Program-made: the position numbers and the translations under genes
The notes under the pieces: model-generated
What the model was told of the DNA's origin: nothing
Database searches by the model: none
What the model saw: the letters and a program-made list of their open reading frames with translations, nothing else
Shown: in pieces, positions 1 through 64,000 of the stretch
How the letters are laid out: the number at the start of each line of letters is the position of its first letter
How positions within the stretch are numbered: position 1 is the first letter of the stretch
NCBI GenBank assembly: GCA_900553855.1
Contig: USFG01000003.1
Coordinates: 12,630-76,629, forward strand
Direction of reading: 5' to 3'
Source of the DNA: an uncultured Mycoplasmatota bacterium
GTDB taxonomy: Bacteria > Bacillota_I > Bacilli_A > RF39 > UBA660
DNA length: 64,000 bases

Positions 1-83
1 TAGTAATCTAGCACTCATGAACTTCAACCTCTTTCATAGTGATATATATTACAAAATTATTGATAAAAAGTCAAATTTTAAGT

Positions 84-114
84 TAAAAGAAAAAGTATAA
101 ATTAATATACTTTT
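84..114 (-). terminator. Rho-independent terminator after mltG
   Basis: 9-bp stem AAAAGTATA/TATACTTTT (91-99 / 106-114) with a 6-nt loop and a T-rich tract on the minus strand. It abuts the mltG stop codon. Confidence 0.45.
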
Positions 115-1236
115 CTAATATTCATACCATAATCCATCTTTTCTCAGTTGTGAAACTGTTTGAGTATGTTCTTTGTAAGTTTTAGCAAAATAAGTTTTTT
201 TATTTTTATCGGCAACAAAGTAATAATAATCATGTTCTTCTGGTTCCATAACGGCATTTATTGAATTTAGTGAAGGACTATCTATTGGTCCAATTGGTAA
301 ACCAGTAAATGAACAAGTATTTTCACTTCTTGTATTGTATTTATTACATGATTTTAAATTGTTATTGGTTAAATCTTTAGTAAAATCTTTATTAACAGCA
401 TAATAAGTTGTTGCATCAGATCCAAGTGTCCATCCAGCTTCTATTCTATTATAGAATACTCCAGCAACACCTGCTCTATCGTCTGAATTTGCTCCTTCAA
501 GCTCAACTATTGAAGCAAGAGTAAGTAACTCATGAACACTAAATTTACTAACATTGATATCATCTTTATATACTTCTAATTTTTTTCCCATTGTATAAAT
601 CATTTTATTAAGTATTTCATCTATGGTTGCATTCTTTTTAAAATCATAGGTATCTGCAAACAAATATCCTTCTAATGGATGATATATTCCATCTTGTTTT
701 ATATCCTCAGTAATGAAATCATAGGTACTTATCATTTTGTTAACGAATTCATCACTATCAGCATAAGATATAACGTCATCAGCCTTATAACCAAATTTAG
801 TTTCAATTACTTTTGCATAATCAGTTAATCTTTTGCCTTCGATAAAAGTTACCTGAATTACTTCTGTTTCTAATGATTTATTTTTATGAAGAGTATCTAT
901 TATTTCATTAACACTCATACTTTTAGATAAATTATAAGTACCAGCATATAATTCCTTATTACTATTTAATTTAATATAGATCTTAAATATGGTTGCATTT
1001 TTTATTAAACCTGCTTTTTCTAAATCATCAGCAATTTTATTTTTACCTGTATTATTTTTAATCTCAAATTTGATTATTTCATCACTTTTCTTATCTACTG
1101 GAGATAAATAATAATCGCTTGCTACAATAAATGAGACAAGCACAACTATCACAATTGCACAAATAATTAAAATTATTTTATTTACTCCTAATTTTTTATT
1201 TTTAACAATTTTGTCTTTATTTATTTTCTTCTCCAC
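115..1236 (-). CDS. mltG: Endolytic murein transglycosylase MltG (YceG-like)
   Basis: N-terminal TM helix followed by YceG-type motifs ASIVELEG, GVFYNRI, LGSDATTYY and YNTR..GLPIGPIDSPS. Lies in the conserved Firmicutes order ireB-ruvX-DUF1292-mltG. Confidence 0.9.
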   Translation of the reverse strand: MEKKINKDKIVKNKKLGVNKIILIICAIVIVVLVSFIVASDYYLSPVDKKSDEIIKFEIKNNTGKNKIADDLEKAGLIKNATIFKIYIKLNSNKELYAGTYNLSKSMSVNEIIDTLHKNKSLETEVIQVTFIEGKRLTDYAKVIETKFGYKADDVISYADSDEFVNKMISTYDFITEDIKQDGIYHPLEGYLFADTYDFKKNATIDEILNKMIYTMGKKLEVYKDDINVSKFSVHELLTLASIVELEGANSDDRAGVAGVFYNRIEAGWTLGSDATTYYAVNKDFTKDLTNNNLKSCNKYNTRSENTCSFTGLPIGPIDSPSLNSINAVMEPEEHDYYYFVADKNKKTYFAKTYKEHTQTVSQLRKDGLWYEY

Positions 1237-1510
1237 TTTCTTCTCCTATCTTTTCTTGTAGTGAAGCAAGTAATCCTTCAATAACTTCCCACTCTTTATC
1301 TGTTTCAATTTGTCCTAAATTAATATCGTTCCCACTAGGATCATAAGTATTAGCATATACTTTTATTTTACCATTTTCATCAGTTGTATTATCAGTAAAC
1401 ACTATATAACTTTTTTTAAATTCGTCTGAATCAAATGTAAATAAAACGTTACATGTTAATTCTTCTCCTTTATTATTTTTAATTGTAAATGTTCCATTTG
1501 AATTATTCAT
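1217..1510 (-). CDS. DUF1292 (YrzB-like) small acidic protein
   Basis: 97 aa with the pattern GEELTCNVLFTF...YIVF...KVYANTY...IETDKEWEVIE and an acidic tail. Same position as B. subtilis yrzB between ruvX and mltG. Confidence 0.75.
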   Translation of the reverse strand: MNNSNGTFTIKNNKGEELTCNVLFTFDSDEFKKSYIVFTDNTTDENGKIKVYANTYDPSGNDINLGQIETDKEWEVIEGLLASLQEKIGEESGEENK

Positions 1511-1923
1511 TTCTTCTCTTCCCTTCTTAAATATGTATCCAAAATGATAGCTGCTGATGTATTATCGATATGTTCTTTTCTTTTTTTTCTGGACATATCA
1601 TAATCGAGTAATATTCTTTCAGCTTCAACAGTAGATAGTCTTTCGTCAATTAATTCTATTTTTAAATCGGTTTTTTCTTCTAATAATTTTTTAAAATTTA
1701 AACTTCTTTCACTTGCAAAGCCAAGTGAATTGTTCATATTTTTTGGAAGCCCTAAAACTAAATTATCAACTTTTTCTTTTTCAATTATTTCTAAAACTTC
1801 ATTTACAGCATCTTCTATATTATTATATTTAATTAATTTGTAAGGTGATGCTATAATTCCTTGTTTATCAGATATTGCAAGACCTAAAGTTTTAGTTCCT
1901 AAATCCATTCCTAATGTTCTCAT
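1507..1923 (-). CDS. ruvX: Holliday junction resolvase-like RNase H-fold protein RuvX/YqgF
   Basis: N-terminus MRTLGMDLGTKTLGLAISD, LGLPKNMNNS and ERLSTVEAE are typical YqgF motifs. The 4-nt overlaps with both neighbours suggest coupling. Confidence 0.9.
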   Translation of the reverse strand: MRTLGMDLGTKTLGLAISDKQGIIASPYKLIKYNNIEDAVNEVLEIIEKEKVDNLVLGLPKNMNNSLGFASERSLNFKKLLEEKTDLKIELIDERLSTVEAERILLDYDMSRKKRKEHIDNTSAAIILDTYLRREEKK

Positions 1924-2165
1924 TTTAAAAAGTAATTCTCCACTAATATTGAAATTAATTTTACTTTTTCAATATTCATTATTTTTTCTCTAGCTCTTTT
2001 GTAATTAGTAATATATCCTGCATCTCCAGTAACTAGATAACCGGTTATTTGATTGACTGGATTATATCCACTTTCTTCTAAAGCTTCAAATACTTCAAAA
2101 AAAGTTTTACTAACTAAAGCACTTTCTATTTTTTTATGATCAAATAATGATGTATTATCTAACAA
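1920..2165 (-). CDS. IreB-family regulatory phosphoprotein (DUF965/YrzL)
   Basis: 81 aa with EALEESGYNPVNQITGYLVTGDAGYIT..KRAREKI, characteristic of the IreB/YrzL family. TTG start behind a GGTGG SD. Confidence 0.85.
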   Translation of the reverse strand: MLDNTSLFDHKKIESALVSKTFFEVFEALEESGYNPVNQITGYLVTGDAGYITNYKRAREKIMNIEKVKLISILVENYFLK

Positions 2166-2240
2166 ACTACCACCTACTCAATAAAATAATTATAACAAAA
2201 TATTACAATCATTTCAATTTGATTACTTAAATAAAATGGT

Positions 2241-2276
2241 AAAAAAGAAAAAAACTATGAATAAAATTTTCATAGT
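2241..2276 (-). terminator. Rho-independent terminator after ftsK
   Basis: 8-bp stem ACTATGAA/TTCATAGT (2254-2261 / 2269-2276) followed on the minus strand by a long T tract (A-run 2241-2253 on plus). Confidence 0.55.
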
Positions 2277-2281
2277 CTTAA

Positions 2282-4519
2282 TTATTGTTCTTCTTTGGAT
2301 ATTTTAACGATTACTTCTCTAGGTTTTGAACCGTTTTGTGGTCCAATTATACCTCTTTCTTCAAGTAAATCAACAATTCTAGCCGCTCTTGAAAAACCAA
2401 CTCTAAATCTTCTTTGTATTAATGAAGCACTTATCTTACCGGTTGTTATGGCAAAATCTACAACATCATTATAAAGAGGATCATCATATTCTTCAGTACC
2501 ACTATTTGCACCAGCCATGTGATTATCAGGTATTTCAGTTAAACTATTATCATAACTAGCAACTTGTTCTTTGGAAACATAATCAATTAATCTTTGAGTT
2601 TCTTCATCAGAAATAAAGTTTCCTTGAATTCTTATTGGAGTATTTTCACCCATTGGAAGATATAACATATCACCTTTACCAAGTAATTTTTCAGCTCCAG
2701 CTCGATCTAAAATAGTTCTTGAATCGATTTGAGATGCAACGGCAAATGAGATACGTGATGGAATATTAGCTTTAACAACCCCGGTAATTACATCGGTTGA
2801 TGGTCTTTGAGTTGCAACAATTAAATGAATACCAGCGGCTCTTGCCATCTGAGTTATTCGCATAATTGAGTCTTCAACCTCTTTAGCAGCAACAAGCATT
2901 AAATCAGCAAGCTCATCTATTATTACTAAAATATATGGCATCTTAGGAACATTTGTGTTATTCTTTTTATTATTTTTTTCGATCAGTTCATTATATCCTG
3001 AAATATTTTTAACGTTGTTATCAGCAAATTTTTGATATCTATTTTCCATTTCAGCAACTATTTTTTGCAATACGACATTGGCTTTCTTAGGATCAGTAAC
3101 AACTGGACATAATAAATGTGGTATTCCATTATAATTAGATAATTCTACCTTTTTAGGATCGACAAGCACTAATTTAATATCATTCGGATTCATTCTCATT
3201 AGGATAGAAGCGATAAAACTATTAATACAAACTGATTTACCTGAACCAGTAGATCCGGCAACAAGTAGGTGTGGCATTTTAGATAAATCAGCGCAACATG
3301 TTCTTCCCATTAAGTCTTTACCAAGAGCAACTAATATCTTAGCATCATTCATTGATTTTGGAACAGTGCTTAATACTTCTCTAATTGGAACACTAGAGAC
3401 ATTTCGATTAGGTATTTCAACTCCAACAGTACTTTTTCCCGGAATAGGTGCTTCAATTCTAACATCTTTAGCGGCTAACGCTAGTGCTATTTCTTTACTG
3501 ATGCTTGTAATTCGGTTAACTTTAGTACCTGCTTTAATTTCGACTTCGAATTGTGTAACAGCTGGCCCTTCATGAATTTCAACTACTTTACCAGTAATTT
3601 GAAAATCTCTTAATACTTTTTCAAGGGCAATACGGTTTTGATTTAAGAAATCACTATTATTAATTTTTTTAGTTTTAGCAGGTTGATTTAATATATCAAG
3701 TGGTGGTAAATGATACTCTCCATTTGAACTGTTTTGAATAGTTATAGGCTCGTTGCTTGGACATTTCTCTTCTTTATTTTCATAGTTTTCGTTATGAAAT
3801 CTGCTAATGTCTTCACTTGATGTGATTATGACTTGTTTGTTAGTATTATTGGCTGGAACTATTTCTTCGTCTTCATCGTCATTATCATCATCTTCTTCAC
3901 CAGTAACTTTCAAAGCCTTGCTAGATTTAACACCGTCACCAAATCCTTTAAAGAATTTAATAATTTTAACTACAATATCTGCAAGTGATACATTAAGAGC
4001 CATTACAACTCCAAAAATAGCAAATACGGCTAAAATGATATAAGTTCCGGTTAAATCAAATAAATTAACAAATCCCCAAGAAAAGAATGCTCCAATTATT
4101 CCTCCACCAGTCTGACTTAAATTTATAAAATTTTCACTATTTATTGTATTCATAAAATTATCTATGGTATTTTGAAATATATCATTATTTTTAAGTACTG
4201 CACTATCAGCAATATAGTTAATATGACTAAGAGCAAGTAACGCAATTAATAAAAGATATAAACCGATTAATCTTGAATTAAAGAATTTAGGTAAATCTCC
4301 TTTAATTATCATATATAGGCCTAGAATAATTAATAATAAAACAAAAATAGCCCACCAAGTTCCCATTAAAAATATACAAAATGATTTAATAAGATGTCCT
4401 ACTGGACCAAACGCTCCTATTCCAATTATTCCAACAAGTACAAGTAATAAACCAATTAGTTCTGAAGAAAATTTAGTTTTACTAGCACTTTCACCTTTTC
4501 TTTTTTTCTTTTTAGCCAT
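2282..4519 (-). CDS. ftsK: DNA translocase FtsK/SpoIIIE
   Basis: N-terminal polytopic membrane domain and an acidic linker (EEDDDNDDEDEE). Motor domain has Walker A GSTGSGKS and Walker B VIIDELADL. C-terminal gamma winged helix SASLIQRRFRVGFSRAARIVDLLEERGIIGP. Confidence 0.92.
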   Translation of the reverse strand: MAKKKKRKGESASKTKFSSELIGLLLVLVGIIGIGAFGPVGHLIKSFCIFLMGTWWAIFVLLLIILGLYMIIKGDLPKFFNSRLIGLYLLLIALLALSHINYIADSAVLKNNDIFQNTIDNFMNTINSENFINLSQTGGGIIGAFFSWGFVNLFDLTGTYIILAVFAIFGVVMALNVSLADIVVKIIKFFKGFGDGVKSSKALKVTGEEDDDNDDEDEEIVPANNTNKQVIITSSEDISRFHNENYENKEEKCPSNEPITIQNSSNGEYHLPPLDILNQPAKTKKINNSDFLNQNRIALEKVLRDFQITGKVVEIHEGPAVTQFEVEIKAGTKVNRITSISKEIALALAAKDVRIEAPIPGKSTVGVEIPNRNVSSVPIREVLSTVPKSMNDAKILVALGKDLMGRTCCADLSKMPHLLVAGSTGSGKSVCINSFIASILMRMNPNDIKLVLVDPKKVELSNYNGIPHLLCPVVTDPKKANVVLQKIVAEMENRYQKFADNNVKNISGYNELIEKNNKKNNTNVPKMPYILVIIDELADLMLVAAKEVEDSIMRITQMARAAGIHLIVATQRPSTDVITGVVKANIPSRISFAVASQIDSRTILDRAGAEKLLGKGDMLYLPMGENTPIRIQGNFISDEETQRLIDYVSKEQVASYDNSLTEIPDNHMAGANSGTEEYDDPLYNDVVDFAITTGKISASLIQRRFRVGFSRAARIVDLLEERGIIGPQNGSKPREVIVKISKEEQ

Positions 4520-4632
4520 ATACTATCAACTCCATTATAATTATAAACCATATATAAATTTAATGCAAAAAGAAACTGTAAAGTTACATTAAGAATAACT
4601 ATTTAATTATATTAATATTTTCACTTGTTCGC

Positions 4633-4661
4633 TTGTTTATAAATTACACTAATAGTATAAT
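4633..4661 (+). promoter_or_regulatory. Sigma-A-type promoter of the small-peptide (candidate type I toxin) gene, copy 1
   Basis: TTGTTT (4633-4638), a 17-nt spacer, then TATAAT (4656-4661). Confidence 0.4.
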
Positions 4662-4736
4662 ACCAACTAAGGAACAATTAGTTGCTGGGTGTCTATCCTC
4701 ACCTTTTAATAATAATAAGATGAGGAGGTGATGCAT

Positions 4737-4829
4737 ATGAGTAAAAGAAAATTTATTATTAAATTTCTAAGATACTTATGTTTCATTATTCTGTGTATAT
4801 CTATTTTGGTATATATAATAAAAAAATAG
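4737..4829 (+). CDS. 30-aa hydrophobic peptide, candidate type I toxin (copy 1)
   Basis: Not in the ORF track because it is too short. Strong SD GAGGAGG (4722-4728) lies 8 nt before the ATG. The product is MSKRKFIIKFLRYLCFIILCISILVYIIKK: basic N-terminus, single TM helix, KK tail. A homologous locus lies at 63321-63410. Confidence 0.5.
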   Translation: MSKRKFIIKFLRYLCFIILCISILVYIIKK

Positions 4830-4941
4830 ACACTTAATTACCAGGAAAGATAATTAAATGTCTTATCACAATATATAAAGGATAGACATTCAGCATAGCA
4901 AACTAAATGTTCCTTTTTTATTTTATGTAAGTTTTCCTTAC
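4820..4941 (-). ncRNA. Candidate antisense sRNA (antitoxin-like), copy 1
   Basis: Starts about 7 nt downstream of TATTAT. Has a 5' stem-loop GTAAG/CTTAC. Ends at a 13-position hairpin (4828-4840 / 4851-4863, one mismatch) plus a T7 run that overlaps the last codons of the peptide ORF. The 5' ~45 nt are ~90% identical to 63207-63255. Confidence 0.45.
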
Positions 4942-4947
4942 GTATTC

Positions 4948-4976
4948 ATAATAGCATATTTTAAAAAAATTATCAA
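4948..4976 (-). promoter_or_regulatory. Sigma-A-type promoter of antisense sRNA, copy 1
   Basis: On the minus strand: TTGATA (4976-4971), a 17-nt spacer, then TATTAT (4953-4948). Confidence 0.4.
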
Positions 4977-4995
4977 ATTAATTAATTCAAAATAT

Positions 4996-5874
4996 TTACC
5001 TCATATAAGTAAATATTTTAATTTTATTCATTGGTCCATCACTATTTAATATTTCATTTTCTAATTTTTTTCGATTAAATTTAACCAAAATTTTTTGAAC
5101 ATCAAATCCTTGATTATTTCTTTTTTCTTTTAAAATAACATAAGATGCTGTATCAATTGGATCATTTCCATAAGCCATGCCAACAGCTCTTAAAGTATAA
5201 AAAGATGTATTTTTTCCTTCTTCAAACATTTCAAAATGAACATGTCCCTGTAATATAGAAGCATAGTCAGTTACTTTATTACCATTAAATAATGGCTCAT
5301 TCATCGCTGAAATTAGTCCTTTAGCTTCTTCATTATTTTCTCCTAAAAATTTAATCTTATTTACCATATCAAGTTTTTGTTCTTGACTATTTGTATACAA
5401 AAATTGTTTATATGCATTTTTACCATTATTATAATTTGCTTGATAAGTCCAAGTACTAAATCTATCAAAATCAAATCTACAATCATTGGCAAAATGACAT
5501 AATGCGATTTTCTTTCCACCCAAAGTTAAATCAATAAAATGAGGATATAATTTTATAATTCCTATTTCATAACTACTTAAATTAGATAATGTCCATAAAT
5601 AACTTTCTTCTTTTTCATGAGTAAAAAAACTTCTAAATGGTGCAATTCCTAAAGCTATATAATCTTCACTATTACCTGCTATAGATTTAACATTATATTC
5701 ATTTAATAAATCCATTACTTCCTTAGGGCTAGGTCCAACTCCGAAATTATCACCTAAAGAATATATTTCTGTTATCCCTTTATTTTTTAAATCTTCTAAA
5801 CAAGCAATAGTTGGCACTAACAAACTATGAACATCAGTAATGATTCCAATACATCTTCCAGTATAATTATTCAT
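4996..5874 (-). CDS. Calcineurin-like metallophosphoesterase
   Basis: Motifs IITDVHS (DxH), SLGDNFG (GD), GNSED (GNHE-like, His missing) and GHVHFE (GHxH). Confidence 0.7.
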   Translation of the reverse strand: MNNYTGRCIGIITDVHSLLVPTIACLEDLKNKGITEIYSLGDNFGVGPSPKEVMDLLNEYNVKSIAGNSEDYIALGIAPFRSFFTHEKEESYLWTLSNLSSYEIGIIKLYPHFIDLTLGGKKIALCHFANDCRFDFDRFSTWTYQANYNNGKNAYKQFLYTNSQEQKLDMVNKIKFLGENNEEAKGLISAMNEPLFNGNKVTDYASILQGHVHFEMFEEGKNTSFYTLRAVGMAYGNDPIDTASYVILKEKRNNQGFDVQKILVKFNRKKLENEILNSDGPMNKIKIFTYMR

Positions 5875-5879
5875 TTTCT

Positions 5880-6731
5880 TTATTTTCCTTCTAAATAGGC
5901 AATTATTTCTTTATAAGTTTCATCATAACATTTATCTAACTTAAACCATTTAACATCCATTTGATTTTTAAACCAAGTATATTGTCTTTTAGCATAATGT
6001 CTACTATTTTTCTTAATTAAATCTAAAGCTTCATTTAAACTTATTTTACCATCAAAATACATATATAATTCTTTATAGCCAATACAAGTAAGCACTGCTT
6101 TTGAATATACATGTTCATCATACAACTTTCTTGCTTCTTCAATTAAGCCATCTTTAACCATTATATCAACACGCTTATTAATTCGATCATATAAAACATC
6201 CCTATCCAAATCAATAGCAATAAATTTAGCATCATATAATAATTCATTGCCTTTATTATCATAATCTTCTTTTTTATTAAGTGCTCTTATTAATCTCTTT
6301 CGATTATTTACGTGTATATCAAGATTAGGATATTTTTCTTTAACTTTTTCATATAATTCTTCATTAGAAATATCATTATAAGTATCATAAGAAGTATCAT
6401 CTTCAAACACATAATTATATAAACCAGCTTTAATATATAAACCAGTACCACCTACAATTATAATATTTTTATCTTTATTATTATCTAATATATTTCTTAA
6501 ATCTTTTTGATAATCATAAACTGTATACATATCATTTTTATCTACTATATCAAATAAATAATGAGGAATTCCTTCTTTTTCTTCTTCTTTAATTTTCGCA
6601 GTTGCAATATCAAGTTCTTTATAAACTTGAAGTGAATCAGCATTAACTACTATTCCATTATATCTTTTTGCTAAATCAACACTTAATCTTGTTTTATAAC
6701 TAGCCGTTGCCCCACATACTACTATAATCAT
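5880..6731 (-). CDS. miaA: tRNA dimethylallyltransferase MiaA
   Basis: IPPT-family pattern NADSLQVYKELDIATAKIKEEEKEGIPHYLFD and RHYAKRQYTWFKN. The P-loop reads GATASYKT, which deviates from GPTASGKT. Confidence 0.9.
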   Translation of the reverse strand: MIIVVCGATASYKTRLSVDLAKRYNGIVVNADSLQVYKELDIATAKIKEEEKEGIPHYLFDIVDKNDMYTVYDYQKDLRNILDNNKDKNIIIVGGTGLYIKAGLYNYVFEDDTSYDTYNDISNEELYEKVKEKYPNLDIHVNNRKRLIRALNKKEDYDNKGNELLYDAKFIAIDLDRDVLYDRINKRVDIMVKDGLIEEARKLYDEHVYSKAVLTCIGYKELYMYFDGKISLNEALDLIKKNSRHYAKRQYTWFKNQMDVKWFKLDKCYDETYKEIIAYLEGK

Positions 6732-6732
6732 T

Positions 6733-8517
6733 TTAATTCATTACCCTCTTAAATAATCTTTCTAATTCATATTTAGTAAATGTAATAATAGTTGGTCTTC
6801 CATGCGGACAATTATAAGGATTATCACATTTAACTAATTGATTTAATATGCTTTCAGCTTCTTCCATTGTTATTGAGGTATTTCCTTTAACACTCATCTT
6901 ACAAGCACATGTAGCAGAAATATTATCAATAAATCTTACTCTATCAAAATCTTTAGGCATTTCTAAAATATAATCAATAATTCTTCTAATATTTTCTTCT
7001 TCATAACCTGAAATTAACCAGGTTGGATGGGTTTTAATAATAATTGTATTTATTCCAAAATCATCAATAACAAAACCTAAATCAGTTAATACTTTTTTAT
7101 TATCTTGTAATTTTAAATAGTCACTAGGAGATAGTTCAATACTTATTGGAATAAGTAAATCAGTTGTTTTAATTTTATCATCATATAATGCATTTCTAAT
7201 CTTTTCATAATTAATTCTTTCTTGAGCAGCATGTTGATCTATTAGGTACATCGCATCATCATTTTGGGCAATTATATAAGTTCCCATAACTAATCCACAA
7301 GGATAAAACTCAATCTTTTTAATTTGTTCATTCTTTTCATTAACTTTAAAATCCATAGTTACTTGTTCTTTTTCACTTTGATTATCATTAATAGAATCAT
7401 TAATAAATAAAGGAGTTTCCTCTATAACATAATCTTCTTCACTATCATTATTAAAAGATTTATCAACTTCACTTACTGTTTGAATAGGAATATTTATTTG
7501 TTTACTTTCTTTAACTTCTACATTTGGCACTAATAAGCTATTATATAAAGCATCTTTAATAGCGCTAGTAATTAAACTAGTTAAACTATCTATCTTACTA
7601 AATTTAATATCTTGTTTAGTTGGATGAATATTTACATCTATTAAAGTAGGATCTGTTTCAATTTTTAAAACTACCACTGGATATTTAATATCAGGTTTAT
7701 ATGTGTAATAAGCATCATTAATAGTTTTATTTACCTCAGCATTTTTAACTACTCTACCATTAACTATTGTAATCATAAAATTACGATTAGACTTTAATAC
7801 ACATGGTTTACAAATATATCCAGAAATATCATAATCATCGTTACTAGCGTTTATCTTAACCATATTTTTACTGATATTTGCTCCAAATAATTCATGTATA
7901 ACTTTAAGTAAATTATTACTACCACTTGTTTCTATTAAAGTATTCCCATTATTCATAAGTTTAAATGATACATTAGGATAACTAAGCGCTAATTTCTCTA
8001 CATAATTAGTTATATAACTTAACTCAGTTACTTCACTTTTTAAATATTTAAGTCTGGCAGGGGTATTATAAAATAAGTCTCTAACTGTAACAATAGTTCC
8101 TTTTCTTAAATCACATGATGAAGTATTTTCTAACTTACCGCCATTTATTTCTAAATAAGTTCCTTCTTTACCATCACTAGTTCTTAAACTTACTTTAGAA
8201 ACAGATGCAATTGATGGAAGTGCCTCACCTCTAAAACCAAGTGAATTAATAAAGAATAAATCTTCTAATTTATATATTTTACTAGTTGCATGTCTTTTAA
8301 ACGCTAAAAGAGCATCTTCATGATTCATTCCAATTCCATCATCAGTTATCATTATTTCTTTTAATCCTGAATTAATTAGTTCTATTTTAATTGATTTACT
8401 CTGAGCATCTATTGAATTTTCAACTAATTCTTTAACCACATTAGCAGCTTTCTCTACTACTTCTCCAGCCGCAATTTTATTGGATAAATCTTCATCCATT
8501 ACTCTAATTTTTGTCAT
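6733..8517 (-). CDS. mutL: DNA mismatch repair endonuclease MutL
   Basis: GHKL ATPase N-terminus (IAAGEVVEKAANVVKELVENSIDA), endonuclease motif DQHAAQERINYE and C-terminal CPHGRP. Confidence 0.93.
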   Translation of the reverse strand: MTKIRVMDEDLSNKIAAGEVVEKAANVVKELVENSIDAQSKSIKIELINSGLKEIMITDDGIGMNHEDALLAFKRHATSKIYKLEDLFFINSLGFRGEALPSIASVSKVSLRTSDGKEGTYLEINGGKLENTSSCDLRKGTIVTVRDLFYNTPARLKYLKSEVTELSYITNYVEKLALSYPNVSFKLMNNGNTLIETSGSNNLLKVIHELFGANISKNMVKINASNDDYDISGYICKPCVLKSNRNFMITIVNGRVVKNAEVNKTINDAYYTYKPDIKYPVVVLKIETDPTLIDVNIHPTKQDIKFSKIDSLTSLITSAIKDALYNSLLVPNVEVKESKQINIPIQTVSEVDKSFNNDSEEDYVIEETPLFINDSINDNQSEKEQVTMDFKVNEKNEQIKKIEFYPCGLVMGTYIIAQNDDAMYLIDQHAAQERINYEKIRNALYDDKIKTTDLLIPISIELSPSDYLKLQDNKKVLTDLGFVIDDFGINTIIIKTHPTWLISGYEEENIRRIIDYILEMPKDFDRVRFIDNISATCACKMSVKGNTSITMEEAESILNQLVKCDNPYNCPHGRPTIITFTKYELERLFKRVMN

Positions 8518-8520
8518 AAA

Positions 8521-9474
8521 CTACTTAAACACACTTTCTCTAAACTCTAATAAACTACTATCTATGTTAGATACACAAATGGTACATTCATTTTTAACAT
8601 TTATAAAACCTAAACCATAAATTACAATATCACTATTTGAATCAATCTTCTGATTATATGTAAAACTTATATCATTTTTGTAATATTTTTTTATTTCTAA
8701 ATCATAACAAGAATAAATAGTTATACTAGTTGATGCAGAAAAATTAAGATAAAATTTATCTATTTTAAGTACTTCTCCATCTTTCATTTGGTATGTTAAA
8801 GGTTTAATCACTTTCTTTAATGGACAATTTACTTCATAACTATCAGTTACAAACCCAGGAGAATCAATTATAGTTAAATTATTATTAACATTTAGTCTTA
8901 TAAAATCTAGAGTAGTATTTTTACTATTACTTATAGTTGTTTTAGTTAATTTAGAATCAAAGGCATCTAAAATATTATTTATTAAGGTACTTTTACCTGA
9001 ATTGGTTTCTCCTAAAATGTAACTTTCCCTAATATTATTAGTTATTAAATAATTAATTAAAGAATCTATTCCATAACCATTAACACTACTAACAAATCTA
9101 ACATTATTTACTTTATAATTATCCATTATATATTTTCTAATATTATCAATTTTAATATCTTTTGGAATTACATCTATTTTAGATATTAACAATAGTTTTT
9201 TACCTTTAATCTTATTATAGATATTAATTATTTTATCTGATAAAGATAGAAAGTCACACATAAATATTGTATGTTTATTATCACGGTTAACTAAATATAA
9301 TATTTCTTCAACTTTTTTAGGAACTGTATCATTAATATTTACTCCGTAATGCATTAATTTAAAACATCTCATACAATATTTAGCATCATTTAATTTATTT
9401 TCTGGAACATAACCTTTAGAATCTTTATTACTATATTGTAATTTAGCACCACATCCAAAACATATTCTACTCAT
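8521..9474 (-). CDS. yqeH: Ribosome biogenesis GTPase YqeH
   Basis: N-terminal Zn ribbon CFGCG...CMRCF and a circularly permuted GTPase with GETNSGKST and DSPGF. Confidence 0.88.
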   Translation of the reverse strand: MSRICFGCGAKLQYSNKDSKGYVPENKLNDAKYCMRCFKLMHYGVNINDTVPKKVEEILYLVNRDNKHTIFMCDFLSLSDKIINIYNKIKGKKLLLISKIDVIPKDIKIDNIRKYIMDNYKVNNVRFVSSVNGYGIDSLINYLITNNIRESYILGETNSGKSTLINNILDAFDSKLTKTTISNSKNTTLDFIRLNVNNNLTIIDSPGFVTDSYEVNCPLKKVIKPLTYQMKDGEVLKIDKFYLNFSASTSITIYSCYDLEIKKYYKNDISFTYNQKIDSNSDIVIYGLGFINVKNECTICVSNIDSSLLEFRESVFK

Positions 9475-9991
9475 AATATTCTCCTTTTTTTAATAATTCT
9501 TTTTTCTCTAACTTATTATAAATAAATGGCTCAATAAACCTATTAAATTTAGTTAATACATAATCTATGTTACCAATTGGATTAACTAATATACTTAAAA
9601 ATTCCATTCTATTTGCGCCATAAATATCAGTTAATAATTGATCTCCTACACATGCTATTTGTGTAGGTTTTAATTTATATAATTTCATAATTTTAATATA
9701 CTTTTTGGATAATGGTTTACTTGCAAAATAGGCTGAATCTACATTAAGTATTTCTTTAAATGGTTCGACTCTCTTTTTGGTTGAGTTAGAAACAATTAAA
9801 ATTCTTAAATTTAATTCTTTTATATCTTCTATTAAGTCTTTTAATTTTTTAGATGGTTTATTCATATTTAATGGTGCTAGAGTATTATCTAAATCAAATA
9901 TTATACATTTAATTCCTTTCTTTTTTAATTTAGCATAATCTATATCATAAACACTTTTTAAATACATATCTGGTACAAATTTGTCTAACAT
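9467..9991 (-). CDS. yqeG: YqeG-family HAD phosphatase
   Basis: HAD motif I IIFDLDNTL, SNS, and GDQLLTDI. Conserved yqeG-yqeH pairing with an 8-nt overlap. Confidence 0.85.
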   Translation of the reverse strand: MLDKFVPDMYLKSVYDIDYAKLKKKGIKCIIFDLDNTLAPLNMNKPSKKLKDLIEDIKELNLRILIVSNSTKKRVEPFKEILNVDSAYFASKPLSKKYIKIMKLYKLKPTQIACVGDQLLTDIYGANRMEFLSILVNPIGNIDYVLTKFNRFIEPFIYNKLEKKELLKKGEYYE

Positions 9992-10089
9992 TTTATCCCT
10001 CGATTTCTTATATCAAAATTGTATCAAATTTGCTTAATAAAGAAAAGAATTTAAATTATTTAAAGTAAAGAAAAGAAGAAATATTAGTT

Positions 10090-10285
10090 ATTAATTTTAA
10101 CTTTAGTATTTCTTCTTTTGATAATCCAGTTATATCTGATATTTCATTAGTAGGTTTATTTTGTTCAACATTTTCTTGGTAATTTCTATTTTTCCTTCAA
10201 ATAATCCATTATTTTATGAATCGTTAAGTTCTGATTCTCTTATATAATAATCCAATTCCTTTTGATCATAATTAATAACTTATTA
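10090..10285 (-). pseudogene. Frameshifted C-terminal remnant of an Rpn/YhgA-like (PD-(D/E)XK) putative transposase
   Basis: Minus-strand frames give EGKIEITKKMLNK and then, in another frame, NEISDITGLSKEEILKLK. This is the typical ...EGKxEIAKKMLKxG...ISxITGLSxEEIxKL tail of Rpn-family proteins. It is interrupted by stops and frameshifts, and no N-terminal nuclease part is present. Confidence 0.45.
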
Positions 10286-10288
10286 TAA

Positions 10289-12829
10289 TTATTCTCTTAT
10301 ATCTTTAGACTTGTTTTTTAAGTCAAATAATATTCTTAAAGCATCCATAGGAGTTGTATTTAATGGATCAATTTTATCTATTTCTTCTTTTAATATGTTT
10401 GGTTCTTTTACTGGTTCGGTAAAATCAAATGAGATTTGTTTACTTCCACTATCTTTACTATTTGTTTCATATTCTTTAAGCATCTTATTTGCATCATTAA
10501 TAATGTCTTTAGGAAGTCCTGCTAAATCAGCAACATGAATTCCATAACTTTTATCAATTGCTCCATCTTCAATTTTATGTAAGAATACAAGTTTATTATT
10601 ATCTAAAGTGGCACTAACATGAACATTTTTAATAGTAGGATATTCATCCGTTAAACTAGTTAATTCATGATAATGAGTACTAAAAAGTGTTTTACACTTA
10701 ATATTTTTGGTCACGTATTTTAAAATAGCTCCAGCTAAACTCATACCATCATAAGTTGCAGTACCTCTTCCTAATTCATCAAATAAAATTAATGATTCAC
10801 TAGTTGCATTTTTAATAGCACTTCTACTTTCTTTCATTTCAACCATAAAAGTAGATTCACCACTAACTAAATCGTCACTAGCACCAATTCTAGTAAAGAT
10901 AGCATCAAAAATACATAAATTAGCGTAATCAGCAGGAACAAAAGATCCTATTTGAGCCATAATAATTATGATAGCAAGTTGTCTCATATAAGTAGATTTA
11001 CCACTCATATTAGGTCCCGTTATTAAAAGTGTGTTTATATTTTTATCCATATAAATATCATTTTTAACATACTTTCCATTAGTAACTATATTGATTACTG
11101 GATGAAAACCGTTTTTGATATCAACTAACTTATCATGATTAAATATTGGTCTAATTAACTTTTCCTTTTCTGACACTATAGATAAAGAACATAAAGCATC
11201 AATTATACCAATCTTATTAGATGTTTCTTTCAAAGAAATAATATCCTTTTTAATTGTTTCCTTTATTTCATTAAATAAATCATATTCAAGTTCAATAATT
11301 CTTTCTTCAGCATTTAAAATCATAGCTTCTTTTTCTTTTAGTATAGGACTAATAAATCTTTCGCCAGTAGTCAAAGTTTGCTTTCTTTCCCAGCCAAATT
11401 CTTCCTTAACACGAGATGCTTGTCCTTTACTTATTTCAATGTAGTAACCAAAAACTTTATTATATCCAACTTTTAAATTTTGAATACCAGTTTTTGCTCT
11501 TTCTTCTTGTTCTAAAGTACTTAAAAATTCTTTACCACCACTTCTTATTTTCTTAAGTTCATCTAATTCATTATTGTATCCATCTTTAATTAAATAACCT
11601 TCTTTAATTGTTATAGGTGGTTCTTCATATATAGCTTTATCAAGTAAGTTGTATAATTCTTCATGAGTATTAATTTTAATATCAATATTCATCTTAGTTA
11701 AGATATCTTTTACTTCTGGTAATACCTTTAAACTATTTCTTATTTGTAATGCATCCCTAGCGTTAAAAGAACCACAAGTTAACTTACCACATAATCTTTC
11801 TAAATCGTAAACTTCATATAAACATTTAAGCAAGTCACTTCTTAAAATGAATTCTTCATTTAATTTAGTAATAATATCTAAACGTTTATTAATCTCTTCT
11901 TCATTCCTTAAAGGATTAGATACCCATAACTTTAAAGTACGTGATCCCATACTAGTTTTGCATCTATCTAAAAACCAAATTAAAGAATACTCTCTTTCTT
12001 TTAATCTTAGGGTTTCAAATAATTCTAAATTTCTAATTGTATGGATATTTAAATTTAAATAATTACTATTGTTAATTATTTTAACACTTTCAAATAAAGA
12101 TACATCTTTAAGTTCTTTAACAATTAAATAATAAAATAAATGTTTAACTCCAATAGTTACTCTCTCATCACTAATATTATCTAGTATTTTTAATTCATTG
12201 TCATATAATTCATCACTATAATTAATATTAACACTATAGCTATTTTTAAATAGATTAACTATTTTTTCATTAAAATCTTTTTTTAATATTAATTCTTTAA
12301 TATTTAAAGTAAGAATTTTATTAACTAAAGCATCTTCATTATAGTCTAAAAATTCAGCATAAATATCTCCTGTAGAAATATCGGCGTATGTAAGTAAATA
12401 AGCGTAATTTAAATCTATTATACTTGCTAAATAATTAAAATCAAAAGAATCTAAGAAATCTAAATCCACTAAAGTACCTTTAGAAACTACATTTATTACT
12501 TCTCTTTTAACCATACCTTTAGTTTTTTTTGGATCTTCCATTTGTTCACAAATTGCTACTTTAAATCCTTTATTAACTGCTTTTTCTAAGTAAGGTTTAA
12601 CGGCATGATGAGGCACCCCACACATTGGAACTCTTTCTTCTAATCCAGCATTTTTACCAGTTAATGTTAGTTCAAGTTCATGAGCAGCAACATCAGCATC
12701 TTCAAAAAATAATTCATAAAAATCACCAATACGATAAAATAGTAAAGTATCTTCATAATCTTTTTTGATATCCATATACTGTTTCATCATAGGACTTAAA
12801 TCTTCATAGTTTACTTCATTTCTTTTCAT
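10289..12829 (-). CDS. mutS: DNA mismatch repair protein MutS
   Basis: 846 aa. N-terminal mismatch-binding domain (TPMMKQY..FYRIGDFYELFFEDA), Walker A GPNMSGKST, DELGRGT and STHYHEL. Confidence 0.95.
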   Translation of the reverse strand: MKRNEVNYEDLSPMMKQYMDIKKDYEDTLLFYRIGDFYELFFEDADVAAHELELTLTGKNAGLEERVPMCGVPHHAVKPYLEKAVNKGFKVAICEQMEDPKKTKGMVKREVINVVSKGTLVDLDFLDSFDFNYLASIIDLNYAYLLTYADISTGDIYAEFLDYNEDALVNKILTLNIKELILKKDFNEKIVNLFKNSYSVNINYSDELYDNELKILDNISDERVTIGVKHLFYYLIVKELKDVSLFESVKIINNSNYLNLNIHTIRNLELFETLRLKEREYSLIWFLDRCKTSMGSRTLKLWVSNPLRNEEEINKRLDIITKLNEEFILRSDLLKCLYEVYDLERLCGKLTCGSFNARDALQIRNSLKVLPEVKDILTKMNIDIKINTHEELYNLLDKAIYEEPPITIKEGYLIKDGYNNELDELKKIRSGGKEFLSTLEQEERAKTGIQNLKVGYNKVFGYYIEISKGQASRVKEEFGWERKQTLTTGERFISPILKEKEAMILNAEERIIELEYDLFNEIKETIKKDIISLKETSNKIGIIDALCSLSIVSEKEKLIRPIFNHDKLVDIKNGFHPVINIVTNGKYVKNDIYMDKNINTLLITGPNMSGKSTYMRQLAIIIIMAQIGSFVPADYANLCIFDAIFTRIGASDDLVSGESTFMVEMKESRSAIKNATSESLILFDELGRGTATYDGMSLAGAILKYVTKNIKCKTLFSTHYHELTSLTDEYPTIKNVHVSATLDNNKLVFLHKIEDGAIDKSYGIHVADLAGLPKDIINDANKMLKEYETNSKDSGSKQISFDFTEPVKEPNILKEEIDKIDPLNTTPMDALRILFDLKNKSKDIRE

Positions 12830-12870
12830 TTTTTCTACACCTAGATGTATTATAAAATATTTTAAAGAAA

Positions 12871-12897
12871 ATAAAAAGAAAACAATTTCAGTTTTCT
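12871..12897 (-). terminator. Rho-independent terminator after 12922..13509
   Basis: Stem AGAAAAC/GTTTTCT (12877-12883 / 12891-12897) followed by a T-run on the minus strand. Confidence 0.4.
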
Positions 12898-12921
12898 AAA
12901 ATTTGTTTTCATTAAAAGATA

Positions 12922-13509
12922 CTAACCGATACGAAACGCGGGTGAAAAACCTGCAGAGACGTTTGCACTGAAATCAGCCCAGCCACCAGACGAGCTTATA
13001 TATATAAATATATAATCATAACTAGACCATGCATTTCTTAACCACCAATAAGAATCTTTAATTCTGCTATTATTATTCTTTCCTTTATAATAGTCTAATA
13101 ATCGTGTTTTGCTTGATGCAGTGTCTGGCCCTGTATCGCCAATTTCTGGACTACTTAATAAATATATTTTATCGATTGATGTACAATTCGAATCACTACA
13201 TACATCATAAATAAGTTCACACTTAGTACCTATTTTATTTAAATTCGTTATTGTTGATGTAAAAGATTCTGTTTTTCCGGCTTGCAATCTTAATATTCTA
13301 TCATCTGATTCTCCACTATTTGTTGTTATATTAAATACTAAGTCATTTACTTTAATATTAGCAAATAACATTGAACTATTTTTATTAAAAAATGATAAAG
13401 AATAACCTATAATTGATATAAATAATAACATTATTGTAACAACTAATGTATATTTAAATCTTTTATCATTCTTTATCATTTTAATTATATTTATAAATTT
13501 TTTACCCAA
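12922..13509 (-). CDS. Secreted protein: TasA/camelysin-like (SipW-type) signal plus small beta domain plus DUF6273-like C-terminal piece
   Basis: TTG start behind an AGGAGTGA SD. The N-terminus is TM + GYSLSFFN, followed by beta-strand-like NIKVNDLVFNIT...LQAGKTESF..ITN. The C-terminus is YLLSSPEI...YWWLRNAW...GFSPAFRIG. Confidence 0.6.
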   Translation of the reverse strand: MGKKFINIIKMIKNDKRFKYTLVVTIMLLFISIIGYSLSFFNKNSSMLFANIKVNDLVFNITTNSGESDDRILRLQAGKTESFTSTITNLNKIGTKCELIYDVCSDSNCTSIDKIYLLSSPEIGDTGPDTASSKTRLLDYYKGKNNNSRIKDSYWWLRNAWSSYDYIFIYISSSGGWADFSANVSAGFSPAFRIG

Positions 13510-13618
13510 GTAACTTCACTCCTACTCTAGTGAAATTATATCTTGGGTTCCCCGTCAAGCAAACAATCGTATTTTATAAAAATTTATAGAATGTTTGCTT
13601 GTCGAAATTGTTTTAAAT

Positions 13619-14158
13619 CTATACTCTCATTAATTCTTCTTCTTTTGCTTTTGCTTTCTCATCTATTATTTTATTATATTTATTAATTAAATCTTGGATT
13701 TCTTCATAATAAGTATTTTCTTCATCTTCAGGTAATTCTTGTTTTTTAACATTATTACGAGCATCTTCTCGAGCATTTCTTAAGGCTACTTTGCCATCCT
13801 CGGCTATGGCTTTAACTTGTTTAACATAGTCTCTTCTTTTTTCTTCTGTTAATTCTGGTACGGTCATTATAACCATTTCTCCATTATTTGTTGGAGTAAT
13901 ACCTAAATTAGCTTCGTTAATAGCTCTTTCAATATCTTTGATACAAGATCTATCAAAAGGTTTAATAAATAATTGTCTTGCTTCAGGAACAGTTATATTG
14001 GCTAAACTTTGAATAGGAGTTGGGGCACCATAATAATCTACCATAATACCACTTACCATTGATGGATTAGCACGTCCTGCTCTAACATTATTGAATCTAC
14101 TTTCCATATTTTCAACTGCTTTTAACATTCTAAGTTCTGTTTCTTCTAATATATCCAT
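13619..14158 (-). CDS. frr: Ribosome recycling factor
   Basis: 179 aa with motifs VRAGRANPSM, ITVPEARQL and VPELTEEKRRDYVKQVK. Confidence 0.93.
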   Translation of the reverse strand: MDILEETELRMLKAVENMESRFNNVRAGRANPSMVSGIMVDYYGAPTPIQSLANITVPEARQLFIKPFDRSCIKDIERAINEANLGITPTNNGEMVIMTVPELTEEKRRDYVKQVKAIAEDGKVALRNAREDARNNVKKQELPEDEENTYYEEIQDLINKYNKIIDEKAKAKEEELMRV

Positions 14159-14196
14159 AAATTTTCTCTCTTTCTAATAATAATATATCTAATAAT

Positions 14197-14607
14197 TTAA
14201 CTTAAAGCAAGAATTAATATAGCGATAGTTAATCCAAGTAATAATGATACTTCAAGAATAACTGATGTTAGGATAATACCATTATTATTAACACCGTTCT
14301 TTTTTTCCATAATTAATACTTTATGATGACCCTCTTTATGGGCAATATTTTCTTCACCATAATTTAAATTATTTTTTTGATTTATAACTTCATCATATTT
14401 ATTAACTATATCCATATCAATTAGGTTATTTCTTAGATAATTGGTATATACATCTAATAACGCTTGTTCGTCATAACTAATAGTGTTATCACTCATTTTA
14501 CTTATTAAATAATTAATGTATCCATCAAGAACTTTTTGTTCTTCTTCAGATATAGGGTGTCCTATTAAGATATTTCTAACTATTTGATTTGCATTTTCTA
14601 TATTCAT
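14197..14607 (-). CDS. Hypothetical tail-anchored membrane protein
   Basis: 136 aa. Helical N-terminal part and a single C-terminal TM helix (IILTSVILEVSLLLGLTIAILILAL). No recognisable family. Confidence 0.5.
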   Translation of the reverse strand: MNIENANQIVRNILIGHPISEEEQKVLDGYINYLISKMSDNTISYDEQALLDVYTNYLRNNLIDMDIVNKYDEVINQKNNLNYGEENIAHKEGHHKVLIMEKKNGVNNNGIILTSVILEVSLLLGLTIAILILALS

Positions 14608-14618
14608 TTTTAATCCTC

Positions 14619-17027
14619 CTATCCTAGATTTGTTGGTTTTCCTATGTATGTTATTTTAGCATAACCATTTCCTTCTTTAGAACAATTTGATGTTGGGGTT
14701 CCATTATGACATTTAGTTGAAGTGGTTTTAGTAGAATTATCACTTGATTCAGAACATTCATAACAATACATTGATTTATTAAATAATCTTGAATTGCCGA
14801 TATAAGATGAACCGCCACCAGCACCAGTATGTCTTGCACTACCGCCACCATAGAAACCACCGCCACCACCAGTTTGATAGTTAGCTTGACAATGTTCAGT
14901 TGTGCACCCATTATATTTATTTCCACCTTGGCCAAATGTTCCCGATTGTCCACATATATTTCCATCTTGACATAAGCCGTATGATCCACCGGCCGTTTGA
15001 GTTCCACCTTTTCCGGGGTTTTTACTCCAAGTACCATAGAAACCGTTGCCACCTATATAACCACCGGCATTTCCACCTTTGCCAGATGCACTTGCACTTT
15101 CACTATAATTAATAGATCCACCACCAGCTCCTGAAACAATTAATATACTTGAAATATTTGCTGACAAATCACTTAAAAGTCCTATTTTTTTTGCTATATG
15201 TGTTGCGCCACCGCCACCATAGCCAGTAGAATAGTTGGATCCGCCACCATTATATCCGCCACCACTTGATGTTCCTTGACCACCTACATATACATATAAC
15301 GTTTCTCCTTTACTTAGTGATATAGTTCCTACACTATAACCACCATAGCCACCAAAGTATGTTGATGAATCACTTCCTCCTTGAGCACCCCATGTTTCTA
15401 GTTTATAATCACCGGCTATTGGAGCAGTAAATGTGTAATATGGAGTGGAATTACTAGATGATGGAGCTTCGTATTCATACACTCCATCAATCAAAATTGT
15501 TATTCTTGCATAGCCATCTCCTGTATTACCAGTACCACTTCCATAATATCCGCCATTAGGATTTGGCATTTGTTCTAAATCACCTTTTGTAGTTGTCCAT
15601 TTATATCCTGATCCATCAATCATTAATGTATCGGTAAATACTTTATTGCTATAATGAACACTACAGGAATTATTTGTTGTTTCTGTTGTACACCCAGATT
15701 TTGCTGTTGTATCTGAATTGGATTTTATGGCAATACATCCGGTATGACCACTTATATAAGATGATCCACCTCCAGCTGACCCACCACAATCATGATGACA
15801 GGCTTCTCCACTTCCGCCACCATAGTAACCGCCACCACCGCCGGCACCACCAGAGGTAACGTATGATTTAGCATTTGTTCCTTTTGAAGGGCTACCGGAT
15901 CCACCTTGACCAAAAATCCCTGATTCTCCCGTAGTTCTGTCAGTATTGTCGGAATTTCCAAATGCTCCGCCACTAGTTTGTGAAGCTCCTAAACCTGACA
16001 TTTTATCAATAGAAACATTTACTGCTGAGTAACCTTTTTCGCCACTTAAGCCACCTGCAGCTCCACCATTTGTTCCGATTCCGTATTTATTTAAACCGTC
16101 AGCGTTTGCTCCGCCACCTCCAGCTGCAACCATAATTCTTGAATTTAAATTATCTATTTTTAATCTTATATCAGTGGCTCCGCCACCACCGTCATTGTTT
16201 TTGAGTTTTATTCCAGCATTTCCACCGCCATTGTAGCCTCCGTTTCCGTTTGAATCACCTTGACCACCAACATAAATATATATTGTATCATTTTTATTTA
16301 ATTCGATGTTTCCTTTAACATATCCACCTTTACCACCGTTGGTGCCTCCACCTTTTGCACCCCAAAGTTCTATTTGATATGTTGCTTTAATTGGTGCTGT
16401 AAATGTATAGAAGGGTTTATTTGCATCATAGCTATAATTGTAAATTTTTTGAGTTATTTCTAGGACATCAGAATCACCTGGATTACTTGGATCTGGGGTT
16501 GGATATTCTGGATCATCACCATTAAGGGCATCTTGTTTAATCTTATATGCTTCATATTTAGCAAAATAATAATGATTACCTCTTTTTATCTTAACTATAG
16601 TTAAACAATCATTATTTTCTTCACATTTATCAACATCAGATTTATTTTCAATACTCTTTAAATAAGCAATTGTAGTTCCATCAAAACAATCTAATGAATC
16701 TAAATTTCCACAATTCGTAACTTTTTTTGTGTATAAATTTGTAAAAACATCTTTATCAATAAAATAAATTCTTTCAATACCTAAATTATCTAATACCTTA
16801 TTATCTGATACGTCTACAACTTCTTTACTGTTAGTATTAATGGTATCTTTATTAAGATAAACATAATAGGCTGTATACATATCTTCAACATTATCATAAT
16901 AAGATATTTTACCGCTATTCATAAATATTCTATTATAATTTGAATAAAGTAAAATCATTCCTATTAAAAGCACACTCATTACAATAATAGTTTCTAATAA
17001 AACAAATCCTTTATTTTTTATTGACAT
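14619..17027 (-). CDS. Type IV prepilin-leader protein carrying two tandem glycine-rich (ALK/LTK-type Gly_rich) modules
   Basis: The leader MSIKNKG/FVLLETIIVMSVLLIG has Gly-1, Phe+1 and Glu+5. It is followed by two ~300-aa modules with YTFTAP..Y..E.WGA.GG, VYVGGQG, GYNGGG, GGGGAT, GGGSSYI and G.GYA(R/K)IT. Confidence 0.8.
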   Translation of the reverse strand: MSIKNKGFVLLETIIVMSVLLIGMILLYSNYNRIFMNSGKISYYDNVEDMYTAYYVYLNKDTINTNSKEVVDVSDNKVLDNLGIERIYFIDKDVFTNLYTKKVTNCGNLDSLDCFDGTTIAYLKSIENKSDVDKCEENNDCLTIVKIKRGNHYYFAKYEAYKIKQDALNGDDPEYPTPDPSNPGDSDVLEITQKIYNYSYDANKPFYTFTAPIKATYQIELWGAKGGGTNGGKGGYVKGNIELNKNDTIYIYVGGQGDSNGNGGYNGGGNAGIKLKNNDGGGGATDIRLKIDNLNSRIMVAAGGGGANADGLNKYGIGTNGGAAGGLSGEKGYSAVNVSIDKMSGLGASQTSGGAFGNSDNTDRTTGESGIFGQGGSGSPSKGTNAKSYVTSGGAGGGGGYYGGGSGEACHHDCGGSAGGGSSYISGHTGCIAIKSNSDTTAKSGCTTETTNNSCSVHYSNKVFTDTLMIDGSGYKWTTTKGDLEQMPNPNGGYYGSGTGNTGDGYARITILIDGVYEYEAPSSSNSTPYYTFTAPIAGDYKLETWGAQGGSDSSTYFGGYGGYSVGTISLSKGETLYVYVGGQGTSSGGGYNGGGSNYSTGYGGGGATHIAKKIGLLSDLSANISSILIVSGAGGGSINYSESASASGKGGNAGGYIGGNGFYGTWSKNPGKGGTQTAGGSYGLCQDGNICGQSGTFGQGGNKYNGCTTEHCQANYQTGGGGGFYGGGSARHTGAGGGSSYIGNSRLFNKSMYCYECSESSDNSTKTTSTKCHNGTPTSNCSKEGNGYAKITYIGKPTNLG
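14637..16445 (-). repeat. Intragenic tandem duplication of the glycine-rich module (about 2 x 0.9 kb, diverged)
   Basis: Module 1 spans about 15492-16445 and module 2 about 14637-15491. The motif order is collinear in both. The repeated GGN-rich coding creates the spurious internal ORFs in the track. Confidence 0.7.
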
Positions 17028-17749
17028 GGAGTTGCACCTCCTTTAAGTATAAAAGGGTTGGTACTTGTTCCGTCTCCACCAATTATCATTGTTTCATTAT
17101 GTATATCAAATACTAATCTTACAAATACTTTTTCATTATTAATATCATCATTATTTAAATCTTGTATTTCATGAATGGTATTTTTATCATTATCTTCTTT
17201 TATTTTAATTACTTTACTATTTGTATAATTTTTCTTGTCGGTTGCAAGTAAATACATGCTGTCTAAATTAAAGTCAGAATAAATTAATAGTTTTTTTACT
17301 TTCTCATCTTCTATTTTAGATATTTTTTGTTCATAATCATTTATAGTCATACTTCTAGATTCAATAGTGTTTACACCTTGTTTAACACTTATATAGCCTA
17401 AGATATTATTTATTAATTCTAAACTATTTAATTTAAATGAATAGTTCTTTGATATTAAACTGGCCATATTATTTTTATCAGTTGTACCGTTATCGAATAT
17501 AATATAATCTAATGTATCAGCTTGATTAAAATAACTAGATGATACACATACATTTAATCTAAAATAAGATCCTATTTTAGCATTTTTAAGGTATTTAATT
17601 GAATGTAAATCTTCATTAATTTGATCTATTTCTTTATTTAATAAAAGAGATTTTTGAGCCATATTACCAATGAACACTAGAATAAGTGCACAAAATAACA
17701 AGAAAAAAGAATACAATAAAGATGTAGCTATAAAACCTTTCTTATTCAT
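17018..17749 (-). CDS. Minor pseudopilin-like protein
   Basis: Leader MNKKG/FIATSLLYSFFLLFCALILVFIG is prepilin-like but lacks Glu+5. The C-terminus is GGDGTSTNPFILKGG. A 10-nt overlap (ATGTCAATAA) with the downstream Gly-rich pilin gene suggests coupling. Confidence 0.6.
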   Translation of the reverse strand: MNKKGFIATSLLYSFFLLFCALILVFIGNMAQKSLLLNKEIDQINEDLHSIKYLKNAKIGSYFRLNVCVSSSYFNQADTLDYIIFDNGTTDKNNMASLISKNYSFKLNSLELINNILGYISVKQGVNTIESRSMTINDYEQKISKIEDEKVKKLLIYSDFNLDSMYLLATDKKNYTNSKVIKIKEDNDKNTIHEIQDLNNDDINNEKVFVRLVFDIHNETMIIGGDGTSTNPFILKGGATPCQ

Positions 17750-17804
17750 TTACATACCTTCTAACCTATTATAATTATATAATAAAAATATTCTAAAATC
17801 TATA

Positions 17805-17828
17805 CAAAAAAAGAACAATTTGTTCTTT
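17805..17828 (-). terminator. Rho-independent terminator (spoVID-ysxE unit)
   Basis: 8-bp stem AAAGAACA/TGTTCTTT (17810-17817 / 17821-17828) with a 3-nt loop, followed by a T-run on the minus strand. Confidence 0.5.
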
Positions 17829-17880
17829 CTATAATTAACATAGTAAATATTATTTTCATATAATAATTTAGGTGATATTC

Positions 17881-18099
17881 ATGAATTGCAATAACTGTAA
17901 TAACTGTAATAACTTTAATAATTTTCATAATCCTTTTAATAGATTTAGTTCGTTTATTTTATTTTTAGTACTTTGTACCTTAATATTTTATCAAGCAATA
18001 ATAACTTTTTTCTTTCCACTTAGATGGAACATAATCATACTATTTATTGAAATATTTCTTCAGTTTTATTTATTATTTAGAATAATATGGCCTAATTAA
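17881..18099 (+). CDS. Small membrane protein with a Cys/Asn-repeat N-terminus (uncertain)
   Basis: ATG 17881 lies behind an AGGTGA SD (17870-17875). A possible TTAACA-N18-TATAAT promoter is present. The N-terminus MNCNNCNNCNNFNNFHN is followed by two TM helices. The gene converges on and overlaps the ysxE 3' end by 27 nt. Confidence 0.3.
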   Translation: MNCNNCNNCNNFNNFHNPFNRFSSFILFLVLCTLIFYQAIITFFFPLRWNIIILFIEIFLQFYLLFRIIWPN

Positions 18100-18930
18100 T
18101 TTATTGGTATCTTCAATATAACTAATTGACTTACTAACCATAATAGTGTTATCTAATTCATTATTAGTAAAATCATAAGTTTTAGGCATTGAAATCATTA
18201 TAAATAATAGTGTTTTTTCATAATCTAATAATTCAAAGTGTTTAAAGTATTCGTTTAAAAATAAACTAAAATCATATTTATTATAATCGTTTTTATATAA
18301 ATTGATTAAATCAATAACTGGACTATCTACTAAAAATTTATCCCAGCTTATAAATTTGTTATTAATAAAATGATCAATACTTAAATTATTATGATTATAT
18401 ACTACTCTAATTTTATCTAAATCATTAATCATTTTATACCATTTTTCTAATTCTCTTTTTAAAAAACTAATATTTGCTTTTATTAAGGAAGAATTAATAA
18501 TTAAGATATATAATGAAGGTCTAATATACTCTTCACTTAAAGCTTTATCGAATAGATTATTATAATAGCTTTCTAAATAATTTATATTAGAACTTATATT
18601 TTCATATATTTCTTTAAAGTTATCTATTTTAACATTTTTAAAATAGCTTGTCTTATAGTGAAGTTCAGCAAGAGTTTTAGCTTCATCAATCATTTTTTGA
18701 TTAATAGGAACTTCAACATCATCTAAATATTCATATACATAATTATTATCATATTCATCTATTATTTGAGGATATTTGTTAAAATTACGATTATTTAAAT
18801 AATTATATAAAGATTTAATATCTTTATTTTTTTCTTTTACGACATATTTTCCTTCATTAGTTGTTAAAATATGGCTTTTACCACTTATTGTAATTTTAGT
18901 TGGATTAAATATTTCTCTATAATTCTTCAT
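18073..18930 (-). CDS. ysxE: CotS-family spore coat kinase-like protein (YsxE-like)
   Basis: Kinase-like degenerate catalytic region VYNHNNLSIDHFINNKFISWDKFLVDSPVIDL. Lies immediately downstream of, and overlapping, spoVID, as in B. subtilis spoVID-ysxE. Confidence 0.6.
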   Translation of the reverse strand: MKNYREIFNPTKITISGKSHILTTNEGKYVVKEKNKDIKSLYNYLNNRNFNKYPQIIDEYDNNYVYEYLDDVEVPINQKMIDEAKTLAELHYKTSYFKNVKIDNFKEIYENISSNINYLESYYNNLFDKALSEEYIRPSLYILIINSSLIKANISFLKRELEKWYKMINDLDKIRVVYNHNNLSIDHFINNKFISWDKFLVDSPVIDLINLYKNDYNKYDFSLFLNEYFKHFELLDYEKTLLFIMISMPKTYDFTNNELDNTIMVSKSISYIEDTNKLIRPYYSK

Positions 18931-19627
18931 TTGGAATTATTAGTTTCATATTTAATTCTAAATTCTCAAATGAATTATATTCTTTTAAGGTATTAACACT
19001 TATGTTATATTTTTTGGTTATGCTTTCGATTGAATCACTTATTCCGACAGTGTGAATGTGATATAAAACATACTCGTCTTCTTCATTAATTGAATTAATT
19101 AACATATTCTCATCTATTTTATTATCTTCTTTTGGTTCTTTAATTTCTTTTTCTTTTTTAGGAGTCAATTCATCACTTGCTACTAGCATAGGTATATCAT
19201 TTTTATATTCTTGTCTATCTTCTCTTAAATCGATTACGTCTACGTCTTCTTTCTTTTGTTCATTTAAGAAATCATCTAATTTTTCAGCACTTTCAAATAC
19301 TTTAATCCCTTCTTCTGCTGTTACAATATATTCAATATGAACACTTAATTCATCATAATTGTTAAAATTATAATTAAAATCATTTATCTCTAACTTAATA
19401 GTATCTAAATTAATGTTAGATTTTAATTCATGTTTAAAAGGTATTTTGAAACTAAAATCTTCCTTATTAATACTTATTTCATGTAATCTATAACTTCCAG
19501 AAACTATAAATTCACCAACTAAATTACTTCCTTCAATTTTAGAGTCTTGTTCAATTGAAATTGATGTTATTTCATATATTTTTGATTTAAATAAAAATTC
19601 TTTATCCAAAGTAAATACTTCGTTCAT
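18917..19627 (-). CDS. spoVID: Stage VI sporulation protein D-like (SpoVID N-domain plus C-terminal LysM)
   Basis: The N-terminus (FTLDKEFLFKSKIYEITSISIEQDSKIEG...GEFIVSGSY...FKIPF...LEINDFNY...) follows the SpoVID pattern, then an acidic middle region and a C-terminal LysM (YHIHTVGISDSIESITKKYNISVNTLKEYN). The start was chosen at ATG 19627 behind AAAGGAAAA. The ORF track extends to a TTG at 19651. Confidence 0.65.
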   Translation of the reverse strand: MNEVFTLDKEFLFKSKIYEITSISIEQDSKIEGSNLVGEFIVSGSYRLHEISINKEDFSFKIPFKHELKSNINLDTIKLEINDFNYNFNNYDELSVHIEYIVTAEEGIKVFESAEKLDDFLNEQKKEDVDVIDLREDRQEYKNDIPMLVASDELTPKKEKEIKEPKEDNKIDENMLINSINEEDEYVLYHIHTVGISDSIESITKKYNISVNTLKEYNSFENLELNMKLIIPNEEL

Positions 19628-19717
19628 ATAATCATTTTCCTTTCTTTTCAAAATAATTATATGAATAGGAAAAAAAGATATTCGCGAATATTCTTAAATA
19701 TCTTTATATTTTTTACG

Positions 19718-21049
19718 CTAATTAGGATAATAAATTGCTCTTTTACCATAAAGATTATATATTTTTTCTAATTGTTTTCGATTATAACTTTCTATCTTAC
19801 CTGTATAAGAATCGGATACAAAAACTTTGTTTTTATTATATCCAATTACAACGACACTATGCAATTTACATATCCAATTAATTTTTTCACCCGTTGGTTT
19901 ATAAATCCAGTTTGTACATATATCGGTATTTTGCATATTAACTGATGCCCAAATTTGGACAGGAATTCCTTTTTTTACTATTTCTAATACAGCTTCTAAA
20001 GAACGTCCTGTATAATCAACAATACCTGATTTAAATTTATTAGCTACTTCTATTATTGGCTTTTGATAGACACCATAACCGTGTTCATCAGTTGGATCTC
20101 CGACAAATTCAATTTCAGGATTACCACCATAATAAATACCATCTTCATAATGAGGTCCATCGCCCTTTTTTAAAGTATTAACTATTTGACTCATACTAAC
20201 ATTAATTTTATAAAATCTAAGCAAGTTATATAAGGCAGAACTTTCACATCCATTAGGATAATCTGGATATTGATAATAAGTAGGAAAATTATCTATTTTA
20301 TATGTAATGTCTTTTTCAGTAATTGTTATATTTCGGTATTTAGTAGTTTTATTTCCAAGTTTATCTTCTGCATAATATTTTATTTTATAATTTCCCGGAA
20401 CATCATATTTGACACTGCTATCATCAACTGTAAAATTAACCTCACCAAATCTCTTATCAACTGCTTTAACATTAGAATATAAATTATATTTATTTCCAGC
20501 CTCTAATGTAATATTTTTTAATCCGCTAAATACGGGTGATTCTGTATCCTCTATAATGGTTAATTTAGTATTCCCTTCAAATTTATTATTATAATTATCA
20601 TATATTTTAATTAGTACTTCTTGAGTTCCTAACTCTTTTTTTAGCAATAACTCATCATATTTATACAAAGACAAATCAATATCATTGACTATAAAATCTT
20701 TAATAGAGGGTAATTCTTCATCAATGTACATTGTAACTTCTTTTAACTCTATTTTATCTATAACGTTATCATATATAATTAATTTTGATATGTACTCATT
20801 ATTATCAACTATAATTTTAATTTCATAATTACCTATTTCTTTAATATTTTCTAAGTCTTGATCGCATTTAACATTTTTAATATCTTCTTTTAGAAAATCA
20901 TTAATTGTAATTGTTTCTCCATAAGGTTTTATAACTTCTTTTATTATTAATTTATCAATATTGATTCTTTTAACAATATTTAATAATAAAATGGATAGAC
21001 TTATACAAAATAAAACTATAATTATTAATATCCAACTTTTTTTCTTCAT
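19718..21049 (-). CDS. Secreted/anchored C39-like (YvpB-type) cysteine peptidase with Ig-like domain
   Basis: N-terminal TM, an Ig-like segment (ESPVFSGLKNITLEAGNKY...GNYKIKYYAEDKLGNKTT), and a C-terminal papain-like domain with YPNGCESSALYNLL ... HSVVVIGY ... VSDSY. Confidence 0.75.
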   Translation of the reverse strand: MKKKSWILIIIVLFCISLSILLLNIVKRINIDKLIIKEVIKPYGETITINDFLKEDIKNVKCDQDLENIKEIGNYEIKIIVDNNEYISKLIIYDNVIDKIELKEVTMYIDEELPSIKDFIVNDIDLSLYKYDELLLKKELGTQEVLIKIYDNYNNKFEGNTKLTIIEDTESPVFSGLKNITLEAGNKYNLYSNVKAVDKRFGEVNFTVDDSSVKYDVPGNYKIKYYAEDKLGNKTTKYRNITITEKDITYKIDNFPTYYQYPDYPNGCESSALYNLLRFYKINVSMSQIVNTLKKGDGPHYEDGIYYGGNPEIEFVGDPTDEHGYGVYQKPIIEVANKFKSGIVDYTGRSLEAVLEIVKKGIPVQIWASVNMQNTDICTNWIYKPTGEKINWICKLHSVVVIGYNKNKVFVSDSYTGKIESYNRKQLEKIYNLYGKRAIYYPN

Positions 21050-21128
21050 TCTATTCCTCTATCTTTATCTTATAACAATAATATATCACGTTTTTTGAAC
21101 GACTTTTATAAATTATGTATTATTTTGA

Positions 21129-21920
21129 CTATTTAAATCTTTCCCTATAACCACATCTTTGGCATAAAGGACTTACTAATTCATGTCTATTAAACCCATT
21201 TAATATTTCTTGATATTTACTAGAATTAATAATTTCATTTATGTCTTGCTTAAATACATTTCCTAATTTATTATCACCATTATTATCTAAGCAACAACTA
21301 ACAACATCTCCATTAACAAGGATTCCAATTTGATCTTTTAAGGCTTTACATGTTCCTTTAGTGCTAATAACAGGTATGTTCAAACTTGGCCAATCAAACT
21401 TTTTATCAACGCTTAAAAATGTATGATTATTTAGGTTATTTCTTGAATTTTTTCTATTAATTTTAACATTATAATGTTTATCTAAAAAATCAAATATTTC
21501 TTTATTATCTAAATCATTCCATAACCTAAAATTAATATATGTATTCTTGATATTATCACATAACTTAACTATATCTTTTATTTCTTCTAAAGAATTAAAA
21601 CTATGTAATGAGATATTTATTTGTCTTATTTTATTATTATTCATAATATCTAATTTGTCTTTTAATAATCTTCCATTAGTAGTTATATTTATATTTAAAT
21701 TATTCTTATTTGCTATTTTAATTATTTCATCTAGATTAGGATGCATTAATGGTTCACCTTTAATATGTAAATAGATGTGATTGGTGTAAATCTTGATTTT
21801 ATTAATTATTGTAGTAAAATTCTCAATATTCATAAATTCTTTTTCTCTTTTGATTTGAGGACAAAATGGGCAATTTAAATTACATACATTGGTTATTTCA
21901 ATATATATTCTTTTATACAT
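21129..21920 (-). CDS. Radical SAM / SPASM-domain protein
   Basis: CNLNCPFC (CxxxCxxC) at residues 13-20, GEPLMHP, and a C-terminal Cys cluster C..CC...C..C (SCCLDNNGD...CQRCGY). Confidence 0.85.
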   Translation of the reverse strand: MYKRIYIEITNVCNLNCPFCPQIKREKEFMNIENFTTIINKIKIYTNHIYLHIKGEPLMHPNLDEIIKIANKNNLNINITTNGRLLKDKLDIMNNNKIRQINISLHSFNSLEEIKDIVKLCDNIKNTYINFRLWNDLDNKEIFDFLDKHYNVKINRKNSRNNLNNHTFLSVDKKFDWPSLNIPVISTKGTCKALKDQIGILVNGDVVSCCLDNNGDNKLGNVFKQDINEIINSSKYQEILNGFNRHELVSPLCQRCGYRERFK

Positions 21921-21935
21921 ATTATGTTTTCCTCT

Positions 21936-23843
21936 TTATCTATTTTTCTTATGTTCTTCAATTTCATATGAATCACCACTACTCATATACGTATTAAAAT
22001 CATCATTTCCAAGATGTCTATATATGCTTGATGGCATTTCAATTCCCTTATTATATTTCTTAGAATTAATTAACATTATTCCAATACCTTGTATTTTTGC
22101 TGTTTCAACGTCTTTAGCAGTAATTTGATCAACACAATATAACGCGATTCTTTTTAATTTAGGTATTCTAGAATCTATATCAGTTTGCGTACTTCCTTGT
22201 TCTAATATTAATACCTCATTATATGTTCTTTTATTATAAAGTAATTCATCAGGCATCATAAGTTGTTCTACTCTATCTGTTGCTTTTTCGGTAAAACTAA
22301 ATGGCTGATATAATGTATAAGAATCTTCTGGAAATATATGAACAATTTGTTCCGGATTTAAATCATTAGCATCATAAACATAAGTATTAGAGTTTTTTAA
22401 ACTACCAAACACAGATATACATCCATTCCCTACTAAAGAATAAGAATGTCCTACCGGCAAACTATCTTCAAATCTAATTCCTGATTTAACTATAGCAAAA
22501 AAAGGATTATCATTGATATTATAAACATCAACACCATATTCATTAGATAGTTCTTCGTCTTTAAATTTAACTAACTCATCTTTAACCATAGCATAATCTT
22601 TTAAAGCTTCTCTAACTTTCTTTCTCGCAAAGGTCATATCATCATAGAAAATTTCCATCATATTATATTGTTTTAACTCATTATGTAACTCGATTTTTTC
22701 TTGTGAAGATAACATATCTATATTTACTATTTGTTGATATAAATAAAGTCTATCTTCAGGAATATCTATATTTCCAGCATAATAAAACTCTAATAATTCT
22801 CTTAAATCATACATTACATTATAGTAGTTTTCTTCAAAGTGATAATCTATAATGTAATCTGATTTTTTCTCATCTAGTGATTTTGTTATTAAATTAATTG
22901 CTTCAGCAAATTCACCATTAAATATAAGCTCTCTAAGATTAGTATATTCATTAGGAAATATTTGGATTTGTCTAATTAAATTTCTAAAAATATCACGATA
23001 TTCATTAGAACTTGAATCTAGGTTGCTTAATTTATTTATCATATTAAAAATATTTTGGTATGTTTTAGGATAATCAGTATTTAAAATAAACTCTTCTTCT
23101 TTTGTTTTAGCATAATTATTTAAATTGGTTGGATCTCCACAATAATTAGCATCATTAATTAAGAATCTATACTCATAAACATTTAACTCATTCCATAATT
23201 TTTTTGCAACATCCATATTTAATAAATCAGATGATAAATAAAAAACTTCTCCACTAGAATTAACATATGAATATCCTTTTCTTTTAGTCATATCTTCAAA
23301 TGAAAGAGATTTACCAGCAGCTACTAAACCACCAACTGGTATATTATGTGATAATAAATCAATATTATATTTTTCTAATATTTTTTTACCAAGTATTTTA
23401 GGATTTCTCTTTAACATTTCATATATTAAATCATTTGGATAATCATACTTATCAATAAATTTTAATCGATAATCTTTATTAAAATAACTAATTAACTGAC
23501 CTGTTAAATTTATATCTTTATTAAGTTCTAGGCATCTATTTACTATTAAATCGTATGTTTTATTATTTAGATTCTTTAACGATGCATAGTATTTTGAAAT
23601 ATCAGTGCTTAAAAATAAATCTAAAAATTTTTGGTTATTAAATAAAAAATCTACATAATTGGAATAATTTAAAATGTATGTAATTCTATCTTCTATATAA
23701 CTATTCTTTTTTAAAAGTTCAACACCTTCATCATCTAATAAGTTAAGAATTTTTCCATTATAATCATTATCTAAAAAATCCAAAAAATCTTGCTTATTTG
23801 AATTAATTATTTTAATTTTTGTAACACTTTTCATATTTATCAC
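21936..23843 (-). CDS. Hypothetical 635-aa cytoplasmic protein
   Basis: Long intact ORF with no TM segment, no signal peptide and no motif I can recognise. It has its own upstream intergenic region after the T4SS-locus terminator. Confidence 0.55.
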   Translation of the reverse strand: MINMKSVTKIKIINSNKQDFLDFLDNDYNGKILNLLDDEGVELLKKNSYIEDRITYILNYSNYVDFLFNNQKFLDLFLSTDISKYYASLKNLNNKTYDLIVNRCLELNKDINLTGQLISYFNKDYRLKFIDKYDYPNDLIYEMLKRNPKILGKKILEKYNIDLLSHNIPVGGLVAAGKSLSFEDMTKRKGYSYVNSSGEVFYLSSDLLNMDVAKKLWNELNVYEYRFLINDANYCGDPTNLNNYAKTKEEEFILNTDYPKTYQNIFNMINKLSNLDSSSNEYRDIFRNLIRQIQIFPNEYTNLRELIFNGEFAEAINLITKSLDEKKSDYIIDYHFEENYYNVMYDLRELLEFYYAGNIDIPEDRLYLYQQIVNIDMLSSQEKIELHNELKQYNMMEIFYDDMTFARKKVREALKDYAMVKDELVKFKDEELSNEYGVDVYNINDNPFFAIVKSGIRFEDSLPVGHSYSLVGNGCISVFGSLKNSNTYVYDANDLNPEQIVHIFPEDSYTLYQPFSFTEKATDRVEQLMMPDELLYNKRTYNEVLILEQGSTQTDIDSRIPKLKRIALYCVDQITAKDVETAKIQGIGIMLINSKKYNKGIEMPSSIYRHLGNDDFNTYMSSGDSYEIEEHKKNR

Positions 23844-23904
23844 TACCCTATGGTAAGTATATCATATAATAAATGTTTGTAGCAATTTTTTAAGATTTTT
23901 AGCA

Positions 23905-23930
23905 AAATAAAAACCAGATAACCTATCTGG
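23905..23930 (-). terminator. Rho-independent terminator closing the T4SS-like locus
   Basis: Stem CCAGATA/TATCTGG (23914-23920 / 23924-23930) with a 3-nt loop and a T-run on the minus strand. Lies 3 nt after the stop of 23934..24491. Confidence 0.5.
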
Positions 23931-23933
23931 AAT

Positions 23934-24491
23934 TTATGCAGCACTAAATAGAATTCTTGTTTCAAAGTTTTTATTTGCTTTAGTATTAGTGGTGTAATAA
24001 TAGATTACATAGGTGTGAACACTATTTTGAGATTCGGTACTAAAGAAACCATTACCTAAATCCATTACACTTTGACCTTCTTGTTTATTTAAATAGTATT
24101 TTGTTTTGGCATCAGCAAATTCTGTTTTAACACCGTTTTCATCGGTTTTACCACCTAGGATAAAATATACTTCATTATCTTCATATTCGTTATAGTTTAC
24201 TAGTAGAGATAACTTATAATTAATAATATCGGTTGCACTGTTATTTGTTCCTGTTAATGAAAATGTTTTAGAACCAATAAGTTCTCCTTGTTTTTCATAA
24301 TCGCTTGATTTAAATACTGGATTATTGCCTTGATAAGCAGCAATCATTTTACCATCTTTAACTTCAATAACGTCTAATTGGACACTTCCATCTAAACCAC
24401 TAGTCATATATGAAAAGCTTGTTCCTATTGTAACAACGACAATGATTGCAACTAACATTATACCTAATAAGGTTTTATTCATTTTATTCAT
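23934..24491 (-). CDS. TasA/camelysin-like (SipW-type signal) secreted protein, last gene of the T4SS-like operon
   Basis: Start at ATG 24491 behind a GAAGGTGA SD; the track's longer ORF start is unsupported. The N-terminus is MNKMNKTLLGIMLVAIIVVVTIGTSFSYMTSG, followed by a beta-rich region (FSLTGTNNS, YKLSLLVN). Confidence 0.6.
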   Translation of the reverse strand: MNKMNKTLLGIMLVAIIVVVTIGTSFSYMTSGLDGSVQLDVIEVKDGKMIAAYQGNNPVFKSSDYEKQGELIGSKTFSLTGTNNSATDIINYKLSLLVNYNEYEDNEVYFILGGKTDENGVKTEFADAKTKYYLNKQEGQSVMDLGNGFFSTESQNSVHTYVIYYYTTNTKANKNFETRILFSAA

Positions 24492-24545
24492 TTTATCACC
24501 TTCTATATTAATATTACTAAATTTAATAGAAAACTTCAATTATTT

Positions 24546-26810
24546 TTATTCACTAAAGAAATCGTCAAAGTATTCATCATCACTTGGATCGTTAACAACT
24601 TTACTATCTTTATCAACGACAATCTTAGGTTCATCTTTAACATTGTTCTTGGAATTATCACTTTGTTTAAAGAAATCATCGAATTTTTCAACCATAGTTG
24701 AATCTAGTTTATCGTAATCTGTAATTTTATTTGCTTGATTATTTTGTTTCTTTTGCTCTTCTTGTTCTTCTTTTTCTAATTCAGCAATTTTAGCATCGAT
24801 CTTTTTTAATATGTTGTCAACATCAAAATCGGGCTTAGAATTTATATTTTGTTCATTAGCACTTTTTTGAATCATTGGCAAATCTAAGAAGTCAGTTTTA
24901 TCTAAATCTTTTTTATCAGTTGGTTTTTGGTTTAACAAACTATTAAAGTCAAATGGAACACTATTTCCGCCAAATGGAGTATTATTACCAGATGGTTTAT
25001 TTAATCCTTCAAAAATATTACCAATTGGTTTTCCACCACCAAAACCTGCTCCATTCATTCCCATTCCACCATTATTTACGGATTCTAGAAACTTACTTTG
25101 CTTTTGATCTTGAACATATTTTTTAAAATCAAATATTTCAACAGGCGTTTGTTTTCTTTCAATAAATGGGGATTCTTCATCACTATGTCCCCAATTAATT
25201 TCATAACTTGGTGTTAATTTTGTTTTGTAGGGATTCATTCTTTGTCTTAAAATAACAACTTGGAATTTTTTTAGTTTTTGTAAATCACTTGGTGTTAATA
25301 ATGGACGTGATGCGGTTTTTTCTTTTTCTTTTGATTTAATTTCACCACATAATTTACTTATTTCATCTAAATCAGCTAAATCACTACTATTAATAAATAT
25401 TTTATTACCACAGTTACCTTTAATTGTATCGGCTTGTTCTTTGCCATATACATCATTTAACTGAGAAAATCCTTGAATAATAAAGGTAAATCTTATATTT
25501 CTTGAACGAGCTGCTGAAACCATTGCTGTAACATCTTTAAGTGGTGGCATGTTGGCAAACTCATCTAAAATAAAGTTGGTTCTTATTGGTAATTTTCCTT
25601 TTGGTGATTTGTGAGCAACATCAACTAAAACTTCATAAGCTTGTTTTAAGAAAATCGTTGCTAGTGGATGGTATGTTGTTTTTTCATCATGTATTACGAC
25701 GAATAAAGCTGTCTTTTCAGTACCTATTTTATGCATATCAAAATCACTATAACTAAGCATTTGACTTAAGTTTTTTTGTGTTGTAAATTTTTCCATTTTT
25801 TCACTAAATACGGATAACACACTGGTTCTTGTTTCAGTTGGACCAGTAATTGTTGATTTAGCAAAGTTATATGGTGTTGAATCTTTACCCTTTAAATTAA
25901 AGTATTCTGTCGAAAAGTTACTGTTCATTCCCATTTTTTCTTCACCGACAGCGGCCATATAGTTTATTGAATTAATATTAATATATTTTTCTTCAGCATC
26001 TTGAAATAAACCAAGTGCTAAACCATTGAAGTATCCCATACTAGCATTTCCCCAGAATGGATCATTTGCTTTAGGATCATTAACCATATTAAATGAAACG
26101 TCTTTTAATAACTCAATTGCTTTATCTTCGTTTCCTTGTTTATATAGATCATAAGGTATTGCCAAGGGATTCCAAGCATTTCCCATTTGTGGATCACGGA
26201 AATTTAATGTAATAATATTGTAACCTTTACTTCTTAAGAAATTAGCATGATCTCTATATAATTCACCTTTGGGGTCAGTAATAATCATTGATTCACCTTT
26301 ACGGCCTAAGCTTTCAATCATCGGCTCAACTACACATTGACTCTTACCGTTACCAGTTGATCCAATAACTAAGGTATGATATGAACCGTTATCTACCCAC
26401 ATAGCCTTGCCGTCATTAACCATAGGAACACCACCATATTCACTAGTTAATTCACTAATAACAACTTTTTTGACATCATCAGCATTTTTCATTTCTTTAT
26501 CAGTGGTGAATCTGGTATAACCTTTTTCCTCTTCTTTTTCACCTATTTTTAAACCTATTCCTCTACCTTTTTCATGGTCGAATATATATGAAGATATACT
26601 TAAAAATATTGATACTAAAACAGCAATAAACACAAATAAGGTAGCTGGTAAATAAGGTGGAAATAATCCAGCAAAAAAATTCAATCCATATAATTTTCCC
26701 TCGTTTAACAATGATGATAAGTTAACTACTGCTAATGAACATAAAATTAATAAAAATATACTATATATTACAAACATTATTAAATCTTTAGATGATACTC
26801 TAAATTTCAT
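24546..26810 (-). CDS. virD4: Type IV coupling protein (VirD4/TraG family)
   Basis: N-terminal TM helices, Walker A VIGSTGNGKSQ, ITDPKGELY, NAWNPL and Walker B-like FILDEFANMP. A ~200-aa low-complexity C-terminal tail ends in DDEYFDDFFSE. Confidence 0.9.
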   Translation of the reverse strand: MKFRVSSKDLIMFVIYSIFLLILCSLAVVNLSSLLNEGKLYGLNFFAGLFPPYLPATLFVFIAVLVSIFLSISSYIFDHEKGRGIGLKIGEKEEEKGYTRFTTDKEMKNADDVKKVVISELTSEYGGVPMVNDGKAMWVDNGSYHTLVIGSTGNGKSQCVVEPMIESLGRKGESMIITDPKGELYRDHANFLRSKGYNIITLNFRDPQMGNAWNPLAIPYDLYKQGNEDKAIELLKDVSFNMVNDPKANDPFWGNASMGYFNGLALGLFQDAEEKYININSINYMAAVGEEKMGMNSNFSTEYFNLKGKDSTPYNFAKSTITGPTETRTSVLSVFSEKMEKFTTQKNLSQMLSYSDFDMHKIGTEKTALFVVIHDEKTTYHPLATIFLKQAYEVLVDVAHKSPKGKLPIRTNFILDEFANMPPLKDVTAMVSAARSRNIRFTFIIQGFSQLNDVYGKEQADTIKGNCGNKIFINSSDLADLDEISKLCGEIKSKEKEKTASRPLLTPSDLQKLKKFQVVILRQRMNPYKTKLTPSYEINWGHSDEESPFIERKQTPVEIFDFKKYVQDQKQSKFLESVNNGGMGMNGAGFGGGKPIGNIFEGLNKPSGNNTPFGGNSVPFDFNSLLNQKPTDKKDLDKTDFLDLPMIQKSANEQNINSKPDFDVDNILKKIDAKIAELEKEEQEEQKKQNNQANKITDYDKLDSTMVEKFDDFFKQSDNSKNNVKDEPKIVVDKDSKVVNDPSDDEYFDDFFSE

Positions 26811-26859
26811 GTTAATCCCTCTTCTCTTCTTTAAATTATATAATATTATTTATTATATT

Positions 26860-28173
26860 TCAATTCTTACAATTAGCAGAATAGTAAGAACTCATATCTA
26901 TAACAGTATAGCTCTTTAATTCTTGATATGTATACTTTTTATAATCAAGTCCACTAGCATCTATATAGGCTACGGTAACATTTTCACCAGTATTTTGAAC
27001 TATAATGTATGCTTTATCTTCATTAATTACTAGATTTCCTGGATTTCCATATGCTAAATCAATTATATTTGATCTATCATTGTAATCACTAATATTAGTT
27101 ATAGGATTATTTATATTAGCACTATTTATGGCCCAATTTATAAGACTATATTCATTTAAACCAACTATATTACCATCAATTGTTTTTCCCCAATCTGGAT
27201 CAATAACTTTATATTCACTAGAAATATTACTATAAGGAATTTTATAGCCTTTCTTTCCTACTTCATCAATAAGAGTTACTGCTTTTTGAGCTACATTTAT
27301 TCCATTACATTGGTTATTACCAGCATTATTAATCTTATCTGTTAATTCAGTTATTCCATCTTCACCAATTTTTTCACCTAAACTAACTGATAAAACTTCA
27401 TTATCACTACTTGAGAAATCAGTGTCGGATTCTACTGTTCCAGTTTGATAATTAAGATTGCCAAAATTCCAAGTTGTCGTTTCTAAAATATTTTGTTCAT
27501 CACCATCAATTATGTAAAAAAGAAATAGAAAAAGGAATGCAACTCCGAATGCAGCGGCACATATACCTATTATTTTTAATTTTATTATAAGGAGTTTCTT
27601 GTTACCTAAAAATGATGCTGCTCCTCCTTTTTTGCCACCGATTAATCCAGTTATAGCGCTTGATGCATTACCTTTTCCTTTTAATAAACCGCTTATTCCT
27701 TGAGCTTTTGCACCTAATGGACTATTACCTGTAAGCCCATCTTTTGGTGATAAGGGACTCGAGCTGCCAGGACTTGCTGATGATAATGGATTATTATTAG
27801 CTATTCCTTTTAATGGATTTATCATTCTATTTGCTTTATTGGCAGCAAGTTTAGCTAAAGGATTATTACTTTGGTTTAATGCATTTAAGGTATTTTGCCC
27901 TTTAGTAATTAAATTTCTTCCTAAATTTGTACGAGAAAACTTATTATAAGCATTAGCTCCGACAGCAGTTGCAGCAGTAATAGCTGCACTTTTTGCTAGT
28001 TCTTTCATAGGATCAGATGAATACTGATTATTTGGCTTTTTTGCTATATTTGGCTCATTAATATTATTATCTTCTGGTAAATCTTCACTTTCAACTTCAG
28101 TTTGTTCACTTACTTCTTCAGATAAGTTTTCATTTTCTAATTCTTCATCTAAAGTTTCATAATCATTATTCAT
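26860..28173 (-). CDS. Bitopic T4SS-associated protein with [NS]PL repeats
   Basis: Acidic N-terminus and five [NS]PL motifs in a Gly/Ser/Lys-rich linker. One TM helix (IIGICAAAFGVAFLFLFLFYII). The ~200-aa external domain has a QCNGINVAQ motif; a papain-like/NlpC-P60-type fold is only a guess. Confidence 0.5.
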   Translation of the reverse strand: MNNDYETLDEELENENLSEEVSEQTEVESEDLPEDNNINEPNIAKKPNNQYSSDPMKELAKSAAITAATAVGANAYNKFSRTNLGRNLITKGQNTLNALNQSNNPLAKLAANKANRMINPLKGIANNNPLSSASPGSSSPLSPKDGLTGNSPLGAKAQGISGLLKGKGNASSAITGLIGGKKGGAASFLGNKKLLIIKLKIIGICAAAFGVAFLFLFLFYIIDGDEQNILETTTWNFGNLNYQTGTVESDTDFSSSDNEVLSVSLGEKIGEDGITELTDKINNAGNNQCNGINVAQKAVTLIDEVGKKGYKIPYSNISSEYKVIDPDWGKTIDGNIVGLNEYSLINWAINSANINNPITNISDYNDRSNIIDLAYGNPGNLVINEDKAYIIVQNTGENVTVAYIDASGLDYKKYTYQELKSYTVIDMSSYYSANCKN

Positions 28174-28184
28174 ATAATCACTCC

Positions 28185-28655
28185 TTAATTAATTCTTATC
28201 TTATAGTTGTTAATACTATTTTCAATAAAAACAAATTTATTATCGTCTTTATCAATTACATATACTGCTCTTTTGCCATCCACTATTCCACTAGAATAGC
28301 TTTTAACTTCAGCACTTAAAAACTTAATTGTTTTAATACTTGTAATCATTTTTTCAAATTCACTGTAAGTGGAATATTTATTTCTTGTTTCATTATCCAA
28401 ATTATTATATACATCTTTGGGATTATATAATATATCAGATACCAAATTGGCTAAATATTTGGATGAAATTTCCGCAGATGATAAATATAATCTTTGAATT
28501 TCATTTACTTTATAATCATGGAAATATTCAGTAAAATCATTAAATGTATTGGTTTTGTTAGCATTTTTACTATAAATTAATCCAAAAATGATTGTTCCAA
28601 TTATTGATATAACACTTATTATAATTACTATTTTTTCATCACTTTTGCTTTTCAT
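28185..28655 (-). CDS. Bitopic membrane protein (possible VirB8-like/NTF2-like component)
   Basis: N-terminal TM helix plus a ~120-aa alpha/beta domain. Overlaps the upstream paralogue by 17 nt. The functional assignment rests on architecture only. Confidence 0.4.
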   Translation of the reverse strand: MKSKSDEKIVIIISVISIIGTIIFGLIYSKNANKTNTFNDFTEYFHDYKVNEIQRLYLSSAEISSKYLANLVSDILYNPKDVYNNLDNETRNKYSTYSEFEKMITSIKTIKFLSAEVKSYSSGIVDGKRAVYVIDKDDNKFVFIENSINNYKIRIN

Positions 28656-29157
28656 TTATTACCTCATTATATTTAGTCTTATCAATAGGTGTTATTGAAA
28701 ATAATTTAAAATCTTTATCAACTTTTATAAATAAATATTCATCTTCTAGTTTATTAACTTTATTTTTTAATTCTTCATATACAGTACCTTTTACGTAATA
28801 GATATTGTCATGCATATACATTCCATTTAGTCTAATACTTATGTTTTTACCAATATATTTATTATTTAAATTATCTATATTATTATTAATACTATTTAAA
28901 TACTCTTGATCTAATATTTTTTTTAAACTGTCTTTATCATTTAAGGATAGATAACTTAAATATTTATTTACACAATTTTCTATTGTAAAAAAATCACTAT
29001 AATCATTAACTGTTTCATAAACATATGGTTTGGTTGTTTCAGGAACAACTTTATTATTTTCTTTTTTATTAGTACTAACGATATAAATTAAAACCCCAAC
29101 TAAAATAACAAAAATTATCATTAATATTATATTATTTATATTACTTTTATTCTTCAT
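28639..29157 (-). CDS. Bitopic membrane protein (possible VirB8-like/NTF2-like component)
   Basis: N-terminal TM helix plus a ~130-aa domain (FFTIENCVNKYLSYLSLNDKDSLKKILDQEY...YYVKGTVYEE...FIKVDKDFKLFSITP). Same architecture as 28185..28655. Confidence 0.4.
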   Translation of the reverse strand: MKNKSNINNIILMIIFVILVGVLIYIVSTNKKENNKVVPETTKPYVYETVNDYSDFFTIENCVNKYLSYLSLNDKDSLKKILDQEYLNSINNNIDNLNNKYIGKNISIRLNGMYMHDNIYYVKGTVYEELKNKVNKLEDEYLFIKVDKDFKLFSITPIDKTKYNEVINEKQK

Positions 29158-29168
29158 ATTTTTCCTTT

Positions 29169-31214
29169 TTAACTATTGCATCCATTAGTAACGTAATTAT
29201 AGTAGGATCTAGCATTATTTACTCTTGTTGTATCACATTGGGTGTGTTCTGTAGGATTTTCAAAATTATGGCAAAAATTTGATGTGATACTATCAACAGA
29301 TTCACTACCAGACATGATAGCATTATATAAACCACTATAACCGCTTTTAAGTTCTATAAACAAATAACTTATTTGGTTACCAGGATCACCTATTGATACT
29401 CCATTTTGTTTTGCGGAGTTTAGTAATCCGGCTTTTCTAGTGGAAAATGTCCATTGACATAATCCATAACCCGCATCATCATTTGCAAAATTAGTATATG
29501 TTCCATTATCAACGGCGGCTGTATAACTTTCATCAGTATGGCCAAGTGGCCCTTCAAAAGTATTTTGTAAATTAATATAATTGAATGCACTTTCAGCATT
29601 TATATTTGACATAATTGCCGCAATACCATTATCAGATGCTCCATATTCTTTTAAAGTTAAACAAACTGTTTGAGTCTTTGTTCCACCATTAATAGTACCT
29701 ACAGTTGATGGTTGAGGTCTAGGATTTTGGCTCGAAATATATGTGTTAGGATTTACTCTTGCTCCTGATGATATTTTAATTTCAAAATGAAGAGCTTTTT
29801 CATTAGTATCACCAGTTGTACCCATAGTACCAAGAACTTCTCCCTGAGTTACACTTTGTCCATCAGTAACATATACTTGATCTAAATATGCATATGTTGA
29901 ACTCATTCCATCAGAATGACTTACAACTACCATATTTCCATAGCCTGAATTACATGTTTTATCTCCTGATTCACAATTATTAACTACTTTAGAAACTACT
30001 CCAGACTTAATGCTTATTATATTAACTAAATCTTCACTTGATCCAATATCTATTCCCTCATTAGAACCAGGACTATAATCCTTAATTATATAGGCAGATA
30101 CTGGATTACCTTTAGCAAATTTTTTACCATTTTCCTCAGTAATTTCAGTACTCCCAATTGGATAATAATATTTATTATCAACACTAGTAAAATAAGTTAA
30201 ACTTTCAGGATTACTTCTATAAAACAATTCTAGGTTGTATTTAATTGCATCTATTATTTCTTGTCTTTCTTCAACTATTTTATCATGATATTTGTTATAT
30301 AGTTCATCATCATTTTCCATTGCCGATTCTAAATCTTCTAAAGTTTTGTAGCCAGATTCATCTACAATATGGGAAAAACGATATTGTAAATGAGGTTTTT
30401 TATCAAAATATTCACTTGTTTTTAAAAATTCCCAATATGCATCTTCACTAACTGTTTTATTATTAGCAACTGTATATGTGCCACCGCGATTTAAACATTC
30501 TTGATGTTTTTCGCTTCGAGTTATTCCAAAAAAATTGGTTAATCCAGATTTAACTAATAATTTTTCACCAAATGAGGCCATAGTAACTGAATCGACTGCT
30601 TTACAAGTAAAAGTATCACCTTCTTTGTGAAGTTCTCCTTGAGGACACGTTGGTACTGATTGATTATTTTCATTAATTTCATAAACTGGAGCAGTTGCAA
30701 CACTACATGTTGCCTCATAACCAATCATCGCTTTAATTAAAATTTTAATTGCATTTGATTCGGATGTTAGGGATGTATATCCCTCTTCCTCTTCATTATC
30801 ATCTATAGATATTTCATCATTTTCATTTTCAAAATCAAATGAAATTTTATCGAACCATCTTTTATAAAAAGCATTATCATCTCTAAATGAATCAGCATTT
30901 AGGCCATAATAAATAGTTGCAATAATTATTTCATCTTTAATATATAAACCACTACGTTCATATTTAGCTAACATCTTATATAATTTAGTATAAAATTTCT
31001 TTTGGCTTTTAATAGTTTGTTCAACACATTTTTCACTATCTTCTTCTTTTTCACATGTTCCTGACCAATAATTTTTAAATTGTTCAGCGAAGTCTTCCCA
31101 ATTAAAACTAGCGTAGTTATATCCATCTGCTTTTACATTATTAAATATCAAAAAAAGTGATATACATAATATCATTTTTATTAAAAATGGAATACTTTTA
31201 TTTATCACTTTCAT
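29169..31214 (-). CDS. Secreted cell-wall hydrolase: unknown N-domain, degenerate M23/LytM domain, C-terminal lysozyme-like (phage-tail-lysozyme type) domain
   Basis: Has a signal peptide. The M23 core is GYGNMVVVSHSDGMSSTYAYL..GQSVTQGEVLGTMGTTG. NEGIDIG replaces HxxxD and KALHFE replaces HxH. The C-terminal domain has GIAAIMSNINAESAFN...GYGLCQWT. Confidence 0.8.
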   Translation of the reverse strand: MKVINKSIPFLIKMILCISLFLIFNNVKADGYNYASFNWEDFAEQFKNYWSGTCEKEEDSEKCVEQTIKSQKKFYTKLYKMLAKYERSGLYIKDEIIIATIYYGLNADSFRDDNAFYKRWFDKISFDFENENDEISIDDNEEEEGYTSLTSESNAIKILIKAMIGYEATCSVATAPVYEINENNQSVPTCPQGELHKEGDTFTCKAVDSVTMASFGEKLLVKSGLTNFFGITRSEKHQECLNRGGTYTVANNKTVSEDAYWEFLKTSEYFDKKPHLQYRFSHIVDESGYKTLEDLESAMENDDELYNKYHDKIVEERQEIIDAIKYNLELFYRSNPESLTYFTSVDNKYYYPIGSTEITEENGKKFAKGNPVSAYIIKDYSPGSNEGIDIGSSEDLVNIISIKSGVVSKVVNNCESGDKTCNSGYGNMVVVSHSDGMSSTYAYLDQVYVTDGQSVTQGEVLGTMGTTGDTNEKALHFEIKISSGARVNPNTYISSQNPRPQPSTVGTINGGTKTQTVCLTLKEYGASDNGIAAIMSNINAESAFNYINLQNTFEGPLGHTDESYTAAVDNGTYTNFANDDAGYGLCQWTFSTRKAGLLNSAKQNGVSIGDPGNQISYLFIELKSGYSGLYNAIMSGSESVDSITSNFCHNFENPTEHTQCDTTRVNNARSYYNYVTNGCNS

Positions 31215-31233
31215 AGTTTACACCTTCTTTATT

Positions 31234-33027
31234 TTATAGTCCGCCACCTGAACCAAATGAATCTAGTTCTTCTTGTGTTAAGATTACATTAATTCTCATA
31301 CGACGGTTTCCACATACAAATAATGCTTCACCTTGACTATATGTTTTAATACTTTCTTTTTCGTTATCATTTAAGTCGATTAATCTTGCTAAATCTTCAA
31401 CTGCTTGTTTACGTAATCCCATAACCAAATAATAAGATGCATTATCAAATATAGCTTTACCATGAACAAATACTTTTTCAGCTGCAAAGTCGGTAGGTTG
31501 TTGAGTAATAATTATTGTTCCAGTATTATATTTACGACTTCTTCTTTGAACTTGGGCTAAGAATTCAGCACCTAATTCATTTCCAGCACTTAATAAGATA
31601 TGAGCTTCATCAACGTACATAACTGTGTTATTAGATTTATCTAAACATAAACTCCAAGCATATTTTAATATGTTAAAGAATAAAGCATTTCTAATATTTG
31701 CATCACTATTCATTAATTCTTTAATATTAAATACGATAAAATTACTATCGGCTTTTAAAGATGTATGACCATTAAAGTAATATCTTAATTCTCCAATAAA
31801 TGGTCTAACTCTAAGTTCTAGACGTTCCATAACATCTTTTTCTCTTGTTGCTTCTGGCATTGATAATAATTTACCTTTAATAGTTGAATAAACATCATCA
31901 AATGTTGGATATTCATCTGAACTTAAACTACTAAAATCTGAGTTAAAATCAATATTAAATCTTTTATATGTTTCTTGACATACCTCACTAAACATTTGTA
32001 ATACGTCATCTTCAATGGTTGGATAATAGTATTTCATAAATGCTTTTAATGATTGAAGAGTTCTAGTTAAAACTGAGTAACCAGCACCTTCCTTAATTTC
32101 ATCTTCATCAGCATCCATAATTACTTCTAAAGGGTTAATTAAACCAAAAGCTCCACCTTTACCTAAATCAATAAAGTCACCATTAAAGATTTTGGCCATT
32201 TCTTCAAGTTCGCCTTCAGGGTCAATAGCGATTATTTTACAATTATTTCTAATATGAGTTCTTAGTAAAAGTTTAGCAGTTGTTGATTTACCACTACCTG
32301 ATGTTCCTAAGATAATAACATTGGCATTATTTCGGTTATATTCTTTTTTCATTTGATATAAGAATTGGTTAAATAATACAACACCGCCTGAAAAATCAAC
32401 TCCTAATAATGTACTTGATCCAGGATCTTTGATGCTATCGAATACGAATGGGTACATAGCAGCAATTGTTGGAGCAGGAATTGGAATACCTACTCTATCT
32501 TCGATATCTTGTTTAGGGAATATTGGAAGCATTGATTTTAAAACTTTTTCTTGTTCGAACATCATAGGAATTCCACGCATTCCCATGCTATCTAAATAAT
32601 TTCTAACTTGCATTTTTTTATTTTCAAGTTCTTCTTTACTGTCAGCAGTTATCATAACATGCATTTGAAAATCCCATATTTTTGATTGAGTTGCTGCTAA
32701 CATTTGAACAAATGCCTCTAACGATTCATAGTCTTGTCTAAATCTCTCTTGAAGTGTTCTATCATGTTCTTTTTGATATCTTTCTTTTAAATCAACAATT
32801 TCTTTATTAAGCATTTTTTGCATTGATGAAAAAGGAATAGGAATATGCTTAACAACAACTTTAATACCAGGAATATTTGTGACATTTGATAAGAATCCTG
32901 GTTGAATTGTTTTAGGATAACTTATGATTGTCAAAATAGTTGCATATTTATCACTAATCATAAAATCATTAACATTAAATTTCATTCCTTTTGGAGCTAT
33001 TTCACTTTTTAAATTAGCACTACTCAT
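31234..33027 (-). CDS. virB4: VirB4-like conjugation ATPase, C-terminal (ATPase) portion
   Basis: Walker A ILGTSGSGKST, Walker B VMYVDEAH, and IIITQQPTDF. 597 aa, i.e. lacking the usual ~190-aa N-terminal domain, which is encoded by the upstream ORF. Confidence 0.88.
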   Translation of the reverse strand: MSSANLKSEIAPKGMKFNVNDFMISDKYATILTIISYPKTIQPGFLSNVTNIPGIKVVVKHIPIPFSSMQKMLNKEIVDLKERYQKEHDRTLQERFRQDYESLEAFVQMLAATQSKIWDFQMHVMITADSKEELENKKMQVRNYLDSMGMRGIPMMFEQEKVLKSMLPIFPKQDIEDRVGIPIPAPTIAAMYPFVFDSIKDPGSSTLLGVDFSGGVVLFNQFLYQMKKEYNRNNANVIILGTSGSGKSTTAKLLLRTHIRNNCKIIAIDPEGELEEMAKIFNGDFIDLGKGGAFGLINPLEVIMDADEDEIKEGAGYSVLTRTLQSLKAFMKYYYPTIEDDVLQMFSEVCQETYKRFNIDFNSDFSSLSSDEYPTFDDVYSTIKGKLLSMPEATREKDVMERLELRVRPFIGELRYYFNGHTSLKADSNFIVFNIKELMNSDANIRNALFFNILKYAWSLCLDKSNNTVMYVDEAHILLSAGNELGAEFLAQVQRRSRKYNTGTIIITQQPTDFAAEKVFVHGKAIFDNASYYLVMGLRKQAVEDLARLIDLNDNEKESIKTYSQGEALFVCGNRRMRINVILTQEELDSFGSGGGL

Positions 33028-33574
33028 AAGTTACCACCGTCCCAAATTCATTTTTCTGTCCACCATTTAAGAAGTTTTGCAATAAGAATTTTAAATCTTC
33101 ATCGCTTGCTTTACTTGATATTAATCCAATACTTGCTAATTGTGTTATTAATTGTTGAACACGTTTATTAACTACATCTAAATTTTTATCTCTAAATAAT
33201 ATGTAATATTCTGTATCAACTACATTGTATTCATTACCTGAAAATAATTCGGCCTTTTGAATATCTTCAGAAATTAATTTTCTTACAGCTTGTGACTGGG
33301 CATTATCAAAATCAAGTTGTAATTGAGATAAATACATTTTTATATCTACCGGTCTATCGGCAACAATTAACCAAAATTCATAATCAATTGTGTTATAAAA
33401 ATTTCTAAAGTTAAATATAATATTATTTTGAGTTTGATAATCTAAAATAAAGATATTTTTAGGCTCAACTTTGATTCCAGTAACCATCCAATTATTATCT
33501 AGAATTATCATTCCATTTTCTATTTTTTTTACTGGTAACCAATCTTCTGTAAATTTATTTTGTGTCTTCGCCAT
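33020..33574 (-). CDS. VirB4-like ATPase, separately encoded N-terminal domain
   Basis: FTEDWLPVKKIENGMIILDNNWMVTGIKVEPKNIFILDYQTQNNIIFNFRNFYNTIDYEFWLIV follows the N-terminal pattern of Gram-positive VirB4/TraE ATPases. Has an 8-nt overlap (ATGAGTAG) with the ATPase ORF. Confidence 0.65.
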   Translation of the reverse strand: MAKTQNKFTEDWLPVKKIENGMIILDNNWMVTGIKVEPKNIFILDYQTQNNIIFNFRNFYNTIDYEFWLIVADRPVDIKMYLSQLQLDFDNAQSQAVRKLISEDIQKAELFSGNEYNVVDTEYYILFRDKNLDVVNKRVQQLITQLASIGLISSKASDEDLKFLLQNFLNGGQKNEFGTVVTYE

Positions 33575-33875
33575 TTCGAATACACCAACCTTTCCAACGA
33601 TATTCTTTTTGACCTGTAAAATAATTATAAATATTTTTTATAAATGTTCTAACATTGTGTTGGTTTGGAAGTGGTATTACTAGGAATGCACAAAATAACA
33701 TTGGCATTATTATTGATACAATTCCTAGTAATGTACTTGTACTAACCGCAAATAATAATATAAGTGTTATTGTAAAACCAGTTCCAACTATTATTAAATC
33801 GGTGCTATTAAACATTCCTAATATTAACATTGATCTTTTTGAGTTAGCCGGAATTAAATAATCATTATTTCCCAT
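33555..33875 (-). CDS. Small two-TM protein in the VirB3/PrgI/TcpE position
   Basis: 106 aa with two adjacent TM helices. Lies immediately upstream of, and overlapping, the VirB4 N-domain gene. Confidence 0.5.
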   Translation of the reverse strand: MGNNDYLIPANSKRSMLILGMFNSTDLIIVGTGFTITLILLFAVSTSTLLGIVSIIMPMLFCAFLVIPLPNQHNVRTFIKNIYNYFTGQKEYRWKGWCIRNGEDTK

Positions 33876-33886
33876 TTCTATTCCTC

Positions 33887-36832
33887 CTATTTTTTATCTT
33901 TATCTAAGACAGCCTTTTTAATTTTATCCCAGGCAAGATCTTCTGCTGATTTGGTTTTAACTCCATCATTACTAATTTTTTCGTTTTGTGCATATTCTGC
34001 ATTATAAACTTTATCAAGTTTTCCGTCCTTGTCATTAGTATGTATTCCCGTGATACGACCTTCTTCATGTTTTAATACACCTTTGGCAATTATGTTGGCT
34101 GCGGCTTCATTAGCTTCGATCATAACTTTGCGTTCAACATTATCATAATTATCACGATACAATTGTTCTTCTACACCAGCCCTTAATTGTTGATCATAAA
34201 CAAATTGTCTAGCACCTTCTGTTTGTTGTTCTTGAATTAAAACAGTTCTAGTAATTTCGTCTTTGTTGCAAGCATTGGCTACTTGTTTTTGAACTAAATT
34301 ATCACGTACTTTAGCTATACTTTCATTTAATTTATCGAATACTTCGCCAGCAATTTGTTGACGTTTATCTGCTTTAGCATCAGCAACAGCCTGATCAGCT
34401 TTAGCTTTTAATTCTTGAGGAGATAAATTTCTAATAATTCCTCCTTCATCAACTGTAGATTTACTATATATTTCATTTCTAATTTTAGTTTCATCAGCTT
34501 GGGTAAATTCTGCACTTAGTCTTGATTCAACTTCACTAGTAGCACTAGCTTTCATAGTTTGTTCTGTTGCAGCAAATGTTGCCTGGTTAGTTGCATCTAA
34601 TGCAATTTTTTCTGATCCACCTGCTTTAGCAATTGTTTCAGTAACTTGCGTTTTAATTGCTGAGTTTACATTTGCTTGTTGATCAGCGGTTAATGTAATA
34701 TTTCCTACTCCACCAGCAGCAGTAATTTGTGCATCTACATTTGCAACAGCAGTTGCATTAATTTTTCCCATTGAACTACTATCTATATTTAATTTTGAAA
34801 TATCACCTTTAACGGAAGCCATAATTCCATCAGCTTGTACTTTAGCATTTCCTTCTAATTGTAATCTAACACTTTGATCGCTAATTGCTGCTTGTAATCC
34901 CTTACTATCTATTTCAGCCTTTACAAGTGCTTTTGTTTTAGTATCTGCTTCAACTTTAACTTTGGCTATTGCATCTTTGTTTCCAGCTAAAATTGAAGAT
35001 TGATAATCTGCTATTACACTTTCTCTAGATAGGTATGAGTCAATTAAACGTTTTTCATTTGCATTAGTAGTTGTTGCAGATATTTGGCTAAGCTTTTCAT
35101 TAATTTTAGCTTTTCTTTCTTCGGGAGAAAGTGTGATTCCTTTAGTTGCTGCTTCTCTATCTACTTCTGCAGCAACATCTTTATATGTTTGAGAATTTGC
35201 TGCAAATTCAGCATTTTTAGCCATATAGTCTCCTGCCTTCATACGTGCTGATGCAACATCATTTTCTCTAGGTATTTCATGTCCAATAGCTTTATCTCTT
35301 ATTGCAGCATTTTGTTCTTTGGCATGTTGCTTTACATTATCTTCATAGGCTTTACCATATTTTTCATTTACCTGTGTTCCAAACGATTTACCACCAAAGA
35401 ATCCCTGTTTTTTACCATAACCGTATGTGTTTGTATATACACTTTCACCTTGACTTTTAAATTGTTTAAGTCCTCCACCACCGGCATACCCTTTAGCAGC
35501 TCCTTGTTTTGCTGCTGCACCGGCAGACATATGAGTCATTCCTTTGGCTGATTTTAATCCAAGTTTGTTGCCAACTTTCATTGCAGCATTGTTTCTAAGA
35601 GCACTCCATGCTCCACCAGCAGCACCAGCAGCAGCACCTATTCCTTGATTAGCTTTGTCTAATCCTTTTCCTATTATTCCACCGACGCCAGGTGCTTCTC
35701 TAACTCCTGATAATTTCTTAGCAATTGATTTAGGTGAAAATCCTCCACCTTCACCAAATGTGGTTCCTAATAGATTTTCTAATAATTTTGGTGCGTCTTT
35801 AGCAAACAATAAAACTCCAATTATTAAAACAACGTTTGCAAGTAATTTAACAAAACCAGTTACTCCTTCACTATTTCCGAATACACCACCGGTATTATTT
35901 CCTACTGAAGTTGCCAAGATATTAATAAGAAACATTGCAAAATAAATTGTAATTAAACGCATGAATAAACTCAAATAAGTCTTAATTAAATTGTCAAGCC
36001 ACTTTGAAAATACTCCACCACTTGGTTTAACTATATAAGCCATAATTGGAATAGGGGCAATTATCTGTAAAAAGGCCATCTTTGCAACTCTTATACCTAT
36101 ATCAAACACATAAGATACAAACATAAGAAGTGCAACTACACCACTAATACTCGAAATAATATAAAGATAATTTATATGAGGGGTATCTTTTTTTAATGAA
36201 TCAAAGAGGGTAGAATTTTTTGCTAAGTCGCTTATCGTTCCCGTTTGGGCATTTGTTACTCCGGTTTTATATGCTTCACATACATCTAACGAGCTGTCTT
36301 TCCAGCAATCAACGTAATCTCCGTTATCATTAATTGGGTAAAAAAATGCGGTGAATATTTGAACTGCGACTTTCGAACCCATACTGTCCTCTCTAAGTTC
36401 TGAAGAGCCATTTCCTGTACCCAATATTATATTTTCAATTACTTGATCATCAATAATATGATTTTGAATTTTAGTCATATATGTAAATACCATACTGTAT
36501 GCTGTAAGCATAACAATTGCGATAACTGCATTTTTTAATATTCCCTGCATTGATTTATCGCCGCCCGCACTTATCTTATCGGGATTCATGATATTTAAAA
36601 TAATATTATAAGCAAGAATAAATAGCATTCCTATTCCAAGTATAACAGAAATACGATTAACCATTGTTGTTATGTTAGCATTTTCACTGTTATATAAACT
36701 TGCTTTAGCAATTATTTTAAATAATTGATATGAAAATGCAATTAAGGAGTATATTAAATTATCTATAAAGATCCATAGTGAATACCAAGCACTAATAAAA
36801 GCATCACCAATTGTTTTTGTCCAGCCAAACAT
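33887..36832 (-). CDS. Extended VirB6/TrbL-like polytopic membrane protein with ~630-aa Ala/Gln/Lys-rich C-terminal region
   Basis: The N-terminal ~350 aa carry 6-7 TM helices, followed by a Gly-rich hinge (GGGFSP..GVGGIIGKG..AAGAAGGAW). The long helical, low-complexity tail differs in composition from the Asn/Ile/Lys-rich proteome. Confidence 0.65.
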   Translation of the reverse strand: MFGWTKTIGDAFISAWYSLWIFIDNLIYSLIAFSYQLFKIIAKASLYNSENANITTMVNRISVILGIGMLFILAYNIILNIMNPDKISAGGDKSMQGILKNAVIAIVMLTAYSMVFTYMTKIQNHIIDDQVIENIILGTGNGSSELREDSMGSKVAVQIFTAFFYPINDNGDYVDCWKDSSLDVCEAYKTGVTNAQTGTISDLAKNSTLFDSLKKDTPHINYLYIISSISGVVALLMFVSYVFDIGIRVAKMAFLQIIAPIPIMAYIVKPSGGVFSKWLDNLIKTYLSLFMRLITIYFAMFLINILATSVGNNTGGVFGNSEGVTGFVKLLANVVLIIGVLLFAKDAPKLLENLLGTTFGEGGGFSPKSIAKKLSGVREAPGVGGIIGKGLDKANQGIGAAAGAAGGAWSALRNNAAMKVGNKLGLKSAKGMTHMSAGAAAKQGAAKGYAGGGGLKQFKSQGESVYTNTYGYGKKQGFFGGKSFGTQVNEKYGKAYEDNVKQHAKEQNAAIRDKAIGHEIPRENDVASARMKAGDYMAKNAEFAANSQTYKDVAAEVDREAATKGITLSPEERKAKINEKLSQISATTTNANEKRLIDSYLSRESVIADYQSSILAGNKDAIAKVKVEADTKTKALVKAEIDSKGLQAAISDQSVRLQLEGNAKVQADGIMASVKGDISKLNIDSSSMGKINATAVANVDAQITAAGGVGNITLTADQQANVNSAIKTQVTETIAKAGGSEKIALDATNQATFAATEQTMKASATSEVESRLSAEFTQADETKIRNEIYSKSTVDEGGIIRNLSPQELKAKADQAVADAKADKRQQIAGEVFDKLNESIAKVRDNLVQKQVANACNKDEITRTVLIQEQQTEGARQFVYDQQLRAGVEEQLYRDNYDNVERKVMIEANEAAANIIAKGVLKHEEGRITGIHTNDKDGKLDKVYNAEYAQNEKISNDGVKTKSAEDLAWDKIKKAVLDKDKK

Positions 36833-36844
36833 GTAATATCACTC

Positions 36845-37261
36845 CTATCTTACACAAGTGTTTCCCTGACCCAGTGTTAATTCTAATAAAAAATTTAATA
36901 CTGAAGGTAGCAAATATAAAAGTACCACCAGTGCTAATCTAGTTGTAAACTTTTTGGCAGATTTTTGCAATCCTTCAGCCTGCTTGCTTGTTATTGATAC
37001 AACAAAATCATAACTAGATAGTGCTAAAGTTAACAAAGGGGCAACTATTTTAAATACATTAAATATTGATTGCAAATCTTGACCAAATGAACCTAGTGTA
37101 CTGCAATCTGTATTAGAGTTTTCATTAGCTAGAAGATTTATACCATAAGTATCATTATAATCTAATTTAGATTCAATGCTATCAGCATTTACACTTATAA
37201 AACAAAATAAACATGAAATTATAATAGATATATATATAATTTTATTTTTCATAATTACCAC
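36845..37261 (-). CDS. VirB2/TrbC-like pilin-type membrane protein, paralogue 1
   Basis: Signal peptide, N-proximal Cys (TDCSTLGSFG), two TM helices flanking a polar loop (SITSKQAEGLQKSAKK), and a C-terminal NTCVR. Confidence 0.5.
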   Translation of the reverse strand: MVIMKNKIIYISIIISCLFCFISVNADSIESKLDYNDTYGINLLANENSNTDCSTLGSFGQDLQSIFNVFKIVAPLLTLALSSYDFVVSITSKQAEGLQKSAKKFTTRLALVVLLYLLPSVLNFLLELTLGQGNTCVR

Positions 37262-37298
37262 CTATCATTGCACAATTATACACATAACATTATATCAT

Positions 37299-37327
37299 AC
37301 AAAAAAACAACAGTAAAGTTGTTTTTT
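37299..37327 (-). terminator. Rho-independent terminator after pilin-like paralogue 2
   Basis: Stem AAACAAC/GTTGTTT (37305-37311 / 37318-37324) flanked by A/T runs on both sides. Confidence 0.5.
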
Positions 37328-37339
37328 ATTATTTTATTA

Positions 37340-37693
37340 TTAATCTATTTGTTGTTGTGCTTCTGTACACTTGTATGGAGTTAAGATACATTTTTTACAT
37401 GTATTAAAACCTAGTTCATCAGATGCATCAGTAAATCCATTAACAAGTCCAAATATCCATAAAATAATAGATGGAGATAAGAATATTAAAATTCCAGCTG
37501 CTATTCTTATTCCTAATGATTTAGTATTCTTTTTAATATCATCATCTTTTCCAGATGTTACAGCTTTTCCTAAATCTATTGCTCCTAGTGCAACTATAAT
37601 AACAGGAATAGCAACTTTAAAAATTAATAACACATATCCTAATACTTGTACTACTGCACTCATTTTTGTACAAAAACTTCCTAATCCGCTCAT
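37340..37693 (-). CDS. VirB2/TrbC-like pilin-type membrane protein, paralogue 2 (no signal peptide)
   Basis: Strong AAGGAGAGAG SD. The product starts directly at MSGLGSFCTK, followed by TM1, the loop GAIDLGKAVTSGKDDDIKKN, TM2, and a C-terminal NTCKKCILTPYKC. Confidence 0.55.
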   Translation of the reverse strand: MSGLGSFCTKMSAVVQVLGYVLLIFKVAIPVIIVALGAIDLGKAVTSGKDDDIKKNTKSLGIRIAAGILIFLSPSIILWIFGLVNGFTDASDELGFNTCKKCILTPYKCTEAQQQID

Positions 37694-37767
37694 TTTCTCT
37701 CTCCTTTACATCTAATAAAATTATAAACTATTTATATAATTACGTCAAATATTTTACAATAATATTT

Positions 37768-38736
37768 TTATATTTTTTGTTGTTTATTAAATCCTAATTT
37801 AATTAACAACTTATCTATAGATAGTAATCTATCTTTTTTATCATCAAAATTATTTAAATTATAATAAACTTTTAAATCAGTTTCTTTTTCAAAATAATTG
37901 ATTTCTTCATCTTTTAAAGCACTGCGATTTAACACTATTTTTATATCATTTAGTTTATCTTTATATTTATTAATATTTTTGATAAATTTTGATATTCTAA
38001 TAATACCAGGCTCTAATAAATAAATAATGTCTGTGCATATGTTATTCTTATCTTCAAATTCATTTAAATCAATAATTATTGCATCTATTCCTTTTAATCC
38101 TTGAATCTTTGTTTCAGCTTCTGTGTAGTCGTTACAAAATATTATATCAGGGTTTCTAAAATACATAGCATCAAAACCATTTAGTTCAATACCTTTAACT
38201 TTATAGTTAAACGCTAATTGTTTAACCATTTGTTGCATTAATGTTGTAGATCCGGCACCTTCACTTAGGTTTTTAATACCTATTATTTTCATTTCATTTA
38301 CTTTAAATGCTGAATTAGTGCTACCGATTGAACTATTTAATTCACTTGTAAATGTTGTTGTTTGAATATATTTTTTTACATCTTCATAAGTATTAGATCT
38401 ATTAACTAAGAAACTAACTCCTTGTGAATTACTTGTAAAATTATAATAACCATTATTAATTAACTGGGTTAAAAATTCTTTACTATTACAATAAGCACTA
38501 TCATTTAAAAGTAAAATTACTTTGTCTTTGCCAAAGTAATTTAAAAATTCAAATAAATCAAAACTTGAAAAATAATTTTTTATTGCAGTTATATCAATTA
38601 TTACTTTGTTAAAATAAAAATTTACTAGTTCTTTTTCAACACTGTTAACGTCATAGACTCCATTTAATACTTTAATAATATCTATTGTTAATGAGTTTAC
38701 TACTCTTGTATTTTCATTTACAATTACTAAATTCAT
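37768..38736 (-). CDS. TadZ/CpaE-like protein: receiver-like N-domain plus ParA/MinD-fold domain with degenerate Walker A
   Basis: The N-terminal ~120 aa have a pseudo-receiver pattern (VIIDIT...KVILLLND). This is followed by IIGIKNLSEGAGSTTLM in place of KGGxGK[ST]T, IIIDL (Walker B-like), and LNRS. Confidence 0.5.
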   Translation of the reverse strand: MNLVIVNENTRVVNSLTIDIIKVLNGVYDVNSVEKELVNFYFNKVIIDITAIKNYFSSFDLFEFLNYFGKDKVILLLNDSAYCNSKEFLTQLINNGYYNFTSNSQGVSFLVNRSNTYEDVKKYIQTTTFTSELNSSIGSTNSAFKVNEMKIIGIKNLSEGAGSTTLMQQMVKQLAFNYKVKGIELNGFDAMYFRNPDIIFCNDYTEAETKIQGLKGIDAIIIDLNEFEDKNNICTDIIYLLEPGIIRISKFIKNINKYKDKLNDIKIVLNRSALKDEEINYFEKETDLKVYYNLNNFDDKKDRLLSIDKLLIKLGFNKQQKI

Positions 38737-38745
38737 ATAACCACC

Positions 38746-39210
38746 TTAATCTTTTGCAAAATATACTGCCTTGCTTTCTCCGGTAACTGGAAATGTAAAT
38801 GCGTTATCTAAAATCGGAATATCAAATTTAAAAAACACGGTTACTCTATAATATTTTCTGTTTAAAGTATCTCCTTCAATCGATCTTTCGTAAACACAAT
38901 ATTTATATTTATCAGCATTTCCTTGTTTTTCATATCCCGTTAATTTACCATTTATTGCTCCATCTAGATAATCATCTCCAGTATCAGTACACTTACCATA
39001 TACATAATATCCTGTACTGTTAAGATATTTTACTATTTTTTCCTGAGTTTTATCTGTTAATCCTTCATTTTCTTCAATTAAAGATATAATTTCATTTTTA
39101 ACTTTAAAAGCTTTTGAGTAATTAACAGATAGAGCAAGATAACTAGTGAATAATACAACAAAAGTAATTACAATTCCAACTAGCCAGGCTCCACCAATTG
39201 ACTCTCTCAT
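38746..39210 (-). CDS. TadE-like pseudopilin candidate
   Basis: Short charged leader MRESIGG followed by a hydrophobic helix AWLVGIVITFVVLFTSYLAL. The leader resembles that of the upstream Flp-like gene (KEASGE). Confidence 0.4.
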   Translation of the reverse strand: MRESIGGAWLVGIVITFVVLFTSYLALSVNYSKAFKVKNEIISLIEENEGLTDKTQEKIVKYLNSTGYYVYGKCTDTGDDYLDGAINGKLTGYEKQGNADKYKYCVYERSIEGDTLNRKYYRVTVFFKFDIPILDNAFTFPVTGESKAVYFAKD

Positions 39211-39224
39211 ACTATCTTATAATA

Positions 39225-39488
39225 CTATCCATTATTTGTGTTTGAACTTGTATCTTTTTCAACTGGGCAAACAACATCTTTCATATCGCCATTAGCATCA
39301 TAATATTTACATTTACAAGTACTTTCATTTCCAGAACATTCACAATTAAATTTATTAGCACATTTTGTTTGATTTAAAATATTTACCTTTATTTGTGGCC
39401 AAACAAGTGCTGTAAAAACACCTCCAATAGCCGCAATAGCAACAACTGTGATAGCTGTCATACTTAATTCTCCTGATGCTTCTTTCAT
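39225..39488 (-). CDS. Flp-like small pilin candidate with Cys-rich C-terminus
   Basis: Strong AAGGAGGA SD. The leader MKEASGE is followed by LSMTAITVVAIAAIGGVFTALVW (compare Flp ...G/VTAIEYGLIA, but without EY). The C-terminal part carries 6 Cys. Confidence 0.45.
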   Translation of the reverse strand: MKEASGELSMTAITVVAIAAIGGVFTALVWPQIKVNILNQTKCANKFNCECSGNESTCKCKYYDANGDMKDVVCPVEKDTSSNTNNG

Positions 39489-39528
39489 ATATAAATTCCT
39501 CCTTTATTTTATAATTTTATTATATATC

Positions 39529-39563
39529 AAAAAAAATAAACTATCAATATAATTTGACAGTTT
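39529..39563 (-). terminator. Rho-independent terminator after pilin-like paralogue 3
   Basis: 10-position stem TAAACTATCA/TGACAGTTTA (39537-39546 / 39554-39563, one mismatch) followed on the minus strand by T8. Confidence 0.5.
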
Positions 39564-39578
39564 ATATGTTAAGAGTAA

Positions 39579-39989
39579 TTATTTATTATTTGATTTTGGA
39601 CAATTACTTGGATTAGATATGCATGCTAAACAAGTTTTGTAGTCAGCCGGTTGTTTATTGAAAGCATCTACAACAAGATTAACAAATGTTGGTAAAAAGA
39701 ATACTGCAAAGCCTATTACTATTCTTTTTCCAAGTGTAATTATTTGATTTTTTAAATCATCATCTTTACCGCTTGTTACTGCTTTATATAAATCAAATGT
39801 TCCCATTGCTATTATTAATAATGGCACTATTGTTCTTACTATTAAGATTGAGTAAGACACTAATTTTAATGTGCTTCCAAAATCTGAGCAAAAATTGTTT
39901 GCTACAGGAGCTTCATTTTCTGCTAGTACATTAATATAACTAAAATTTAATAATAAAATTAATAATTTACTCATAATCATATTTTTCAT
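39579..39989 (-). CDS. VirB2/TrbC-like pilin-type membrane protein, paralogue 3
   Basis: Signal peptide (..NVLA/ENE), NFCSDFGST, TM1, the loop GTFDLYKAVTSGKDDDLKNQ (near-identical to paralogue 2), TM2, and a C-terminal KTCLACISNPSNC. Confidence 0.55.
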   Translation of the reverse strand: MKNMIMSKLLILLLNFSYINVLAENEAPVANNFCSDFGSTLKLVSYSILIVRTIVPLLIIAMGTFDLYKAVTSGKDDDLKNQIITLGKRIVIGFAVFFLPTFVNLVVDAFNKQPADYKTCLACISNPSNCPKSNNK

Positions 39990-41121
39990 CCGCCTTTGCT
40001 GGTATCATATTTTTTATAAATTTAAAGGCTACTACGCCAATAATTCCTATGATTAATAATATTAATAAAATAGTTAAGAAATTACTTTTCTTCTTTGGTA
40101 CTACTACTGTTTCTTTAATAATATTAAAATAAAATGTTTTTTCAGTTAAATCTTCAGCTATTACTTTAACAGTAACTATACTACCATTTACTAAATCACT
40201 ATTGTCATTTATTTCATATGTTGCGTTTTCATCCTCTAATTCAATATTAAAATTTAATGAATTTGTATCTTGGTTTACTACTACATCATAATTTTGTTTA
40301 TTATTATCAAAATCTAAATTGTAATTTTCAATTGTTATATTTTTGATATTGATATTATTTGATAGTGCTTTATAAGTTAAGTTGATAGTATAATCTTTAA
40401 TACTTCCGTCTTCAGCTGTTACAGTAATAATTATGGGATTAATAATACTTATTGGATCATTATTTCTTACATTTACAGTAGCTTTATCTGATTCGGTTTC
40501 ATATTTTATATCTATTTTATTAACTGTTTTATCTATAACTATTTCATAGGTTAATTGTTCTTTATAAAAGTTAATTGTGTATCCTTCAATTGTTAGACTT
40601 TTTAAAAAGGCATTACTATCTTTAACTAGGGCTGTTGTCGTTGTCGTAGTTGTGGTTGTTTTGGTTGGCTTAGTAGTTCTTCTTTTGGTTGTGGTTGTTG
40701 TTCTTTTAGTTGTTTTTGTTTTTTTAGTTGTTGGTTTAGTTGTTGTTTTTTTAGGTATATATATAGATCCATCTGAAACCTTGTCACAATCATAGGCATA
40801 AGTAATACCACAATATGTTTCGGAGCTATTTGAACATGCTCCTTGATAATCATTACAACCAGACGAAATAACATATTGATAATAATCTTCATTACCATTT
40901 GAACAACTAACTGTATTTCCTCTTACAAACAATTTTTGAGTTTGCCATTGACCTTTATCACATTTTGCCTTTATACAATAATTGATACTTCCAGAACCAC
41001 TAGAAATTATTCCTTTAGTTTGAAAATTTGTGCAGTCAAAATAGTTACTACCAAATTTTAGATTAGCACCAAACACGGTTAATGGAAATAATAAACATAT
41101 AAGTAATATTATCTTTTTCAT
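39967..41121 (-). CDS. Surface protein: Cys-rich N-domain, Thr/Lys-rich stalk, two cadherin-like beta-sandwich repeats, C-terminal TM anchor
   Basis: Has a signal peptide and a stalk TTTKPTTKKTKTTKRTTTTTKRRTTKPTKTTTTTTTTT. The beta-sandwich repeats read LKSLTIEGYTINF...YEIVID...VTAEDGSIKDYTINL and IKNITIENYNLDF...VKVIAEDLTEKTFYFNI. The anchor is FLTILLILLIIGIIGVVAF. Confidence 0.7.
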   Translation of the reverse strand: MKKIILLICLLFPLTVFGANLKFGSNYFDCTNFQTKGIISSGSGSINYCIKAKCDKGQWQTQKLFVRGNTVSCSNGNEDYYQYVISSGCNDYQGACSNSSETYCGITYAYDCDKVSDGSIYIPKKTTTKPTTKKTKTTKRTTTTTKRRTTKPTKTTTTTTTTTALVKDSNAFLKSLTIEGYTINFYKEQLTYEIVIDKTVNKIDIKYETESDKATVNVRNNDPISIINPIIITVTAEDGSIKDYTINLTYKALSNNINIKNITIENYNLDFDNNKQNYDVVVNQDTNSLNFNIELEDENATYEINDNSDLVNGSIVTVKVIAEDLTEKTFYFNIIKETVVVPKKKSNFLTILLILLIIGIIGVVAFKFIKNMIPAKADEKYDYE

Positions 41122-41135
41122 AACAACCTCTTTCC

Positions 41136-41163
41136 AAAAAAATAATACCGTAATGGTATTATT
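41136..41163 (-). terminator. Rho-independent terminator after 41206..41823
   Basis: 9-bp stem AATAATACC/GGTATTATT (41141-41149 / 41155-41163) with a 5-nt loop and T7 on the minus strand. Confidence 0.55.
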
Positions 41164-41205
41164 TCACCAAGACCTATAATAATAATATCATAATATTATT
41201 ATTTT

Positions 41206-41823
41206 TTAAATCTTTTTAAACACATTTTTCTTATCTACAACATATAAAAGTGCTGTTACAGCAATGCCGATTGTTCCAAGTGCTATAAAATAATCTTCAA
41301 CACCTGTTTCTTTGTTATCAGTTGTACCTGTATCTTTTGTAGTATCGCCATCTTTGTTTCCACTATTTGTAGTTGTAGTAGTTGTTGTACTATATGGTTT
41401 TTTATTATCATCAGTACTTCCTGCTAAATAATCACAATCAAATTTATAAATTCTTGTTGCATATAATTTACTTTCATTTTCATCAGCAGTACATGCACTG
41501 CCATTTTCAATTGATTTTCCTTTTGTTCCATCAACTACATTGTTATAGTATGGATTAGTATTACCATTTGCACATGTTAATGTACTTGCAATAGCACTAT
41601 TCATAATAGTATAAACTCTTTTGCCATTAGTACATGTTATTTCTAATCCTTCAATGTAGAAACCGTTTGTAGCATTTTTTATACTTTCATTAAGTTTAAG
41701 TGATTCTTCAACTTGTGGTTTTGCATCTGCTGCTGCTCCAATTGCTTGAGTACTGCTACTAACCTCAGCTCTAACTGCCAAAGGCATAACTAATAACAAT
41801 CCTAAAATAAACATCTTTTTCAT
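41206..41823 (-). CDS. Surface protein with the same Cys-rich N-domain, Thr-rich stalk and C-terminal TM anchor
   Basis: Start at ATG 41823 behind a GGAGGAAAG SD. Has a signal peptide (..AVRA/E). The domain ...TCANGNTNPYYNNVV..GSAC....YKFDCD is paralogous to 39967..41121 (..SCSNGNEDYYQYVI..GAC...YAYDCD). Confidence 0.6.
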   Translation of the reverse strand: MKKMFILGLLLVMPLAVRAEVSSSTQAIGAAADAKPQVEESLKLNESIKNATNGFYIEGLEITCTNGKRVYTIMNSAIASTLTCANGNTNPYYNNVVDGTKGKSIENGSACTADENESKLYATRIYKFDCDYLAGSTDDNKKPYSTTTTTTTNSGNKDGDTTKDTGTTDNKETGVEDYFIALGTIGIAVTALLYVVDKKNVFKKI

Positions 41824-41925
41824 ATTTCTTTCCTCCATTTATTCCTTGCTTACTTTACTTTTCTATTAAACTATTAATAGTATACCATAAAATTTTATAA
41901 ATAAACATATAATTTTTTTATTTAT

Positions 41926-42732
41926 TTAAGATTTTTTACCACTTTTAGTATCAATTGTTTCATCATAATATTTGCTATCATAAATTGTTACTCTATGAAT
42001 ATCTATTTTGTTTTTCTTTTTATAACTTAAATAATAGATACTATCACTTGAAATATTTAGTTTATTATTAAAAGATAAATCATAATCTTCAATTAATGTT
42101 AATTCTTGTCCTATGACAAATGGAACTTCGTAAATAATTTTAAAATCATCATTTAGGGTGTAAACATAATGTCTACTTGTTGAATAGTCATTAGCGTTAA
42201 TATTAGTATCAATTACTAAATATTCTTTATTATCTAATCCTTTTATTTTATTAAAATGAATATTATCTAATTTTATACTTCCTAGTTCACTATAAGTTTC
42301 TTTAGTATCATTTATTTTAATTACTTTACTTAATTTAGTATTGTTAAAATACAATTCTAGATAATAACTATAATAAACATTATTTTCTTTATCTTCATTT
42401 TCTTCTTGATATATTACATATCTAATACCTACTTCATTATCATTTAATTTAATACTTGTAAAACTATTATCACTTTGAACTATTTTCATATCTCTAACAA
42501 CATAATTATCTTTGATATTTTTAAGTGTATCATAATCTTTTCTATTAAAGGTTTTATATAATTTTTCATTTATTTTGGTATTACTTACTATATTATCTTC
42601 ATTAATATTCTTTTCTTTTTTCTTATTAATTGCTTTGTATAACACGATACTAAGTAATGCGATTATTATGCATAACATGATTATTAAGACAATATATTCC
42701 CAATTTTTAAATTCTTTTTCTTTTTCCATCAA
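41926..42732 (-). CDS. Bitopic membrane protein, first gene of the T4SS-like locus
   Basis: N-terminal TM helix (YIVLIIMLCIIIALLSIVLY) and a beta-rich ~220-aa external part. No recognisable family. Confidence 0.5.
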   Translation of the reverse strand: MMEKEKEFKNWEYIVLIIMLCIIIALLSIVLYKAINKKKEKNINEDNIVSNTKINEKLYKTFNRKDYDTLKNIKDNYVVRDMKIVQSDNSFTSIKLNDNEVGIRYVIYQEENEDKENNVYYSYYLELYFNNTKLSKVIKINDTKETYSELGSIKLDNIHFNKIKGLDNKEYLVIDTNINANDYSTSRHYVYTLNDDFKIIYEVPFVIGQELTLIEDYDLSFNNKLNISSDSIYYLSYKKKNKIDIHRVTIYDSKYYDETIDTKSGKKS

Positions 42733-42757
42733 TTATCAACCTCTTTGCTACAATTAA

Positions 42758-42786
42758 ATATTATCAATTTAAATATATTTATTCAA
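42758..42786 (-). promoter_or_regulatory. Sigma-A-type promoter of the T4SS-like locus
   Basis: On the minus strand: TTGAAT (42786-42781), a 17-nt spacer, then TAATAT (42763-42758). Lies directly downstream of the dnaI terminator and ~25 nt upstream of the AGAGG SD. Confidence 0.4.
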
Positions 42787-42809
42787 GAAAAAAGCAGTTA
42801 TTCTGCTTT
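42787..42809 (-). terminator. Rho-independent terminator of the dnaB-dnaI operon
   Basis: Stem AAAGCAG/CTGCTTT (42791-42797 / 42803-42809) with loop TTATT and a T-run on the minus strand. Confidence 0.55.
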
Positions 42810-43005
42810 AAGTTTATTATAAGTTATTAAAAAGAAATTATAATATCTATATTCAGTATTCAGTGCATTTATAATAAAAATCTTTTAATACCAGTCACGA
42901 TTTTAATCAATCCAATTATATGCTATTTAAATTATCTTTTCAAAATTTTATTGAGAATTTTGCCACTTTTACTACTTTTTTTCAATGAAACACTAATAAT
43001 ACAAA

Positions 43006-43917
43006 CTACTTTCTTCTATTTTCTCCTATTAATTCTTTATTATTAGTTAAAAATTTAATTCTTTCCATTATTCGTCTAGCCTTAATTTTTTCTTCTTCAT
43101 TATTTTTAATAATAAAATGTTCTTCTAATTCATTTAATGTTAAGTTAGATGTAAAAAATGTACTTAGCTTATTATCCATTCGATATTGTAAAATAGTTCC
43201 TAAAATTTCATCTCTATTCCATAAAGAGGTTGCTTCAGCTCCAATATCATCTAATAGTAATAAATCACACTTCTTTATTTCATTAAGTCGATCATTAAAA
43301 TCCTCATTGCCAAATCCTTCTTTTAAACTTCTAAGTAGTTCAGGATAATAAACAATAATAGAATTATATCCATCTTTAGCAAGTTCGTTTAATAAAGCAC
43401 TTACAATAAATGTTTTACCAGAACCAAAAGAACCACTTAAATATAAACCTTTTTGTTTATTATCTTTTTTATAATCTTTATAAAATTTAGTTATCCATTT
43501 AATCAGTTCTACTCTATCTTTACTTGATGGGTCAATATCCTTAATTCTTGCTTTTTTAATTTCATATGGCATTTCAAAAAATTTAGATTTAATTTCTTCT
43601 TTTTCTTGTAAATCTTTTTTCATATATTTGCAAGCAACATAATTAAAATCAATCTTTCCTTCTAGTACTTTAGGATAATAAACACAACCTAGACATTTAT
43701 TTTTACAGCCTAATAATCCTTTACAATTTTTACAGTTATTAAGTTCATTAACACTTCTTTCTAATTTAGATGTATATTTATATGCTATATCATCTTTAAT
43801 TTTTAAAGAAACTACTAACTTTTTAAAGTCTTCATTTTTTAAAGCTTCAATATAATCTTTTTTTAAAGACATTTCTAAATTATTATTTTTGTAATTATTA
43901 ATATTTAATTTATCCAT
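43006..43917 (-). CDS. dnaI: Primosomal helicase loader DnaI
   Basis: N-terminal Cys cluster (CKNCKGLLGCKNKCLGC), Walker A GSFGSGKTF and Walker B LLLLDDIGAE. Has a 1-nt overlap with dnaB. Confidence 0.88.
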   Translation of the reverse strand: MDKLNINNYKNNNLEMSLKKDYIEALKNEDFKKLVVSLKIKDDIAYKYTSKLERSVNELNNCKNCKGLLGCKNKCLGCVYYPKVLEGKIDFNYVACKYMKKDLQEKEEIKSKFFEMPYEIKKARIKDIDPSSKDRVELIKWITKFYKDYKKDNKQKGLYLSGSFGSGKTFIVSALLNELAKDGYNSIIVYYPELLRSLKEGFGNEDFNDRLNEIKKCDLLLLDDIGAEATSLWNRDEILGTILQYRMDNKLSTFFTSNLTLNELEEHFIIKNNEEEKIKARRIMERIKFLTNNKELIGENRRK

Positions 43918-45191
43918 TATTTAAACTCCTTAAGTAATGCTTCTATTTCTTTCTTTTCTTCTTCACTTACATTTATATCTTTTTGTTCATTATCAAACCA
44001 AGTTGGTAATTTAACACTCTTATTAATTTCTTTTTTAGGTTTCTTTTTATATTCTTTTTTAGCTTGATTCATTGCTTCTCTGGCTGTTTTAATACCTAGT
44101 CTAGTCCATTGTCCAGCAATAGTTTCAACATAAGCTTTATTAAGTTTATTGTCACTTATTCTTAAAACATAATCGATTAATACGTTAATAACAGCTGGAG
44201 GCATATTTAATTCAAGGGCTAAATATTCTAATAATTTTAAATCTCTAGGGGTAGGATTATTATTTTTATATTTACTTTTTAAGAAATCATATGGGGTTGT
44301 ATTTTCAAAAATATAAACCATTTTACCAGCACTTGATAAATCTCCTTCAGGACTTTTTAAATGTTCAGGCTGTGTTCTATAAATAATTGTAGGTAAACTT
44401 CCACCATTATTATATTCATAATATTTTCTTACTTCTTTAATAAATAAGTCTTTATTAATAAGCCCGTTTTCATCAATTGTTAATCTTAATATTTCACTTA
44501 CTTTAAGTGTATCTAGGTTATAAATGAACGCTAGATTATTAATTAATTCTTTTGTTTTTTTATTAAAAGCATTATTACCTAACACTTTATTAGGAATGCT
44601 TTCTTTTAAAACATCAAAATCAATTAAATTATCTAATTTAGGTTTATTACTATTTTTATTTTTAATATTTTCATTGCTGAAATTATTATAGGCACTGCTT
44701 TTAAAGGTATCATTTAATTTACTAGATATATCTTTATAGTCATCATATTTAAAGTTAACTTTTTTATAAGATTTAATTAAGTTATTATATTCATTTACTC
44801 CTAAGTTATTGTATAACACTATATTTAAAATAGGATGGTTAAAGAATTCATAGGCACTTATTGGAGAATATAGTTCATAGATATAATAATTAATATTATC
44901 TCCTTCTTTATAGTATGTTTTAATTAAACCTAATGCTTCTAAGGCACTTCTGGCTTCTTTAATATCGTTTAAGTTACTTTTTAAAAAGGTCATTAAATGA
45001 TGATGATTATAGGAATCACTAAATGTTAAGGTTCTATCTAAATCGCTCCATAGTGTTAAATATAAACTAATTGCAAGAGGGCCTATTATTGGCTCATATA
45101 AATTAATTAAATTAACTTTATCATTGTCTGTTAATATAGTTTTGTTAACCACTACATAATTATCTGCTGGTAATAAAGTTATCTCATTCAT
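43917..45191 (-). CDS. dnaB: Replication initiation/membrane attachment protein DnaB (DnaD-domain family)
   Basis: LINLYEPIIGPLAISLYLTLWSDLD matches the B. subtilis DnaB N-terminus (LYQPLIGPVAFSLYMTLW). Start at ATG 45191 behind GAAAGAAGG. Confidence 0.85.
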   Translation of the reverse strand: MNEITLLPADNYVVVNKTILTDNDKVNLINLYEPIIGPLAISLYLTLWSDLDRTLTFSDSYNHHHLMTFLKSNLNDIKEARSALEALGLIKTYYKEGDNINYYIYELYSPISAYEFFNHPILNIVLYNNLGVNEYNNLIKSYKKVNFKYDDYKDISSKLNDTFKSSAYNNFSNENIKNKNSNKPKLDNLIDFDVLKESIPNKVLGNNAFNKKTKELINNLAFIYNLDTLKVSEILRLTIDENGLINKDLFIKEVRKYYEYNNGGSLPTIIYRTQPEHLKSPEGDLSSAGKMVYIFENTTPYDFLKSKYKNNNPTPRDLKLLEYLALELNMPPAVINVLIDYVLRISDNKLNKAYVETIAGQWTRLGIKTAREAMNQAKKEYKKKPKKEINKSVKLPTWFDNEQKDINVSEEEKKEIEALLKEFK

Positions 45192-45326
45192 ATGTAAGCC
45201 TTCTTTCAACTTCTATTTTATTATTTAAGTAAACCAAAAGCAAGAATAATATTTAAATAATTTATGTATTTATTAATACTTAACTATTTTAAAATAAAAT
45301 GTTATTATTAATTTAATGGAGGTAGT

Positions 45327-46268
45327 ATGAAATTAGATGTAATAATTCCTTGTTATAATGAAGAAGGAAATATATTAATATTAAACGATAAAATAAAAGA
45401 AGTATTAAATAATATTAATTATCAAATTATATATATAAATGATGGTAGTACGGATAATACTTATAATAAATTGGAAGAAATATATAAACAAGATAAAGAA
45501 CATGTAAAAGTTATTAATTTTAGTCGTAATTTTGGTAAGGATGCTGCTATGTATGCTGGAATGAGATATAGCACTAGTAAATACTGTGCTATTATAGATA
45601 GTGATATGCAACAAAATCCGAAGTATTTATTACAAATGTTAAATTTTTTAGAAAATAATCCAGATTATGATCAAGTATCAATGATTAATAAAGATAGATC
45701 TAATGATAATTTTTTTGTTAAAACTTTAAAGAAGATTTTTTATAAATTTATTAATTTAATAAGTGATACTAACTTTAAAGAAGATGCATCGGATTTTAGG
45801 ATGTTTAGTAAAAGTGCTAAAGAGGCTGTATTAAATTTAGGAGAAATAAATAGATTTTCTAAAGGTATATTTTCTTGGATTGGTTTTAAAACTAAATATT
45901 TAGAATATAAGGTTGAGAAAAGATATTCTGGTACTTCTAAATTTAATTTAACTAATTCTTTTAGATATGCTTTTAATGGCATTGTTAATTTTAGTACTAA
46001 ACCACTTAGACTTGCAACTGTAACTGGGTTACTTACTTCAACAATCTCATTTATTTATTTTATAGTAATGATTTTAGAAACGTTAATTAGGGGTAATAAT
46101 GTACCTGGTTATCCATCTATTATATGTTTAATTTTAATATTAGGCGGAATAAACCTACTTGCAATTGGTATTGTTGGTGAGTATATTTCAAAAATATATT
46201 TAGAAATTAAAAAAAGACCTATATATATTACTAAGAATACATTAGGCTTTGATGAAGATGTTTTATAG
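45327..46268 (+). CDS. GT2 polyprenyl-phosphate glycosyltransferase (GtrB/CsbB-like)
   Basis: Motifs IIPCYNEE, NDGSTDNT, FSRNFGKDAA and DSDMQ, plus two C-terminal TM helices. This is the only sizeable plus-strand gene. Confidence 0.88.
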   Translation: MKLDVIIPCYNEEGNILILNDKIKEVLNNINYQIIYINDGSTDNTYNKLEEIYKQDKEHVKVINFSRNFGKDAAMYAGMRYSTSKYCAIIDSDMQQNPKYLLQMLNFLENNPDYDQVSMINKDRSNDNFFVKTLKKIFYKFINLISDTNFKEDASDFRMFSKSAKEAVLNLGEINRFSKGIFSWIGFKTKYLEYKVEKRYSGTSKFNLTNSFRYAFNGIVNFSTKPLRLATVTGLLTSTISFIYFIVMILETLIRGNNVPGYPSIICLILILGGINLLAIGIVGEYISKIYLEIKKRPIYITKNTLGFDEDVL

Positions 46269-46280
46269 CATCTTTTTTAT

Positions 46281-47426
46281 TTACTTGTTTTTTAAATCAT
46301 TTACATAATTAATTCTTTTATTTATTTCAAAAATTATTTTATTAATTCTTTCATTAGACATAAATGGATTTTTAGATAATATCTTTCCTACTTCTTTTGT
46401 AAATCCTTCTAATTTATTTATATCAAAGAAACTAAAATCTTTAACTAAATTAATTTGCATATTTTCATATTCTTCAAATGGCTTAGTTAAAAAGAATTCT
46501 CCAACGTATATATCATTTTCGTCATACCATAATGAACATCCATTATCAAATATTGGGGCAACTTTTATAAAATCTAAAGAGTTAATATCTCTTATTACTC
46601 CAAAGTTATTAAAATGTCTGTCTTTATTAGCTAAAATATAATCACAAACTATCATTTTATCAACTGATTTTCTAGAATCTTCTATTTTAAGTTCTTCTAA
46701 GCATCTTATGTAATGTTCGTATTTATTTTCATTTTCTTTAAATTCAAAATAATCATTGATTTTCCAGGCAGGTACTAATTCAGTATCTTTATTAATAAAA
46801 TTTTCACAGACTGATATAGCATTATTGTTTTCATAGATAATTTCATATTTAACATATTCATCTTCATTTAATAATCTTTCATACAATTTGGTAGCTATTA
46901 CTTCATTGTATGGTTCTTGATTTAAGATTTTACTACCTGCTTTAAGTAAATATCTTTTCCCGTTAATAATTTTCCATCTCTTGCTATAATTACCATTACT
47001 TGTCATATCTGGTGTATTTAAATTTAAATTCATAGGTGTTTTACCACCATTAAATAATATTTTTCCAATATCCTCAGAAAATTCATTATCAAAGAAATTA
47101 ATGTTTTCCCACAATATATTATCGTTAGGCTTTTTAACCCAATATTGATCTGATAATGATAAACAATATGCTTTAGCATCTAATAGATCGAAATTATCAT
47201 CAGAGATAAGTTCTTTTAATCCATTTCTTGATGCTGGTATTTGTCTATTTTTCCACCATTTATTAAACTCATTCTTATTTACTATTCCATCTTTTATTAG
47301 TCCGAAAGGCGCATATTTTAAATTATTAGGATAATTATAATCAAATTTTATAATTAGGTGTTCTTCTTCATCATACCAAAAATCAAAAACTTTATTATTT
47401 TTATTCATTAATGTATATTGCTTCAT
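46281..47426 (-). CDS. HipA-like Ser/Thr kinase (orphan; no HipB-like partner seen)
   Basis: Catalytic-loop-like ANKDRHFNNFGVIRD and PIFDNG. The N-terminal part has WWKNRQIPASR. Start at ATG 47426 behind AAAGAGGAG. Confidence 0.7.
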   Translation of the reverse strand: MKQYTLMNKNNKVFDFWYDEEEHLIIKFDYNYPNNLKYAPFGLIKDGIVNKNEFNKWWKNRQIPASRNGLKELISDDNFDLLDAKAYCLSLSDQYWVKKPNDNILWENINFFDNEFSEDIGKILFNGGKTPMNLNLNTPDMTSNGNYSKRWKIINGKRYLLKAGSKILNQEPYNEVIATKLYERLLNEDEYVKYEIIYENNNAISVCENFINKDTELVPAWKINDYFEFKENENKYEHYIRCLEELKIEDSRKSVDKMIVCDYILANKDRHFNNFGVIRDINSLDFIKVAPIFDNGCSLWYDENDIYVGEFFLTKPFEEYENMQINLVKDFSFFDINKLEGFTKEVGKILSKNPFMSNERINKIIFEINKRINYVNDLKNK

Positions 47427-47466
47427 AATTGCTCCTCTTTTCATTAAAAATATTATATCAAATACT

Positions 47467-47501
47467 TAAAAAAACTTATATACTCTTCATGAATATATAA
47501 G
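47467..47501 (-). terminator. Rho-independent terminator after cotE
   Basis: 8-bp stem CTTATATA/TATATAAG (47475-47482 / 47494-47501) followed by T7 on the minus strand. Confidence 0.5.
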
Positions 47502-47514
47502 ACTTTTTAGATAA

Positions 47515-48036
47515 TTAATTCTTTTTATTTAAATATTCTTCATCGATATTAATATCTTCTGTTACATTTGAATTATCTACTTCATAGTCATCATAATCAT
47601 CTAAAACATTGATTTTAACTTTTATATCTCCAACTATTTCTACGCCAAGTTCTTTTTCAACTTTTAGTTTTAAAGTATTTCCTTCAACTTCAACAGCACT
47701 GGCACTTGGAGCCGTTAAACTTCTAACTATTATTTCATTTGTATCAGTAATTTTATCTTTTAAATTAACATTTATAATATCACTGTAATTAAATGTCCTA
47801 GCTATAACATTTGTTTTGGTGTTGTTATCATATGAATACCAAATATTTACATCATATGATCCATTAACAGCAACTTTACCATTGGAATTATATCCTTTAA
47901 ATGTATGATTTATTACCCAACAACCTAAAACATTACTTATATTTTCTTCTAGCAAGATACTGTATTCGTCTGTACTTGTTTTTTTACTTTTACCGATAAC
48001 AGCTTTAGTAACTATTTCTTTATAATTATTATTCAT
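47515..48036 (-). CDS. cotE: Outer spore coat morphogenetic protein CotE
   Basis: Collinear with B. subtilis CotE: YKEIVTKAVIGKSKK, LGCWVINH, GSYDVNIWYSYDNNTKTNV, and an acidic C-terminal tail. Confidence 0.85.
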   Translation of the reverse strand: MNNNYKEIVTKAVIGKSKKTSTDEYSILLEENISNVLGCWVINHTFKGYNSNGKVAVNGSYDVNIWYSYDNNTKTNVIARTFNYSDIINVNLKDKITDTNEIIVRSLTAPSASAVEVEGNTLKLKVEKELGVEIVGDIKVKINVLDDYDDYEVDNSNVTEDINIDEEYLNKKN

Positions 48037-48093
48037 TCTATCACTCTCCTAATTTAAGATATGCATTTGTCTTATAAAAAGTGATATTAACCC

Positions 48094-48122
48094 AAAAAGA
48101 AAAGGATAATTTTATTTATCCT
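48094..48122 (-). terminator. Rho-independent terminator after 48122..49429
   Basis: Stem AGGATAA/TTATCCT (48103-48109 / 48116-48122) followed by a T-rich tract on the minus strand. Confidence 0.45.
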
Positions 48123-49429
48123 TAGTATTTGTAACAATAGTTTTTATTACTGTGTAAGGTATATCCGGAATCGCAGGAATATGTAGTTTTTATTCCTCCG
48201 TCTTGATAACATTTTTTGCTAAGTCCTCCGCCTTCCCATCCGCTTGGACAACACCATTTTACTGCGGTCCCTATATGTCCACATTGAACTCCAATAGTTT
48301 CATTTGTTATTGGTGTTTCTTCTTTTAAGGATTTTTTCACTGTAATAGAACATTGATTTGTCTTTTCTCTTACATCTTTTACATAGTATGTATAAATATT
48401 TGCATCTGTATCTGATTCAAATACGATTTCTTTAGAAATATCATTACCTCCCTCATATTTGTCGTTCCATCCTTGATAAACAATACCTAATTTTCCTTTA
48501 GTAGTTGCTTCTATTAAGTTTGACTCTGAATTTATGTTTAGATTGCAAGTTGTTGTGAAATCTGAATAGTTAATTTGATTTTTCTTTAATAAATATCCGG
48601 TATTAGCTGTTACAGCTTTTGAAAGTGTTTTATCAGAATACCAAATTGCTACTTCATTGTTATAAACCATTTCTGGGATAGTTCCATATGTATCTTTTAC
48701 ATCTACTTCTTTTTGACATTTACTACCATTTCGTTCATATCCATCTGATGATTTGCAGGTGTCATCCGTCCATGTATCATTACCTTCAAGATCAAACGCT
48801 ACTGTGTAAGATAATATATTTTGAGCATTAGTATATGTAATAGCGGTAATTGATGCATTAAAAGTATCATCTTCATATGTAGAATCTTTATCTATCCATA
48901 AAATTATACTGTATGTTTTTTTGTTTGATTCGCCTGTACCAAATGTTTTTCCAGCTGTTAATAATTTACCTGAATATTTAGATGAAATAGTATCATTATT
49001 GTCTAATATTTCTGATAATTTTGCTATAGCATAATTAGGATTAGTACAGTTTTCATCATCACAGGTTGCGAACGCTACTTTTATTGTATCTTCTGGAGCT
49101 GAAGTTTGATATTCTAAATTTAAATAATATTCTAAATCAATTTTATTATTATTAGTTAGAGTGAATTGATATGGCGTACAACTTAATCCTTCAGTATCGG
49201 AAATTGGATAATTTTTACATAAAGATAGACTTCCACTTACATTACTGATTTCTAAATTAATATTTGATGCTTTAACTGCTACATCATTATTACTATTGTC
49301 TCCATTTAAATTTACGATATAATAAGCATAACTACTTCCTATAATTAAGACAATTAGTCCTAATAAAATAGAAACTGATAATAAAATATATTGTTTATTA
49401 AACCACTTACTTTTTTTCATGATTATCAC
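48122..49429 (-). CDS. TasA/camelysin-like-signal secreted protein with Cys-rich C-terminus
   Basis: The N-terminus is TM + GSSYAYYIVN, followed by beta-sandwich-like VAVKASNINLEISN...YQFTLTNNNKIDLEYYLNL. The C-terminus is CGHIGTAVKWCCPSGWEGGG..CYQDGG..SCDSGY..YCYKY. Confidence 0.6.
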   Translation of the reverse strand: MIIMKKSKWFNKQYILLSVSILLGLIVLIIGSSYAYYIVNLNGDNSNNDVAVKASNINLEISNVSGSLSLCKNYPISDTEGLSCTPYQFTLTNNNKIDLEYYLNLEYQTSAPEDTIKVAFATCDDENCTNPNYAIAKLSEILDNNDTISSKYSGKLLTAGKTFGTGESNKKTYSIILWIDKDSTYEDDTFNASITAITYTNAQNILSYTVAFDLEGNDTWTDDTCKSSDGYERNGSKCQKEVDVKDTYGTIPEMVYNNEVAIWYSDKTLSKAVTANTGYLLKKNQINYSDFTTTCNLNINSESNLIEATTKGKLGIVYQGWNDKYEGGNDISKEIVFESDTDANIYTYYVKDVREKTNQCSITVKKSLKEETPITNETIGVQCGHIGTAVKWCCPSGWEGGGLSKKCYQDGGIKTTYSCDSGYTLHSNKNYCYKY

Positions 49430-49489
49430 CTTATTTTTTCTATTAAAAATATATCATAAGTTAATAATAAATTCAATTTGGATTTACAT

Positions 49490-49530
49490 AAAAAAGAAAA
49501 GTGATTAAAAAATTTTACAATTAATCACTT
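49490..49530 (-). terminator. Rho-independent terminator of the ftsEX-M23 operon
   Basis: 10-bp stem AAGTGATTAA/TTAATCACTT (49499-49508 / 49521-49530) followed by a T-rich tract on the minus strand. Confidence 0.5.
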
Positions 49531-50720
49531 TATCTACTATACCAATATGTATATTTATTTGGTAAATTTAATGTTTTCTTAGCATCAAATAAATTACTTA
49601 ACCATGTACTATATGAAGTATATGTTGATCCATACCAACCATTTGCTAACATAAAGTGTAAGTGGGCACCGGTTGAACAGCTTTCCCAGCTTTGAGTTCT
49701 TCTTCCACCACCAACATGACCTATAACAGTTTCACTTGTTACTTTGTCTCCTACTTTAACATTGATATTTAATAAATGCATATAACCAGATGTATATTTT
49801 TTTCCATTAATTGTATGATAAATATAGACTTGTCTACCGCCACATATTTTTTTACTTGTATTATCTATAATCATTCCAACAACACCATTTGCAGTAGCAT
49901 AAACATTGGTTCCTTCAGGGTTACCTCCAATATCTGTACCACTATGGAAGTTATTCTTTCCAGTAATAGGATGAATACGATATCCAAAATAACTAGTAAT
50001 TGTTCCTTTAATTAATGGTTTTCTAAATCCAGTATCTCCTTTAACAGATACACATTCATTTAAATCTTGATTATCTTTACATCCTAATCCCTGATAATAT
50101 TTAACTAAAGAATCTATACCATCAATTTGTTCTTGAATATCCATAACTATATCACTAATTTTTTCTAAATCAGTACCAAGTGAATCAATTTCTTTTTCTA
50201 AGGAAGATATTTTGTTATTAAGTTCTTCCTCTTGTTTAGCTAAATCAACTTGTAACTGTTCATTGTATGTTACTTTTTCGTTCCAAGATTCTATTTGACT
50301 ATTATTGTATCCTAATATTTGATTTACAACTTCAAAGCGATATACTAAATCAGCATATGTTTGAGCTTCAAAAATATATTCTAAATATATATTATCGCCT
50401 TGTAATAATTCATAAGAATTTATTAATTTTTTAATACTTTCCTTAGTACTAGCAATATCTTTATTTAATTCTTCAATTTCCTTTCTAGCGTTTTCAATCT
50501 TTTCTCTATTTTGAGTTATTTCCTTTTGAGAATTATATATATTAGTACGAGCACTTTCTATTTCATTATTAGTTCTTTTCTTTTCATATTCTTGATTAGC
50601 TTTCTTAGACTTTAAAGAAGCAAGTTCTTTTTTTAACTCTCCTAAAGTTCTTGCATTAGTAGCAAATACATTTGGGATAAATAATATTAATGAAATAAAT
50701 ATAATAATTATCTTTCTCAT
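49530..50720 (-). CDS. Coiled-coil M23/LytM metalloendopeptidase (FtsEX-associated, EnvC/PcsB-like arrangement)
   Basis: Signal peptide, a ~200-aa coiled coil, and a LytM domain with intact HSGTDIG (HxxxD) and AHLHF (HxH). Has a 4-nt overlap with ftsX. Confidence 0.85.
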   Translation of the reverse strand: MRKIIIIFISLILFIPNVFATNARTLGELKKELASLKSKKANQEYEKKRTNNEIESARTNIYNSQKEITQNREKIENARKEIEELNKDIASTKESIKKLINSYELLQGDNIYLEYIFEAQTYADLVYRFEVVNQILGYNNSQIESWNEKVTYNEQLQVDLAKQEEELNNKISSLEKEIDSLGTDLEKISDIVMDIQEQIDGIDSLVKYYQGLGCKDNQDLNECVSVKGDTGFRKPLIKGTITSYFGYRIHPITGKNNFHSGTDIGGNPEGTNVYATANGVVGMIIDNTSKKICGGRQVYIYHTINGKKYTSGYMHLLNINVKVGDKVTSETVIGHVGGGRRTQSWESCSTGAHLHFMLANGWYGSTYTSYSTWLSNLFDAKKTLNLPNKYTYWYSR

Positions 50721-51625
50721 ATTGTTAAATACTTTCTAACAGCCTTAACTGATGAGAACGCTCCTATGACTGTACCAATTAATATTAATAATAATGATAC
50801 TTTATAAATAACTTCACCGGGACTTACTAATGTTAATATGTTCATTATATTGGATAGGTTAACAGTATTTAAGGCATTATAAGCATATGAATAACCAAAT
50901 ATTGTAATTAATACTGGTACTAAACTACCTATAAATCCAATAAAGAATCCTTCAATAAAGAATGGTAATTTAATAACTATATTACTTGTTCCTACTAATC
51001 TCATGATGTCTATTTCTCTTTTTCGAGAGAAGATGGTTATTTTAATTGTATTATTAATTAAGAAAGCAGTTACTAAAATTAGTCCAACTACTAATCCAAT
51101 GGTTATTTTTTTAACAGCACTAAATACTTTAATTAAATCATTAACAGTTGTTTCGCCATATTTAACTAAAGATACTTTTTCCATATTTTTAATAGTTGTT
51201 GCTGTTTCGTTAATATCTTTAATATCTTTTACTTCAATTATAAATGAATCTTGAAGAGGATTTTCTCCTTCTTCCCAAGTACTTATTATTTTATTAAATG
51301 TATCATTTTCATTAGCCATATTATTTTTTATTTCTTCTTTAGATTTGAAGGTAACATGTTTAACATTGTCTATATTATTTAAATCTTCTTTGGTTTTATT
51401 TAATTCATCTGTTGTAATATTTTTATCCATGAATATAACTATTGTTAGTTCGTTTTCGATATTTTTGGTTATGTTATTAATGTTATAGGAAAGTAACATT
51501 CCGATTGATACTAATATCAATGTTATAATTGAACAGGTAATTGAAGCCATACTTAAACTAAAATTACGTAATATGCTTTTACCGGCGTTTTGAATGCTTC
51601 TACCAATAATTCTAAATATCCTCAT
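50717..51625 (-). CDS. ftsX: Cell division permease-like protein FtsX
   Basis: 302 aa. TM1, a large external loop, then three C-terminal TM helices. Overlaps ftsE by 14 nt. Confidence 0.88.
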   Translation of the reverse strand: MRIFRIIGRSIQNAGKSILRNFSLSMASITCSIITLILVSIGMLLSYNINNITKNIENELTIVIFMDKNITTDELNKTKEDLNNIDNVKHVTFKSKEEIKNNMANENDTFNKIISTWEEGENPLQDSFIIEVKDIKDINETATTIKNMEKVSLVKYGETTVNDLIKVFSAVKKITIGLVVGLILVTAFLINNTIKITIFSRKREIDIMRLVGTSNIVIKLPFFIEGFFIGFIGSLVPVLITIFGYSYAYNALNTVNLSNIMNILTLVSPGEVIYKVSLLLILIGTVIGAFSSVKAVRKYLTI

Positions 51626-52313
51626 TTACTTTATACCTTCCTTTCGCATAATCGCCACTAATTAATCCATTCTTAATTACGATTACTCTTTTTTTCATTC
51701 TATTAACTATATCTTGATCATGGGTTGCCATAACAACTGTTGTACCTGTTTCTTTATTGATTTTATCAATTACATCCATGATTTCTTTACTTGTTTCGGG
51801 ATCTAGATTACCAGTTGGCTCATCGCAAATTAATAATTTAGGTTTATTAACTATTGCTCTAGCAATACATACTCTTTGTTGTTCTCCTCCTGATAATTCA
51901 TAGGGAAATGATCTTGTTTTATTAGATAGTCCTACTTGTTCTAGGGCATCTAGTACCATTGGTCTTATTTCCTTTGAACTTAATCCATAACTTTCTAATG
52001 GATAAGAAACATTTTCATAAACTGTTAATTTAGGAAGTAACTTATAATCTTGGAATACAATACCTATTTTTCTTCTTAATTTATATATTTTACTGTTTCT
52101 TAACTTGGCTACGTTTACCCCGCCAACTGTTACATTTCCTTTACTTGGCTTTTCTTCACGATAAAGTAATTTAATTAAAGTTGATTTACCAGATGCGGTT
52201 TGTCCAATAATAAAGCAAAAATCGCCTTTTTTTATTTTTAAATTTACTCCAGCAAGACCGGTAACTCCATTTTTGTATATTTTATAAACATCTTTAAGTT
52301 CTATAAATTCCAT
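51612..52313 (-). CDS. ftsE: Cell division ATP-binding protein FtsE
   Basis: Walker A GQTASGKST, ABC signature LSGGEQQRV and Walker B LLICDEPT. Start taken at ATG 52313; the track ORF extends to a TTG at 52343. Confidence 0.9.
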   Translation of the reverse strand: MEFIELKDVYKIYKNGVTGLAGVNLKIKKGDFCFIIGQTASGKSTLIKLLYREEKPSKGNVTVGGVNVAKLRNSKIYKLRRKIGIVFQDYKLLPKLTVYENVSYPLESYGLSSKEIRPMVLDALEQVGLSNKTRSFPYELSGGEQQRVCIARAIVNKPKLLICDEPTGNLDPETSKEIMDVIDKINKETGTTVVMATHDQDIVNRMKKRVIVIKNGLISGDYAKGRYKVNEDI

Positions 52314-52421
52314 TAAAACATCTCTACTTTCTATAGTAAACAATTAAATTATATCATATTTTGACATATTTTGTGTACCAATTTATGGTTCTTTACATTT
52401 TGAATCAAAAAAAGACTATTT

Positions 52422-53483
52422 CTAGTCCTTATGATCTATTAGATTTACATTGTTAATTGAGTCAAATCTTTTGGTAATTTTTTCGGTTGTTGTATGAATA
52501 TCTTCAACATCCTTGCTTACTGTGTTAATACTTCTTGATAATTTATCCCATCTTTCACGATATCTACCAAATTCAATTCCTAATTTAGTTAATTCTTCGT
52601 GAATAACTTTAGCATATTTATCTCTTTCAATATTCATAACTACCATATTTATAATTGTTAAGGTACTCATTAATGTTGTTGGCCCTGCTATCCATACGTT
52701 TGATTTATAGGAATACTCTAAAAGATCAGGATGATATGCATTAATTTCAGCAAATATTGCTTCAGCAGGTAAGAATAAAATTGCTTCAGGAGCGGTTTCA
52801 CCCGGTATGATATATTTGGTTCTAATAGCATCAATATGTTTTTTTACATCAACTTTGAATGCTTTTAAAGCTTCATCTCTTTCAGTTTTTGGTAAATTAC
52901 GGTCTGTCATAATTTCATAATGTTCTAAAGGAAATTTTGAATCTATACAAATAGTTCCAATTGGGTTTGGAGCATAAACAACTGCATCAGCAATAGATCC
53001 ATTTTTCATTGTAACTTGGGTATTATATACTTTTTTTACATCCCCAAATACACTTGATAAGATATAATTTAAGTTTGTTTCACCAAAAATCCCTCTTGTC
53101 TTTTTATCAGTTAAAACAGATTGTAAACTAATAATATCTCGACTTAAATTATCAATTTTCTTTTGAGCTTCATCTATTTTACCAATTCTTTCTAAGACAG
53201 CACCAAAAGTTTTATTAGTCTTTTCAAAATTAATATCTAATCTTTCATTAACTTTATCGTTTATGTAATTAAGTCTTTGCTCTATAACCATGTTTGTTTC
53301 TTTGAAATCTTTATCAATATCTTTACTAAATTCATATTTAAAATCACCTAATGATTTGGTAAAGTTTGTTTCGAGTTTTCCTATTCTTTCTATCATTTCA
53401 TTATTATTATTTTTTCTTAATAAAGAAATAATTAATAATATAATAACGATTACTAATAAACCAATAATAATATATTCTAACAT
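52422..53483 (-). CDS. rmuC: DNA recombination protein RmuC
   Basis: N-terminal TM helix, a coiled coil, and an RmuC nuclease-like domain (RGIFGE..L..IL, DAVVY.P....ICIDSKFPLE). Confidence 0.85.
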   Translation of the reverse strand: MLEYIIIGLLVIVIILLIISLLRKNNNNEMIERIGKLETNFTKSLGDFKYEFSKDIDKDFKETNMVIEQRLNYINDKVNERLDINFEKTNKTFGAVLERIGKIDEAQKKIDNLSRDIISLQSVLTDKKTRGIFGETNLNYILSSVFGDVKKVYNTQVTMKNGSIADAVVYAPNPIGTICIDSKFPLEHYEIMTDRNLPKTERDEALKAFKVDVKKHIDAIRTKYIIPGETAPEAILFLPAEAIFAEINAYHPDLLEYSYKSNVWIAGPTTLMSTLTIINMVVMNIERDKYAKVIHEELTKLGIEFGRYRERWDKLSRSINTVSKDVEDIHTTTEKITKRFDSINNVNLIDHKD

Positions 53484-53489
53484 TTTACA

Positions 53490-54077
53490 CTACTCCATTC
53501 TTAATTTCTTACTTACTATTTTACTTATTATAAATGCGATTAACATAAACAAGCATATTTTTATTAGGGTAACTGGGTTATTTATACTTTCAATTAAACT
53601 AGTACCAATTAACTCCCAAAATAACACCAAAGATATTTTACCAATAAGGATACTTATTATAAATTTTTTCTTATCAATTCCAGCAAGTCCAGATGCGATA
53701 TTAACGAGAAATGCGGGAGTAAATGGCATCGCTATAATTAAGGATAATTCTTCTAACTTTAATTTTTGTATTTGTTTGGTAAACCTTTTTAATTTTCGAT
53801 GTTCCGTTTTGTCTAACATATTGTAATAATGTGTTTTTAACTTATTTGAACAAAATGAATATGATATATAACATCCTACACAGGTTAATACGTAACTTAT
53901 TATGAAACCAGGTATGTATCCCATATAATAGGCGTTTATTGCTATAAATAACGATAAAGGAAGAATTGGAAAAATACTTTCTATTATAATAAGAAAGCAT
54001 GCTAAAACAGGAGCAAACGCACCTAAATCATTCATAACATTTTCAACTATTGTATTTATAAATTCAAATATACTCAT
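53490..54077 (-). CDS. TVP38/TMEM64 (DedA/SNARE-associated) family membrane protein, YtxB-like
   Basis: Polytopic membrane protein with a VTT-domain pattern. Occupies the same relative position as B. subtilis ytxB between dnaI and thrS. Confidence 0.75.
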   Translation of the reverse strand: MSIFEFINTIVENVMNDLGAFAPVLACFLIIIESIFPILPLSLFIAINAYYMGYIPGFIISYVLTCVGCYISYSFCSNKLKTHYYNMLDKTEHRKLKRFTKQIQKLKLEELSLIIAMPFTPAFLVNIASGLAGIDKKKFIISILIGKISLVLFWELIGTSLIESINNPVTLIKICLFMLIAFIISKIVSKKLRME

Positions 54078-54125
54078 ATGTTAATTATAAATCAAAATCT
54101 AGTTTATTTAAAGAGTTATATTATA

Positions 54126-54155
54126 TAAAAAGAATCAACATTAAATTTGATTCTT
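54126..54155 (-). terminator. Rho-independent terminator after the rhodanese gene
   Basis: 9-bp stem AAGAATCAA/TTGATTCTT (54130-54138 / 54147-54155) overlapping the stop codon, followed by a T-run on the minus strand. Confidence 0.4.
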
Positions 54156-54374
54156 ATCATTTAAAACTAAAACTGTGTTATAACCATAAGCTGATAAAAT
54201 ACTTGCTACTTTTTTAGATTTAACTCCACCTTTACAATAGAAGTAATATTCTTTATCTTTACTTAAATATTTATAATGATTATTAAGTAAATTATCGTAT
54301 GGTTTAAATGACATATCTAAATTAATAAATACACCTTCATTATTATAATCTTTTATATTTATAACTCTCATCAT
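54141..54374 (-). CDS. Single-domain rhodanese-like protein
   Basis: 77 aa with an active-site-like loop YCKGGVKS. Confidence 0.7.
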   Translation of the reverse strand: MMRVINIKDYNNEGVFINLDMSFKPYDNLLNNHYKYLSKDKEYYFYCKGGVKSKKVASILSAYGYNTVLVLNDKNQI

Positions 54375-54416
54375 ACTATATTATATTAAGTAAATAAAAA
54401 AAGGTGAATAAATCAC

Positions 54417-56054
54417 CTAATCAATTGTATATGGGTTTGTACTTGTACCTGTTCCACCAGTTATTTTTACACTTTGTTTTAAATAAAGCGTTGGATAAAC
54501 GGCCCATGCTGTAGATGTATTATCAGAATGAAAGGTATATTGTAAATTTTGAGGCGTGCTATAAACACTTAAAGCAGTATATCCATCGGTTGTTAATGAA
54601 GATAATGTCCAATAAAGACCAAAAGCATATAACCAATTATTAACACGGCAATTCGAAACAATTGATGTTGTATTTCTACAAGCTGCATTACTTGATGCGT
54701 AACCATAATCGGATGGATACATTAACCCTATTTTATCACTATAAAAATCAGTTCTTTCTGTATCATCTGTTATAGTACTTACATGACTTGTTCCTCTTTC
54801 TTCTACATATAAACTAGAAGCAGGTTTAGTTGGATTAGATAAACCTCCTAAATTCCATCTTACCGTTGCTATCTTATCAACATATTCATCTTTAATATTT
54901 TTACTATAATCATAAGATCCAGTTTGTTGTTCATTTTGACCATTAAACCATGTTGTTGTTCCTGTATTTGTTCCTAAATAATCATTATTTAATTCATTCA
55001 TTAAGTCAGCCTGACTCCATTCATTTATTCCATAACCAGAATTAATGCTTGATTTAGATGTATCCCATGAATAATTTCCTAAAGAAGAGCCCCTAACTAT
55101 TTTAATTAAACGTTCATATTTATTTGTTTCTTCATTATATACATTAAATACTCCTATTATTCTCCATGTTTCATTATTAAATGTAATATAATTATTTGGC
55201 TTAAGTCCTGTATATCTAATATTATCATAACTATCAAATTCAATATCAGCTAAAGTGTTATCAAGTAAAGACACATTATAAGATTTATTTTTATTACTTA
55301 ATAATGACATATTAAATTCGCCTGTTCCATCTTTTTGAAGTCCATCAATTGTTATTCCATTTGCATCTTTATCTCTTGTACTATATAAATCTGCAATATA
55401 ATTAGTTACTGAAAAATCATAATTAACTACTACTGCAGCATTAATACTCTTACCTTTTTCACTATCTTGATTTTCCCCATTATCCGGGAATTGAAATTTT
55501 AAATTAAATGTTATAGTTTGATCACTGGTTTTTGAAGGAAATACACCACTAACCATTTTTTGATAAATAGCATCTTTAGCTAAAGTTCCATGAGCATAAC
55601 CTATCTCAGTATCATGTCCTGGGATAGTTTGATTTGGTTCTCCAACAAAATCTGTTGTAATATCATCATTATTGCTACTCATCTTCTTTATATAATAGTG
55701 AATCATTCCATCACTAAATGAAGATATATACTTTAACCCCACTTCATAAGGCATTGGAAGTCCATCACTTGAACTTGTTCCTACTGTTGTATTTGATCCA
55801 GTTAAAGTAAATGTCTTATTAACCAATATTGCATTACTTGGTTGGATATTGGTTAATGGTACAATATTATCTGTTCCATCGTTGTAAGTAATAAGCATAC
55901 GACCTGTTTCAGATTTTATTTCAGCTGTTGATCCTTCGGGATTATTTGCTGTAAAGAACGCATATGTTATTCCTCCAAATGTGATTATTAATATTCCTAC
56001 AGTTAAAATTGTTATTATCGTAATTTTCTTGTTTTCCATAAAAAATTTCACCAT
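54417..56054 (-). CDS. Large secreted protein: TasA/camelysin-like signal and N-domain plus DUF6273-like C-terminal domain
   Basis: The N-terminus TFGGITYAFFTANN (compare SipW-type GGTFAYFSD) is followed by LITYNDGTDNIVPLTNIQPSNAILVNKTFTLTGSN. The C-terminal half has WRIIGVFNV..., YWTLSS..., WAVYPTLYLK and ends GGTGTSTNPYTID. Confidence 0.65.
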   Translation of the reverse strand: MVKFFMENKKITIITILTVGILIITFGGITYAFFTANNPEGSTAEIKSETGRMLITYNDGTDNIVPLTNIQPSNAILVNKTFTLTGSNTTVGTSSSDGLPMPYEVGLKYISSFSDGMIHYYIKKMSSNNDDITTDFVGEPNQTIPGHDTEIGYAHGTLAKDAIYQKMVSGVFPSKTSDQTITFNLKFQFPDNGENQDSEKGKSINAAVVVNYDFSVTNYIADLYSTRDKDANGITIDGLQKDGTGEFNMSLLSNKNKSYNVSLLDNTLADIEFDSYDNIRYTGLKPNNYITFNNETWRIIGVFNVYNEETNKYERLIKIVRGSSLGNYSWDTSKSSINSGYGINEWSQADLMNELNNDYLGTNTGTTTWFNGQNEQQTGSYDYSKNIKDEYVDKIATVRWNLGGLSNPTKPASSLYVEERGTSHVSTITDDTERTDFYSDKIGLMYPSDYGYASSNAACRNTTSIVSNCRVNNWLYAFGLYWTLSSLTTDGYTALSVYSTPQNLQYTFHSDNTSTAWAVYPTLYLKQSVKITGGTGTSTNPYTID

Positions 56055-56123
56055 ATCCTATAGTGAAATTATAAAACTTAATTGGCTCCTTAGTCAATTA
56101 CTTAATTTAATTTTTTACATATA

Positions 56124-57380
56124 TTACTCTACTTCACCGTAAACATTGCAGTTGTCAACTTTAATTATTTTTACATTATAAAATTTATTGTGTTCTAATT
56201 TTTTATTAATGATAACTTTAATATAATTATCAGTATGGCCAGTACAATATTTATCAAATACTTCTTCAACTAAAACACTTAAAGTTTTGTCTATAAATTT
56301 ATTATAGTATTCATTTTCTAATTTATTAGATAATGTAATCATTTTATGAGTACGTTCTTTTTTCTCAGTGTCAGTAACTATACTTTTCATTTTAGCAGCT
56401 ACTGTTCCATCTCTTTTTGAATATGGGAATACATGAATTTTTCCAAATTTAATTTCTTTAGCGTTGTTATAACTTTCTAAAAAGTCTTCTTTTGTTTCGG
56501 TTGGAAAGCCAACTATTAAATCTGTTGTTATATTAATATCTGGTCTAACTTCTCTTATTTTATTAATTATTTCTTTAAATTTATTCATATCATATTTACG
56601 GTTCATTTTCTTTAGGGTATTATCACAGGCTGCTTGAACCGGTATATGCATATGATTACATATTTTATTATTGTTCTTTAATTCTTTTAAGAATTCATCA
56701 TTAATTTCGGTTGCTTCAATACTGCTAATTCTAATTCTTTCTAATTTATCATTTTTGCTTATTTCTTGAATTAATTTAACTAATTCAGGATAACTTCCTG
56801 TATGAATTCCAGTTAAGACAATTTCTTTAAACCCATTATTAACTAATGTATTTATTTCATTTATGGCATCATTTAAATCTTTATTTCTAATTGTTCCTCT
56901 TAAGTAAGGAATAATACAATAAGAACAATAATTATTACAACCATCTTGAATTTTAACGAACGCTCTTGTTCTCTCACTATAATTATCTAAACTCATTTTT
57001 TCAAAATCAGTATTAATCATATTATAATAATTAATTATTTGTTTGTTATCATAATTATTTACATAATCAAAGATTTTAGATTTGTCTTTATTTCCAATTA
57101 AAATATCGGCTCCTAAATCTTTTAGTTCATCTTGATGATTTTGGCTAGAACATCCACAAACAACTAAAATAGCATTTTTATTATTTTTTCTGGCATTACG
57201 AATTACTTTTCTACTTTTAGCATCACTTTGATTTGTTACTGAACAAGTATTTACTACTATTACATTTGCATCACTTAAATTATCTGCTAATTCATAACCA
57301 TTTCTTAAAAATTCTTCTTTTATAACTTCGGATTCATAAGTATTAACTTTACACCCTAATGTTTCAATAAATATTTTCAT
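56124..57380 (-). CDS. mtaB: MiaB-like tRNA methylthiotransferase (MtaB/YqeV type)
   Basis: UPF0004 N-domain (TLGCKVNTYESE, NTCSVT), radical SAM CNNYCSYC, and a C-terminal TRAM-like segment. Confidence 0.78.
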   Translation of the reverse strand: MKIFIETLGCKVNTYESEVIKEEFLRNGYELADNLSDANVIVVNTCSVTNQSDAKSRKVIRNARKNNKNAILVVCGCSSQNHQDELKDLGADILIGNKDKSKIFDYVNNYDNKQIINYYNMINTDFEKMSLDNYSERTRAFVKIQDGCNNYCSYCIIPYLRGTIRNKDLNDAINEINTLVNNGFKEIVLTGIHTGSYPELVKLIQEISKNDKLERIRISSIEATEINDEFLKELKNNNKICNHMHIPVQAACDNTLKKMNRKYDMNKFKEIINKIREVRPDINITTDLIVGFPTETKEDFLESYNNAKEIKFGKIHVFPYSKRDGTVAAKMKSIVTDTEKKERTHKMITLSNKLENEYYNKFIDKTLSVLVEEVFDKYCTGHTDNYIKVIINKKLEHNKFYNVKIIKVDNCNVYGEVE

Positions 57381-57392
57381 AACATCACCTTT

Positions 57393-58373
57393 TTATTTTT
57401 TATATATTTTTAATTTTGGCATTGTTGTATATGTTAAACTTTCATTATTTTCTTCATAATTATGACTATTCTCTTTACCCAAATAATCATTTTCTAAAAT
57501 ACCATTTAGAAGTTCTACATCAAATTCATATTGTCTATTTATATAAATATTTTTAATATTTATATCTATTTCATTATTTAAATCAGTTATATTTTCGGAT
57601 ATATTATTTGTTTTTGTTAAATCATTATACTCGTTTAAAACTTTTCCAGCATTGACATAATTATTTATTTGATTTATTAAGTTTATTGATAATAAAGAAC
57701 TACCAATTAAGCAAGTCAACATAGGTGGAATTGATAGTAAGTTATAATAAAGTGAACCTAATATTGTAAATAACACTATTAAAGGACTACTTATAAGTAA
57801 TTTTTTAATTATATTTTTTAAAGAATATTCTTTTTTTATTTCTAAAATACTTTTCTTTTTAGATGCTTTATTAATATTATTAATACTATTATTTATTACA
57901 TCTTCATATTTTTCTATATCTAAGTCATTATTTGAAAATGAAAAATAATGTTCAATATTAAATTTAGGCATTCCATTATCATTATCATATTTTTTATTTA
58001 ATAATTCTAATTCGCTATCAATCAATTTATCTTTACATACTTCTTTATTATATGATATTAAACTATTTAGTTGGTTCTTGATATGATTGTTTTTATGGGA
58101 ATATATTTTTCTTAATATGTTTTTTTGTAATTCATAACTTAAAATTCCTACAATTAAATATGTTATTATAGATGATTTAAATGTCAAAAAATAATTAAAT
58201 GGTAATAATAAAGATATTATGGCAGTTAATATAAAACTACAATTTAATGAATTAATTTTATTTAATATCTTTTGTTTTCTTAAATTCTTTTGATAATATA
58301 AAATCTTATTTTGAACTTTTGTTTTTTCTTTTCTTTTTTCTTCTATCATTAAATTTATTTTATTTTTATTCAT
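57393..58373 (-). CDS. Hypothetical polytopic membrane protein
   Basis: 326 aa. Two pairs of TM helices separated by a polar/coiled region. No recognisable family. Confidence 0.45.
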   Translation of the reverse strand: MNKNKINLMIEEKRKEKTKVQNKILYYQKNLRKQKILNKINSLNCSFILTAIISLLLPFNYFLTFKSSIITYLIVGILSYELQKNILRKIYSHKNNHIKNQLNSLISYNKEVCKDKLIDSELELLNKKYDNDNGMPKFNIEHYFSFSNNDLDIEKYEDVINNSINNINKASKKKSILEIKKEYSLKNIIKKLLISSPLIVLFTILGSLYYNLLSIPPMLTCLIGSSLLSINLINQINNYVNAGKVLNEYNDLTKTNNISENITDLNNEIDINIKNIYINRQYEFDVELLNGILENDYLGKENSHNYEENNESLTYTTMPKLKIYKK

Positions 58374-58444
58374 ATTAAAATCCCCTTACCAAAATATTAA
58401 AATTGCTAATGAAGATATTATCACAAATATATAAAAAAAGCAAA

Positions 58445-58933
58445 CTAACTTAGCTTGCTTTGCAAATCTTTTAATACTTTTAAAAACTCTTCTTCTTTTT
58501 CATAATCTATCAATTTAACTTCAATTTTTGGATCAACAATTTTTATTTTACCAGTACCCTCTAAATCAATTTTTTTAATATCTAAATCAGGTTCAGTATT
58601 AGAGAAATTATCATCGTAAGTAACTACATTCATTTCTCTAGTTTTAACAAGTTCATCATAACTTATAATGGCATTATTTTCTTGCTCTTCTTCATAACTT
58701 GTTAATTTAATGTTTGGCGGTGCTGGTTTGTAATTTTCTTCTAAATTCTTAGTAACTTTACTAATATCAAATTTTTCTTCTTTTTTCTTTGGTAATTCTT
58801 CAGGTTCTGTTTTAAGTAAATAAATAATATAAATAAATAAAACGATTAATAAAAATGTACCTATAAAGAAGAAATAATCTCCCATACTAAGTGAATACAT
58901 AAAACCAAATAAATCTTTTATTGTTTCTTTCAT
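58445..58933 (-). CDS. Hypothetical bitopic membrane protein
   Basis: 162 aa. N-terminal TM helix (YFFFIGTFLLIVLFIYIIYLL) and an acidic C-terminal part. Confidence 0.45.
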   Translation of the reverse strand: MKETIKDLFGFMYSLSMGDYFFFIGTFLLIVLFIYIIYLLKTEPEELPKKKEEKFDISKVTKNLEENYKPAPPNIKLTSYEEEQENNAIISYDELVKTREMNVVTYDDNFSNTEPDLDIKKIDLEGTGKIKIVDPKIEVKLIDYEKEEEFLKVLKDLQSKLS

Positions 58934-58969
58934 AATAAACTCCAGTTTCTAAATATTATATATTTTCTT

Positions 58970-59671
58970 TTATAAGAGTGCAAGACTTATTATCATACTA
59001 AATAAATTATTTAAAGCATGAATAAATATTACAAACCAAATATTTTCTGTTTCAGTATAAATATATGCTAGATAAAAGCCCATAGCAACATATGTAATTG
59101 AATAAATAAGCGCTAGAGATGTTGGTAAATCAGTTGGAAAGATATGCATCATTCCAAAGAATAAACCACTTACTAGAATAAATAAATATTTATTGTTAAA
59201 GACTTTTCTAATTGATAATCTAAAAATTCCTTCTTCAACAAATGGGGCTAATATACATGTATTTATTATCATTAATAAAGGTTCAGCACTAACAAGTTTC
59301 ATTACAGCTTCTTGATTTTCGCTTTCACCTAATGTATAGTTTAAAGCAAAGGAAAGAATAGATGAAATTAAAGCAGTCCCTATTTTAAGTGCTATAAATA
59401 AAGCAAAATAACTTATTATTTTTCTAATATTATCTTTGGAATTCAACTTAAATATTTTATAATCTTTTTTAAATTCTTTATTGTATAGAAGCATCACTAC
59501 TACAAATAGTATTAGTTCTATTAACACATTAAAGTAAGTGTAATCTTTATAATTAAAAGTATTATAATTAATTCCTACTAAATTAAATAGCAACGCAATT
59601 AAATAACTTAAGTTAAAAAATAATATAAAACATAATAATAATTTTAATAAATATTTGATATCTTTCTTCAT
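58970..59671 (-). CDS. CPBP-family (CAAX-like) intramembrane glutamic metalloprotease
   Basis: Motifs EEGIFR, FFGMMH and HALNN within a polytopic membrane protein. Confidence 0.8.
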   Translation of the reverse strand: MKKDIKYLLKLLLCFILFFNLSYLIALLFNLVGINYNTFNYKDYTYFNVLIELILFVVVMLLYNKEFKKDYKIFKLNSKDNIRKIISYFALFIALKIGTALISSILSFALNYTLGESENQEAVMKLVSAEPLLMIINTCILAPFVEEGIFRLSIRKVFNNKYLFILVSGLFFGMMHIFPTDLPTSLALIYSITYVAMGFYLAYIYTETENIWFVIFIHALNNLFSMIISLALL

Positions 59672-59678
59672 ATTAACC

Positions 59679-60380
59679 TCACAAAAATCTTCTCATTAAT
59701 ATGCTCGTAAATAATTCATATAAAGTATATGAAATTATACTATAGCCTATATTATTATTCTTTTTATATATAAAACTTAGTATATTAAATAATAAATAAT
59801 AAGGTATCATATTAATTAGTATATATCCAATCGAAGCATTGAAATGACACATAACATATATTGCATATAAAGAGTATAATAATCCACTAAAGAACATTCC
59901 GGTCTTTTTGGAACACATATTATTTATTCCTAAAACAAATACGACTACTTTAATAAATGGAACTATGATAATATCTTTAATAATTATTACTATTAAATCA
60001 AAACTAAATTGATAATCAAAAATATTGATAAAACTTAATCCTTCATAAGTTATATTAAATCCTTTAGCTAATGCAACAACCAAATAATTTATAATCATCA
60101 TTGCAATAAATAAAACGATAAAACAAATAATACTATAAAAGATATTGGTTGTTAATTTGTGCTTATATTTAGCAAATGCAGCTGTAATTTCACTTTTATA
60201 AATTATAAATATGATTATAAATATTAAAATATAAACAATTAATGAAACAATACTTTTACTATTAATACTTAATTTAAGTAAATCTAATAGCTTATAAAAA
60301 TATTCTTCAGTAAATGTAATAACTAGTACACTTAATATTAATTTGATTAAATTTACTAAAAAATCTTTCATTTTTACCAC
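59679..60380 (-). CDS. CPBP-like polytopic membrane protein lacking the catalytic motifs
   Basis: Same size and topology as the adjacent CPBP protease, but no EExxxR or HxxxN motif is recognisable. Confidence 0.45.
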   Translation of the reverse strand: MVKMKDFLVNLIKLILSVLVITFTEEYFYKLLDLLKLSINSKSIVSLIVYILIFIIIFIIYKSEITAAFAKYKHKLTTNIFYSIICFIVLFIAMMIINYLVVALAKGFNITYEGLSFINIFDYQFSFDLIVIIIKDIIIVPFIKVVVFVLGINNMCSKKTGMFFSGLLYSLYAIYVMCHFNASIGYILINMIPYYLLFNILSFIYKKNNNIGYSIISYTLYELFTSILMRRFL

Positions 60381-60444
60381 CTAAAATTATTATATTATAC
60401 TTTACATTACATTACACTTATTAAATGTAAAGAAATGTAAATTT

Positions 60445-61098
60445 TTACAAATTGTTTACATTAGATTTTAAGATAGTATAAATTTTTCCATTTTTGTAAA
60501 AAGCATAGAATATATCTTCTAGGTTAATATTTTGTTTTCTTAAATATAATTTAATCCATATTTTGTTTTTACGAATATTTTTTAAGGTGTTTTCTTGAAT
60601 AACTCCATCAACTATAATTGGTGCTGGATAGGCAGAATCAGTTTTAAATAAATTATATTTAAAAATACTAAGTTTGCCATTACTTTCTAAAAAAGCATAT
60701 TCAACATCTTCAATTGATTTAATTGATGCTTGTCTTAAACTGACTAATAAATCGTCTAGACTATATCTTTGTTTAATCATTTCTTTGTAATTTATAACTC
60801 CATGATTAATAATTACTGATGGCTTAGAAGTGAAGACTTGCCTAAACCATCTTGATTTAGTAGAAAGATATGCAAGTGCTACTTCAATTACTACTAATAG
60901 ACTTATAGGAGCAATCGTGAGCATTATTGATTTATCAACATTTTCAACACTTATTGCAACTAACTCTGCAATTAAGATTGATACGATTAAATCGACTATT
61001 CCTAGTTGACCCACTTCTCTTTTTCCCATAATTCGGTAAGCAAATGTAACAAAAAAATAAAAGAATAATGTTCGTAATACAGTTGTTAATAATTCCAT
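60445..61098 (-). CDS. DUF421 (YetF-like) membrane protein
   Basis: MGKREVGQLGIVDLIVSILIAELV and a C-terminal soluble domain typical of the YetF/YrbG-type DUF421 family. Confidence 0.75.
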   Translation of the reverse strand: MELLTTVLRTLFFYFFVTFAYRIMGKREVGQLGIVDLIVSILIAELVAISVENVDKSIMLTIAPISLLVVIEVALAYLSTKSRWFRQVFTSKPSVIINHGVINYKEMIKQRYSLDDLLVSLRQASIKSIEDVEYAFLESNGKLSIFKYNLFKTDSAYPAPIIVDGVIQENTLKNIRKNKIWIKLYLRKQNINLEDIFYAFYKNGKIYTILKSNVNNL

Positions 61099-61143
61099 AT
61101 CATCACCAACTATATTATGGGTTATATTCTTTTATTTTAATCA

Positions 61144-62913
61144 TTATAAATCATATTTAATATTTTTATTTTGAATAATTTCTTTTATTTTACTTAAGAA
61201 TTCATCTTTATCTAAAGTAATATTTTCAGTTGTACCATGTAGTCTAACTGTTACAGTATTAGCATCTCTTTCTTTATCTCCAATAATTATTGTATATGGT
61301 ACTTTCTTTGTTTGACTTTCTCTCATTTTATATGTTAGTTTCTCATTGCGATCATCTAATTTTACACGGATGTTTGCTTCTTCTAACATTTTTTCTATTT
61401 CCTTAGCGTATTCTAAATGATATTCATTGTTAACGGGAATAATATTAACTTGTACTGGAGCAAGCCAAACAGGAAGTGCTCCTTTAGTTTCTTCTAGGAT
61501 ATAAGCCATAAAACGATCAAGTGAGCCTAATATTGCACGATGTAATACGACAGGAGTTTTTCTTTCACCATTTTCATCAATATATTTTAGATTAAATTTA
61601 GCTGGTAAACAGAAATCTAATTGACAAGTTGATAATGTATATTCTGCTCCAACTGCTGGTTTAACATTAACATCTAACTTAGGTCCGTAAAAGGCAGCTT
61701 CTCCAATTTCTTCAGTATATTTAATACCTAACTCATTTAAAACTTCTCTAAGTTCATTTTCAGCCTTATTCCACATTTCATCATCTGGATGATACTTTTC
61801 TTTATCTTCAGGATCTCTTAAAGATAATACGCAACGATAATCTTTAATACCAAAATCTTTATAAACATCAAATATTAAATCAACAACACTCTTAAATTCA
61901 GATTTAATTTGATCAGGTGTTACGAAAAGATGGGCATCATTTTGACAAAAGTGTCTTCCTCTTTCAATACCTTTAACTGCTCCACTTGCTTCATATCTAA
62001 AGTCATGAGCAATTTCACCAATACGAATTGGTAAATCTTTATAAGAATGTAATTTATTAGAATAAATCATCATATGGTGAGGACAATTCATTGGTCTTAA
62101 TACGAATGCTTCACCGTCAAGTTCCATAGCTGGAAACATATTTTCTTTGTAATGATCCCAGTGTCCGCTTGTCTTGTATAATTCTACATTACCAACACAT
62201 GGTGTAAGTACATGTAAATATCCTAATTTTCTTTCTTTTTCTTTAATATAATTTTCAAGTTCTTGCCAAATAATATATCCATTAGGTAAAAACATTGGAA
62301 GTCCTCTACCAACTAAATCATCAGACATAAATAAATCTAAATCTTTACCTATTTTACGATGATCTCTTTCTTCAGCATCCTTAAGTTCTTGCATGTAATT
62401 ATCAAGTTCTTCTTCTGTTGGAAAGCATACTCCATAAATTCTTTGAAGCATTTGGTTTTTAGAATCGCCTTTCCAATAAGCACCACTAACTTTTAATAAT
62501 TTAAAATGTTTAAGTAATTTAACAGTTTCAACATGTGGTCCACGGCAAAGGTCGGTAAAATCTCCTTGTGTATACATACTTATTACAGTATTATCTTCGT
62601 CCATACGAGTGATTAAATCTATTTTATATGGATCATCTTTAAATTTTTCTAATGCTTCTTGTTTTGTAATTTCTTCTCTAACAATTCTTTTACCATCTTT
62701 AGCTATTTTTTTCATTTCTTTTTCAATAACTGGTAAATCTTCATTTGTTAATGTTACATCACCTAAATCAATATCGTAGTAGAATCCACTTTCTACAACT
62801 GGTCCAACCCAAAACTTTGCATTTGGATATAAATGTTTAACTGCTTGGGCAAGTAAATGGGCACATGAATGATTCATTACACTTAAATTTTCATTTTCTT
62901 TAATATTTATCAT
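61144..62913 (-). CDS. thrS: Threonine-tRNA ligase (no N-terminal TGS domain)
   Basis: HSCAHLL (editing-domain HxxxH), class II core FRYEASGAVKGIERGRHFCQNDAHLF, and an anticodon-binding C-terminus. Start set at ATG 62913 behind GAAGGAAG, because the track's upstream extension runs through the T-box terminator. Confidence 0.93.
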   Translation of the reverse strand: MINIKENENLSVMNHSCAHLLAQAVKHLYPNAKFWVGPVVESGFYYDIDLGDVTLTNEDLPVIEKEMKKIAKDGKRIVREEITKQEALEKFKDDPYKIDLITRMDEDNTVISMYTQGDFTDLCRGPHVETVKLLKHFKLLKVSGAYWKGDSKNQMLQRIYGVCFPTEEELDNYMQELKDAEERDHRKIGKDLDLFMSDDLVGRGLPMFLPNGYIIWQELENYIKEKERKLGYLHVLTPCVGNVELYKTSGHWDHYKENMFPAMELDGEAFVLRPMNCPHHMMIYSNKLHSYKDLPIRIGEIAHDFRYEASGAVKGIERGRHFCQNDAHLFVTPDQIKSEFKSVVDLIFDVYKDFGIKDYRCVLSLRDPEDKEKYHPDDEMWNKAENELREVLNELGIKYTEEIGEAAFYGPKLDVNVKPAVGAEYTLSTCQLDFCLPAKFNLKYIDENGERKTPVVLHRAILGSLDRFMAYILEETKGALPVWLAPVQVNIIPVNNEYHLEYAKEIEKMLEEANIRVKLDDRNEKLTYKMRESQTKKVPYTIIIGDKERDANTVTVRLHGTTENITLDKDEFLSKIKEIIQNKNIKYDL

Positions 62914-63125
62914 TTTTCTTCCTTCTTTCTTAACAAAAAAAGGATAGTAACAGGCGTCTTTTAAAGACGGTACCATCCTTGATTTATCTTTTTATAATTC
63001 TTAACGGGAATAACTCGGATATTATTATATCTCTCAAAAGGTAGTAATTATTAATAACTCAATAAGTTTTCACCAACCACTTACTCTCTATGATTTGTTA
63101 ACTAATAATCATGTCCTTTATCACT
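62914..63125 (-). promoter_or_regulatory. T-box riboswitch leader of thrS
   Basis: On the minus strand there is a Stem I AGAGAG box (63089-63084) followed by GGTTGGTGAAA, and Thr codons ACU ACC (63045-63040) in the region where a specifier is expected. The T-box sequence is AAGGATGGTACCGTC (about 62987-62966). A terminator hairpin GGATGGTACCGTCTT/AAGACGCCTGTTACTATCC plus T7 spans about 62980-62934. Confidence 0.8.
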
Positions 63126-63183
63126 GATTTCTTAAATAATTTATCACTTTTTATTTATTTTAGCAATATATCTTTCAAACTTA

Positions 63184-63212
63184 TTGTAAAAAAATTTATA
63201 ATTTGGTATTAT
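63184..63212 (+). promoter_or_regulatory. Sigma-A-type promoter of antisense sRNA, copy 2
   Basis: TTGTAA (63184-63189), a 17-nt spacer, then TATTAT (63207-63212). Confidence 0.4.
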
Positions 63213-63219
63213 GAATATG

Positions 63220-63320
63220 TAAGCAAGACTTACATAAAATAAAAAAGGAACATCTAATTTGGAAGTTAAGATGGTTACCTTAAGTAACGTACCAAAACCC
63301 CTTGAGTTTTGGCTTTTTTA
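63220..63320 (+). ncRNA. Candidate antisense sRNA (antitoxin-like), copy 2
   Basis: Has a 5' stem-loop GTAAG/CTTAC followed by AAAAAAGGAACAT, ~90% identical to copy 1. Ends at stem CCAAAAC/GTTTTGG (63292-63298 / 63306-63312) plus T6, directly abutting the stop codon of the convergent peptide ORF. Confidence 0.45.
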
Positions 63321-63410
63321 TTAATTAGCTACTTTAAATAGTAAGATAATTAATAAAATTATTATTATGAATAAATTGATTATTATAAAATATAACATCT
63401 TTTTGCTCAT
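63321..63410 (-). CDS. 29-aa hydrophobic peptide, candidate type I toxin (copy 2)
   Basis: Not in the ORF track. SD GGTGGT (63420-63415) precedes ATG 63410. The product is MSKKMLYFIIINLFIIIILLIILLFKVAN. The promoter TTGACA-N17-TAATAT lies at 63506-63478. Confidence 0.45.
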   Translation of the reverse strand: MSKKMLYFIIINLFIIIILLIILLFKVAN

Positions 63411-63477
63411 AACTACCACCAGCTTTCTTTTGAAATTTAGTGGTAACCACCAAAACAATTAGTTGTTCCTGTTTAAT

Positions 63478-63506
63478 ATATTATCAAACACATATTCGTG
63501 TGTCAA
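63478..63506 (-). promoter_or_regulatory. Sigma-A-type promoter of the small-peptide gene, copy 2
   Basis: On the minus strand: TTGACA (63506-63501), a 17-nt spacer, then TAATAT (63483-63478). Confidence 0.45.
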
Positions 63507-63533
63507 TATTTTAAATACGAAATATCACATTAA

Positions 63534-63989
63534 TTATTTTTTTATTAATGTTTTTTCTTTGTTATAATTTTCTTTAACAGTTTCAAGTATTTCCTTTACT
63601 CTAGAAATAGAGTAAAAATCTAATGTGTTTATATTTAATACTTCTTTTAGAGAGATATTTTCATTTAGTAATACATCGCCATATTTATCTATTTCATCTT
63701 TCATTTCAAAAAACTCATGATATTTTAAGACATCTTTACTTAATTTTAAATCACAAACTAAGTTATATATAAATCTTGCAATGTTTGCACCTGCAATAGC
63801 TAATACAAGACTATAAATTATTTTATAAATATCAGAACGATAGATATAGTATTGTGGGTATGTGCTTAAATTATATGTCATACAAACAGATATAAACGTA
63901 TTTGTTATTAATCTTGAAAAATCATATTTAATTTTTAAAGGTAATCTATTAAATTCGATTGCTTCCCTAGCCATAGCTTGCATAATCAT
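63534..63989 (-). CDS. Hypothetical protein
   Basis: Intact 151-aa ORF with one or two hydrophobic segments. No recognisable family. Confidence 0.4.
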   Translation of the reverse strand: MIMQAMAREAIEFNRLPLKIKYDFSRLITNTFISVCMTYNLSTYPQYYIYRSDIYKIIYSLVLAIAGANIARFIYNLVCDLKLSKDVLKYHEFFEMKDEIDKYGDVLLNENISLKEVLNINTLDFYSISRVKEILETVKENYNKEKTLIKK

Positions 63990-64000
63990 TTCATTTAATA

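Follow-up and report, generated by a model that had tools for sequence, protein, structure and literature searches.

Detecting type I toxin-antitoxin systems is difficult, as their peptides are below the size limit of gene callers and their RNAs show no conservation between families. In the gram-positive par system of Enterococcus faecalis (Fst/RNA I-RNA II; Fst/Ldr superfamily), the two genes converge on a terminator sequence that they share, 5' structures limit translation, and direct repeats give the RNAs complementary 5' regions. The txpA/RatA, bsrG/SR4, bsrE/SR5, and yonT/SR6 pairs of B. subtilis are likewise convergent, overlap at their 3' ends, and encode a small hydrophobic peptide whose SD is partly sequestered. 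These loci are mostly single-copy and located on prophage-like elements, and to our knowledge neither a 5'-3' long-range helix nor an antitoxin that is a paralogue of the leader has been reported for them. The antitoxin of these pairs promotes mRNA decay; in bsrG/SR4, it tightens SD sequestration as well, with a loop-loop interaction as the first contact (PMC3834814). In hok/Sok and aapA1/IsoA1, long-distance 5'-3' closure yields an inert mRNA, and a loop-initiated duplex with the antisense RNA is cleaved by RNase III (PMC5416894; PMC9841398). The antisense RNA of these two systems overlaps the 5' part of the mRNA and acts only on its 3'-processed, refolded form; the SD is sequestered in both as well, and the AapA1 peptide counts about 30 aa. 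Features of this kind (SD/anti-SD pairing, 5' and terminator stem-loops, and the 5'-3' interaction) are the basis of the mRNA descriptors in T1TAdb (PMC8594479).

Organization and distribution of the modules

The locus described here occurs twice in a 64-kb window (the window being the whole stretch of DNA that was analysed), and each copy is probably a chromosomal type I toxin-antitoxin-like module of an undescribed family. It is built from the following parts, in which copy 1 carries the candidate toxin gene on the plus strand and the predicted sRNA gene on the minus strand.

4633-4976: copy 1, whole module
4633-4661, plus strand: toxin promoter TTGTTT-N17-TATAAT, predicted start at about 4668-4669, at (T)AAGGAACA
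4669-4921, plus strand: predicted toxin mRNA of about 253 nt, with a putative 3' end
4670-4698, plus strand: 5' arm of the long-range helix; sRNA nucleotides 28-62 are its paralogue
4689-4734, plus strand: SD-sequestering hairpin, anti-SD TCCTCA (4696-4701) with TGAGGA (4721-4726)
4722-4732, plus strand: SD GAGGAGGTGAT in the leader
4737-4829, plus strand: candidate toxin ORF of 30 aa, MSKRKFIIKFLRYLCFIILCISILVYIIKK, subfamily A
4880-4914, plus strand: 3' arm of the long-range helix, inside the sRNA-covered region, then TTTTTTATTTT
4976-4948, minus strand: sRNA promoter TTGATA-N17-TGcTATTAT, extended -10
4941-4821, minus strand: predicted sRNA of about 121 nt, with SL1 (4941-4927), A-rich linker (4926-4917), and SL2 (4916-4877)
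4863-4828, minus strand: sRNA terminator hairpin, with its T-run (4827-4821) overlapping the ORF stop codon
63184-63506: copy 2, whole module, inverted relative to copy 1 and with the same parts
63506-63478, minus strand: toxin promoter TTGACA-N17-TGaTAATAT
63471-63239, minus strand: predicted toxin mRNA, whose MFE structure holds the 5'-3' helix and an SD hairpin UUACCAC/GUGGUAG
63321-63410, minus strand: candidate toxin ORF of 29 aa, MSKKMLYFIIINLFIIIILLIILLFKVAN, subfamily B
63184-63212, plus strand: sRNA promoter TTGTAA-N17-TGgTATTAT
63219-63319, plus strand: predicted sRNA, about 100 nt long, carrying a terminator at 63292-63312 and a T6 run
4915 (copy 1) and 63246 (copy 2), toxin sense: segment UGUUCCUU

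Every motif that an earlier note on this DNA had listed for copy 1 is present where it was placed, including the toxin promoter, the 30-aa ORF, and the sRNA promoter, which carries an extended -10 TG besides. The note had described an sRNA of about 120 nt that overlaps the end of the peptide gene, in agreement with the predicted length and with the T-run over the stop codon; the terminator hairpin with its T7 is also there, but it comprises 15 pairs and not 13. A second copy had been proposed at 63.18-63.51 kb together with a block about 90% identical in both. The copy was found, inverted and with equivalent parts, and the shared block (47 nt) occurs exactly twice in the window vs 0 occurrences expected by chance. 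A third copy is absent from the 64-kb window according to a covariance-model scan.

Relatives were sought with a 34-nt pattern taken from the antisense RNA, which retrieved 62 further copies in about 10 uncultured low-GC Bacilli MAG species from gut metagenomes; the covariance model gave 79 matches in the fetched loci. Seven MAGs hold 8-15 distinct copies per genome, often in tandem, and the copy number at one site differs between species. The modules differ from the mostly single-copy, prophage-associated Bacillus loci in being chromosomal and multi-copy. The convergent 3'-overlap typical of TxpA/BsrG is shared by the two copies of the window and by every related copy. The element measures about 375 bp, and close to its two ends it carries inverted repeats of about 30 bp that match imperfectly. 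By sequence search, it is absent from phage genomes, plasmids, and the IMG/VR collections. Its neighbours are housekeeping genes (ftsK, thrS), and no phage or plasmid setting was seen. Among 11 strains of the same species the sRNA region is identical, and most of the same-species strains carry GAGTAGG instead of GAGGAGG and GGAATAAATAG instead of GGAACAATTAG in the leader.

The predicted antisense RNA and the candidate peptide

The promoter of the sRNA gene is well conserved when it is scored outside the pattern used for the family search. In 57 distinct upstream regions, the TTG of the -35 element was found in 57/57, the TG of the extended -10 in 56/57, and TAnnnT in 57/57, and the spacer is variable. 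The sRNA of copy 1 is predicted to fold with -36.3 kcal/mol (z = -7.5), and the covariance model recognizes the sRNAs of copy 1 and copy 2 with E-values of 1.8e-12 and 7.8e-12, respectively. The terminator of copy 1 is the sole terminator-like site in 700 nt, where shuffled sequences lead one to expect 0.1, and on the sRNA strand of copy 2 there is likewise one vs 0.1 expected. In SL2, 93% of the cells are paired and four pairs are doubly changed. The first 34 nt vary only in the length of the A-run across six subfamilies, an invariance that is in part ascertainment, since the search pattern required that block. The same block is complementary to the toxin U-tract, supplies the leader with its 3' partner, and also builds the outer stem of SL2. 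The sRNA overlaps the toxin 3'UTR by about 100 nt with perfect complementarity; pairing of an antisense RNA with the toxin mRNA, a general trait of type I systems, is thus seen at the level of sequence. At the gathering threshold, Rfam returned 0 hits; the matches that appeared at E<=10 were weak, non-significant, and far below gathering. The possibility that the sRNA is a coding RNA was considered and rejected by eye, as the location and sequence of its short ORFs change from one subfamily to the next and an SD at the proper spacing is missing.

The peptides are 25-31 aa long and start with M-[S/N/R]-K-[K/R], followed by a hydrophobic core of about 20 residues. Judged by their primary structure, they are small (<60 aa) hydrophobic peptides of the membrane-targeting kind common to type I toxins, and the peptide is regarded as a candidate toxin. 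Two doubts raised in the earlier note, that the ORF might not be conserved in relatives and that the repeat might be a generic one lacking an ORF, are answered by the retention of the ORF in about 52/58 distinct copies across six subfamilies and by its linkage to the repeat. The subfamilies share only about 16-40% identity with the copy-1 peptide of the window, and the variable sites are distributed over the three codon positions as 28/12/47, a coding-type substitution pattern. Some copies have decayed: one has a mutated start codon (L051a), others have frameshifted or extended ORFs, and one locus (L058) is an orphan sRNA that has lost toxin and leader. Such orphan sRNAs and damaged ORFs are the decay products expected of toxin-antitoxin loci.

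The earlier note had not recognized the peptides as a named family, and the searches assigned them to none. Profile searches yielded no Pfam or NCBIfam family, phmmer found 0 matches among 1.84 billion representative proteins, and 10 peptide variants that were looked up by exact match were all missing. None of 15 billion predicted proteins corresponds to the peptides. On 20 related contigs, the ORF was never called as a gene. Compared with the Bacillus toxins, the peptides are shorter and have their charge cluster at the N-terminus, and searches of Rfam, Pfam, and NCBIfam revealed no sequence or profile similarity to the TxpA/BsrG systems. With regard to the Hok/Gef family, the NCBIfam HokA profile alone responded, in one subfamily, with E = 0.2 and 11.7 bits vs a cutoff of 89. 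Unlike in hok, there is no mok-like overlapping reading frame, and it is the 3'UTR and the stop codon, rather than the 5' leader, to which the antisense RNA is complementary. The module resembles par in its convergent genes and its presumably translation-limiting 5' structures. Neither the direct repeats nor the Fst toxin of par are present (no Fst-family match in Pfam or NCBIfam): the repeats are inverted here, so that the two RNAs share sequence instead of having complementary regions.

Folding of the toxin mRNA and a proposed mechanism

In all subfamily-A copies, the same toxin-promoter hexamers lie at a fixed distance from AAGGAACA, although the promoter of copy 1 fails a consensus scan because its -35 element matches at only 3/6 bases. 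The leader hairpin that sequesters the SD was found in 8/8 subfamily representatives, with z-scores of the leader fold from -1.5 to -4.9 (-2.9 for the leader of copy 2). The anti-SD/SD pair TCCTCA/TGAGGA named in the earlier note is part of this hairpin, and its arms co-vary between subfamilies. Because the columns of the mRNA alignment are out of register between subfamilies, the co-variation was assessed by comparing cognate with swapped duplexes: the pairing energy is -14.9 kcal/mol for cognate anti-SD/SD arms but -10.5 kcal/mol when the arms are non-cognate (p = 0.0005 by permutation). At the other end of the toxin mRNA, the 3' hairpin is weak, with few G-C pairs and a C·A mismatch in subfamily A, and does not pass a generic terminator scan. 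We therefore infer the 3' end of the mRNA only from the selection on pairing described below.

The earlier note had recognized a hok-like fold-back between two short leader segments and the region 3' of the ORF, namely AAGGAACA (4669-4676) with TGTTCCTT (4908-4915) and TGTCTATCC (4690-4698) with GGATAGACA (4880-4888). Both pairs are present and the complementarity is real, but it extends beyond two short segments to a near-continuous helix of about 28 bp. The helix is the only consensus structure that RNAalifold predicts on 52 full-length mRNAs. Across the 52 distinct copies it is 97.5% paired, vs 33-52% when the partner is slid. It had also been proposed that the second pair differs in sequence between the window copies as a result of compensatory change, and this holds over the 52 distinct copies, the fold-back carrying compensatory changes across subfamilies. 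Compensatory double changes affect 11 pairs and the covariation lies above 500/500 shuffles, although it stems from few deep subfamily splits and thus reflects perhaps 3-6 independent events, not 52. The minimum free energy structure of the copy 1 mRNA contains the helix (-73.7 kcal/mol, z = -7.7), and the copy 2 mRNA folds with -67 kcal/mol (z = -6.9). In the alignment, UGUUCCUUUUUUAU, which is complementary to the 5' part of the sRNA, recurs at the 3' end of all toxin mRNAs.

Since the 3' arm of the helix lies inside the sRNA-covered region, the sRNA is, by its sequence, a mimic of the 5' end of the toxin mRNA. The differences between leader and sRNA are strongly skewed: A>G (67) and C>U (36), which keep the pairing by wobble, outnumber G>A (8) and U>C (2), which would break it, and the mismatches in the toxin sense are G·U in 103 cases vs A·C in 10. 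This bias argues for selection on the toxin-sense RNA. If the antitoxin is read as a mimic, leader and sRNA would compete for one and the same stretch of the 3'UTR, and the A>G and C>U substitutions, being fixed, would render the intramolecular helix weaker than the duplex with the sRNA.

Comparison of the copies supports the ORF with its promoters and terminators, the hairpin at the SD, the complementarity of the 5' and 3' ends, and the overlap with the antisense RNA, and from these parts we infer how the module may work. A weak sigma-70-type promoter would give an mRNA of about 230-260 nt that starts at AAGGAACA. A local leader hairpin would pair the anti-SD with the SD, so that the membrane peptide of 25-31 aa is left untranslated while the mRNA is made; the mRNA would continue into a 3'UTR of about 100 nt that ends in a weak hairpin and a U-tract. 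Roughly the first 30 nt of the finished mRNA could then base-pair with a 3'UTR stretch of about 35 nt, giving a closed, compact form that is probably stable and translationally inert as in hok and aapA1. Elements in cis that would block co-transcriptional translation, as is general for type I systems, are thus found in the SD hairpin and the 5'-3' helix. On the opposite strand, a stronger promoter with an extended -10 would drive an sRNA of about 100-125 nt consisting of a 5' stem-loop, an A-rich linker, a second stem-loop, and a terminator. In this scheme, the SL2 loop of the sRNA faces an unpaired bulge of the mRNA helix, which may offer a kissing-type entry point. The full duplex would displace the 5' end of the mRNA and provide a long substrate for RNase III, and the mRNA of the presumed toxin would be destroyed before its activation.

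Such a module would combine a 3'-overlapping antisense RNA with 5'-3' closure of the mRNA, which have so far been described separately. In hok and aapA1, the antisense RNA addresses the 5' part, whereas here it covers the 3' arm of the helix and would compete directly with the 5' end of the mRNA; its binding would have to open the closed mRNA. A variant of the mechanism, in which the 5'-3' helix frees the SD and the sRNA restores its sequestration, was rejected. In a partition function over 52 mRNAs, the SD was unpaired with a probability of 0.145 when the 3'UTR was free vs 0.109 when it was blocked, too small a difference for a switch, and other registers of the anti-SD leave the SD in a paired state. 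The idea had come from the motif GAUUACC, which is common to the SD hairpin and the long-range helix. The family fills a gap for uncultured low-GC Bacilli of the human gut, and its at least 50 natural variants can be read as a ready-made set of mutants for these RNA structures.

Alternative readings and module sites

The peptide may instead be an ordinary small membrane protein, for example with a role in transport or the envelope, whose expression is tuned by the antisense RNA. This is consistent with the lack of a match to any toxin family, with the location of the modules next to ftsK and thrS and not phages or plasmids, and with a lysogen (L004) that tolerates a prophage separating the sRNA from the peptide gene. 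Such a gene would hardly be expected, however, as 8-15 diverged paralogues per small genome, in tandem arrays and with variable copy number at one site, a pattern typical of selfish or addictive type I modules. Nor would one expect its translation and stability to be controlled at three levels, or antisense genes to be left as orphans and ORFs to decay; we consider this reading unlikely. Even less support can be given to a non-coding intergenic repeat of the MITE/REP type, in which the fold-back would follow from terminal inverted repeats, while ORF and promoters would have arisen by accident in AT-rich DNA. Although the multi-copy, often tandem occurrence, the size, and the imperfect inverted repeats near the ends would fit, a mere repeat would account neither for the strand-asymmetric mismatches in the toxin sense nor for promoter hexamers that are conserved outside the repeat arms, an ORF that keeps its frame and codon-position bias, and the co-variation of SD and anti-SD. 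As furthermore no transposase was seen, no target-site duplication was noted, and viral and plasmid collections do not contain the element, this explanation is extremely improbable.

A third reading takes the sRNA for a mainly trans-acting regulator, with the conserved 5' 34 nt as its seed and the overlap with the peptide gene as secondary. The near-invariance of these 34 nt despite diverged ORFs speaks in its favour, and the shared 3' end of the toxin mRNAs makes cross-talk between paralogues at least possible. But the invariance is partly a product of the search pattern, the local constraints on the block account for its conservation, and the window holds no further matches; a primarily trans-acting sRNA is thus highly unlikely, if less so than the repeat. 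Within the preferred reading of a type I-like module, it may tentatively be suggested that the antitoxin RNA acts as a molecular mimic and that the 8-15 modules of a genome cross-talk as a network instead of forming independent pairs, a proposal that we regard as rather doubtful. If true, it would be a mode of regulation without a described counterpart in hok, in aapA1, or in the 3'-overlap systems of Bacillus.

The prophage of L004 abuts the sRNA terminator and lies between the sRNA and the peptide gene, which is unexpected if the cis overlap were strictly essential. That the sRNA gene serves as a specific phage attachment site was considered and rejected, given that relatives of the integrase in IMG/VR sit by the short AT-rich core TTTTATGnTAnAAAAATTAAA at many unrelated sites; the sRNA terminator and the L004 junction sequence were absent from viral contigs. 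The integration was probably due to a chance match to the core. In another species, an ABC-transporter cassette separates two copies. Module sites are thus places where genomes differ, by a prophage in one strain and by a transporter cassette in another species. The modules are also repeats that break assemblies, and three Logan contigs terminate within the shared block.

Two module copies in the window

From its sequence, the locus is best read as a type I toxin-antitoxin module with a candidate toxic peptide and candidate transcripts. Inspection found all copy-1 motifs where the earlier note had placed them, and the second copy it claimed near 63.18-63.51 kb is present at 63184-63506 in the same arrangement, inverted. 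The window is AT-rich (~26% GC), and the relevant features are as follows.

Features of the two module copies and the copy-1 neighbours
2282-4519, minus: ftsK, neighbour of copy 1 on the other side from the metallophosphoesterase gene
4633-4661, plus: copy-1 toxin promoter, TTGTTT-N17-TATAAT (sequence)
4722-4732, plus: copy-1 Shine-Dalgarno (SD) sequence, GAGGAGGTGAT (sequence)
4737-4829, plus: copy-1 ORF, 30 aa (sequence)
4863-4828, minus: copy-1 terminator-like site with T7 (consensus scan; 1 found versus 0.1 expected)
4976-4948, minus: copy-1 sRNA promoter, TTGATA-N17-TATTAT with extended -10 TG (independent consensus scan)
4996-5874, minus: metallophosphoesterase gene, neighbour of copy 1
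Within 63184-63506, plus: copy-2 sRNA promoter and terminator (sequence/scan)
Within 63184-63506, minus: copy-2 toxin promoter, TTGACA-N17-TAATAT, and 29-aa ORF (sequence/scan)

A 47-nt block common to both copies occurs exactly twice in the window and never in shuffles. Within the window, a covariance model built on the 5' domain of the sRNA matched just these copies (E about 1e-12), the next-best match (E = 0.9) being the toxin leader of copy 2. A T-box leader lies upstream of thrS (62949-63133, minus; 52 bits, E = 1.5e-10), and its promoter region forms a divergent pair with the copy-2 sRNA promoter, the two being at most about 50 nt apart. As the leader's score lies below the Rfam gathering score of 93, the default whole-window scan listed no RNA family. 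ARAGORN found no tRNA or tmRNA genes in the 64-kb window (1-64000).

A multicopy family and its peptides

An exact 34-nt pattern taken from the sRNA gave 62 matches, spread over 51 stretches. These belong to about 10 species-level MAGs, which carry the labels uncultured Bacilli, Bacillales/Caryophanales UBA6331, 'Tenericutes' and 'Clostridia'. The covariance model gave 79 matches, counted in the fetched loci alone. Seven MAGs carry 8-15 distinct copies each, numbers that are lower bounds counted from 8-kb loci, and copies frequently form tandem arrays that repeat every 375 nt or so. A convergent ORF of 25-31 aa accompanies almost all of them, and the peptides fall into six subfamilies.

Peptide subfamilies
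A (copy 1): MSKRKFIIKFLRY.CFIILCISILVYIIKK
B (copy 2): MSKKMLYFIIINLF...FKVIN
C: MNKKLLYFIIFNLF...KMIVLK (GTG starts in many)
D: MSKKDCLIFILL...LSK
E: MRKIDYLILFLI...NKLI
F: MNKRDILIFF...IVLI

The other subfamilies are about 16-40% identical to the copy-1 peptide, and every subfamily keeps M-x-K and a hydrophobic core. Variable sites within subfamilies are spread 28/12/47 over codon positions 1/2/3, which reads as a coding signature. Decayed copies occur, one with ATA as start codon (L051a) and three with lost stops or frameshifts (L030a, L043, L069a). One orphan sRNA locus (L058:5572-5638) has lost exactly the toxin ORF and leader, the deletion running from mRNA start to sRNA terminator; another orphan sRNA gene (L038:2589-2695) adjoins an ordinary ORF, without a peptide gene.

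The module would appear to combine the 3'-overlap arrangement known from txpA/RatA and bsrG/SR4 (PMC3834814) with a long-distance mRNA closure, predicted here, that matches hok and aapA1 (PMC5416894), determinants that the T1TAdb authors used as the basis of their search descriptors for toxin mRNAs (PMC8594479). Rfam gave zero matches in the whole window at the gathering threshold and at most weak, non-significant ones on the locus at E<=10; Pfam and NCBIfam gave none above noise for any peptide subfamily. The peptides were not found among 15 billion predicted proteins, phmmer with the copy-1 peptide had 0 matches in 1.84 billion representatives, the module was not found in phage, plasmid or IMG/VR collections, and a full-text search found no paper containing 'type I toxin-antitoxin' together with 'RF39', the presumed lineage. 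Based on these searches, the module appears to be a new family inside the known type I class. Its regulatory topology also seems distinctive, in that the helix closing the mRNA has its own 3' arm covered by the antisense.

Predicted RNA structures and proposed mode of action

Roughly the first 30 nt of the toxin leader are paralogous to sRNA nt 28-62, leaving out the loop of its second stem-loop (SL2), and this leader segment is therefore complementary to the toxin 3'UTR. The hok-like fold-back proposed earlier is supported: for 52 distinct full-length mRNAs, the sole structure predicted by RNAalifold is a 5'-3' helix of 28 pairs, 11 with compensatory double changes, in which 97.5% of cells are paired (33-52% with slid partners). 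Its covariation score of 0.267 versus 0.157 in shuffles was reached by 0/500 shuffles, the covariation stemming from a few deep splits between subfamilies. The minimum free energy folds of both window mRNAs contain the helix (z = -7.7 and -6.9). The differences between leader and sRNA are strand-asymmetric (A>G 67, C>U 36, G>A 8, U>C 2): the 103 wobble-compatible differences versus 10 incompatible transitions point to selection on pairing in the toxin-sense RNA and speak against gene conversion or an inverted repeat at the DNA level. The same A>G and C>U changes put U·G pairs into the leader's own alternative hairpin (89.8% paired, no double changes), and thus fit a design favouring the long-range helix over that hairpin.

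The toxin promoter is TTGACT/C-N17-TGnTATTCT, but TTGTTT-N17-TATAAT in subfamily A, and since its spacing to AAGGAACA is constant, the mRNA 5' end is placed at this motif. A leader hairpin pairing the SD with an upstream anti-SD is predicted in 8/8 subfamily representatives (z -1.5 to -4.9), and its arms vary in concert across subfamilies.

Anti-SD and SD arms
UCCUCA with UGAGGA
AUUACCUCU with AGAGGUGAU
ACUCC with GGAGU
UUACCAC with GUGGUAG

Cognate arms have a duplex energy of -14.9 versus -10.5 kcal/mol for swapped arms (permutation p = 0.0005). At the other end, the SL2 complement followed by UUCCUUUUUUAUUUU (94.8% paired, four double changes) looks like a weak intrinsic terminator of the toxin strand. 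In subfamily A this hairpin contains a C·A mismatch, and it does not pass a generic terminator scan, which makes the 3' end of the mRNA a putative one.

The sRNA promoter is conserved in distinct upstream regions (-35 TTG 57/57, extended TG 56/57, TAnnnT 57/57) with a varying spacer. The search pattern does not extend to this region, which makes the conservation independent evidence of a promoter. In the sRNA 5' domain, apparent invariance is forced by the 34-nt pattern.

Predicted sRNA fold, in order
SL1: GUAAG-loop-CUUAC
A-rich linker: between SL1 and SL2
SL2: AAGG..CAYYUAA-loop-UUARRUG..CCUU (93% of cells paired, four doubly-changed pairs)
Terminator: T-run overlapping the toxin stop codon

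Two subfamily-A sRNA genes (L056:2933-3113 and L048:7293-7460) are broken by unrelated sequence in the terminator loop after ...TTAATTATCTTT, which suggests that a point in the terminator is prone to repeated insertion or recombination.

In the proposed mechanism, the SD hairpin would block co-transcriptional translation and the finished toxin mRNA would close through pairing of its own ends. The sRNA, probably entering via the SL2 loop, which faces a bulge left in the 5'-3' helix, would pair the whole toxin 3'UTR and displace the look-alike mRNA 5' end, yielding a duplex that could serve as an RNase III substrate. Liberation of the SD by the long-range helix was considered and had a negligible modelled effect.

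Variation at the two sites

The neighbouring proteins recur on many human-gut metagenome contigs, and no gene caller annotated the peptide gene on these related contigs. Ten strains (10) match the window collinearly across the copy-1 intergenic region; among them the sRNA region is without variation and SNPs are present in the toxin leader: a C>U in AAGGAACA still pairs with its 3' partner as a G·U wobble, and another turns GAGGAGG into GAGTAGG, a weaker SD. In one strain, a prophage with integrase, HTH repressor, ERF and YqaJ genes (L004:7060-12879) lies exactly at the copy-1 sRNA terminator T-tract/ORF stop codon (window equivalent about 4812) and sets sRNA and peptide gene apart. In IMG/VR, relatives of its integrase lie beside a short AT-rich core at many unrelated sites, and the choice of this site thus probably comes down to a chance match to that core.

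In a related MAG species, two complete subfamily-A modules between the ftsK and metallophosphoesterase genes (L035:502-3900, the site of window 4520-4995) lie on either side of a 2.7-kb cassette with three genes, for an ABC ATPase and two FtsX-like permeases; the window has a single module there, without the cassette. At the thrS-proximal copy-2 site, loci of related species (L061:5865-6660, L044:6102-6890 and L070:6311-6750) hold two or three tandem subfamily-B modules versus one in the window, which indicates array expansion and contraction. The module repeat also fragments assemblies, as three short-read contigs (L017, L018 and L019) begin inside the shared 47-nt block, at window position about 4937, which is 418 nt upstream of ftsK.

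Follow-up and report, generated by a model that had tools for sequence, protein, structure and literature searches.

Overlapping genes of an uncultured gut bacterium encode a prepilin-like protein with tandem ALK/LTK-type glycine-rich modules and a Glu5-less partner

Two overlapping genes of an uncultured Mycoplasmatota bacterium encode an 802-aa protein, in which a prepilin-like N-terminus is joined to two glycine-rich modules of the ALK/LTK type (GRD1 and GRD2), and a 243-aa protein with a pilin-like leader that lacks the glutamate at position +5 (Glu5). We consider it reasonably probable that the two proteins are a pair of type IV minor pilins, which display the GRD modules at a filament tip. 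The 802-aa protein is probably a strain-variable adhesin at the pilus tip.

The genes are located in a 64-kb stretch of DNA (64,000 nucleotides), the whole of which was analyzed and is referred to as the window. The source species is a very common uncultured bacterium of the human gut. The two open reading frames at 14619-17027 (802 aa) and 17018-17749 (243 aa), reported in a preliminary description of the window, were verified on the minus strand together with their 10-nt overlap, ATGTCAATAA. The features of the locus are:

17768-17830 (-): likely transcriptional boundary ahead of the cassette (hairpin and sigma-70-like site; weak evidence)
17018-17749 (-): upstream 243-aa protein, proposed Glu5-less minor pilin (open reading frame)
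17051-17077 (-): GDGTSTNPF motif, residues 225-233 of the 243-aa protein (conserved in orthologs)
14619-17027 (-): modular prepilin-like protein of 802 aa, complete gene with its stop codon (open reading frame)
17007-17027 (-): class III leader peptide MSIKNKG, residues 1-7, with predicted cleavage after Gly7 (sequence reading)
16533-17006 (-): pilin-sized N-terminal module, residues 8-165 (stand-alone homologs, AF2 model)
16413-16532 (-): flexible Pro-rich linker plus lead-in, residues 166-205, with DDPEYPTPDPSNPGDSD (low pLDDT, strain variability)
15492-16412 (-): GRD1, first ALK_LTK_GRD module, residues 206-512 (best Pfam stretch 215-512)
14622-15491 (-): GRD2, second ALK_LTK_GRD module, residues 513-802 (second Pfam stretch)
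14197-14607 (-): downstream tail-anchored protein, 136 aa, whose transmembrane segment is C-terminal (open reading frame)
13619-14158 (-): frr, ribosome recycling factor (PF01765 annotation in homologous loci)

The N-terminus of the 802-aa protein is composed of a short leader ending in glycine, followed by Phe+1, Glu+5, and a hydrophobic run (MSIKNKG/FVLLETIIVMSVLLIGMILLY). In an alignment with 34 homologs (alignment A2), Glu12 (+5) is invariant, and conservation reaches at least 90% at Gly7 (-1), Phe8, Val9, and Leu10. The stand-alone homologs in this comparison, 142-217 aa long, are just 38-61% identical, and conservation across the N-terminal homologs peaks at Gly-1, Phe+1, and Glu+5. With the prepilin signal profile TIGR02532, a 205-aa fragment of the window protein scores 16.5 bits, just over the cutoff of 16.3. 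The pattern supports the previously proposed class III signal, MSIKNKG/FVLLE, and identifies the N-terminus as a putative constrained prepilin signal rather than a plain anchor. Comparisons with ComG proteins gave 26.8 bits for ComGE (NF041013, cutoff 49, residues 4-66 only) and 18.9 bits for ComGF (NF041002, cutoff 80, residues 5-39 only). Both scores are far under the equivalog cutoffs, and a ComGE or ComGF identity of the 802-aa protein was rejected.

The N-terminal module is formed by a hydrophobic α1-helix and a small α/β globular part, in which Cys135 and Cys141 are conserved. Its AF2 model, of medium confidence (pLDDT 67.7), contains a helix of residues 6-38 and strands of residues 70-72, 84-91, 140-149, and 152-159. 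A Foldseek search of the PDB with this model returned no match better than E 0.47, and no solved pilin was significant. The module is followed by the Pro-rich hinge DDPEYPTPDPSNPGDSD of the preliminary description, residues 171-187, within a region of pLDDT below 50 (residues 160-193). Most of the stand-alone homologs of the module end at about residues 161-163, where the Pro-rich linker starts. Since these homologs stop at the linker, and since GRDs occur on many non-pilin scaffolds, we interpret the 802-aa protein as a modular pilin; by sequence, it fits the modular type IV pilins sensu Raynaud et al. 2021. The pilin reading as a whole is supported indirectly.

The two modules that follow the linker belong to the ALK/LTK GRD family. 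The Pfam profile ALK_LTK_GRD (PF12810) matches the 802-aa protein in two stretches with 255.7 bits against a cutoff of 24.5 (E 7.8e-76), and the best stretch spans profile positions 8-243 of 243. GRD1 and GRD2 are homologous to each other, with 40% identity over 183 aa (E 2e-18). Each of the motifs YTFTAPI, WGAxGG, GYNGGG, GGGGAT, GGGSSYI, and G(D/N)GYA(R/K)IT is present in both modules, and all motifs quoted in the preliminary description were found in the translation. A sequence profile matched the PDB chains of ALK (2.3e-13), SCD-2 (2.5e-10), and LTK (1e-6). The Foldseek search of the PDB at E ≤ 0.001 resulted in only 21 matches, all of them GRD chains of ALK, LTK, or SCD-2 (E 1.6e-8 to 4.3e-6, probability 1.0). 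Against these chains, the two-module query reaches TM-scores of only 0.29-0.41 by target length, with an rmsd of 10-15 Å. Profile, sequence, and structure searches thus bear out the assignment of both modules as ALK/LTK-type. The pLDDT of the GRD modules is mostly 83-98. DSSP assigns the confidently predicted glycine-rich segments mostly to neither helix nor strand, a pattern that, in the model, is compatible with polyglycine-II helices.

The GRDs bear homology to the extracellular glycine-rich (TG) domain of ALK and LTK (PF12810; PDB 7LS0, 7NWZ, 7NX0, 7LIR, and others), including the same hallmark glycine runs, at a sequence identity of 15-20%. In ALK and LTK receptors, the glycine-rich domain binds a ligand. 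The GRDs of the 802-aa protein differ from their receptor counterparts in being bacterial, tandemly duplicated, and joined to a pilin scaffold instead of a receptor kinase, and nothing ALKAL-like is evident as a partner. The same fold occurs in phage virion and tail proteins, with 70 BFVD matches at E ≤ 0.001 (best 1.6e-33) and TM-scores by target length of up to 0.55. Phage proteins of this fold family include tail-fiber and virion proteins that carry TNF-like as well as glycine-rich domains, such as gp24 of cyanophage Pam3, in which the GRDs are displayed at the fiber end for receptor recognition (PMC9608196). In contrast to the phage fibers, the gene of the 802-aa protein is cellular and occupies a conserved slot of the chromosome, outside any prophage, its GRDs are carried by a pilin helix rather than a trimeric fiber shaft, and there is no sign of trimerization or of a fiber chaperone.

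Variation within the species is confined to the linker and GRD1. Between strains whose flanking genes share 92-100% identity, GRD1 is 67-75% identical; the linker is 67-81% identical, and GRD2 97.6-99.7%. The dS of GRD1 is 0.85-0.99 and its dN/dS 0.2-0.3. Glycine positions of GRD1 are 87% conserved, compared with 63% for the other positions. GRD1 is therefore a strain-variable module in which the glycines are spared, and GRD2 is a conserved one. The phage fiber proteins likewise combine a conserved glycine scaffold with variable loops. Because of the shared fold of the 70 phage proteins and the conserved-glycine, variable-loop pattern of GRD1, we attribute a putative binding role to the GRDs.

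The 243-aa protein starts with the basic leader MNKKG, followed by a hydrophobic helix (FIATSLLYSFF...) with serine instead of glutamate at +5. In 65 family members, which are 19-50% identical overall, Gly-1, Phe+1, Tyr+8, and Phe+10 are present in all 65, and position +5 is occupied by serine in 54, alanine in 5, threonine in 5, and glycine in 1, but never by glutamate. The pilin-like leader without Glu5, recognized previously in the single gene, is thus that of a partner conserved across the family. In 55 of 71 loci (41 of 49 distinct proteins), the gene immediately after the Glu5-less one codes for a Glu5 prepilin; the median overlap is 4 nt, and many loci have two to four prepilin genes after the Glu5-less one. 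The C-terminal part contains the motif GDGTSTNPF. Most orthologs from seven other loci retain GGDGTxxNP(Y/F), and GxG[TS]..NP[YFW] is found in 32 of 66 family members. The preliminary description placed the motif at the very end of the protein, as in a TasA-like protein of the window, the 545-aa product of 54417-56054, which ends GGTGTSTNPYTID; the motif is present, at residues 225-233, but it is near the end of the 243-aa protein and not at it. The protein has no sequence match to the GspH-I-J-K families. On the basis of its leader and gene context, we propose that it is a Glu5-less minor pilin, a tip cap or initiator, and the partner of the GRD pilin.

Precedents for such a partner are known. 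GspK, which caps the GspH-I-J-K tip complex, also lacks Glu5, and so does PilA of Streptococcus sanguinis, whose degenerate signal peptide is missed by prediction tools and for which a tip complex with the modular pilins PilB and PilC has been proposed (PMC9934059). As in GspK, the leader of the 243-aa protein is class III-like, with Gly-1 and no Glu+5, and the protein is encoded directly together with Glu5-bearing putative minor pilins; its family leader, G/FIATSLIYSFF, is, however, far more conserved than is typical. The pair as a whole resembles the S. sanguinis PilA/PilB/PilC tip complex most closely. Both systems are from monoderm organisms, and PilB and PilC carry a vWA and a lectin module, respectively (PMC8179133; PMC9934059). 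The 802-aa protein shares with them a short class III-signal pilin module, a linker, and a bulky module that is not pilus-specific. The adjacent 243-aa protein resembles PilA in having a leader without Glu5 that is missed by standard pilin HMMs, and in both cases the proposed tip complex would present adhesive modules. Unlike in S. sanguinis, the graft is an ALK/LTK-type GRD, present twice, rather than a vWA or lectin module; the pair lies apart from the pil machinery and any major pilin gene; and the cassette includes a third gene, encoding a tail-anchored, non-pilin protein. The window pair has no detectable sequence similarity to PilA, PilB, or PilC.

The fusion of GRDs to a pilin scaffold, previously considered undescribed, is so only in part. 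Dataset S1 of the modular-pilin survey by Raynaud et al. 2021 lists the architecture "IPR012902 - PF12810" with 2 proteins and its triple-PF12810 version with 1 protein (PMC8179133), and NCBI names a relative of the 802-aa protein as a prepilin-type protein. The protein type has been catalogued but never studied, and the 802-aa protein is an uncharacterized further member.

We hypothesize that both proteins insert into the membrane via their N-terminal helices, and that each of them is cut after the leader glycine by a prepilin peptidase whose gene is elsewhere in the genome. The two proteins would associate, with the Glu5-less subunit on top, like GspK and as proposed for S. sanguinis PilA, and the pair would prime or cap a type IV filament made by machinery that is also encoded elsewhere. 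Both GRD modules would end up at the filament tip and bind an external ligand. GRD1 would set the strain-specific binding or antigenic identity, while GRD2 would be constant. The alleles of GRD1 may be old and recombining, with the glycine scaffold kept and the loops differing.

The evidence for a connection to pilus machinery comes from homologous loci. In agreement with the preliminary description, no assembly ATPase, platform protein, or prepilin peptidase was found in the window: T2SSE, T2SSF, and Peptidase_A24 are absent among its open reading frames of at least 100 aa and from about 9 kb beyond its left end. The linkage was observed in homologs only (L003/L007 and L088). In the metagenomic operon L088, homologs of both window genes follow PilC, PilD, and a canonical pilin, with their order unchanged, and the pair is located between the canonical pilin and further pilins. 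The operon encodes a 171-aa protein that is 32% identical to the N-terminal module of the 802-aa protein (E 5e-7). The proteins P0045 and P0049 (L003/L007), which contain three GRDs, are 35% identical to the 802-aa protein over 99% of the query, match N_methyl with 27.3 bits, above the cutoff, and adjoin T2SSF, Peptidase_A24, and T2SSE (PilC, PilD, and PilB) and a small prepilin. Other GRD-pilins are orphan genes, and PilC/PilD are within 10 kb in only 1 of 80 metagenomic loci holding the Glu5-less gene.

Stand-alone pilin homologs of 142-217 aa hold the same chromosomal slot as the 802-aa gene. In L023 and L024, the slot comprises rSAM/SPASM, LysM, and YsxE-like genes, a gene for a protein of about 240 aa, a stand-alone pilin, a small gene, and frr. 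The same N-terminal module carries DUF6273 and a GRD in P0035. Together with the stand-alone homologs in the same slot, this protein shows a history of grafting of modules onto a pilin platform.

It is also possible, but unlikely, that the class III-type N-terminus, cleaved or not, only anchors the protein for surface display without a filament. The linker and GRDs would then cross the wall as a monomeric or oligomeric adhesin, comparable to archaeal substrate-binding proteins with class III signals or to pseudopilin-like anchors, with the 243-aa and 136-aa proteins as its partners in the membrane. The detachment of the cassette from the machinery, in the window and in 79 of 80 loci, is consistent with this explanation, as are the tail-anchored product of the third gene and the N-terminal module without a recognizable pilin fold. 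A general display route is suggested by a gut Bacilli genome (L005), in which genes for many large N_methyl-fused proteins are scattered over the chromosome (Flg_new, Gly_rich_2, Gp10_C). However, Glu+5 is strictly conserved, which is expected for subunit packing in a filament and needless for anchoring. Furthermore, the pairing of Glu5-less and Glu5 genes mirrors that of tip complexes, and the L088 pair is embedded among pilins next to PilC and PilD.

We regard as very unlikely that the 802-aa protein is a plain Sec-dependent signal-anchor or secreted glycine-rich surface protein, whose prepilin likeness is fortuitous in an AT-rich, Lys/Asn-rich genome. The Pfam N_methyl profile (PF07963) does not report the protein at E ≤ 0.1, TIGR02532 scores 14.4 bits with the full protein, against a cutoff of 16.3, and 72 of 106 GRD homologs (strict motif) have other N-termini, for example TasA/camelysin-like ones or ordinary signal anchors. 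Nevertheless, in all six frames of the window, among all open reading frames of at least 40 aa, pilin-like N-termini are present only in these two genes, and the genes are adjacent. No part of the family is better conserved than the motif positions, TIGR02532 matches 33 of its 34 members at E ≤ 0.1, and the full-length relatives that exceed the N_methyl cutoff adjoin PilD.

For the minor-pilin pair, we speculate further, and only tentatively, that it is a minimal cassette for a tip adhesin, so far undescribed and common among low-GC gut Bacilli, in which a Glu5-less initiator with a near-invariant G/FIATSLIYSFF leader is combined with a Glu5 pilin acting as the platform for grafts. In the source species, this platform would hold bacterial homologs of the ligand-binding ALK/LTK domain out at a type IV filament's tip, and GRD1 would be swapped between strains as old allelic cassettes that set the strain-specific recognition of a receptor, be it a host, glycan, or other cell target. 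If true, this would place the large bacterial PF12810 family in a functional context for the first time, and would provide a tractable model for ligand binding by this fold outside animals and phages.

The 136-aa gene starts 11 nt past the stop codon of the GRD gene. Profile searches with its product found no family above any curated cutoff. The protein is 99-100% identical between strains, and its orthologs, about 51% identical, are at the same position in L009 and L010. The gene is a conserved third member of the cassette and is not pilin-like. The frr gene, located 38 nt downstream with no hairpin in the gap, is possibly co-transcribed with the cassette and is its fixed downstream neighbor in most species examined.

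Upstream, the cassette is adjoined by genes for a LysM protein and a YsxE-like protein. The placement of the pair between frr and a spoVID operon is correct for frr, whereas the LysM protein is far under the SpoVID equivalog cutoff (17 against 169.85 bits) and the YsxE-like protein far under that of YsxE (70.8 against 263.55 bits). A terminator-like hairpin follows the ysxE-like gene at about 17806-17830 (-8.6 kcal/mol, z -2.08), and a sigma-70-like site, TTTAGA-18-TATAAT, which matches at 10 of 12 positions, precedes the 243-aa gene at 17768-17797. Promoter-like sites of this kind show no enrichment over shuffles; the hairpin and the site are likely to mark a transcriptional boundary before the cassette, on weak evidence. 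The least probable explanation, that the cassette encodes a spore-surface appendage or coat-associated fiber expressed with SpoVID-like and YsxE-like coat-morphogenesis genes, draws on the rSAM/SPASM, LysM (SpoVID-like), and YsxE-like neighbors in every species examined and on CotE, near the cassette in L026 and at 47515-48036 in the window, but can hardly be maintained given the likely boundary and the sub-cutoff matches above, the packing of the cassette against the housekeeping gene frr, and the L088 homologs, which belong to a pilus operon in whose vicinity no sporulation genes were called. The adjacency may reflect synteny only, as the neighborhood resembles a conserved Bacilli backbone, with rplU-ysxB-rpmA, radC-mreCD, and spoIVFA/FB in L024.

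The window encodes two ORFs with a pilin-like N-terminus, which are adjacent and are the only such ORFs in a six-frame search of all window ORFs of at least 40 aa. Together with a small third gene, they form a cassette between a ysxE-like gene and frr:

14197-14607, minus strand: 136-aa ORF, starting 11 nt past the stop codon of the 802-aa gene
14619-17027, minus strand: 802-aa ORF with a prepilin-like leader and two ALK/LTK-type glycine-rich domains (GRDs)
17018-17749, minus strand: 243-aa ORF, upstream of the 802-aa ORF and overlapping it by 10 nt

The strong Shine-Dalgarno sequence of the 802-aa gene (AAGGAGGTG) lies within the 3' end of the 243-aa gene. The start of frr is 38 nt beyond the 136-aa ORF, with no hairpin between them, and scans for promoters and terminators gave no enrichment over shuffled sequences. 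The 802-aa protein is composed of the N-terminus MSIKNKG/FVLLETIIVMSVLLIGMILLY, a Cys-containing region extending to about residue 165, a hinge at residues 171-187 (DDPEYPTPDPSNPGDSD), and two collinear glycine-rich modules, GRD1 and GRD2. The sequence motifs listed for this protein in the preliminary description are all found in its translation. The GC content at window positions 14001-16000 is 35.6%, against about 25% elsewhere (about 21-31% across most of the remaining window). This is probably due to the glycine GGN codons of the GRDs, so that horizontal transfer, rejected as the source, need not be invoked.

The membership of the 802-aa protein in prepilin HMM families is borderline, because its TIGR02532 score is below the cutoff of 16.3 bits for the full protein (14.4) and just above it for residues 1-205 (16.5), and Pfam N_methyl is not reported for it. 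Conservation is the more telling guide to its signal, as judged from the aligned homologs. A search with residues 1-205 retrieved 43 proteins, many of them stand-alone, 142-217 aa long and 38-61% identical to the query. Glu12, the glutamate at +5 of the predicted mature protein (Glu5), is invariant in the alignment of the N-terminal module, Gly7, Phe8, Val9 and Leu10 are each at least 90% conserved, and TIGR02532 matches 33 of the 34 aligned members. This pattern identifies the N-terminus as a prepilin-type signal under constraint, carried on a module the size of a pilin; its reading as a plain signal anchor is less well supported. A separate AlphaFold2 model of the N-terminal module contains a helix at residues 6-38 and four strands (pLDDT 67.7). 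It has no significant match in the PDB, and the pilin fold stays putative. Equivalog matches to the competence pilins ComGE and ComGF are confined to the N-terminal region and were rejected as identities, as they score below their cutoffs.

Most of the stand-alone homologs stop at the equivalent of window residues 161-163, just ahead of the Pro-rich linker, and they share the chromosomal slot of the 802-aa gene. The slot contains, in order, a radical SAM/SPASM gene (not seen in the homologous locus L023), a LysM gene, a YsxE-like gene, a gene of about 240 aa, a small pilin and a small gene, and is closed by frr in L023 and L024. From the stand-alone small homologs in the same slot, we infer that the GRD modules were grafted onto a pre-existing small protein. 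The number of GRDs in orthologs is one (loci L009 and L010, protein P0106), two (the window species) or three (P0045, from a more distant lineage). Another homolog, P0035, carries DUF6273 and one GRD on the same N-terminal module.

The proposed assignment of the modules to the ALK/LTK glycine-rich family is borne out by Pfam, in which PF12810 (ALK_LTK_GRD) matches two stretches with 255.7 bits against a cutoff of 24.5. GRD1 and GRD2 share 40% identity (E 2e-18). A single-sequence phmmer search against the PDB gave no match, and ALK was reached only by the family profile: built from 106 homologs, it matched PDB sequences of human ALK (2.3e-13), Caenorhabditis elegans SCD-2 (2.5e-10) and LTK (1e-6). 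The AlphaFold2 model of the 802-aa protein has a mean pLDDT of 76.8, with module blocks mostly at 83-98. At E <= 0.001 the PDB yields 21 matches to it, all of them GRD chains of ALK, LTK and SCD-2 (best E 1.6e-8), in agreement with the suggested kinship. Superposition of the two-module model on these chains is loose, with modest TM-scores by target length of 0.29-0.41 and an rmsd of 10-15 Å. Among predicted viral structures, 70 matches were obtained at E <= 0.001 (best 1.6e-33), with TM-scores by target length up to 0.55, mostly to virion or tail proteins of tailed phages. PF12810 is abundant in bacteria, with 2,715 matches among 8,000 candidates scored, and is present in phages too. A phage glycine-rich protein of solved structure, cyanophage Pam3 gp24, has been proposed to recognize the host receptor via a conserved glycine stem and a hypervariable tip (PMC9608196). 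No study of the function of a bacterial PF12810 domain came to light; among the papers searched, the only one with PF12810 in its main text concerned a fungus.

The 243-aa partner lacks Glu5. Its orthologs retain the leader MNK(K/S)G/FIATS(L/I)(L/I)YSFF nearly unchanged, and most keep the C-terminal motif GGDGTxxNP(Y/F). Only 95 clusters of relatives emerged when 1.84 billion representatives were searched exhaustively. In 65 of these, 19-50% identical overall, Gly-1, Phe+1, Tyr+8 and Phe+10 are present in 65/65, and none has Glu at position +5, which is occupied by Ser, Ala, Thr or Gly. Big_2 or ConA-like lectin modules are found in some of the longer members. An NqrC identity was rejected as spurious (25 bits against a cutoff of 563). 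Among 80 metagenomic loci collected via the G/FIATS leader, the next gene was evaluable in 71, and a Glu5 prepilin gene follows the Glu5-less gene directly in 55 of those (41 of 49 distinct proteins). The median pair overlaps by 4 nt and has a downstream pilin of 169 aa, and two or three more prepilin genes often accompany it. The pair constitutes a recognizable, unannotated signature that could serve to detect minor-pilin cassettes overlooked by standard pilin HMMs.

The GxGTSTNP(Y/F) motif of the 243-aa protein also occurs in a 545-aa protein (54417-56054, minus strand), the C-terminus of which is GGTGTSTNPYTID. The N-terminal signal of the latter ends in GGITYAFFTANNPEG and presumably resembles TasA/camelysin signals. 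The protein, earlier called TasA-like, has no Pfam match at E <= 0.01, so this label stays tentative.

As first noted, the window contains no pilus machinery: T2SSE, T2SSF and Peptidase_A24 were not found in its ORFs of at least 100 aa, each of which was Pfam-scanned or covered by the annotation of a near-identical contig. Nor were they found in about 9 kb beyond the left end of the window. Linkage to machinery is seen in homologs only. The homologous proteins P0045 and P0049, with three GRDs each, score above the Pfam N_methyl cutoff (27.3 bits). They directly adjoin PilC (T2SSF), PilD (Peptidase_A24), PilB (T2SSE) and a 158-aa prepilin (MQKNNQG/YMLAE); P0045 is 35% identical to the 802-aa query over 99% of its length. 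The homologous locus L088 contains an operon with the following genes, in order:

PilC (T2SSF, 174.5 bits)
PilD (A24_N_bact, 122.4 bits)
152-aa canonical pilin
9995-10903: 302-aa Glu5-less G/FIATS protein with CBM_4_9 (27.0 bits, cutoff 25.9)
171-aa protein, 32% identical to the window N-terminal module over 109 aa (E 5e-7)
184-aa pilin
11998-16065: 1355-aa modular pilin with BspA-type leucine-rich repeats, last in the operon

Homologs of both window genes thus lie within a real pilus operon, in unchanged order and amid its minor pilins. The partner with the carbohydrate-binding module CBM_4_9 and the BspA-repeat pilin indicate that adhesion-type modules have been grafted onto different subunits of one and the same minor-pilin set, depending on the lineage. 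The other cassettes and GRD-pilins are mostly orphan genes. Orphan pilin genes are nothing unusual, but dependence of the window pair on pilus machinery is thereby only putative.

The best-supported interpretation of the cassette pair is a two-subunit minor-pilin module, for which we infer cleavage, filament incorporation, tip location and ligand binding. Membrane-anchored display without a filament is less well supported, as is a sporulation-linked fibre. We hypothesize that the Glu5-less 243-aa subunit of the minor-pilin module would cap or initiate the filament, and that the Glu5 modular pilin would use a flexible linker to hold out its two GRDs at the filament tip, where GRD1 may provide a strain-specific binding or antigenic surface. 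Two GRDs on a pilin yield a concrete hypothesis of their role: pilus-tip adhesion. The closest studied analogue is the PilA/PilB/PilC set of Streptococcus sanguinis, in which PilA lacks Glu5, has a degenerate signal missed by prediction tools and stabilizes the modular pilin PilC; the three were proposed to form a tip complex, and GspK also lacks Glu5 (PMC9934059).

The modular pilin is an established concept, for which 264 architectures have been catalogued (Raynaud et al. 2021, PMC8179133). The idea that a GRD on a pilin was undescribed stands only in part: Dataset S1 of that study contains 'IPR012902 - PF12810' (2 proteins) and a triple-PF12810 architecture (1 protein), which are not discussed there. 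One relative is named a prepilin-type protein by NCBI. As far as we found, there is no earlier description of the conserved pairing with the G/FIATS partner, of the history of grafting within one constant slot of the chromosome, or of GRD1 behaving as an allele cassette.

The source organism belongs to an uncultured gut Bacilli lineage that is very common, with the exact sequence of the partner protein present in 469 assembly-collection blocks; one contig stretch (L021) matches the window exactly or almost exactly. Across nine strains, identity is 92-100% for the flanking genes (97-100% for most), against only 84.5-87.7% for the 802-aa gene in six of these strains. The differences are restricted to about residues 176-450, in the linker and GRD1. 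Identity there is 67-75% between allele types (GRD1 has at least three), versus 97.6-100% for the leader, pilin module and GRD2. Glycine positions of GRD1 are more conserved than other positions (87% versus 63%, p = 3e-5). For the N-terminal module and for GRD2, dS is 0-0.04; for the variable segment, it is 0.85-0.99. Recent positive selection was rejected on the dN/dS of 0.2-0.3 and dS of about 0.9 of this segment; these rates indicate that the GRD1 variants are old alleles spread through recombination. Sharp allelic variation, driven by recombination and limited to one module, probably makes GRD1 a determinant of surface specificity between strains in the gut.

Two strain loci have unusual variants of the gene pair. 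In L001 (9279-10609, corresponding to window 16420-17749), the 243-aa protein is 91% identical to that of the window, and the GRD protein is 94.6% identical in its first 200 residues, 100% in GRD1 and 99.7% in GRD2. This mosaic is opposite to that of the other strains and places recombination breakpoints at several positions in the gene pair. In L017 (10723-12530, corresponding to window 14619-17027), the GRD gene is broken into ORFs of 414 aa and 182 aa. A deletion of about 590 nt, with a 12-nt microhomology at its junction, connects two glycine runs, GGGGGYYGGG of GRD1 and GGGGATH of GRD2, and shifts the reading frame; the allele combines the linker of one GRD1 type with the core of another. 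The deletion may reflect true recombination between the modules, or else the repeat may have collapsed during assembly.

The surroundings of the cassette include these genes:

19718-21049, minus strand: protein with Peptidase_C39_2 and a bacterial Ig-like domain, in the interval from the LysM/YsxE-like pair to the conjugation genes
21129-21920, minus strand: radical SAM/SPASM protein, in the same interval; its gene keeps this position next to LysM in L024 and L026
24546-26810, minus strand: VirD4/TraG-like coupling protein of conjugative type IV secretion
29169-31214, minus strand: cell-wall hydrolase with M23 and phage-lysozyme domains, within the conjugation gene stretch
31234-33027, minus strand: VirB4-like ATPase of conjugative type IV secretion

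The stretch 24546-33027, unrelated to pilus machinery, may be an integrated conjugative element. Many unannotated ORFs extend beyond it to about 42 kb, and the TraG-like gene and two neighboring ORFs are present in all strains examined. A link of the cassette to the conjugation genes was rejected, as the cassette stays in place without them in other species.

A related gut Bacilli genome (L005, 1-2092 and 17951-23075) encodes many large proteins in which a prepilin-type N-terminus is joined to Flg_new, Gly_rich_2 or Gp10_C domains. Their genes are dispersed among housekeeping genes, which suggests that such lineages possess a broad set of pilin-leader surface proteins. Within the window, a second hot spot of strain variation is the DUF6273 gene (12922-13509, minus strand) just downstream of frr, which encodes 129-468 aa depending on the strain; six of the nine strains show only 68-73% identity in it, next to neighbors at 98-100%. 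A 635-aa ORF (21936-23843, minus strand) with no family match is the third variable gene, 92% identical in four strains in which the other flanking genes are 97-100% identical.

Follow-up and report, generated by a model that had tools for sequence, protein, structure and literature searches.

Does a conjugation-type type IV secretion system (T4SS) that lies among the core genes of a chromosome belong to a mobile element, or does it work for the cell? This question is raised by a locus on contig USFG01000003.1 of an uncultured Mycoplasmatota bacterium, of which we analyzed a stretch of 64 kb (hereafter, the window). The host belongs to a large clade of uncultured gut Bacilli with small, low-GC genomes, which are relatives of Mycoplasmatales and are labeled Bacilli, Tenericutes or Erysipelotrichales in their NCBI records.

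Organization of the locus

According to the ORF list of the window, 19 ORFs of the same direction pack positions 23934-42732 with short gaps (Table 1). Profile searches matched Gram-positive-type core components among them, and the T4SS locus described in the initial annotation is therefore real. The locus had also been described as bounded by a promoter and a terminator. A terminator-like hairpin does close its downstream end, and a second one marks its upstream border. The promoter is less certain; although its site is plausible, 3' of the dnaI hairpin and 5' of a ribosome-binding site, its consensus match is under the scan threshold, and promoter-like sites are not enriched in the AT-rich window (142 versus 142.3 in shuffles). 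The first gene of the locus, o268, gave no family match in profile scans, and a related locus (L084) has a 269-aa gene at the same position.

Table 1. Features of the T4SS locus and its borders (window positions)
Feature	Position	Strand	Description
Terminator-like hairpin	23914..23930	-	Closes downstream end of locus
o201	23934..24539	-	Secreted or anchored accessory protein; closest clade only
VirD4	24546..26810	-	Coupling protein (CD1115 family); long low-complexity C-terminal tail
o437	26860..28173	-	Acidic N-terminus, TM helix, C-terminal NlpC/P60-like domain
o156	28185..28655	-	Bitopic membrane protein, o172 paralog
o172	28639..29157	-	Bitopic membrane protein (topology from sequence), VirB8/TcpC position; family in 31 loci
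Cell-wall hydrolase	29169..31214	-	Pfam Peptidase_M23 and Phage_lysozyme2; M23/LytM and lysozyme-like domains
VirB4 ATPase core	31234..33027	-	AAA_10, P-loop_TraG and CagE_TrbE_VirB matches; NCBIfam VirB4_plasma, 355.7 bits
VirB4 N-terminal (TraC-like) domain	33020..33574	-	Own ORF; NCBIfam VirB4_plasma positions 98-281
VirB3/PrgI-like protein	33555..33875	-	Two TM helices; family in 74 loci
VirB6-like protein	33887..36832	-	Polytopic channel protein; long Ala/Lys/Gln-rich C-terminal extension
o138	36845..37261	-	VirB2-like T4SS pilin paralog
o117	37340..37693	-	VirB2-like T4SS pilin paralog
o322	37768..38736	-	Cytoplasmic, two domains; TadZ-like architecture
o154	38746..39210	-	Pilin-like; leader MRESIGG; TadE position; 1 or 2 copies in relatives
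o87	39225..39488	-	Small prepilin-like; leader MKEASG, hydrophobic helix, Cys-rich tail; Flp position
o136	39579..39989	-	VirB2-like T4SS pilin paralog
o384	39967..41121	-	Adhesin-like surface protein; Cadherin-like beta-sandwich domains, Thr-rich linker, C-terminal TM anchor
o210	41206..41838	-	Surface protein; signal peptide, Thr-rich stalk, C-terminal TM anchor
o268	41926..42732	-	First locus gene; N-terminal TM helix
Putative promoter	42758..42786	-	TTGAAT-N17-TAATAT, read from sequence; 8/12 consensus positions
Terminator-like hairpin	42791..42809	-	7-bp stem then T-run; directly 3' of dnaI; upstream border

The secretion core

The annotation of VirD4 was confirmed by matches to Pfam T4SS-DNA_transf (E 2e-54) and, above its cut-off, to NCBIfam conju_CD1115 (298 > 250 bits). 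Its Walker A (GSTGNGKS) and Walker B (ILDEF) motifs read as intact, and with a dN/dS of 0.07 it is among the most conserved genes of the locus. VirB4 had been placed in two ORFs, both of which matched the VirB4_plasma model. The core ORF has intact Walker A (GTSGSGKST) and Walker B (VMYVDEAH) motifs and a dN/dS of 0.03-0.12, while orthologs of the N-terminal ORF in relatives match Pfam TraC-like. Because all 80 related loci have VirB4 split in the same way, as does plasmid pBMB68, where the 228-aa ORF before VirB4 is homologous to the N-terminal ORF of the window (E 5e-23), we regard the two-ORF form as the native state; a frameshift as the cause of the split is ruled out.

The two-TM protein at the VirB3 position was likewise substantiated, since its family HMM matched the PrgI-family protein encoded by pBMB68 (E 3e-4) as well as a protein from a Mycoplasmatota plasmid (E 3.5e-8). 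For the extended VirB6-like protein, agreement with the initial annotation came from an NCBIfam MMCAP2_0566 conjugal transfer domain (E 6e-12, under the cut-off) and from a weak TrbL_4 match of the L084 ortholog. The length of this protein differs among strains (832, 873 and 981 aa in same-species contigs).

The gene called a cell-wall hydrolase encodes the expected domains (Table 1). Motif comparison with relatives showed that its M23 motifs are degenerate in the window's clade (NEGID / ALH), and its top NCBIfam matches are non-catalytic LytM-type activators. Similarly, o437 is linked by tblastn to NlpC/P60-bearing proteins in relatives, and the motif alignment shows NEYSL where the catalytic Cys motif DCSGF would stand. 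The neighboring o172 and o156 are distant paralogs (hhalign 88.6%). Their bitopic topology and position, as previously described, tentatively suggest a VirB8 architecture, but neither gave a sequence match in the PDB. The label TasA-like given to o201, which occurs in 6-7 loci and is at times duplicated, found no support in profile scans or a PDB search.

Pilins, Tad-like genes and surface proteins

The three proteins annotated as VirB2-like (o136, o117 and o138) are paralogs of one BLAST family, 64 of whose 106 members match Pfam T4SS_pilin (best E 9.6e-8), with 11 matching CagC and 4 TrbC. The labels Flp-like and TadE-like, given to o87 and o154, were not borne out by any Pfam or NCBIfam match in the window proteins themselves; o87 gave no Pfam Flp match. 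The o87/f25 family always lies directly before o154 and, in distant relatives, directly after two polytopic genes that follow a T2SSE ATPase gene. The AF2 model of o154 (pLDDT 80; dN/dS 0.11) predicts a long N-terminal helix (residues 3-47) and a four-stranded sheet, without a significant PDB match. The model of o322 (pLDDT 82.6) retrieved ParA, MinD, FlhG, FleN and HypB structures, including 3ea0, in Foldseek (E 1e-5 to 1e-3); the protein combines an N-terminal alpha/beta (receiver-like) domain with a degenerate domain of ParA/MinD fold from which the Walker-A lysine is missing. It has 1297 relatives in a large protein collection, and the best 120 are listed without a Pfam domain or functional name.

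The two proteins described as surface adhesin-like also have the features of surface proteins. In o384, Pfam Cadherin-like domains (E 8e-9) accompany repeats in the Thr-linker, and larger paralogs of 1101-1116 aa are found in L081 and L084. The o210 family occurs in 9 loci (dN/dS 0.16 versus L001). The adhesin genes evolve fastest in the locus and are expanded in relatives.

Plasmid relatives

Among mobile elements, the closest relatives of the locus are pXO2/pAW63-like plasmids from B. thuringiensis and one plasmid from Mycoplasmatota, with VirB4 identities of only 28.8-30.6%. pBMB68 resembles the locus family in its CD1115-family VirD4, split VirB4, PrgI and Tad-like block, the last comprising DUF5411, SAF/CpaB (E 3e-13), a T2SSE ATPase (E 5e-22) and two polytopic proteins (E 7e-8 and 5e-8). 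The earlier view, in which Tad-like genes do not normally belong to conjugation modules, is thus wrong for this family: in its closest plasmid relatives, a homologous Tad-like module accompanies the T4SS. Whereas pXO2/pAW63-like plasmids have the two together, the Tad ATPase, platform and CpaB genes, as well as the f8 lipoprotein gene, are missing from the locus in the window's clade. Furthermore, pBMB68 encodes a MobP3 relaxase directly upstream of VirD4, whereas the window locus has no relaxase gene. As for a placement among Mycoplasma ICEs, the best VirB4 and VirB6 profile matches are indeed to these families, but both are under the curated cut-offs and the window contains no Mycoplasma-ICE DDE transposase.

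Mobility genes and chromosomal flanks

Profile scans of all window ORFs of 90 aa or more, together with a 77-aa rhodanese ORF and the 87-aa o87, returned no relaxase, recombinase, transposase, SSB or primase across the 64 kb, and a search of related loci totaling 1.53 Mb gave no MobP3 homolog. No att-like direct repeats flank the T4SS locus, and the window contains no tRNA genes. These results agree with the initial annotation, as does the identity of the flanking genes, which profiles assigned to housekeeping functions: DnaI (above the equivalog cut-off), DnaB (Bacillus type), CotE, FtsEX, RmuC, ThrS, MutS/L, RRF and FtsK. One ORF, o635, has no detectable homology to anything; in L037 it follows rmuC, apart from the T4SS, and thus behaves as a chromosomal neighbor.

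Distribution, synteny and selection

Among uncultured gut Bacilli, more than 562 species-level genomes encode a close relative of VirB4, the best 80 being 73-97% identical. Among the related loci, which were sampled only from genomes with VirB4, the order B6-B3-B4n-B4c was kept in 60 of 63, and the housekeeping neighborhood was kept as well. Within four genes downstream of VirD4 lie genes for a rhodanese (33 of 45 loci), a DedA-like protein (21/45) and RmuC (19/45), and dnaI is upstream of the locus in the window, L005 and L084. Five related loci lack VirD4 in the 8 kb downstream of VirB4. The exact VirB4 sequence is present on 152 contigs (longest, 1.17 Mb). The context of the locus was identical in all 30 same-species metagenome contigs read (22 + 8).

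In 21 genomes, pairwise identities of VirB4 and RmuC were correlated (r=0.90), and VirB4 was the more conserved of the two (78% versus 69%). At a finer scale, the window flank is 90.9% identical to L002 and 84.7% to L001, whereas the T4SS genes share 67-77% identity with L002 and 78-83% with L001. This conflict indicates that recombination or allelic replacement occurs; inheritance is therefore not strictly vertical. All 19 ORFs are intact, with lengths as in relatives. Comparison with L001 gave dN/dS values of 0.03-0.38, the value for o117 (0.46) being taken from L002/L005 on account of a paralog mismatch in L001. Thus, 18 of the 19 genes are under purifying selection, o268 having no comparator.

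Origin of the locus

The proposal that the T4SS is domesticated and not a standard ICE is supported by a gene order and neighborhood kept in dozens of species-level genomes, the co-divergence of VirB4 and RmuC, purifying selection, the lack of mobility genes in 64 kb and of MobP3 homologs in the related loci, and the invariant context. Taking these results together, we consider it probable that the locus goes back to a Gram-positive conjugation apparatus and has long been fixed in the chromosome, without a relaxase gene, mostly vertically inherited and under purifying selection. As part of this explanation, the parent type is probably that still present on pXO2/pAW63-like plasmids of the B. 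cereus group, which combine a minimal T4SS with a Tad-like pilus module.

A still-mobile ICE or integrated plasmid, of which the locus would be the transfer module while relaxase, oriT and recombinase lie elsewhere in the genome or are too divergent to be recognized among hypothetical proteins such as o635 or o268, appears unlikely to us. VirD4 of the conjugative CD1115 family is retained, the best VirB4 and VirB6 matches are to ICE or plasmid families, and Mycoplasma ICEs and pXO16 are transferred despite no identified relaxase (PMC6030558; PMC9673590); the fine-scale conflict between locus and flanks would also fit. However, the same housekeeping neighbors recur in many species, VirB4 diverges with RmuC, att repeats, a tRNA gene and a recombinase are missing from the 64 kb, and the context is invariant within the species. 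Moreover, VirB4 is 28.8-30.6% identical to the plasmid copies versus at least 73% inside the clade (best 80 genomes), and o635, whose lack of homology could have hidden a mobility function, lies after rmuC and apart from the T4SS in L037.

We find it improbable that the locus builds chiefly an adhesion or pilus organelle, in which Tad-like and VirB2-like pilins and cadherin-like adhesins would bind cells or mucus and the T4SS ATPases would serve assembly only, with no translocation into a partner. VirD4, the substrate receptor, is not known to act in pilus biogenesis alone (PMC12857230), yet it is strongly conserved with intact Walker motifs, and the Tad ATPase and platform, which power a Tad pilus, have been lost in the window's clade. 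These points weigh against the 6 of 19 genes that encode pilin-like or anchored surface proteins, the rapid evolution and expansion of the adhesins and the variable length of VirB6. That the locus is a decaying, functionless remnant of an old integrated conjugative element is very improbable. The missing relaxase, the lost Tad and f8 lipoprotein genes and the degenerate M23 and NlpC/P60 motifs would be expected of a remnant, but intact ORFs of conserved length, dN/dS well under 1 in the 18 comparable genes, intact ATPase motifs and a VirB4 more conserved than housekeeping RmuC would not. Reduced genomes normally shed useless DNA, and this locus has been kept in hundreds of species with such genomes.

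Possible function

For the domesticated T4SS, we propose that VirB6, VirB3, the split VirB4 and VirD4 would form an ATP-driven membrane channel. Taking this channel across the thin cell wall would be the task of the hydrolase-type proteins and the bitopic pair. The surface or contact part would consist of the three VirB2-like pilins, prepilin-like o87 and o154 and the cadherin-like adhesins, and o322, with its ParA fold, may position the assembly or act as its scaffold. Upon contact with another cell, VirD4 would pass a macromolecule into the channel. The degenerate wall-hydrolase motifs and the missing Tad and lipoprotein genes could reflect a partial loss of function.

The closest analog is the chromosomal, relaxase-less T4SS of Patescibacteria, which has arrays of VirB2-like pilins (PMC12102498; PMC12857230). 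We infer that the locus was repurposed for a non-conjugative job, and two kinds of substrate seem about equally likely. The machine may exchange DNA among related cells, independently of a relaxase or with one acting in trans, in a manner resembling Mycoplasma chromosomal transfer and pXO16; or it may exchange protein or other cargo in support of a dependent lifestyle, the role that has been proposed for the T4SS of Patescibacteria. A conjugation-type machine that is kept by selection without mobility genes of its own probably serves the cell.

Composition of the T4SS locus

The locus consists of 19 consecutive ORFs between 42732 and 23934, separated by short gaps or overlapping slightly; G + C content is ~25% across the window, and nearly all genes lie on the minus strand. 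We scanned every window ORF of at least 90 aa, a 77-aa rhodanese ORF, and the 87-aa ORF o87 (ORFs are named by their length in amino acids) against Pfam, and the locus proteins also against NCBIfam. The scans identified a VirB4-family ATPase and a VirD4-type coupling protein, which place the system among the Gram-positive (monoderm, MPF_FATA/FA-type) T4SSs. VirD4 scored above the cut-off of the NCBIfam model conju_CD1115 (298 vs 250 bits) and thus falls in the CD1115 family, which groups VirD4-like conjugal transfer proteins. The VirB4 core matched VirB4_plasma (E 4e-106) and conju_CD1110 (E 4e-54), both under the equivalog cut-offs, and a separate small ORF encodes the N-terminal part of VirB4. 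The wall hydrolase has a lysozyme-like domain (E 2.4e-25), and a peptidoglycan hydrolase corresponding to the VirB1 function is thus encoded. Profile searches also detected an adhesin-like protein with Cadherin-like domains.

Coordinates of the locus genes and neighboring features in the window
Feature	Position	Match or remark
Near-consensus promoter-like site	42915-42943	TTGAAA-17-TATAAT, 11/12 positions
Terminator-like hairpin	42809-42791	After dnaI
VirB6-like protein	33887-36832	
VirB4 N-terminal ORF (184 aa)	33020-33574	N-terminal section of VirB4_plasma model
VirB4 core	31234-33027	Pfam AAA_10, P-loop_TraG, CagE_TrbE_VirB
Wall hydrolase	29169-31214	Peptidase_M23 and Phage_lysozyme2
o437	26860-28173	NlpC/P60-like domain
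VirD4	24546-26810	Pfam T4SS-DNA_transf, E 2e-54
Terminator-like hairpin	23930-23914	After last locus gene
Radical-SAM/SPASM gene cluster	14619-21920	Downstream of locus
HipA_C/PI3-PI4-kinase-like gene	46281-47444	Near dnaB
Rhodanese, DedA-like and rmuC genes	52422-54374	Upstream of ftsEX

The remaining membrane components were recognized less directly. The N-terminal 360 residues of the VirB6-like protein matched the Mycoplasma conjugal-transfer domain MMCAP2_0566 (E 6e-12, under cut-off), an orthologue gave a weak TrbL_4 match, and the HMM of the VirB3-like family matched the PrgI-family protein of plasmid pBMB68 (E 3e-4). With all of these scores sub-threshold, we hold the VirB6-like and VirB3-like identities with moderate confidence. 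The topology and position of o172 and o156 fit VirB8-like bitopic proteins, and neither had a VirB8 or TcpC match, or any other profile match, in Pfam or NCBIfam. PDB sequence-profile searches returned only chance-level matches for these two proteins, the pilin family, o322, o437, o201, o635 (the neighbor beyond o201), and f18, a polytopic protein family of relatives. The initial annotation had also described o201 as TasA-like, a label that found no TasA match in Pfam or NCBIfam. As a separate observation, the VirB6-like protein is 981, 873, or 832 aa long in contigs with an identical VirD4 (L090-L095); its Ala/Lys/Gln-rich C-terminal extension, which has the highest G + C content in the locus (0.34-0.35), thus makes its length vary within the species.

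The three VirB2-like proteins o136, o117, and o138 form one family with 139 members across 59 loci. Individually, none of the three reached the Pfam threshold; among the 106 family members scanned, 64 matched T4SS_pilin (best E 9.6e-8), 11 CagC, and 4 TrbC. Some members in relatives carry large N-terminal domains (L039 1795-3666, L039 3668-4774, L008 1542-2555, and similar), which are of a VgrG3-C-like lysozyme type, an M15 carboxypeptidase plus amidase_3 type, or an unknown type. Such proteins amount to wall-degrading enzymes with a pilin-like anchoring module.

Three further ORFs, o87, o154, and o322, had no Pfam or NCBIfam matches at all, the Flp and TadE profiles giving none in o87 and o154. 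Both o87 and o154 begin with a common leader, M[KR]E[AS]xG, ahead of a hydrophobic helix, and neither has an EY motif. A structural model of o154 (pLDDT 80) has a long N-terminal helix packed against a four-stranded sheet, a topology that appears pilin-like; the call is a topological one, as Foldseek returned no significant match to this model. The model of o322 (pLDDT 82.6) consists of an N-terminal domain, α/β by its secondary structure, and a C-terminal domain for which Foldseek found ParA, MinD, FlhG, and FleN structures (E 1e-5 to 1e-3; on the target, TM-scores of just 0.4-0.6). A Walker-A lysine is absent from this domain. This predicted architecture suggests a TadZ type as an architectural label; no specific TadZ entry was among the structure matches, and the PDB sequence search gave none. 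The labels Flp-like, TadE-like, TadZ-like, and VirB8-like all remain architectural.

Borders and mobility genes

The flanks of the locus are made up of housekeeping genes, including those for DnaB and DnaI (DnaI above its equivalog cut-off). One flank encodes CotE, FtsE/FtsX, RmuC, ThrS, and a MiaB-like protein, and the opposite flank encodes a radical-SAM/SPASM protein, a C39-like peptidase, RRF, MutS, MutL, MiaA, FtsK, RuvX, and MltG. Terminator-like hairpins follow dnaI and the last locus gene. The promoter proposed for the locus in the initial annotation is well placed, but it agrees with the consensus at just 8 of 12 positions, below the scan threshold, and is a positional guess only. Promoter-like sites are not enriched in the window (142, vs 142.3 in shuffled sequence). 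A near-consensus site also exists in the intergenic region between dnaI and o268, upstream of the hairpin after dnaI, into which it would read. No Rfam family reached its gathering score in the entire window, and none matched the 5′ intergenic region at E ≤1, so there is no riboswitch clue to the regulation of the locus. The thrS gene of Firmicutes is usually preceded by a T-box leader; no T-box was detected at the Rfam gathering score upstream of thrS here (61144-63533 region).

Downstream of the locus, the genes for the radical-SAM/SPASM protein and the C39-like peptidase, which also has an Ig-like domain, cluster with those for a LysM protein, two unknown proteins, and a protein of 802 aa that contains a strong ALK/LTK glycine-rich domain (E 8e-76, G + C 0.356). 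The cluster may serve peptide maturation or encode surface proteins. In the strain contig L091, its radical-SAM gene is split into ORFs of 162 and 84 aa.

Among the scanned ORFs of the 64 kb, we found no relaxase, Rep_trans protein, tyrosine or serine recombinase, DDE transposase, SSB, or primase, and the profile scans thereby bear out the absence of relaxase, recombinase, transposase, SSB, and primase genes that had been reported from the sequence alone. The search for mobility genes extended over the 64 kb of the window and up to 10 kb to each side of the related genes. A tblastn search with the MobP3 relaxase of the closest plasmid found nothing in 1.53 Mb comprising the window and the related loci. 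There is no convincing att site and no tRNA gene in the window; only imperfect AT-rich direct repeats flank the locus, in agreement with the earlier reading that flanking direct repeats are absent. We considered o635 as a concealed relaxase, an idea that is unsupported: the protein has no homology to anything, and in the related locus L037 its gene lies beside rmuC, away from the T4SS.

Distribution, inheritance, and selection

When the VirB4 core was used to scan one genome per species, more than 562 genomes were found to encode a close relative. Identity is 73-97% for the best 80, all of them uncultured gut metagenome-assembled genomes recovered from human (Hadza, UMGS), rabbit, ruminant, rodent, and other samples under labels such as Bacilli, Tenericutes, and Erysipelotrichales. 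We mapped the window proteins onto these 80 loci, all from VirB4-bearing genomes, and clustered all of their ORFs. The conserved order starts with small prepilin-like genes, o154 (one or two copies), o322, and one to six VirB2-like pilin genes, continues with VirB6, VirB3, the N-terminal and C-terminal VirB4 ORFs, the hydrolase, o172, and o156, and ends with a large variable hydrolase-type membrane protein, the lipoprotein family f8, and VirD4. The order from VirB6 through VirB3 to the two VirB4 ORFs was kept in 60 of the 63 loci with sufficient sequence. VirB4 is encoded by two ORFs in 80/80 loci, which indicates that the split is native and not a frameshift. Five loci (L038, L043, L046, L053, and L068) extend >8 kb beyond VirB4 and VirD4 was not found there; in some species, the VirD4 half of the locus lies elsewhere or has been lost.

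The surroundings are conserved as well. A rhodanese gene lies at most four genes after VirD4 in 33 of the 45 loci with sequence beyond VirD4, and is usually followed by DedA-like (21 loci) and rmuC (19 loci) genes; another subgroup has M16 peptidase genes after VirD4. In the window, ~27 kb separates VirD4 from the same three genes, which lie past the opposite end of the locus; a local rearrangement has thus taken place in the window clade. The dnaI gene is upstream of the locus in the window, L005, and L084. In L084, two HipA_C-like genes (268-2426) lie between dnaI and the first locus gene; the HipA_C/PI3-PI4-kinase-like gene of the window is near dnaB.

Within the species, 152 public contigs (the longest 1.17 Mb) carry the exact VirB4 of the window and 91 the exact VirD4. 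The gene order of the window was kept in 22/22 human gut metagenome contigs read for VirD4 and 8/8 read for o635. Strain-variable presence with precise excision junctions had been named as speaking against domestication. The variation in presence or insertion site expected of a conjugative element was not seen: the context was the same in all 30 of these same-species contigs, and housekeeping neighbors are conserved across species.

Pairwise identities of VirB4 and RmuC were correlated (Pearson 0.90) in the 21 genomes holding both genes, with VirB4 showing the stronger conservation (mean 78% vs 69%). Relative to the closest relative, L001, dN/dS was 0.03-0.38 for 18 of the 19 locus genes, with dS close to saturation in most comparisons; o268 had no comparator. 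The lowest values were those of VirB4 (0.03) and VirD4 (0.07). For o117, the L001 comparison involved a mismatched paralogue, and its dN/dS against L002/L005 was 0.46. Identity to the close relatives differs along the sequence: the flank from o201 to o635 (21694-24504) is 90.9% identical to L002 and 84.7% to L001, whereas the T4SS genes (24494-41911) are 67-77% identical to L002 and 78-83% to L001, and dS against L002 is 0.086 for o635 and ~0.9 for the T4SS genes. This mosaic of locus and flank implies that homologous replacement has taken place among related species, with recombination at or near the locus.

Relationship to pXO2/pAW63-like plasmids and the Tad-like module

Among 72,556 plasmids, the nearest VirB4 was only 28.8-30.6% identical. 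For comparison we used pBMB68 (NZ_CP010581), a pXO2/pAW63-like conjugative plasmid of B. thuringiensis in the Bacillus cereus group, on which the genes for a MobP3 relaxase, VirD4 (CD1115), a small protein, a TrbL-family protein, and a PrgI-family protein are followed by a 228-aa ORF, a DUF87 VirB4, an NlpC/P60 protein, a bitopic protein, and a receiver-plus-ParA-like protein and, further on, by DUF5411, a SAF-domain protein, an AAA ATPase, a T2SS/T4P/T4SS-family ATPase, and two hypothetical membrane proteins. The locus and pBMB68 share a CD1115-family VirD4, the order VirB6/TrbL-like, PrgI/VirB3-like, VirB4 N-terminal ORF, and VirB4, the division of VirB4 into a small N-terminal ORF and a DUF87 core, and, downstream, an NlpC/P60-type hydrolase and bitopic proteins. 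By its predicted architecture, o322 would also correspond to the receiver-plus-ParA-like protein of the plasmid. With family HMMs (Z = 10,000), the VirB4 N-terminal family detected the 228-aa ORF before the plasmid VirB4 (E 5e-23). In distant relatives such as L083, the likeness extends to collinear homologues of DUF5411, SAF/CpaB, the T2SSE ATPase, and the two polytopic proteins: the ATPase family f44 detected the plasmid T2SS/T4P/T4SS-family ATPase (E 5e-22), the polytopic families f22 and f18 each detected a hypothetical membrane protein (E 7e-8 and 5e-8, respectively), and the L083 CpaB-like protein detected the SAF-domain protein by single-sequence phmmer (E 3e-13). Receiver-like N-terminal and ParA-like parts with a degenerate Walker A, an o322-like architecture by our reading of the sequence, also occur in proteins of pBMB68 (L087 17946-19256) and a Mycoplasmatota plasmid (L088 19108-20949); the o322 family HMM does not detect them.

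Despite this shared plan, a MobP3 relaxase gene directly precedes VirD4 on pBMB68, which also has a replicon, a primase, and toxin-antitoxin genes; the window has none of these. The VirB4 of the window is ~29% identical, VirD4 is at the far end of the locus, an array of VirB2-like pilins takes the place of one small plasmid protein, and the locus is chromosomal, at a fixed site, and lineage-wide, in a clade without the Tad ATPase, platform, and CpaB. The absence of a relaxase from the sequences searched, the fixed chromosomal site, and the lineage-wide conservation set the locus apart from these plasmids.

The initial annotation had held that Tad-like genes do not normally belong to a conjugation module. 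The nearest plasmids, however, pair a T4SS with Tad-like genes, and the Mycoplasmatota plasmid combines the pairing with canonical Flp prepilins bearing the G/xxxxEY motif. The composite is thus ancestral to this conjugation family and not a sign of repurposing. In distant relatives of the locus, the prepilin-like genes are immediately preceded by those for a T2SSE-family ATPase and two polytopic proteins. The ATPase (Pfam E 8e-27) matched the VirB11 and TadA-family ATPase models best in NCBIfam, both under cut-off, and the polytopic proteins f18 and f22 gave no T2SSF match in Pfam or NCBIfam. L083 additionally encodes a CpaB-like protein (TIGR03177, E 8e-9, under cut-off) and a DUF5411 protein, and the DUF5411-CpaB-ATPase-polytopic block is present and homologous in L083, L026, L030, and L055. 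The comparison thus shows a Tad-like module to be an old partner of this T4SS family, pXO2-like plasmids included; a review of conjugation in the B. cereus group described the Tad-like ATPase only as a VirB11 homologue (PMC9673590).

The window clade has since diverged from this plan. It has no f8 lipoprotein and no genes for the Tad ATPase, the platform, or CpaB; tblastn detected no TadA/CpaF ATPase, TadB/C platform, CpaB, or DUF5411 block anywhere in the window. At the position of the block, the window and its closest relatives (L001-L020) have adhesin-like genes and an extra pilin gene. The M23 motifs of the hydrolase read N.GID and ALH or SLH in the window and L001-L005 (NEGID...ALH in the window) vs HxGxD...HLH in other relatives, and the NlpC/P60-like motif of o437 is of an NEYSL type in the window and L001-L004 vs DCSGF in relatives. 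Judged from these motifs, the M23 and NlpC/P60-like domains look catalytically dead. The hydrolase and o437 are nonetheless under purifying selection (dN/dS 0.15 and 0.32, respectively).

Comparison with other systems and possible function

Nearly all Gram-positive T4SSs studied are transfer systems of plasmids or ICEs (PMC12857230), and a profile match of the whole block to a well-characterized ICE family had been named as evidence against domestication. The best NCBIfam models are indeed those of Mycoplasma ICEs (ICEA/ICEB), the VirB4 Mbov_0397 and VirB6 MMCAP2_0566 families, and the hosts are of a related lineage (Mycoplasmatales-related Bacilli); but the scores are under the cut-offs (355.7 plus 56.5 for the N-terminal ORF vs 590 bits for VirB4, and 45 vs 90 for VirB6), and no DDE transposase is present. 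Mycoplasma ICEs combine a minimal T4SS with a ParA-like protein and with a surface protein needed for mating, have no identified relaxase, and mediate chromosomal transfer (PMC6030558). Unlike these elements, the window has no CDS22-type Mutator-like DDE transposase or inverted repeats, and the locus is single-copy at a fixed site, with a CD1115-type VirD4 and with wall hydrolases, VirB8-position proteins, and VirB2-like pilins that are missing in the ICEs. In PAPI-1 and IncI-type systems, with which the locus would share such a coupling, type IV filament genes are encoded alongside VirB4 and VirD4 and function with them (PMC12857230); these systems, from diderms, are mobile, include a relaxase and type IVb pili, and have no sequence relationship to the locus.

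By analogy, the closest functional counterpart would be the chromosomal relaxase-less T4SS of Patescibacteria. Patescibacteria, including Saccharibacteria, have small genomes, are largely uncultured, and encode a chromosomal monoderm T4SS with VirB1-, B3-, B4-, B6-, B8-, and D4-like components (PMC12102498; PMC12857230). As in the window, a relaxase is absent (in most Patescibacteria clusters), divergent VirB2-like pilins form arrays, and the system is conserved lineage-wide in a housekeeping neighborhood. The locus is thus a chromosomal, lineage-wide, relaxase-less cluster with a pilin array, a likeness drawn from the published description (PMC12102498). In Southlakia, the T4SS was shown to be essential for epibiotic growth in one species, together with the epibiotic lifestyle itself (PMC12102498; PMC12857230). 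The window T4SS belongs to a different phylum, Tad-like genes and cadherin-like adhesins are built into its locus, and its domestication presumably occurred independently.

These findings are consistent with a pXO2-type conjugation apparatus having been domesticated long ago, in the common ancestor of many Mycoplasmatales-related gut Bacilli that form a large clade. Judging from its parts, VirB4 and VirD4 would drive a membrane channel, the hydrolase-type and bitopic proteins would help the channel through the wall, and a surface structure of pilins and adhesins would contact another cell. The retention of VirD4 argues that something is translocated. One candidate, by analogy with Mycoplasma chromosomal transfer or pXO16, for neither of which a relaxase has been identified (PMC6030558; PMC9673590), is relaxase-independent exchange of DNA, and exchange of chromosomal DNA would fit the mosaic of locus and flank. 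The other candidate, which we consider about as likely, is exchange of protein or other cargo; a macromolecule conduit would suit auxotrophic bacteria that depend on neighboring cells. Mycoplasmatales-related gut Bacilli have reduced genomes, thin walls, and many auxotrophies, none has been cultured, and they are frequent inhabitants of the human, rabbit, ruminant, and rodent gut (PMC12306168; PMC10868615). We tentatively propose, as a full reading that we still consider rather doubtful, that the locus encodes a contact-dependent machine that defines a lineage of uncultured gut Bacilli with small genomes (RF39-, RFN20-, or ML615J-28-type), domesticated independently of Patescibacteria from a conjugative T4SS-plus-Tad ancestor and required for their lifestyle, either for relaxase-independent chromosomal DNA exchange or as a macromolecule conduit with neighbors.

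We found no description of this system in these bacteria in the literature. If the proposal is true, this would be the second monoderm conjugation apparatus taken over independently by its host, after that of Patescibacteria. Since the reduced genomes of hundreds of species keep a large envelope-spanning machine under strong selection, it probably has a central place in the lifestyle of these bacteria, and if so, it would indicate cell-to-cell dependence or DNA exchange and could guide attempts at co-culture.
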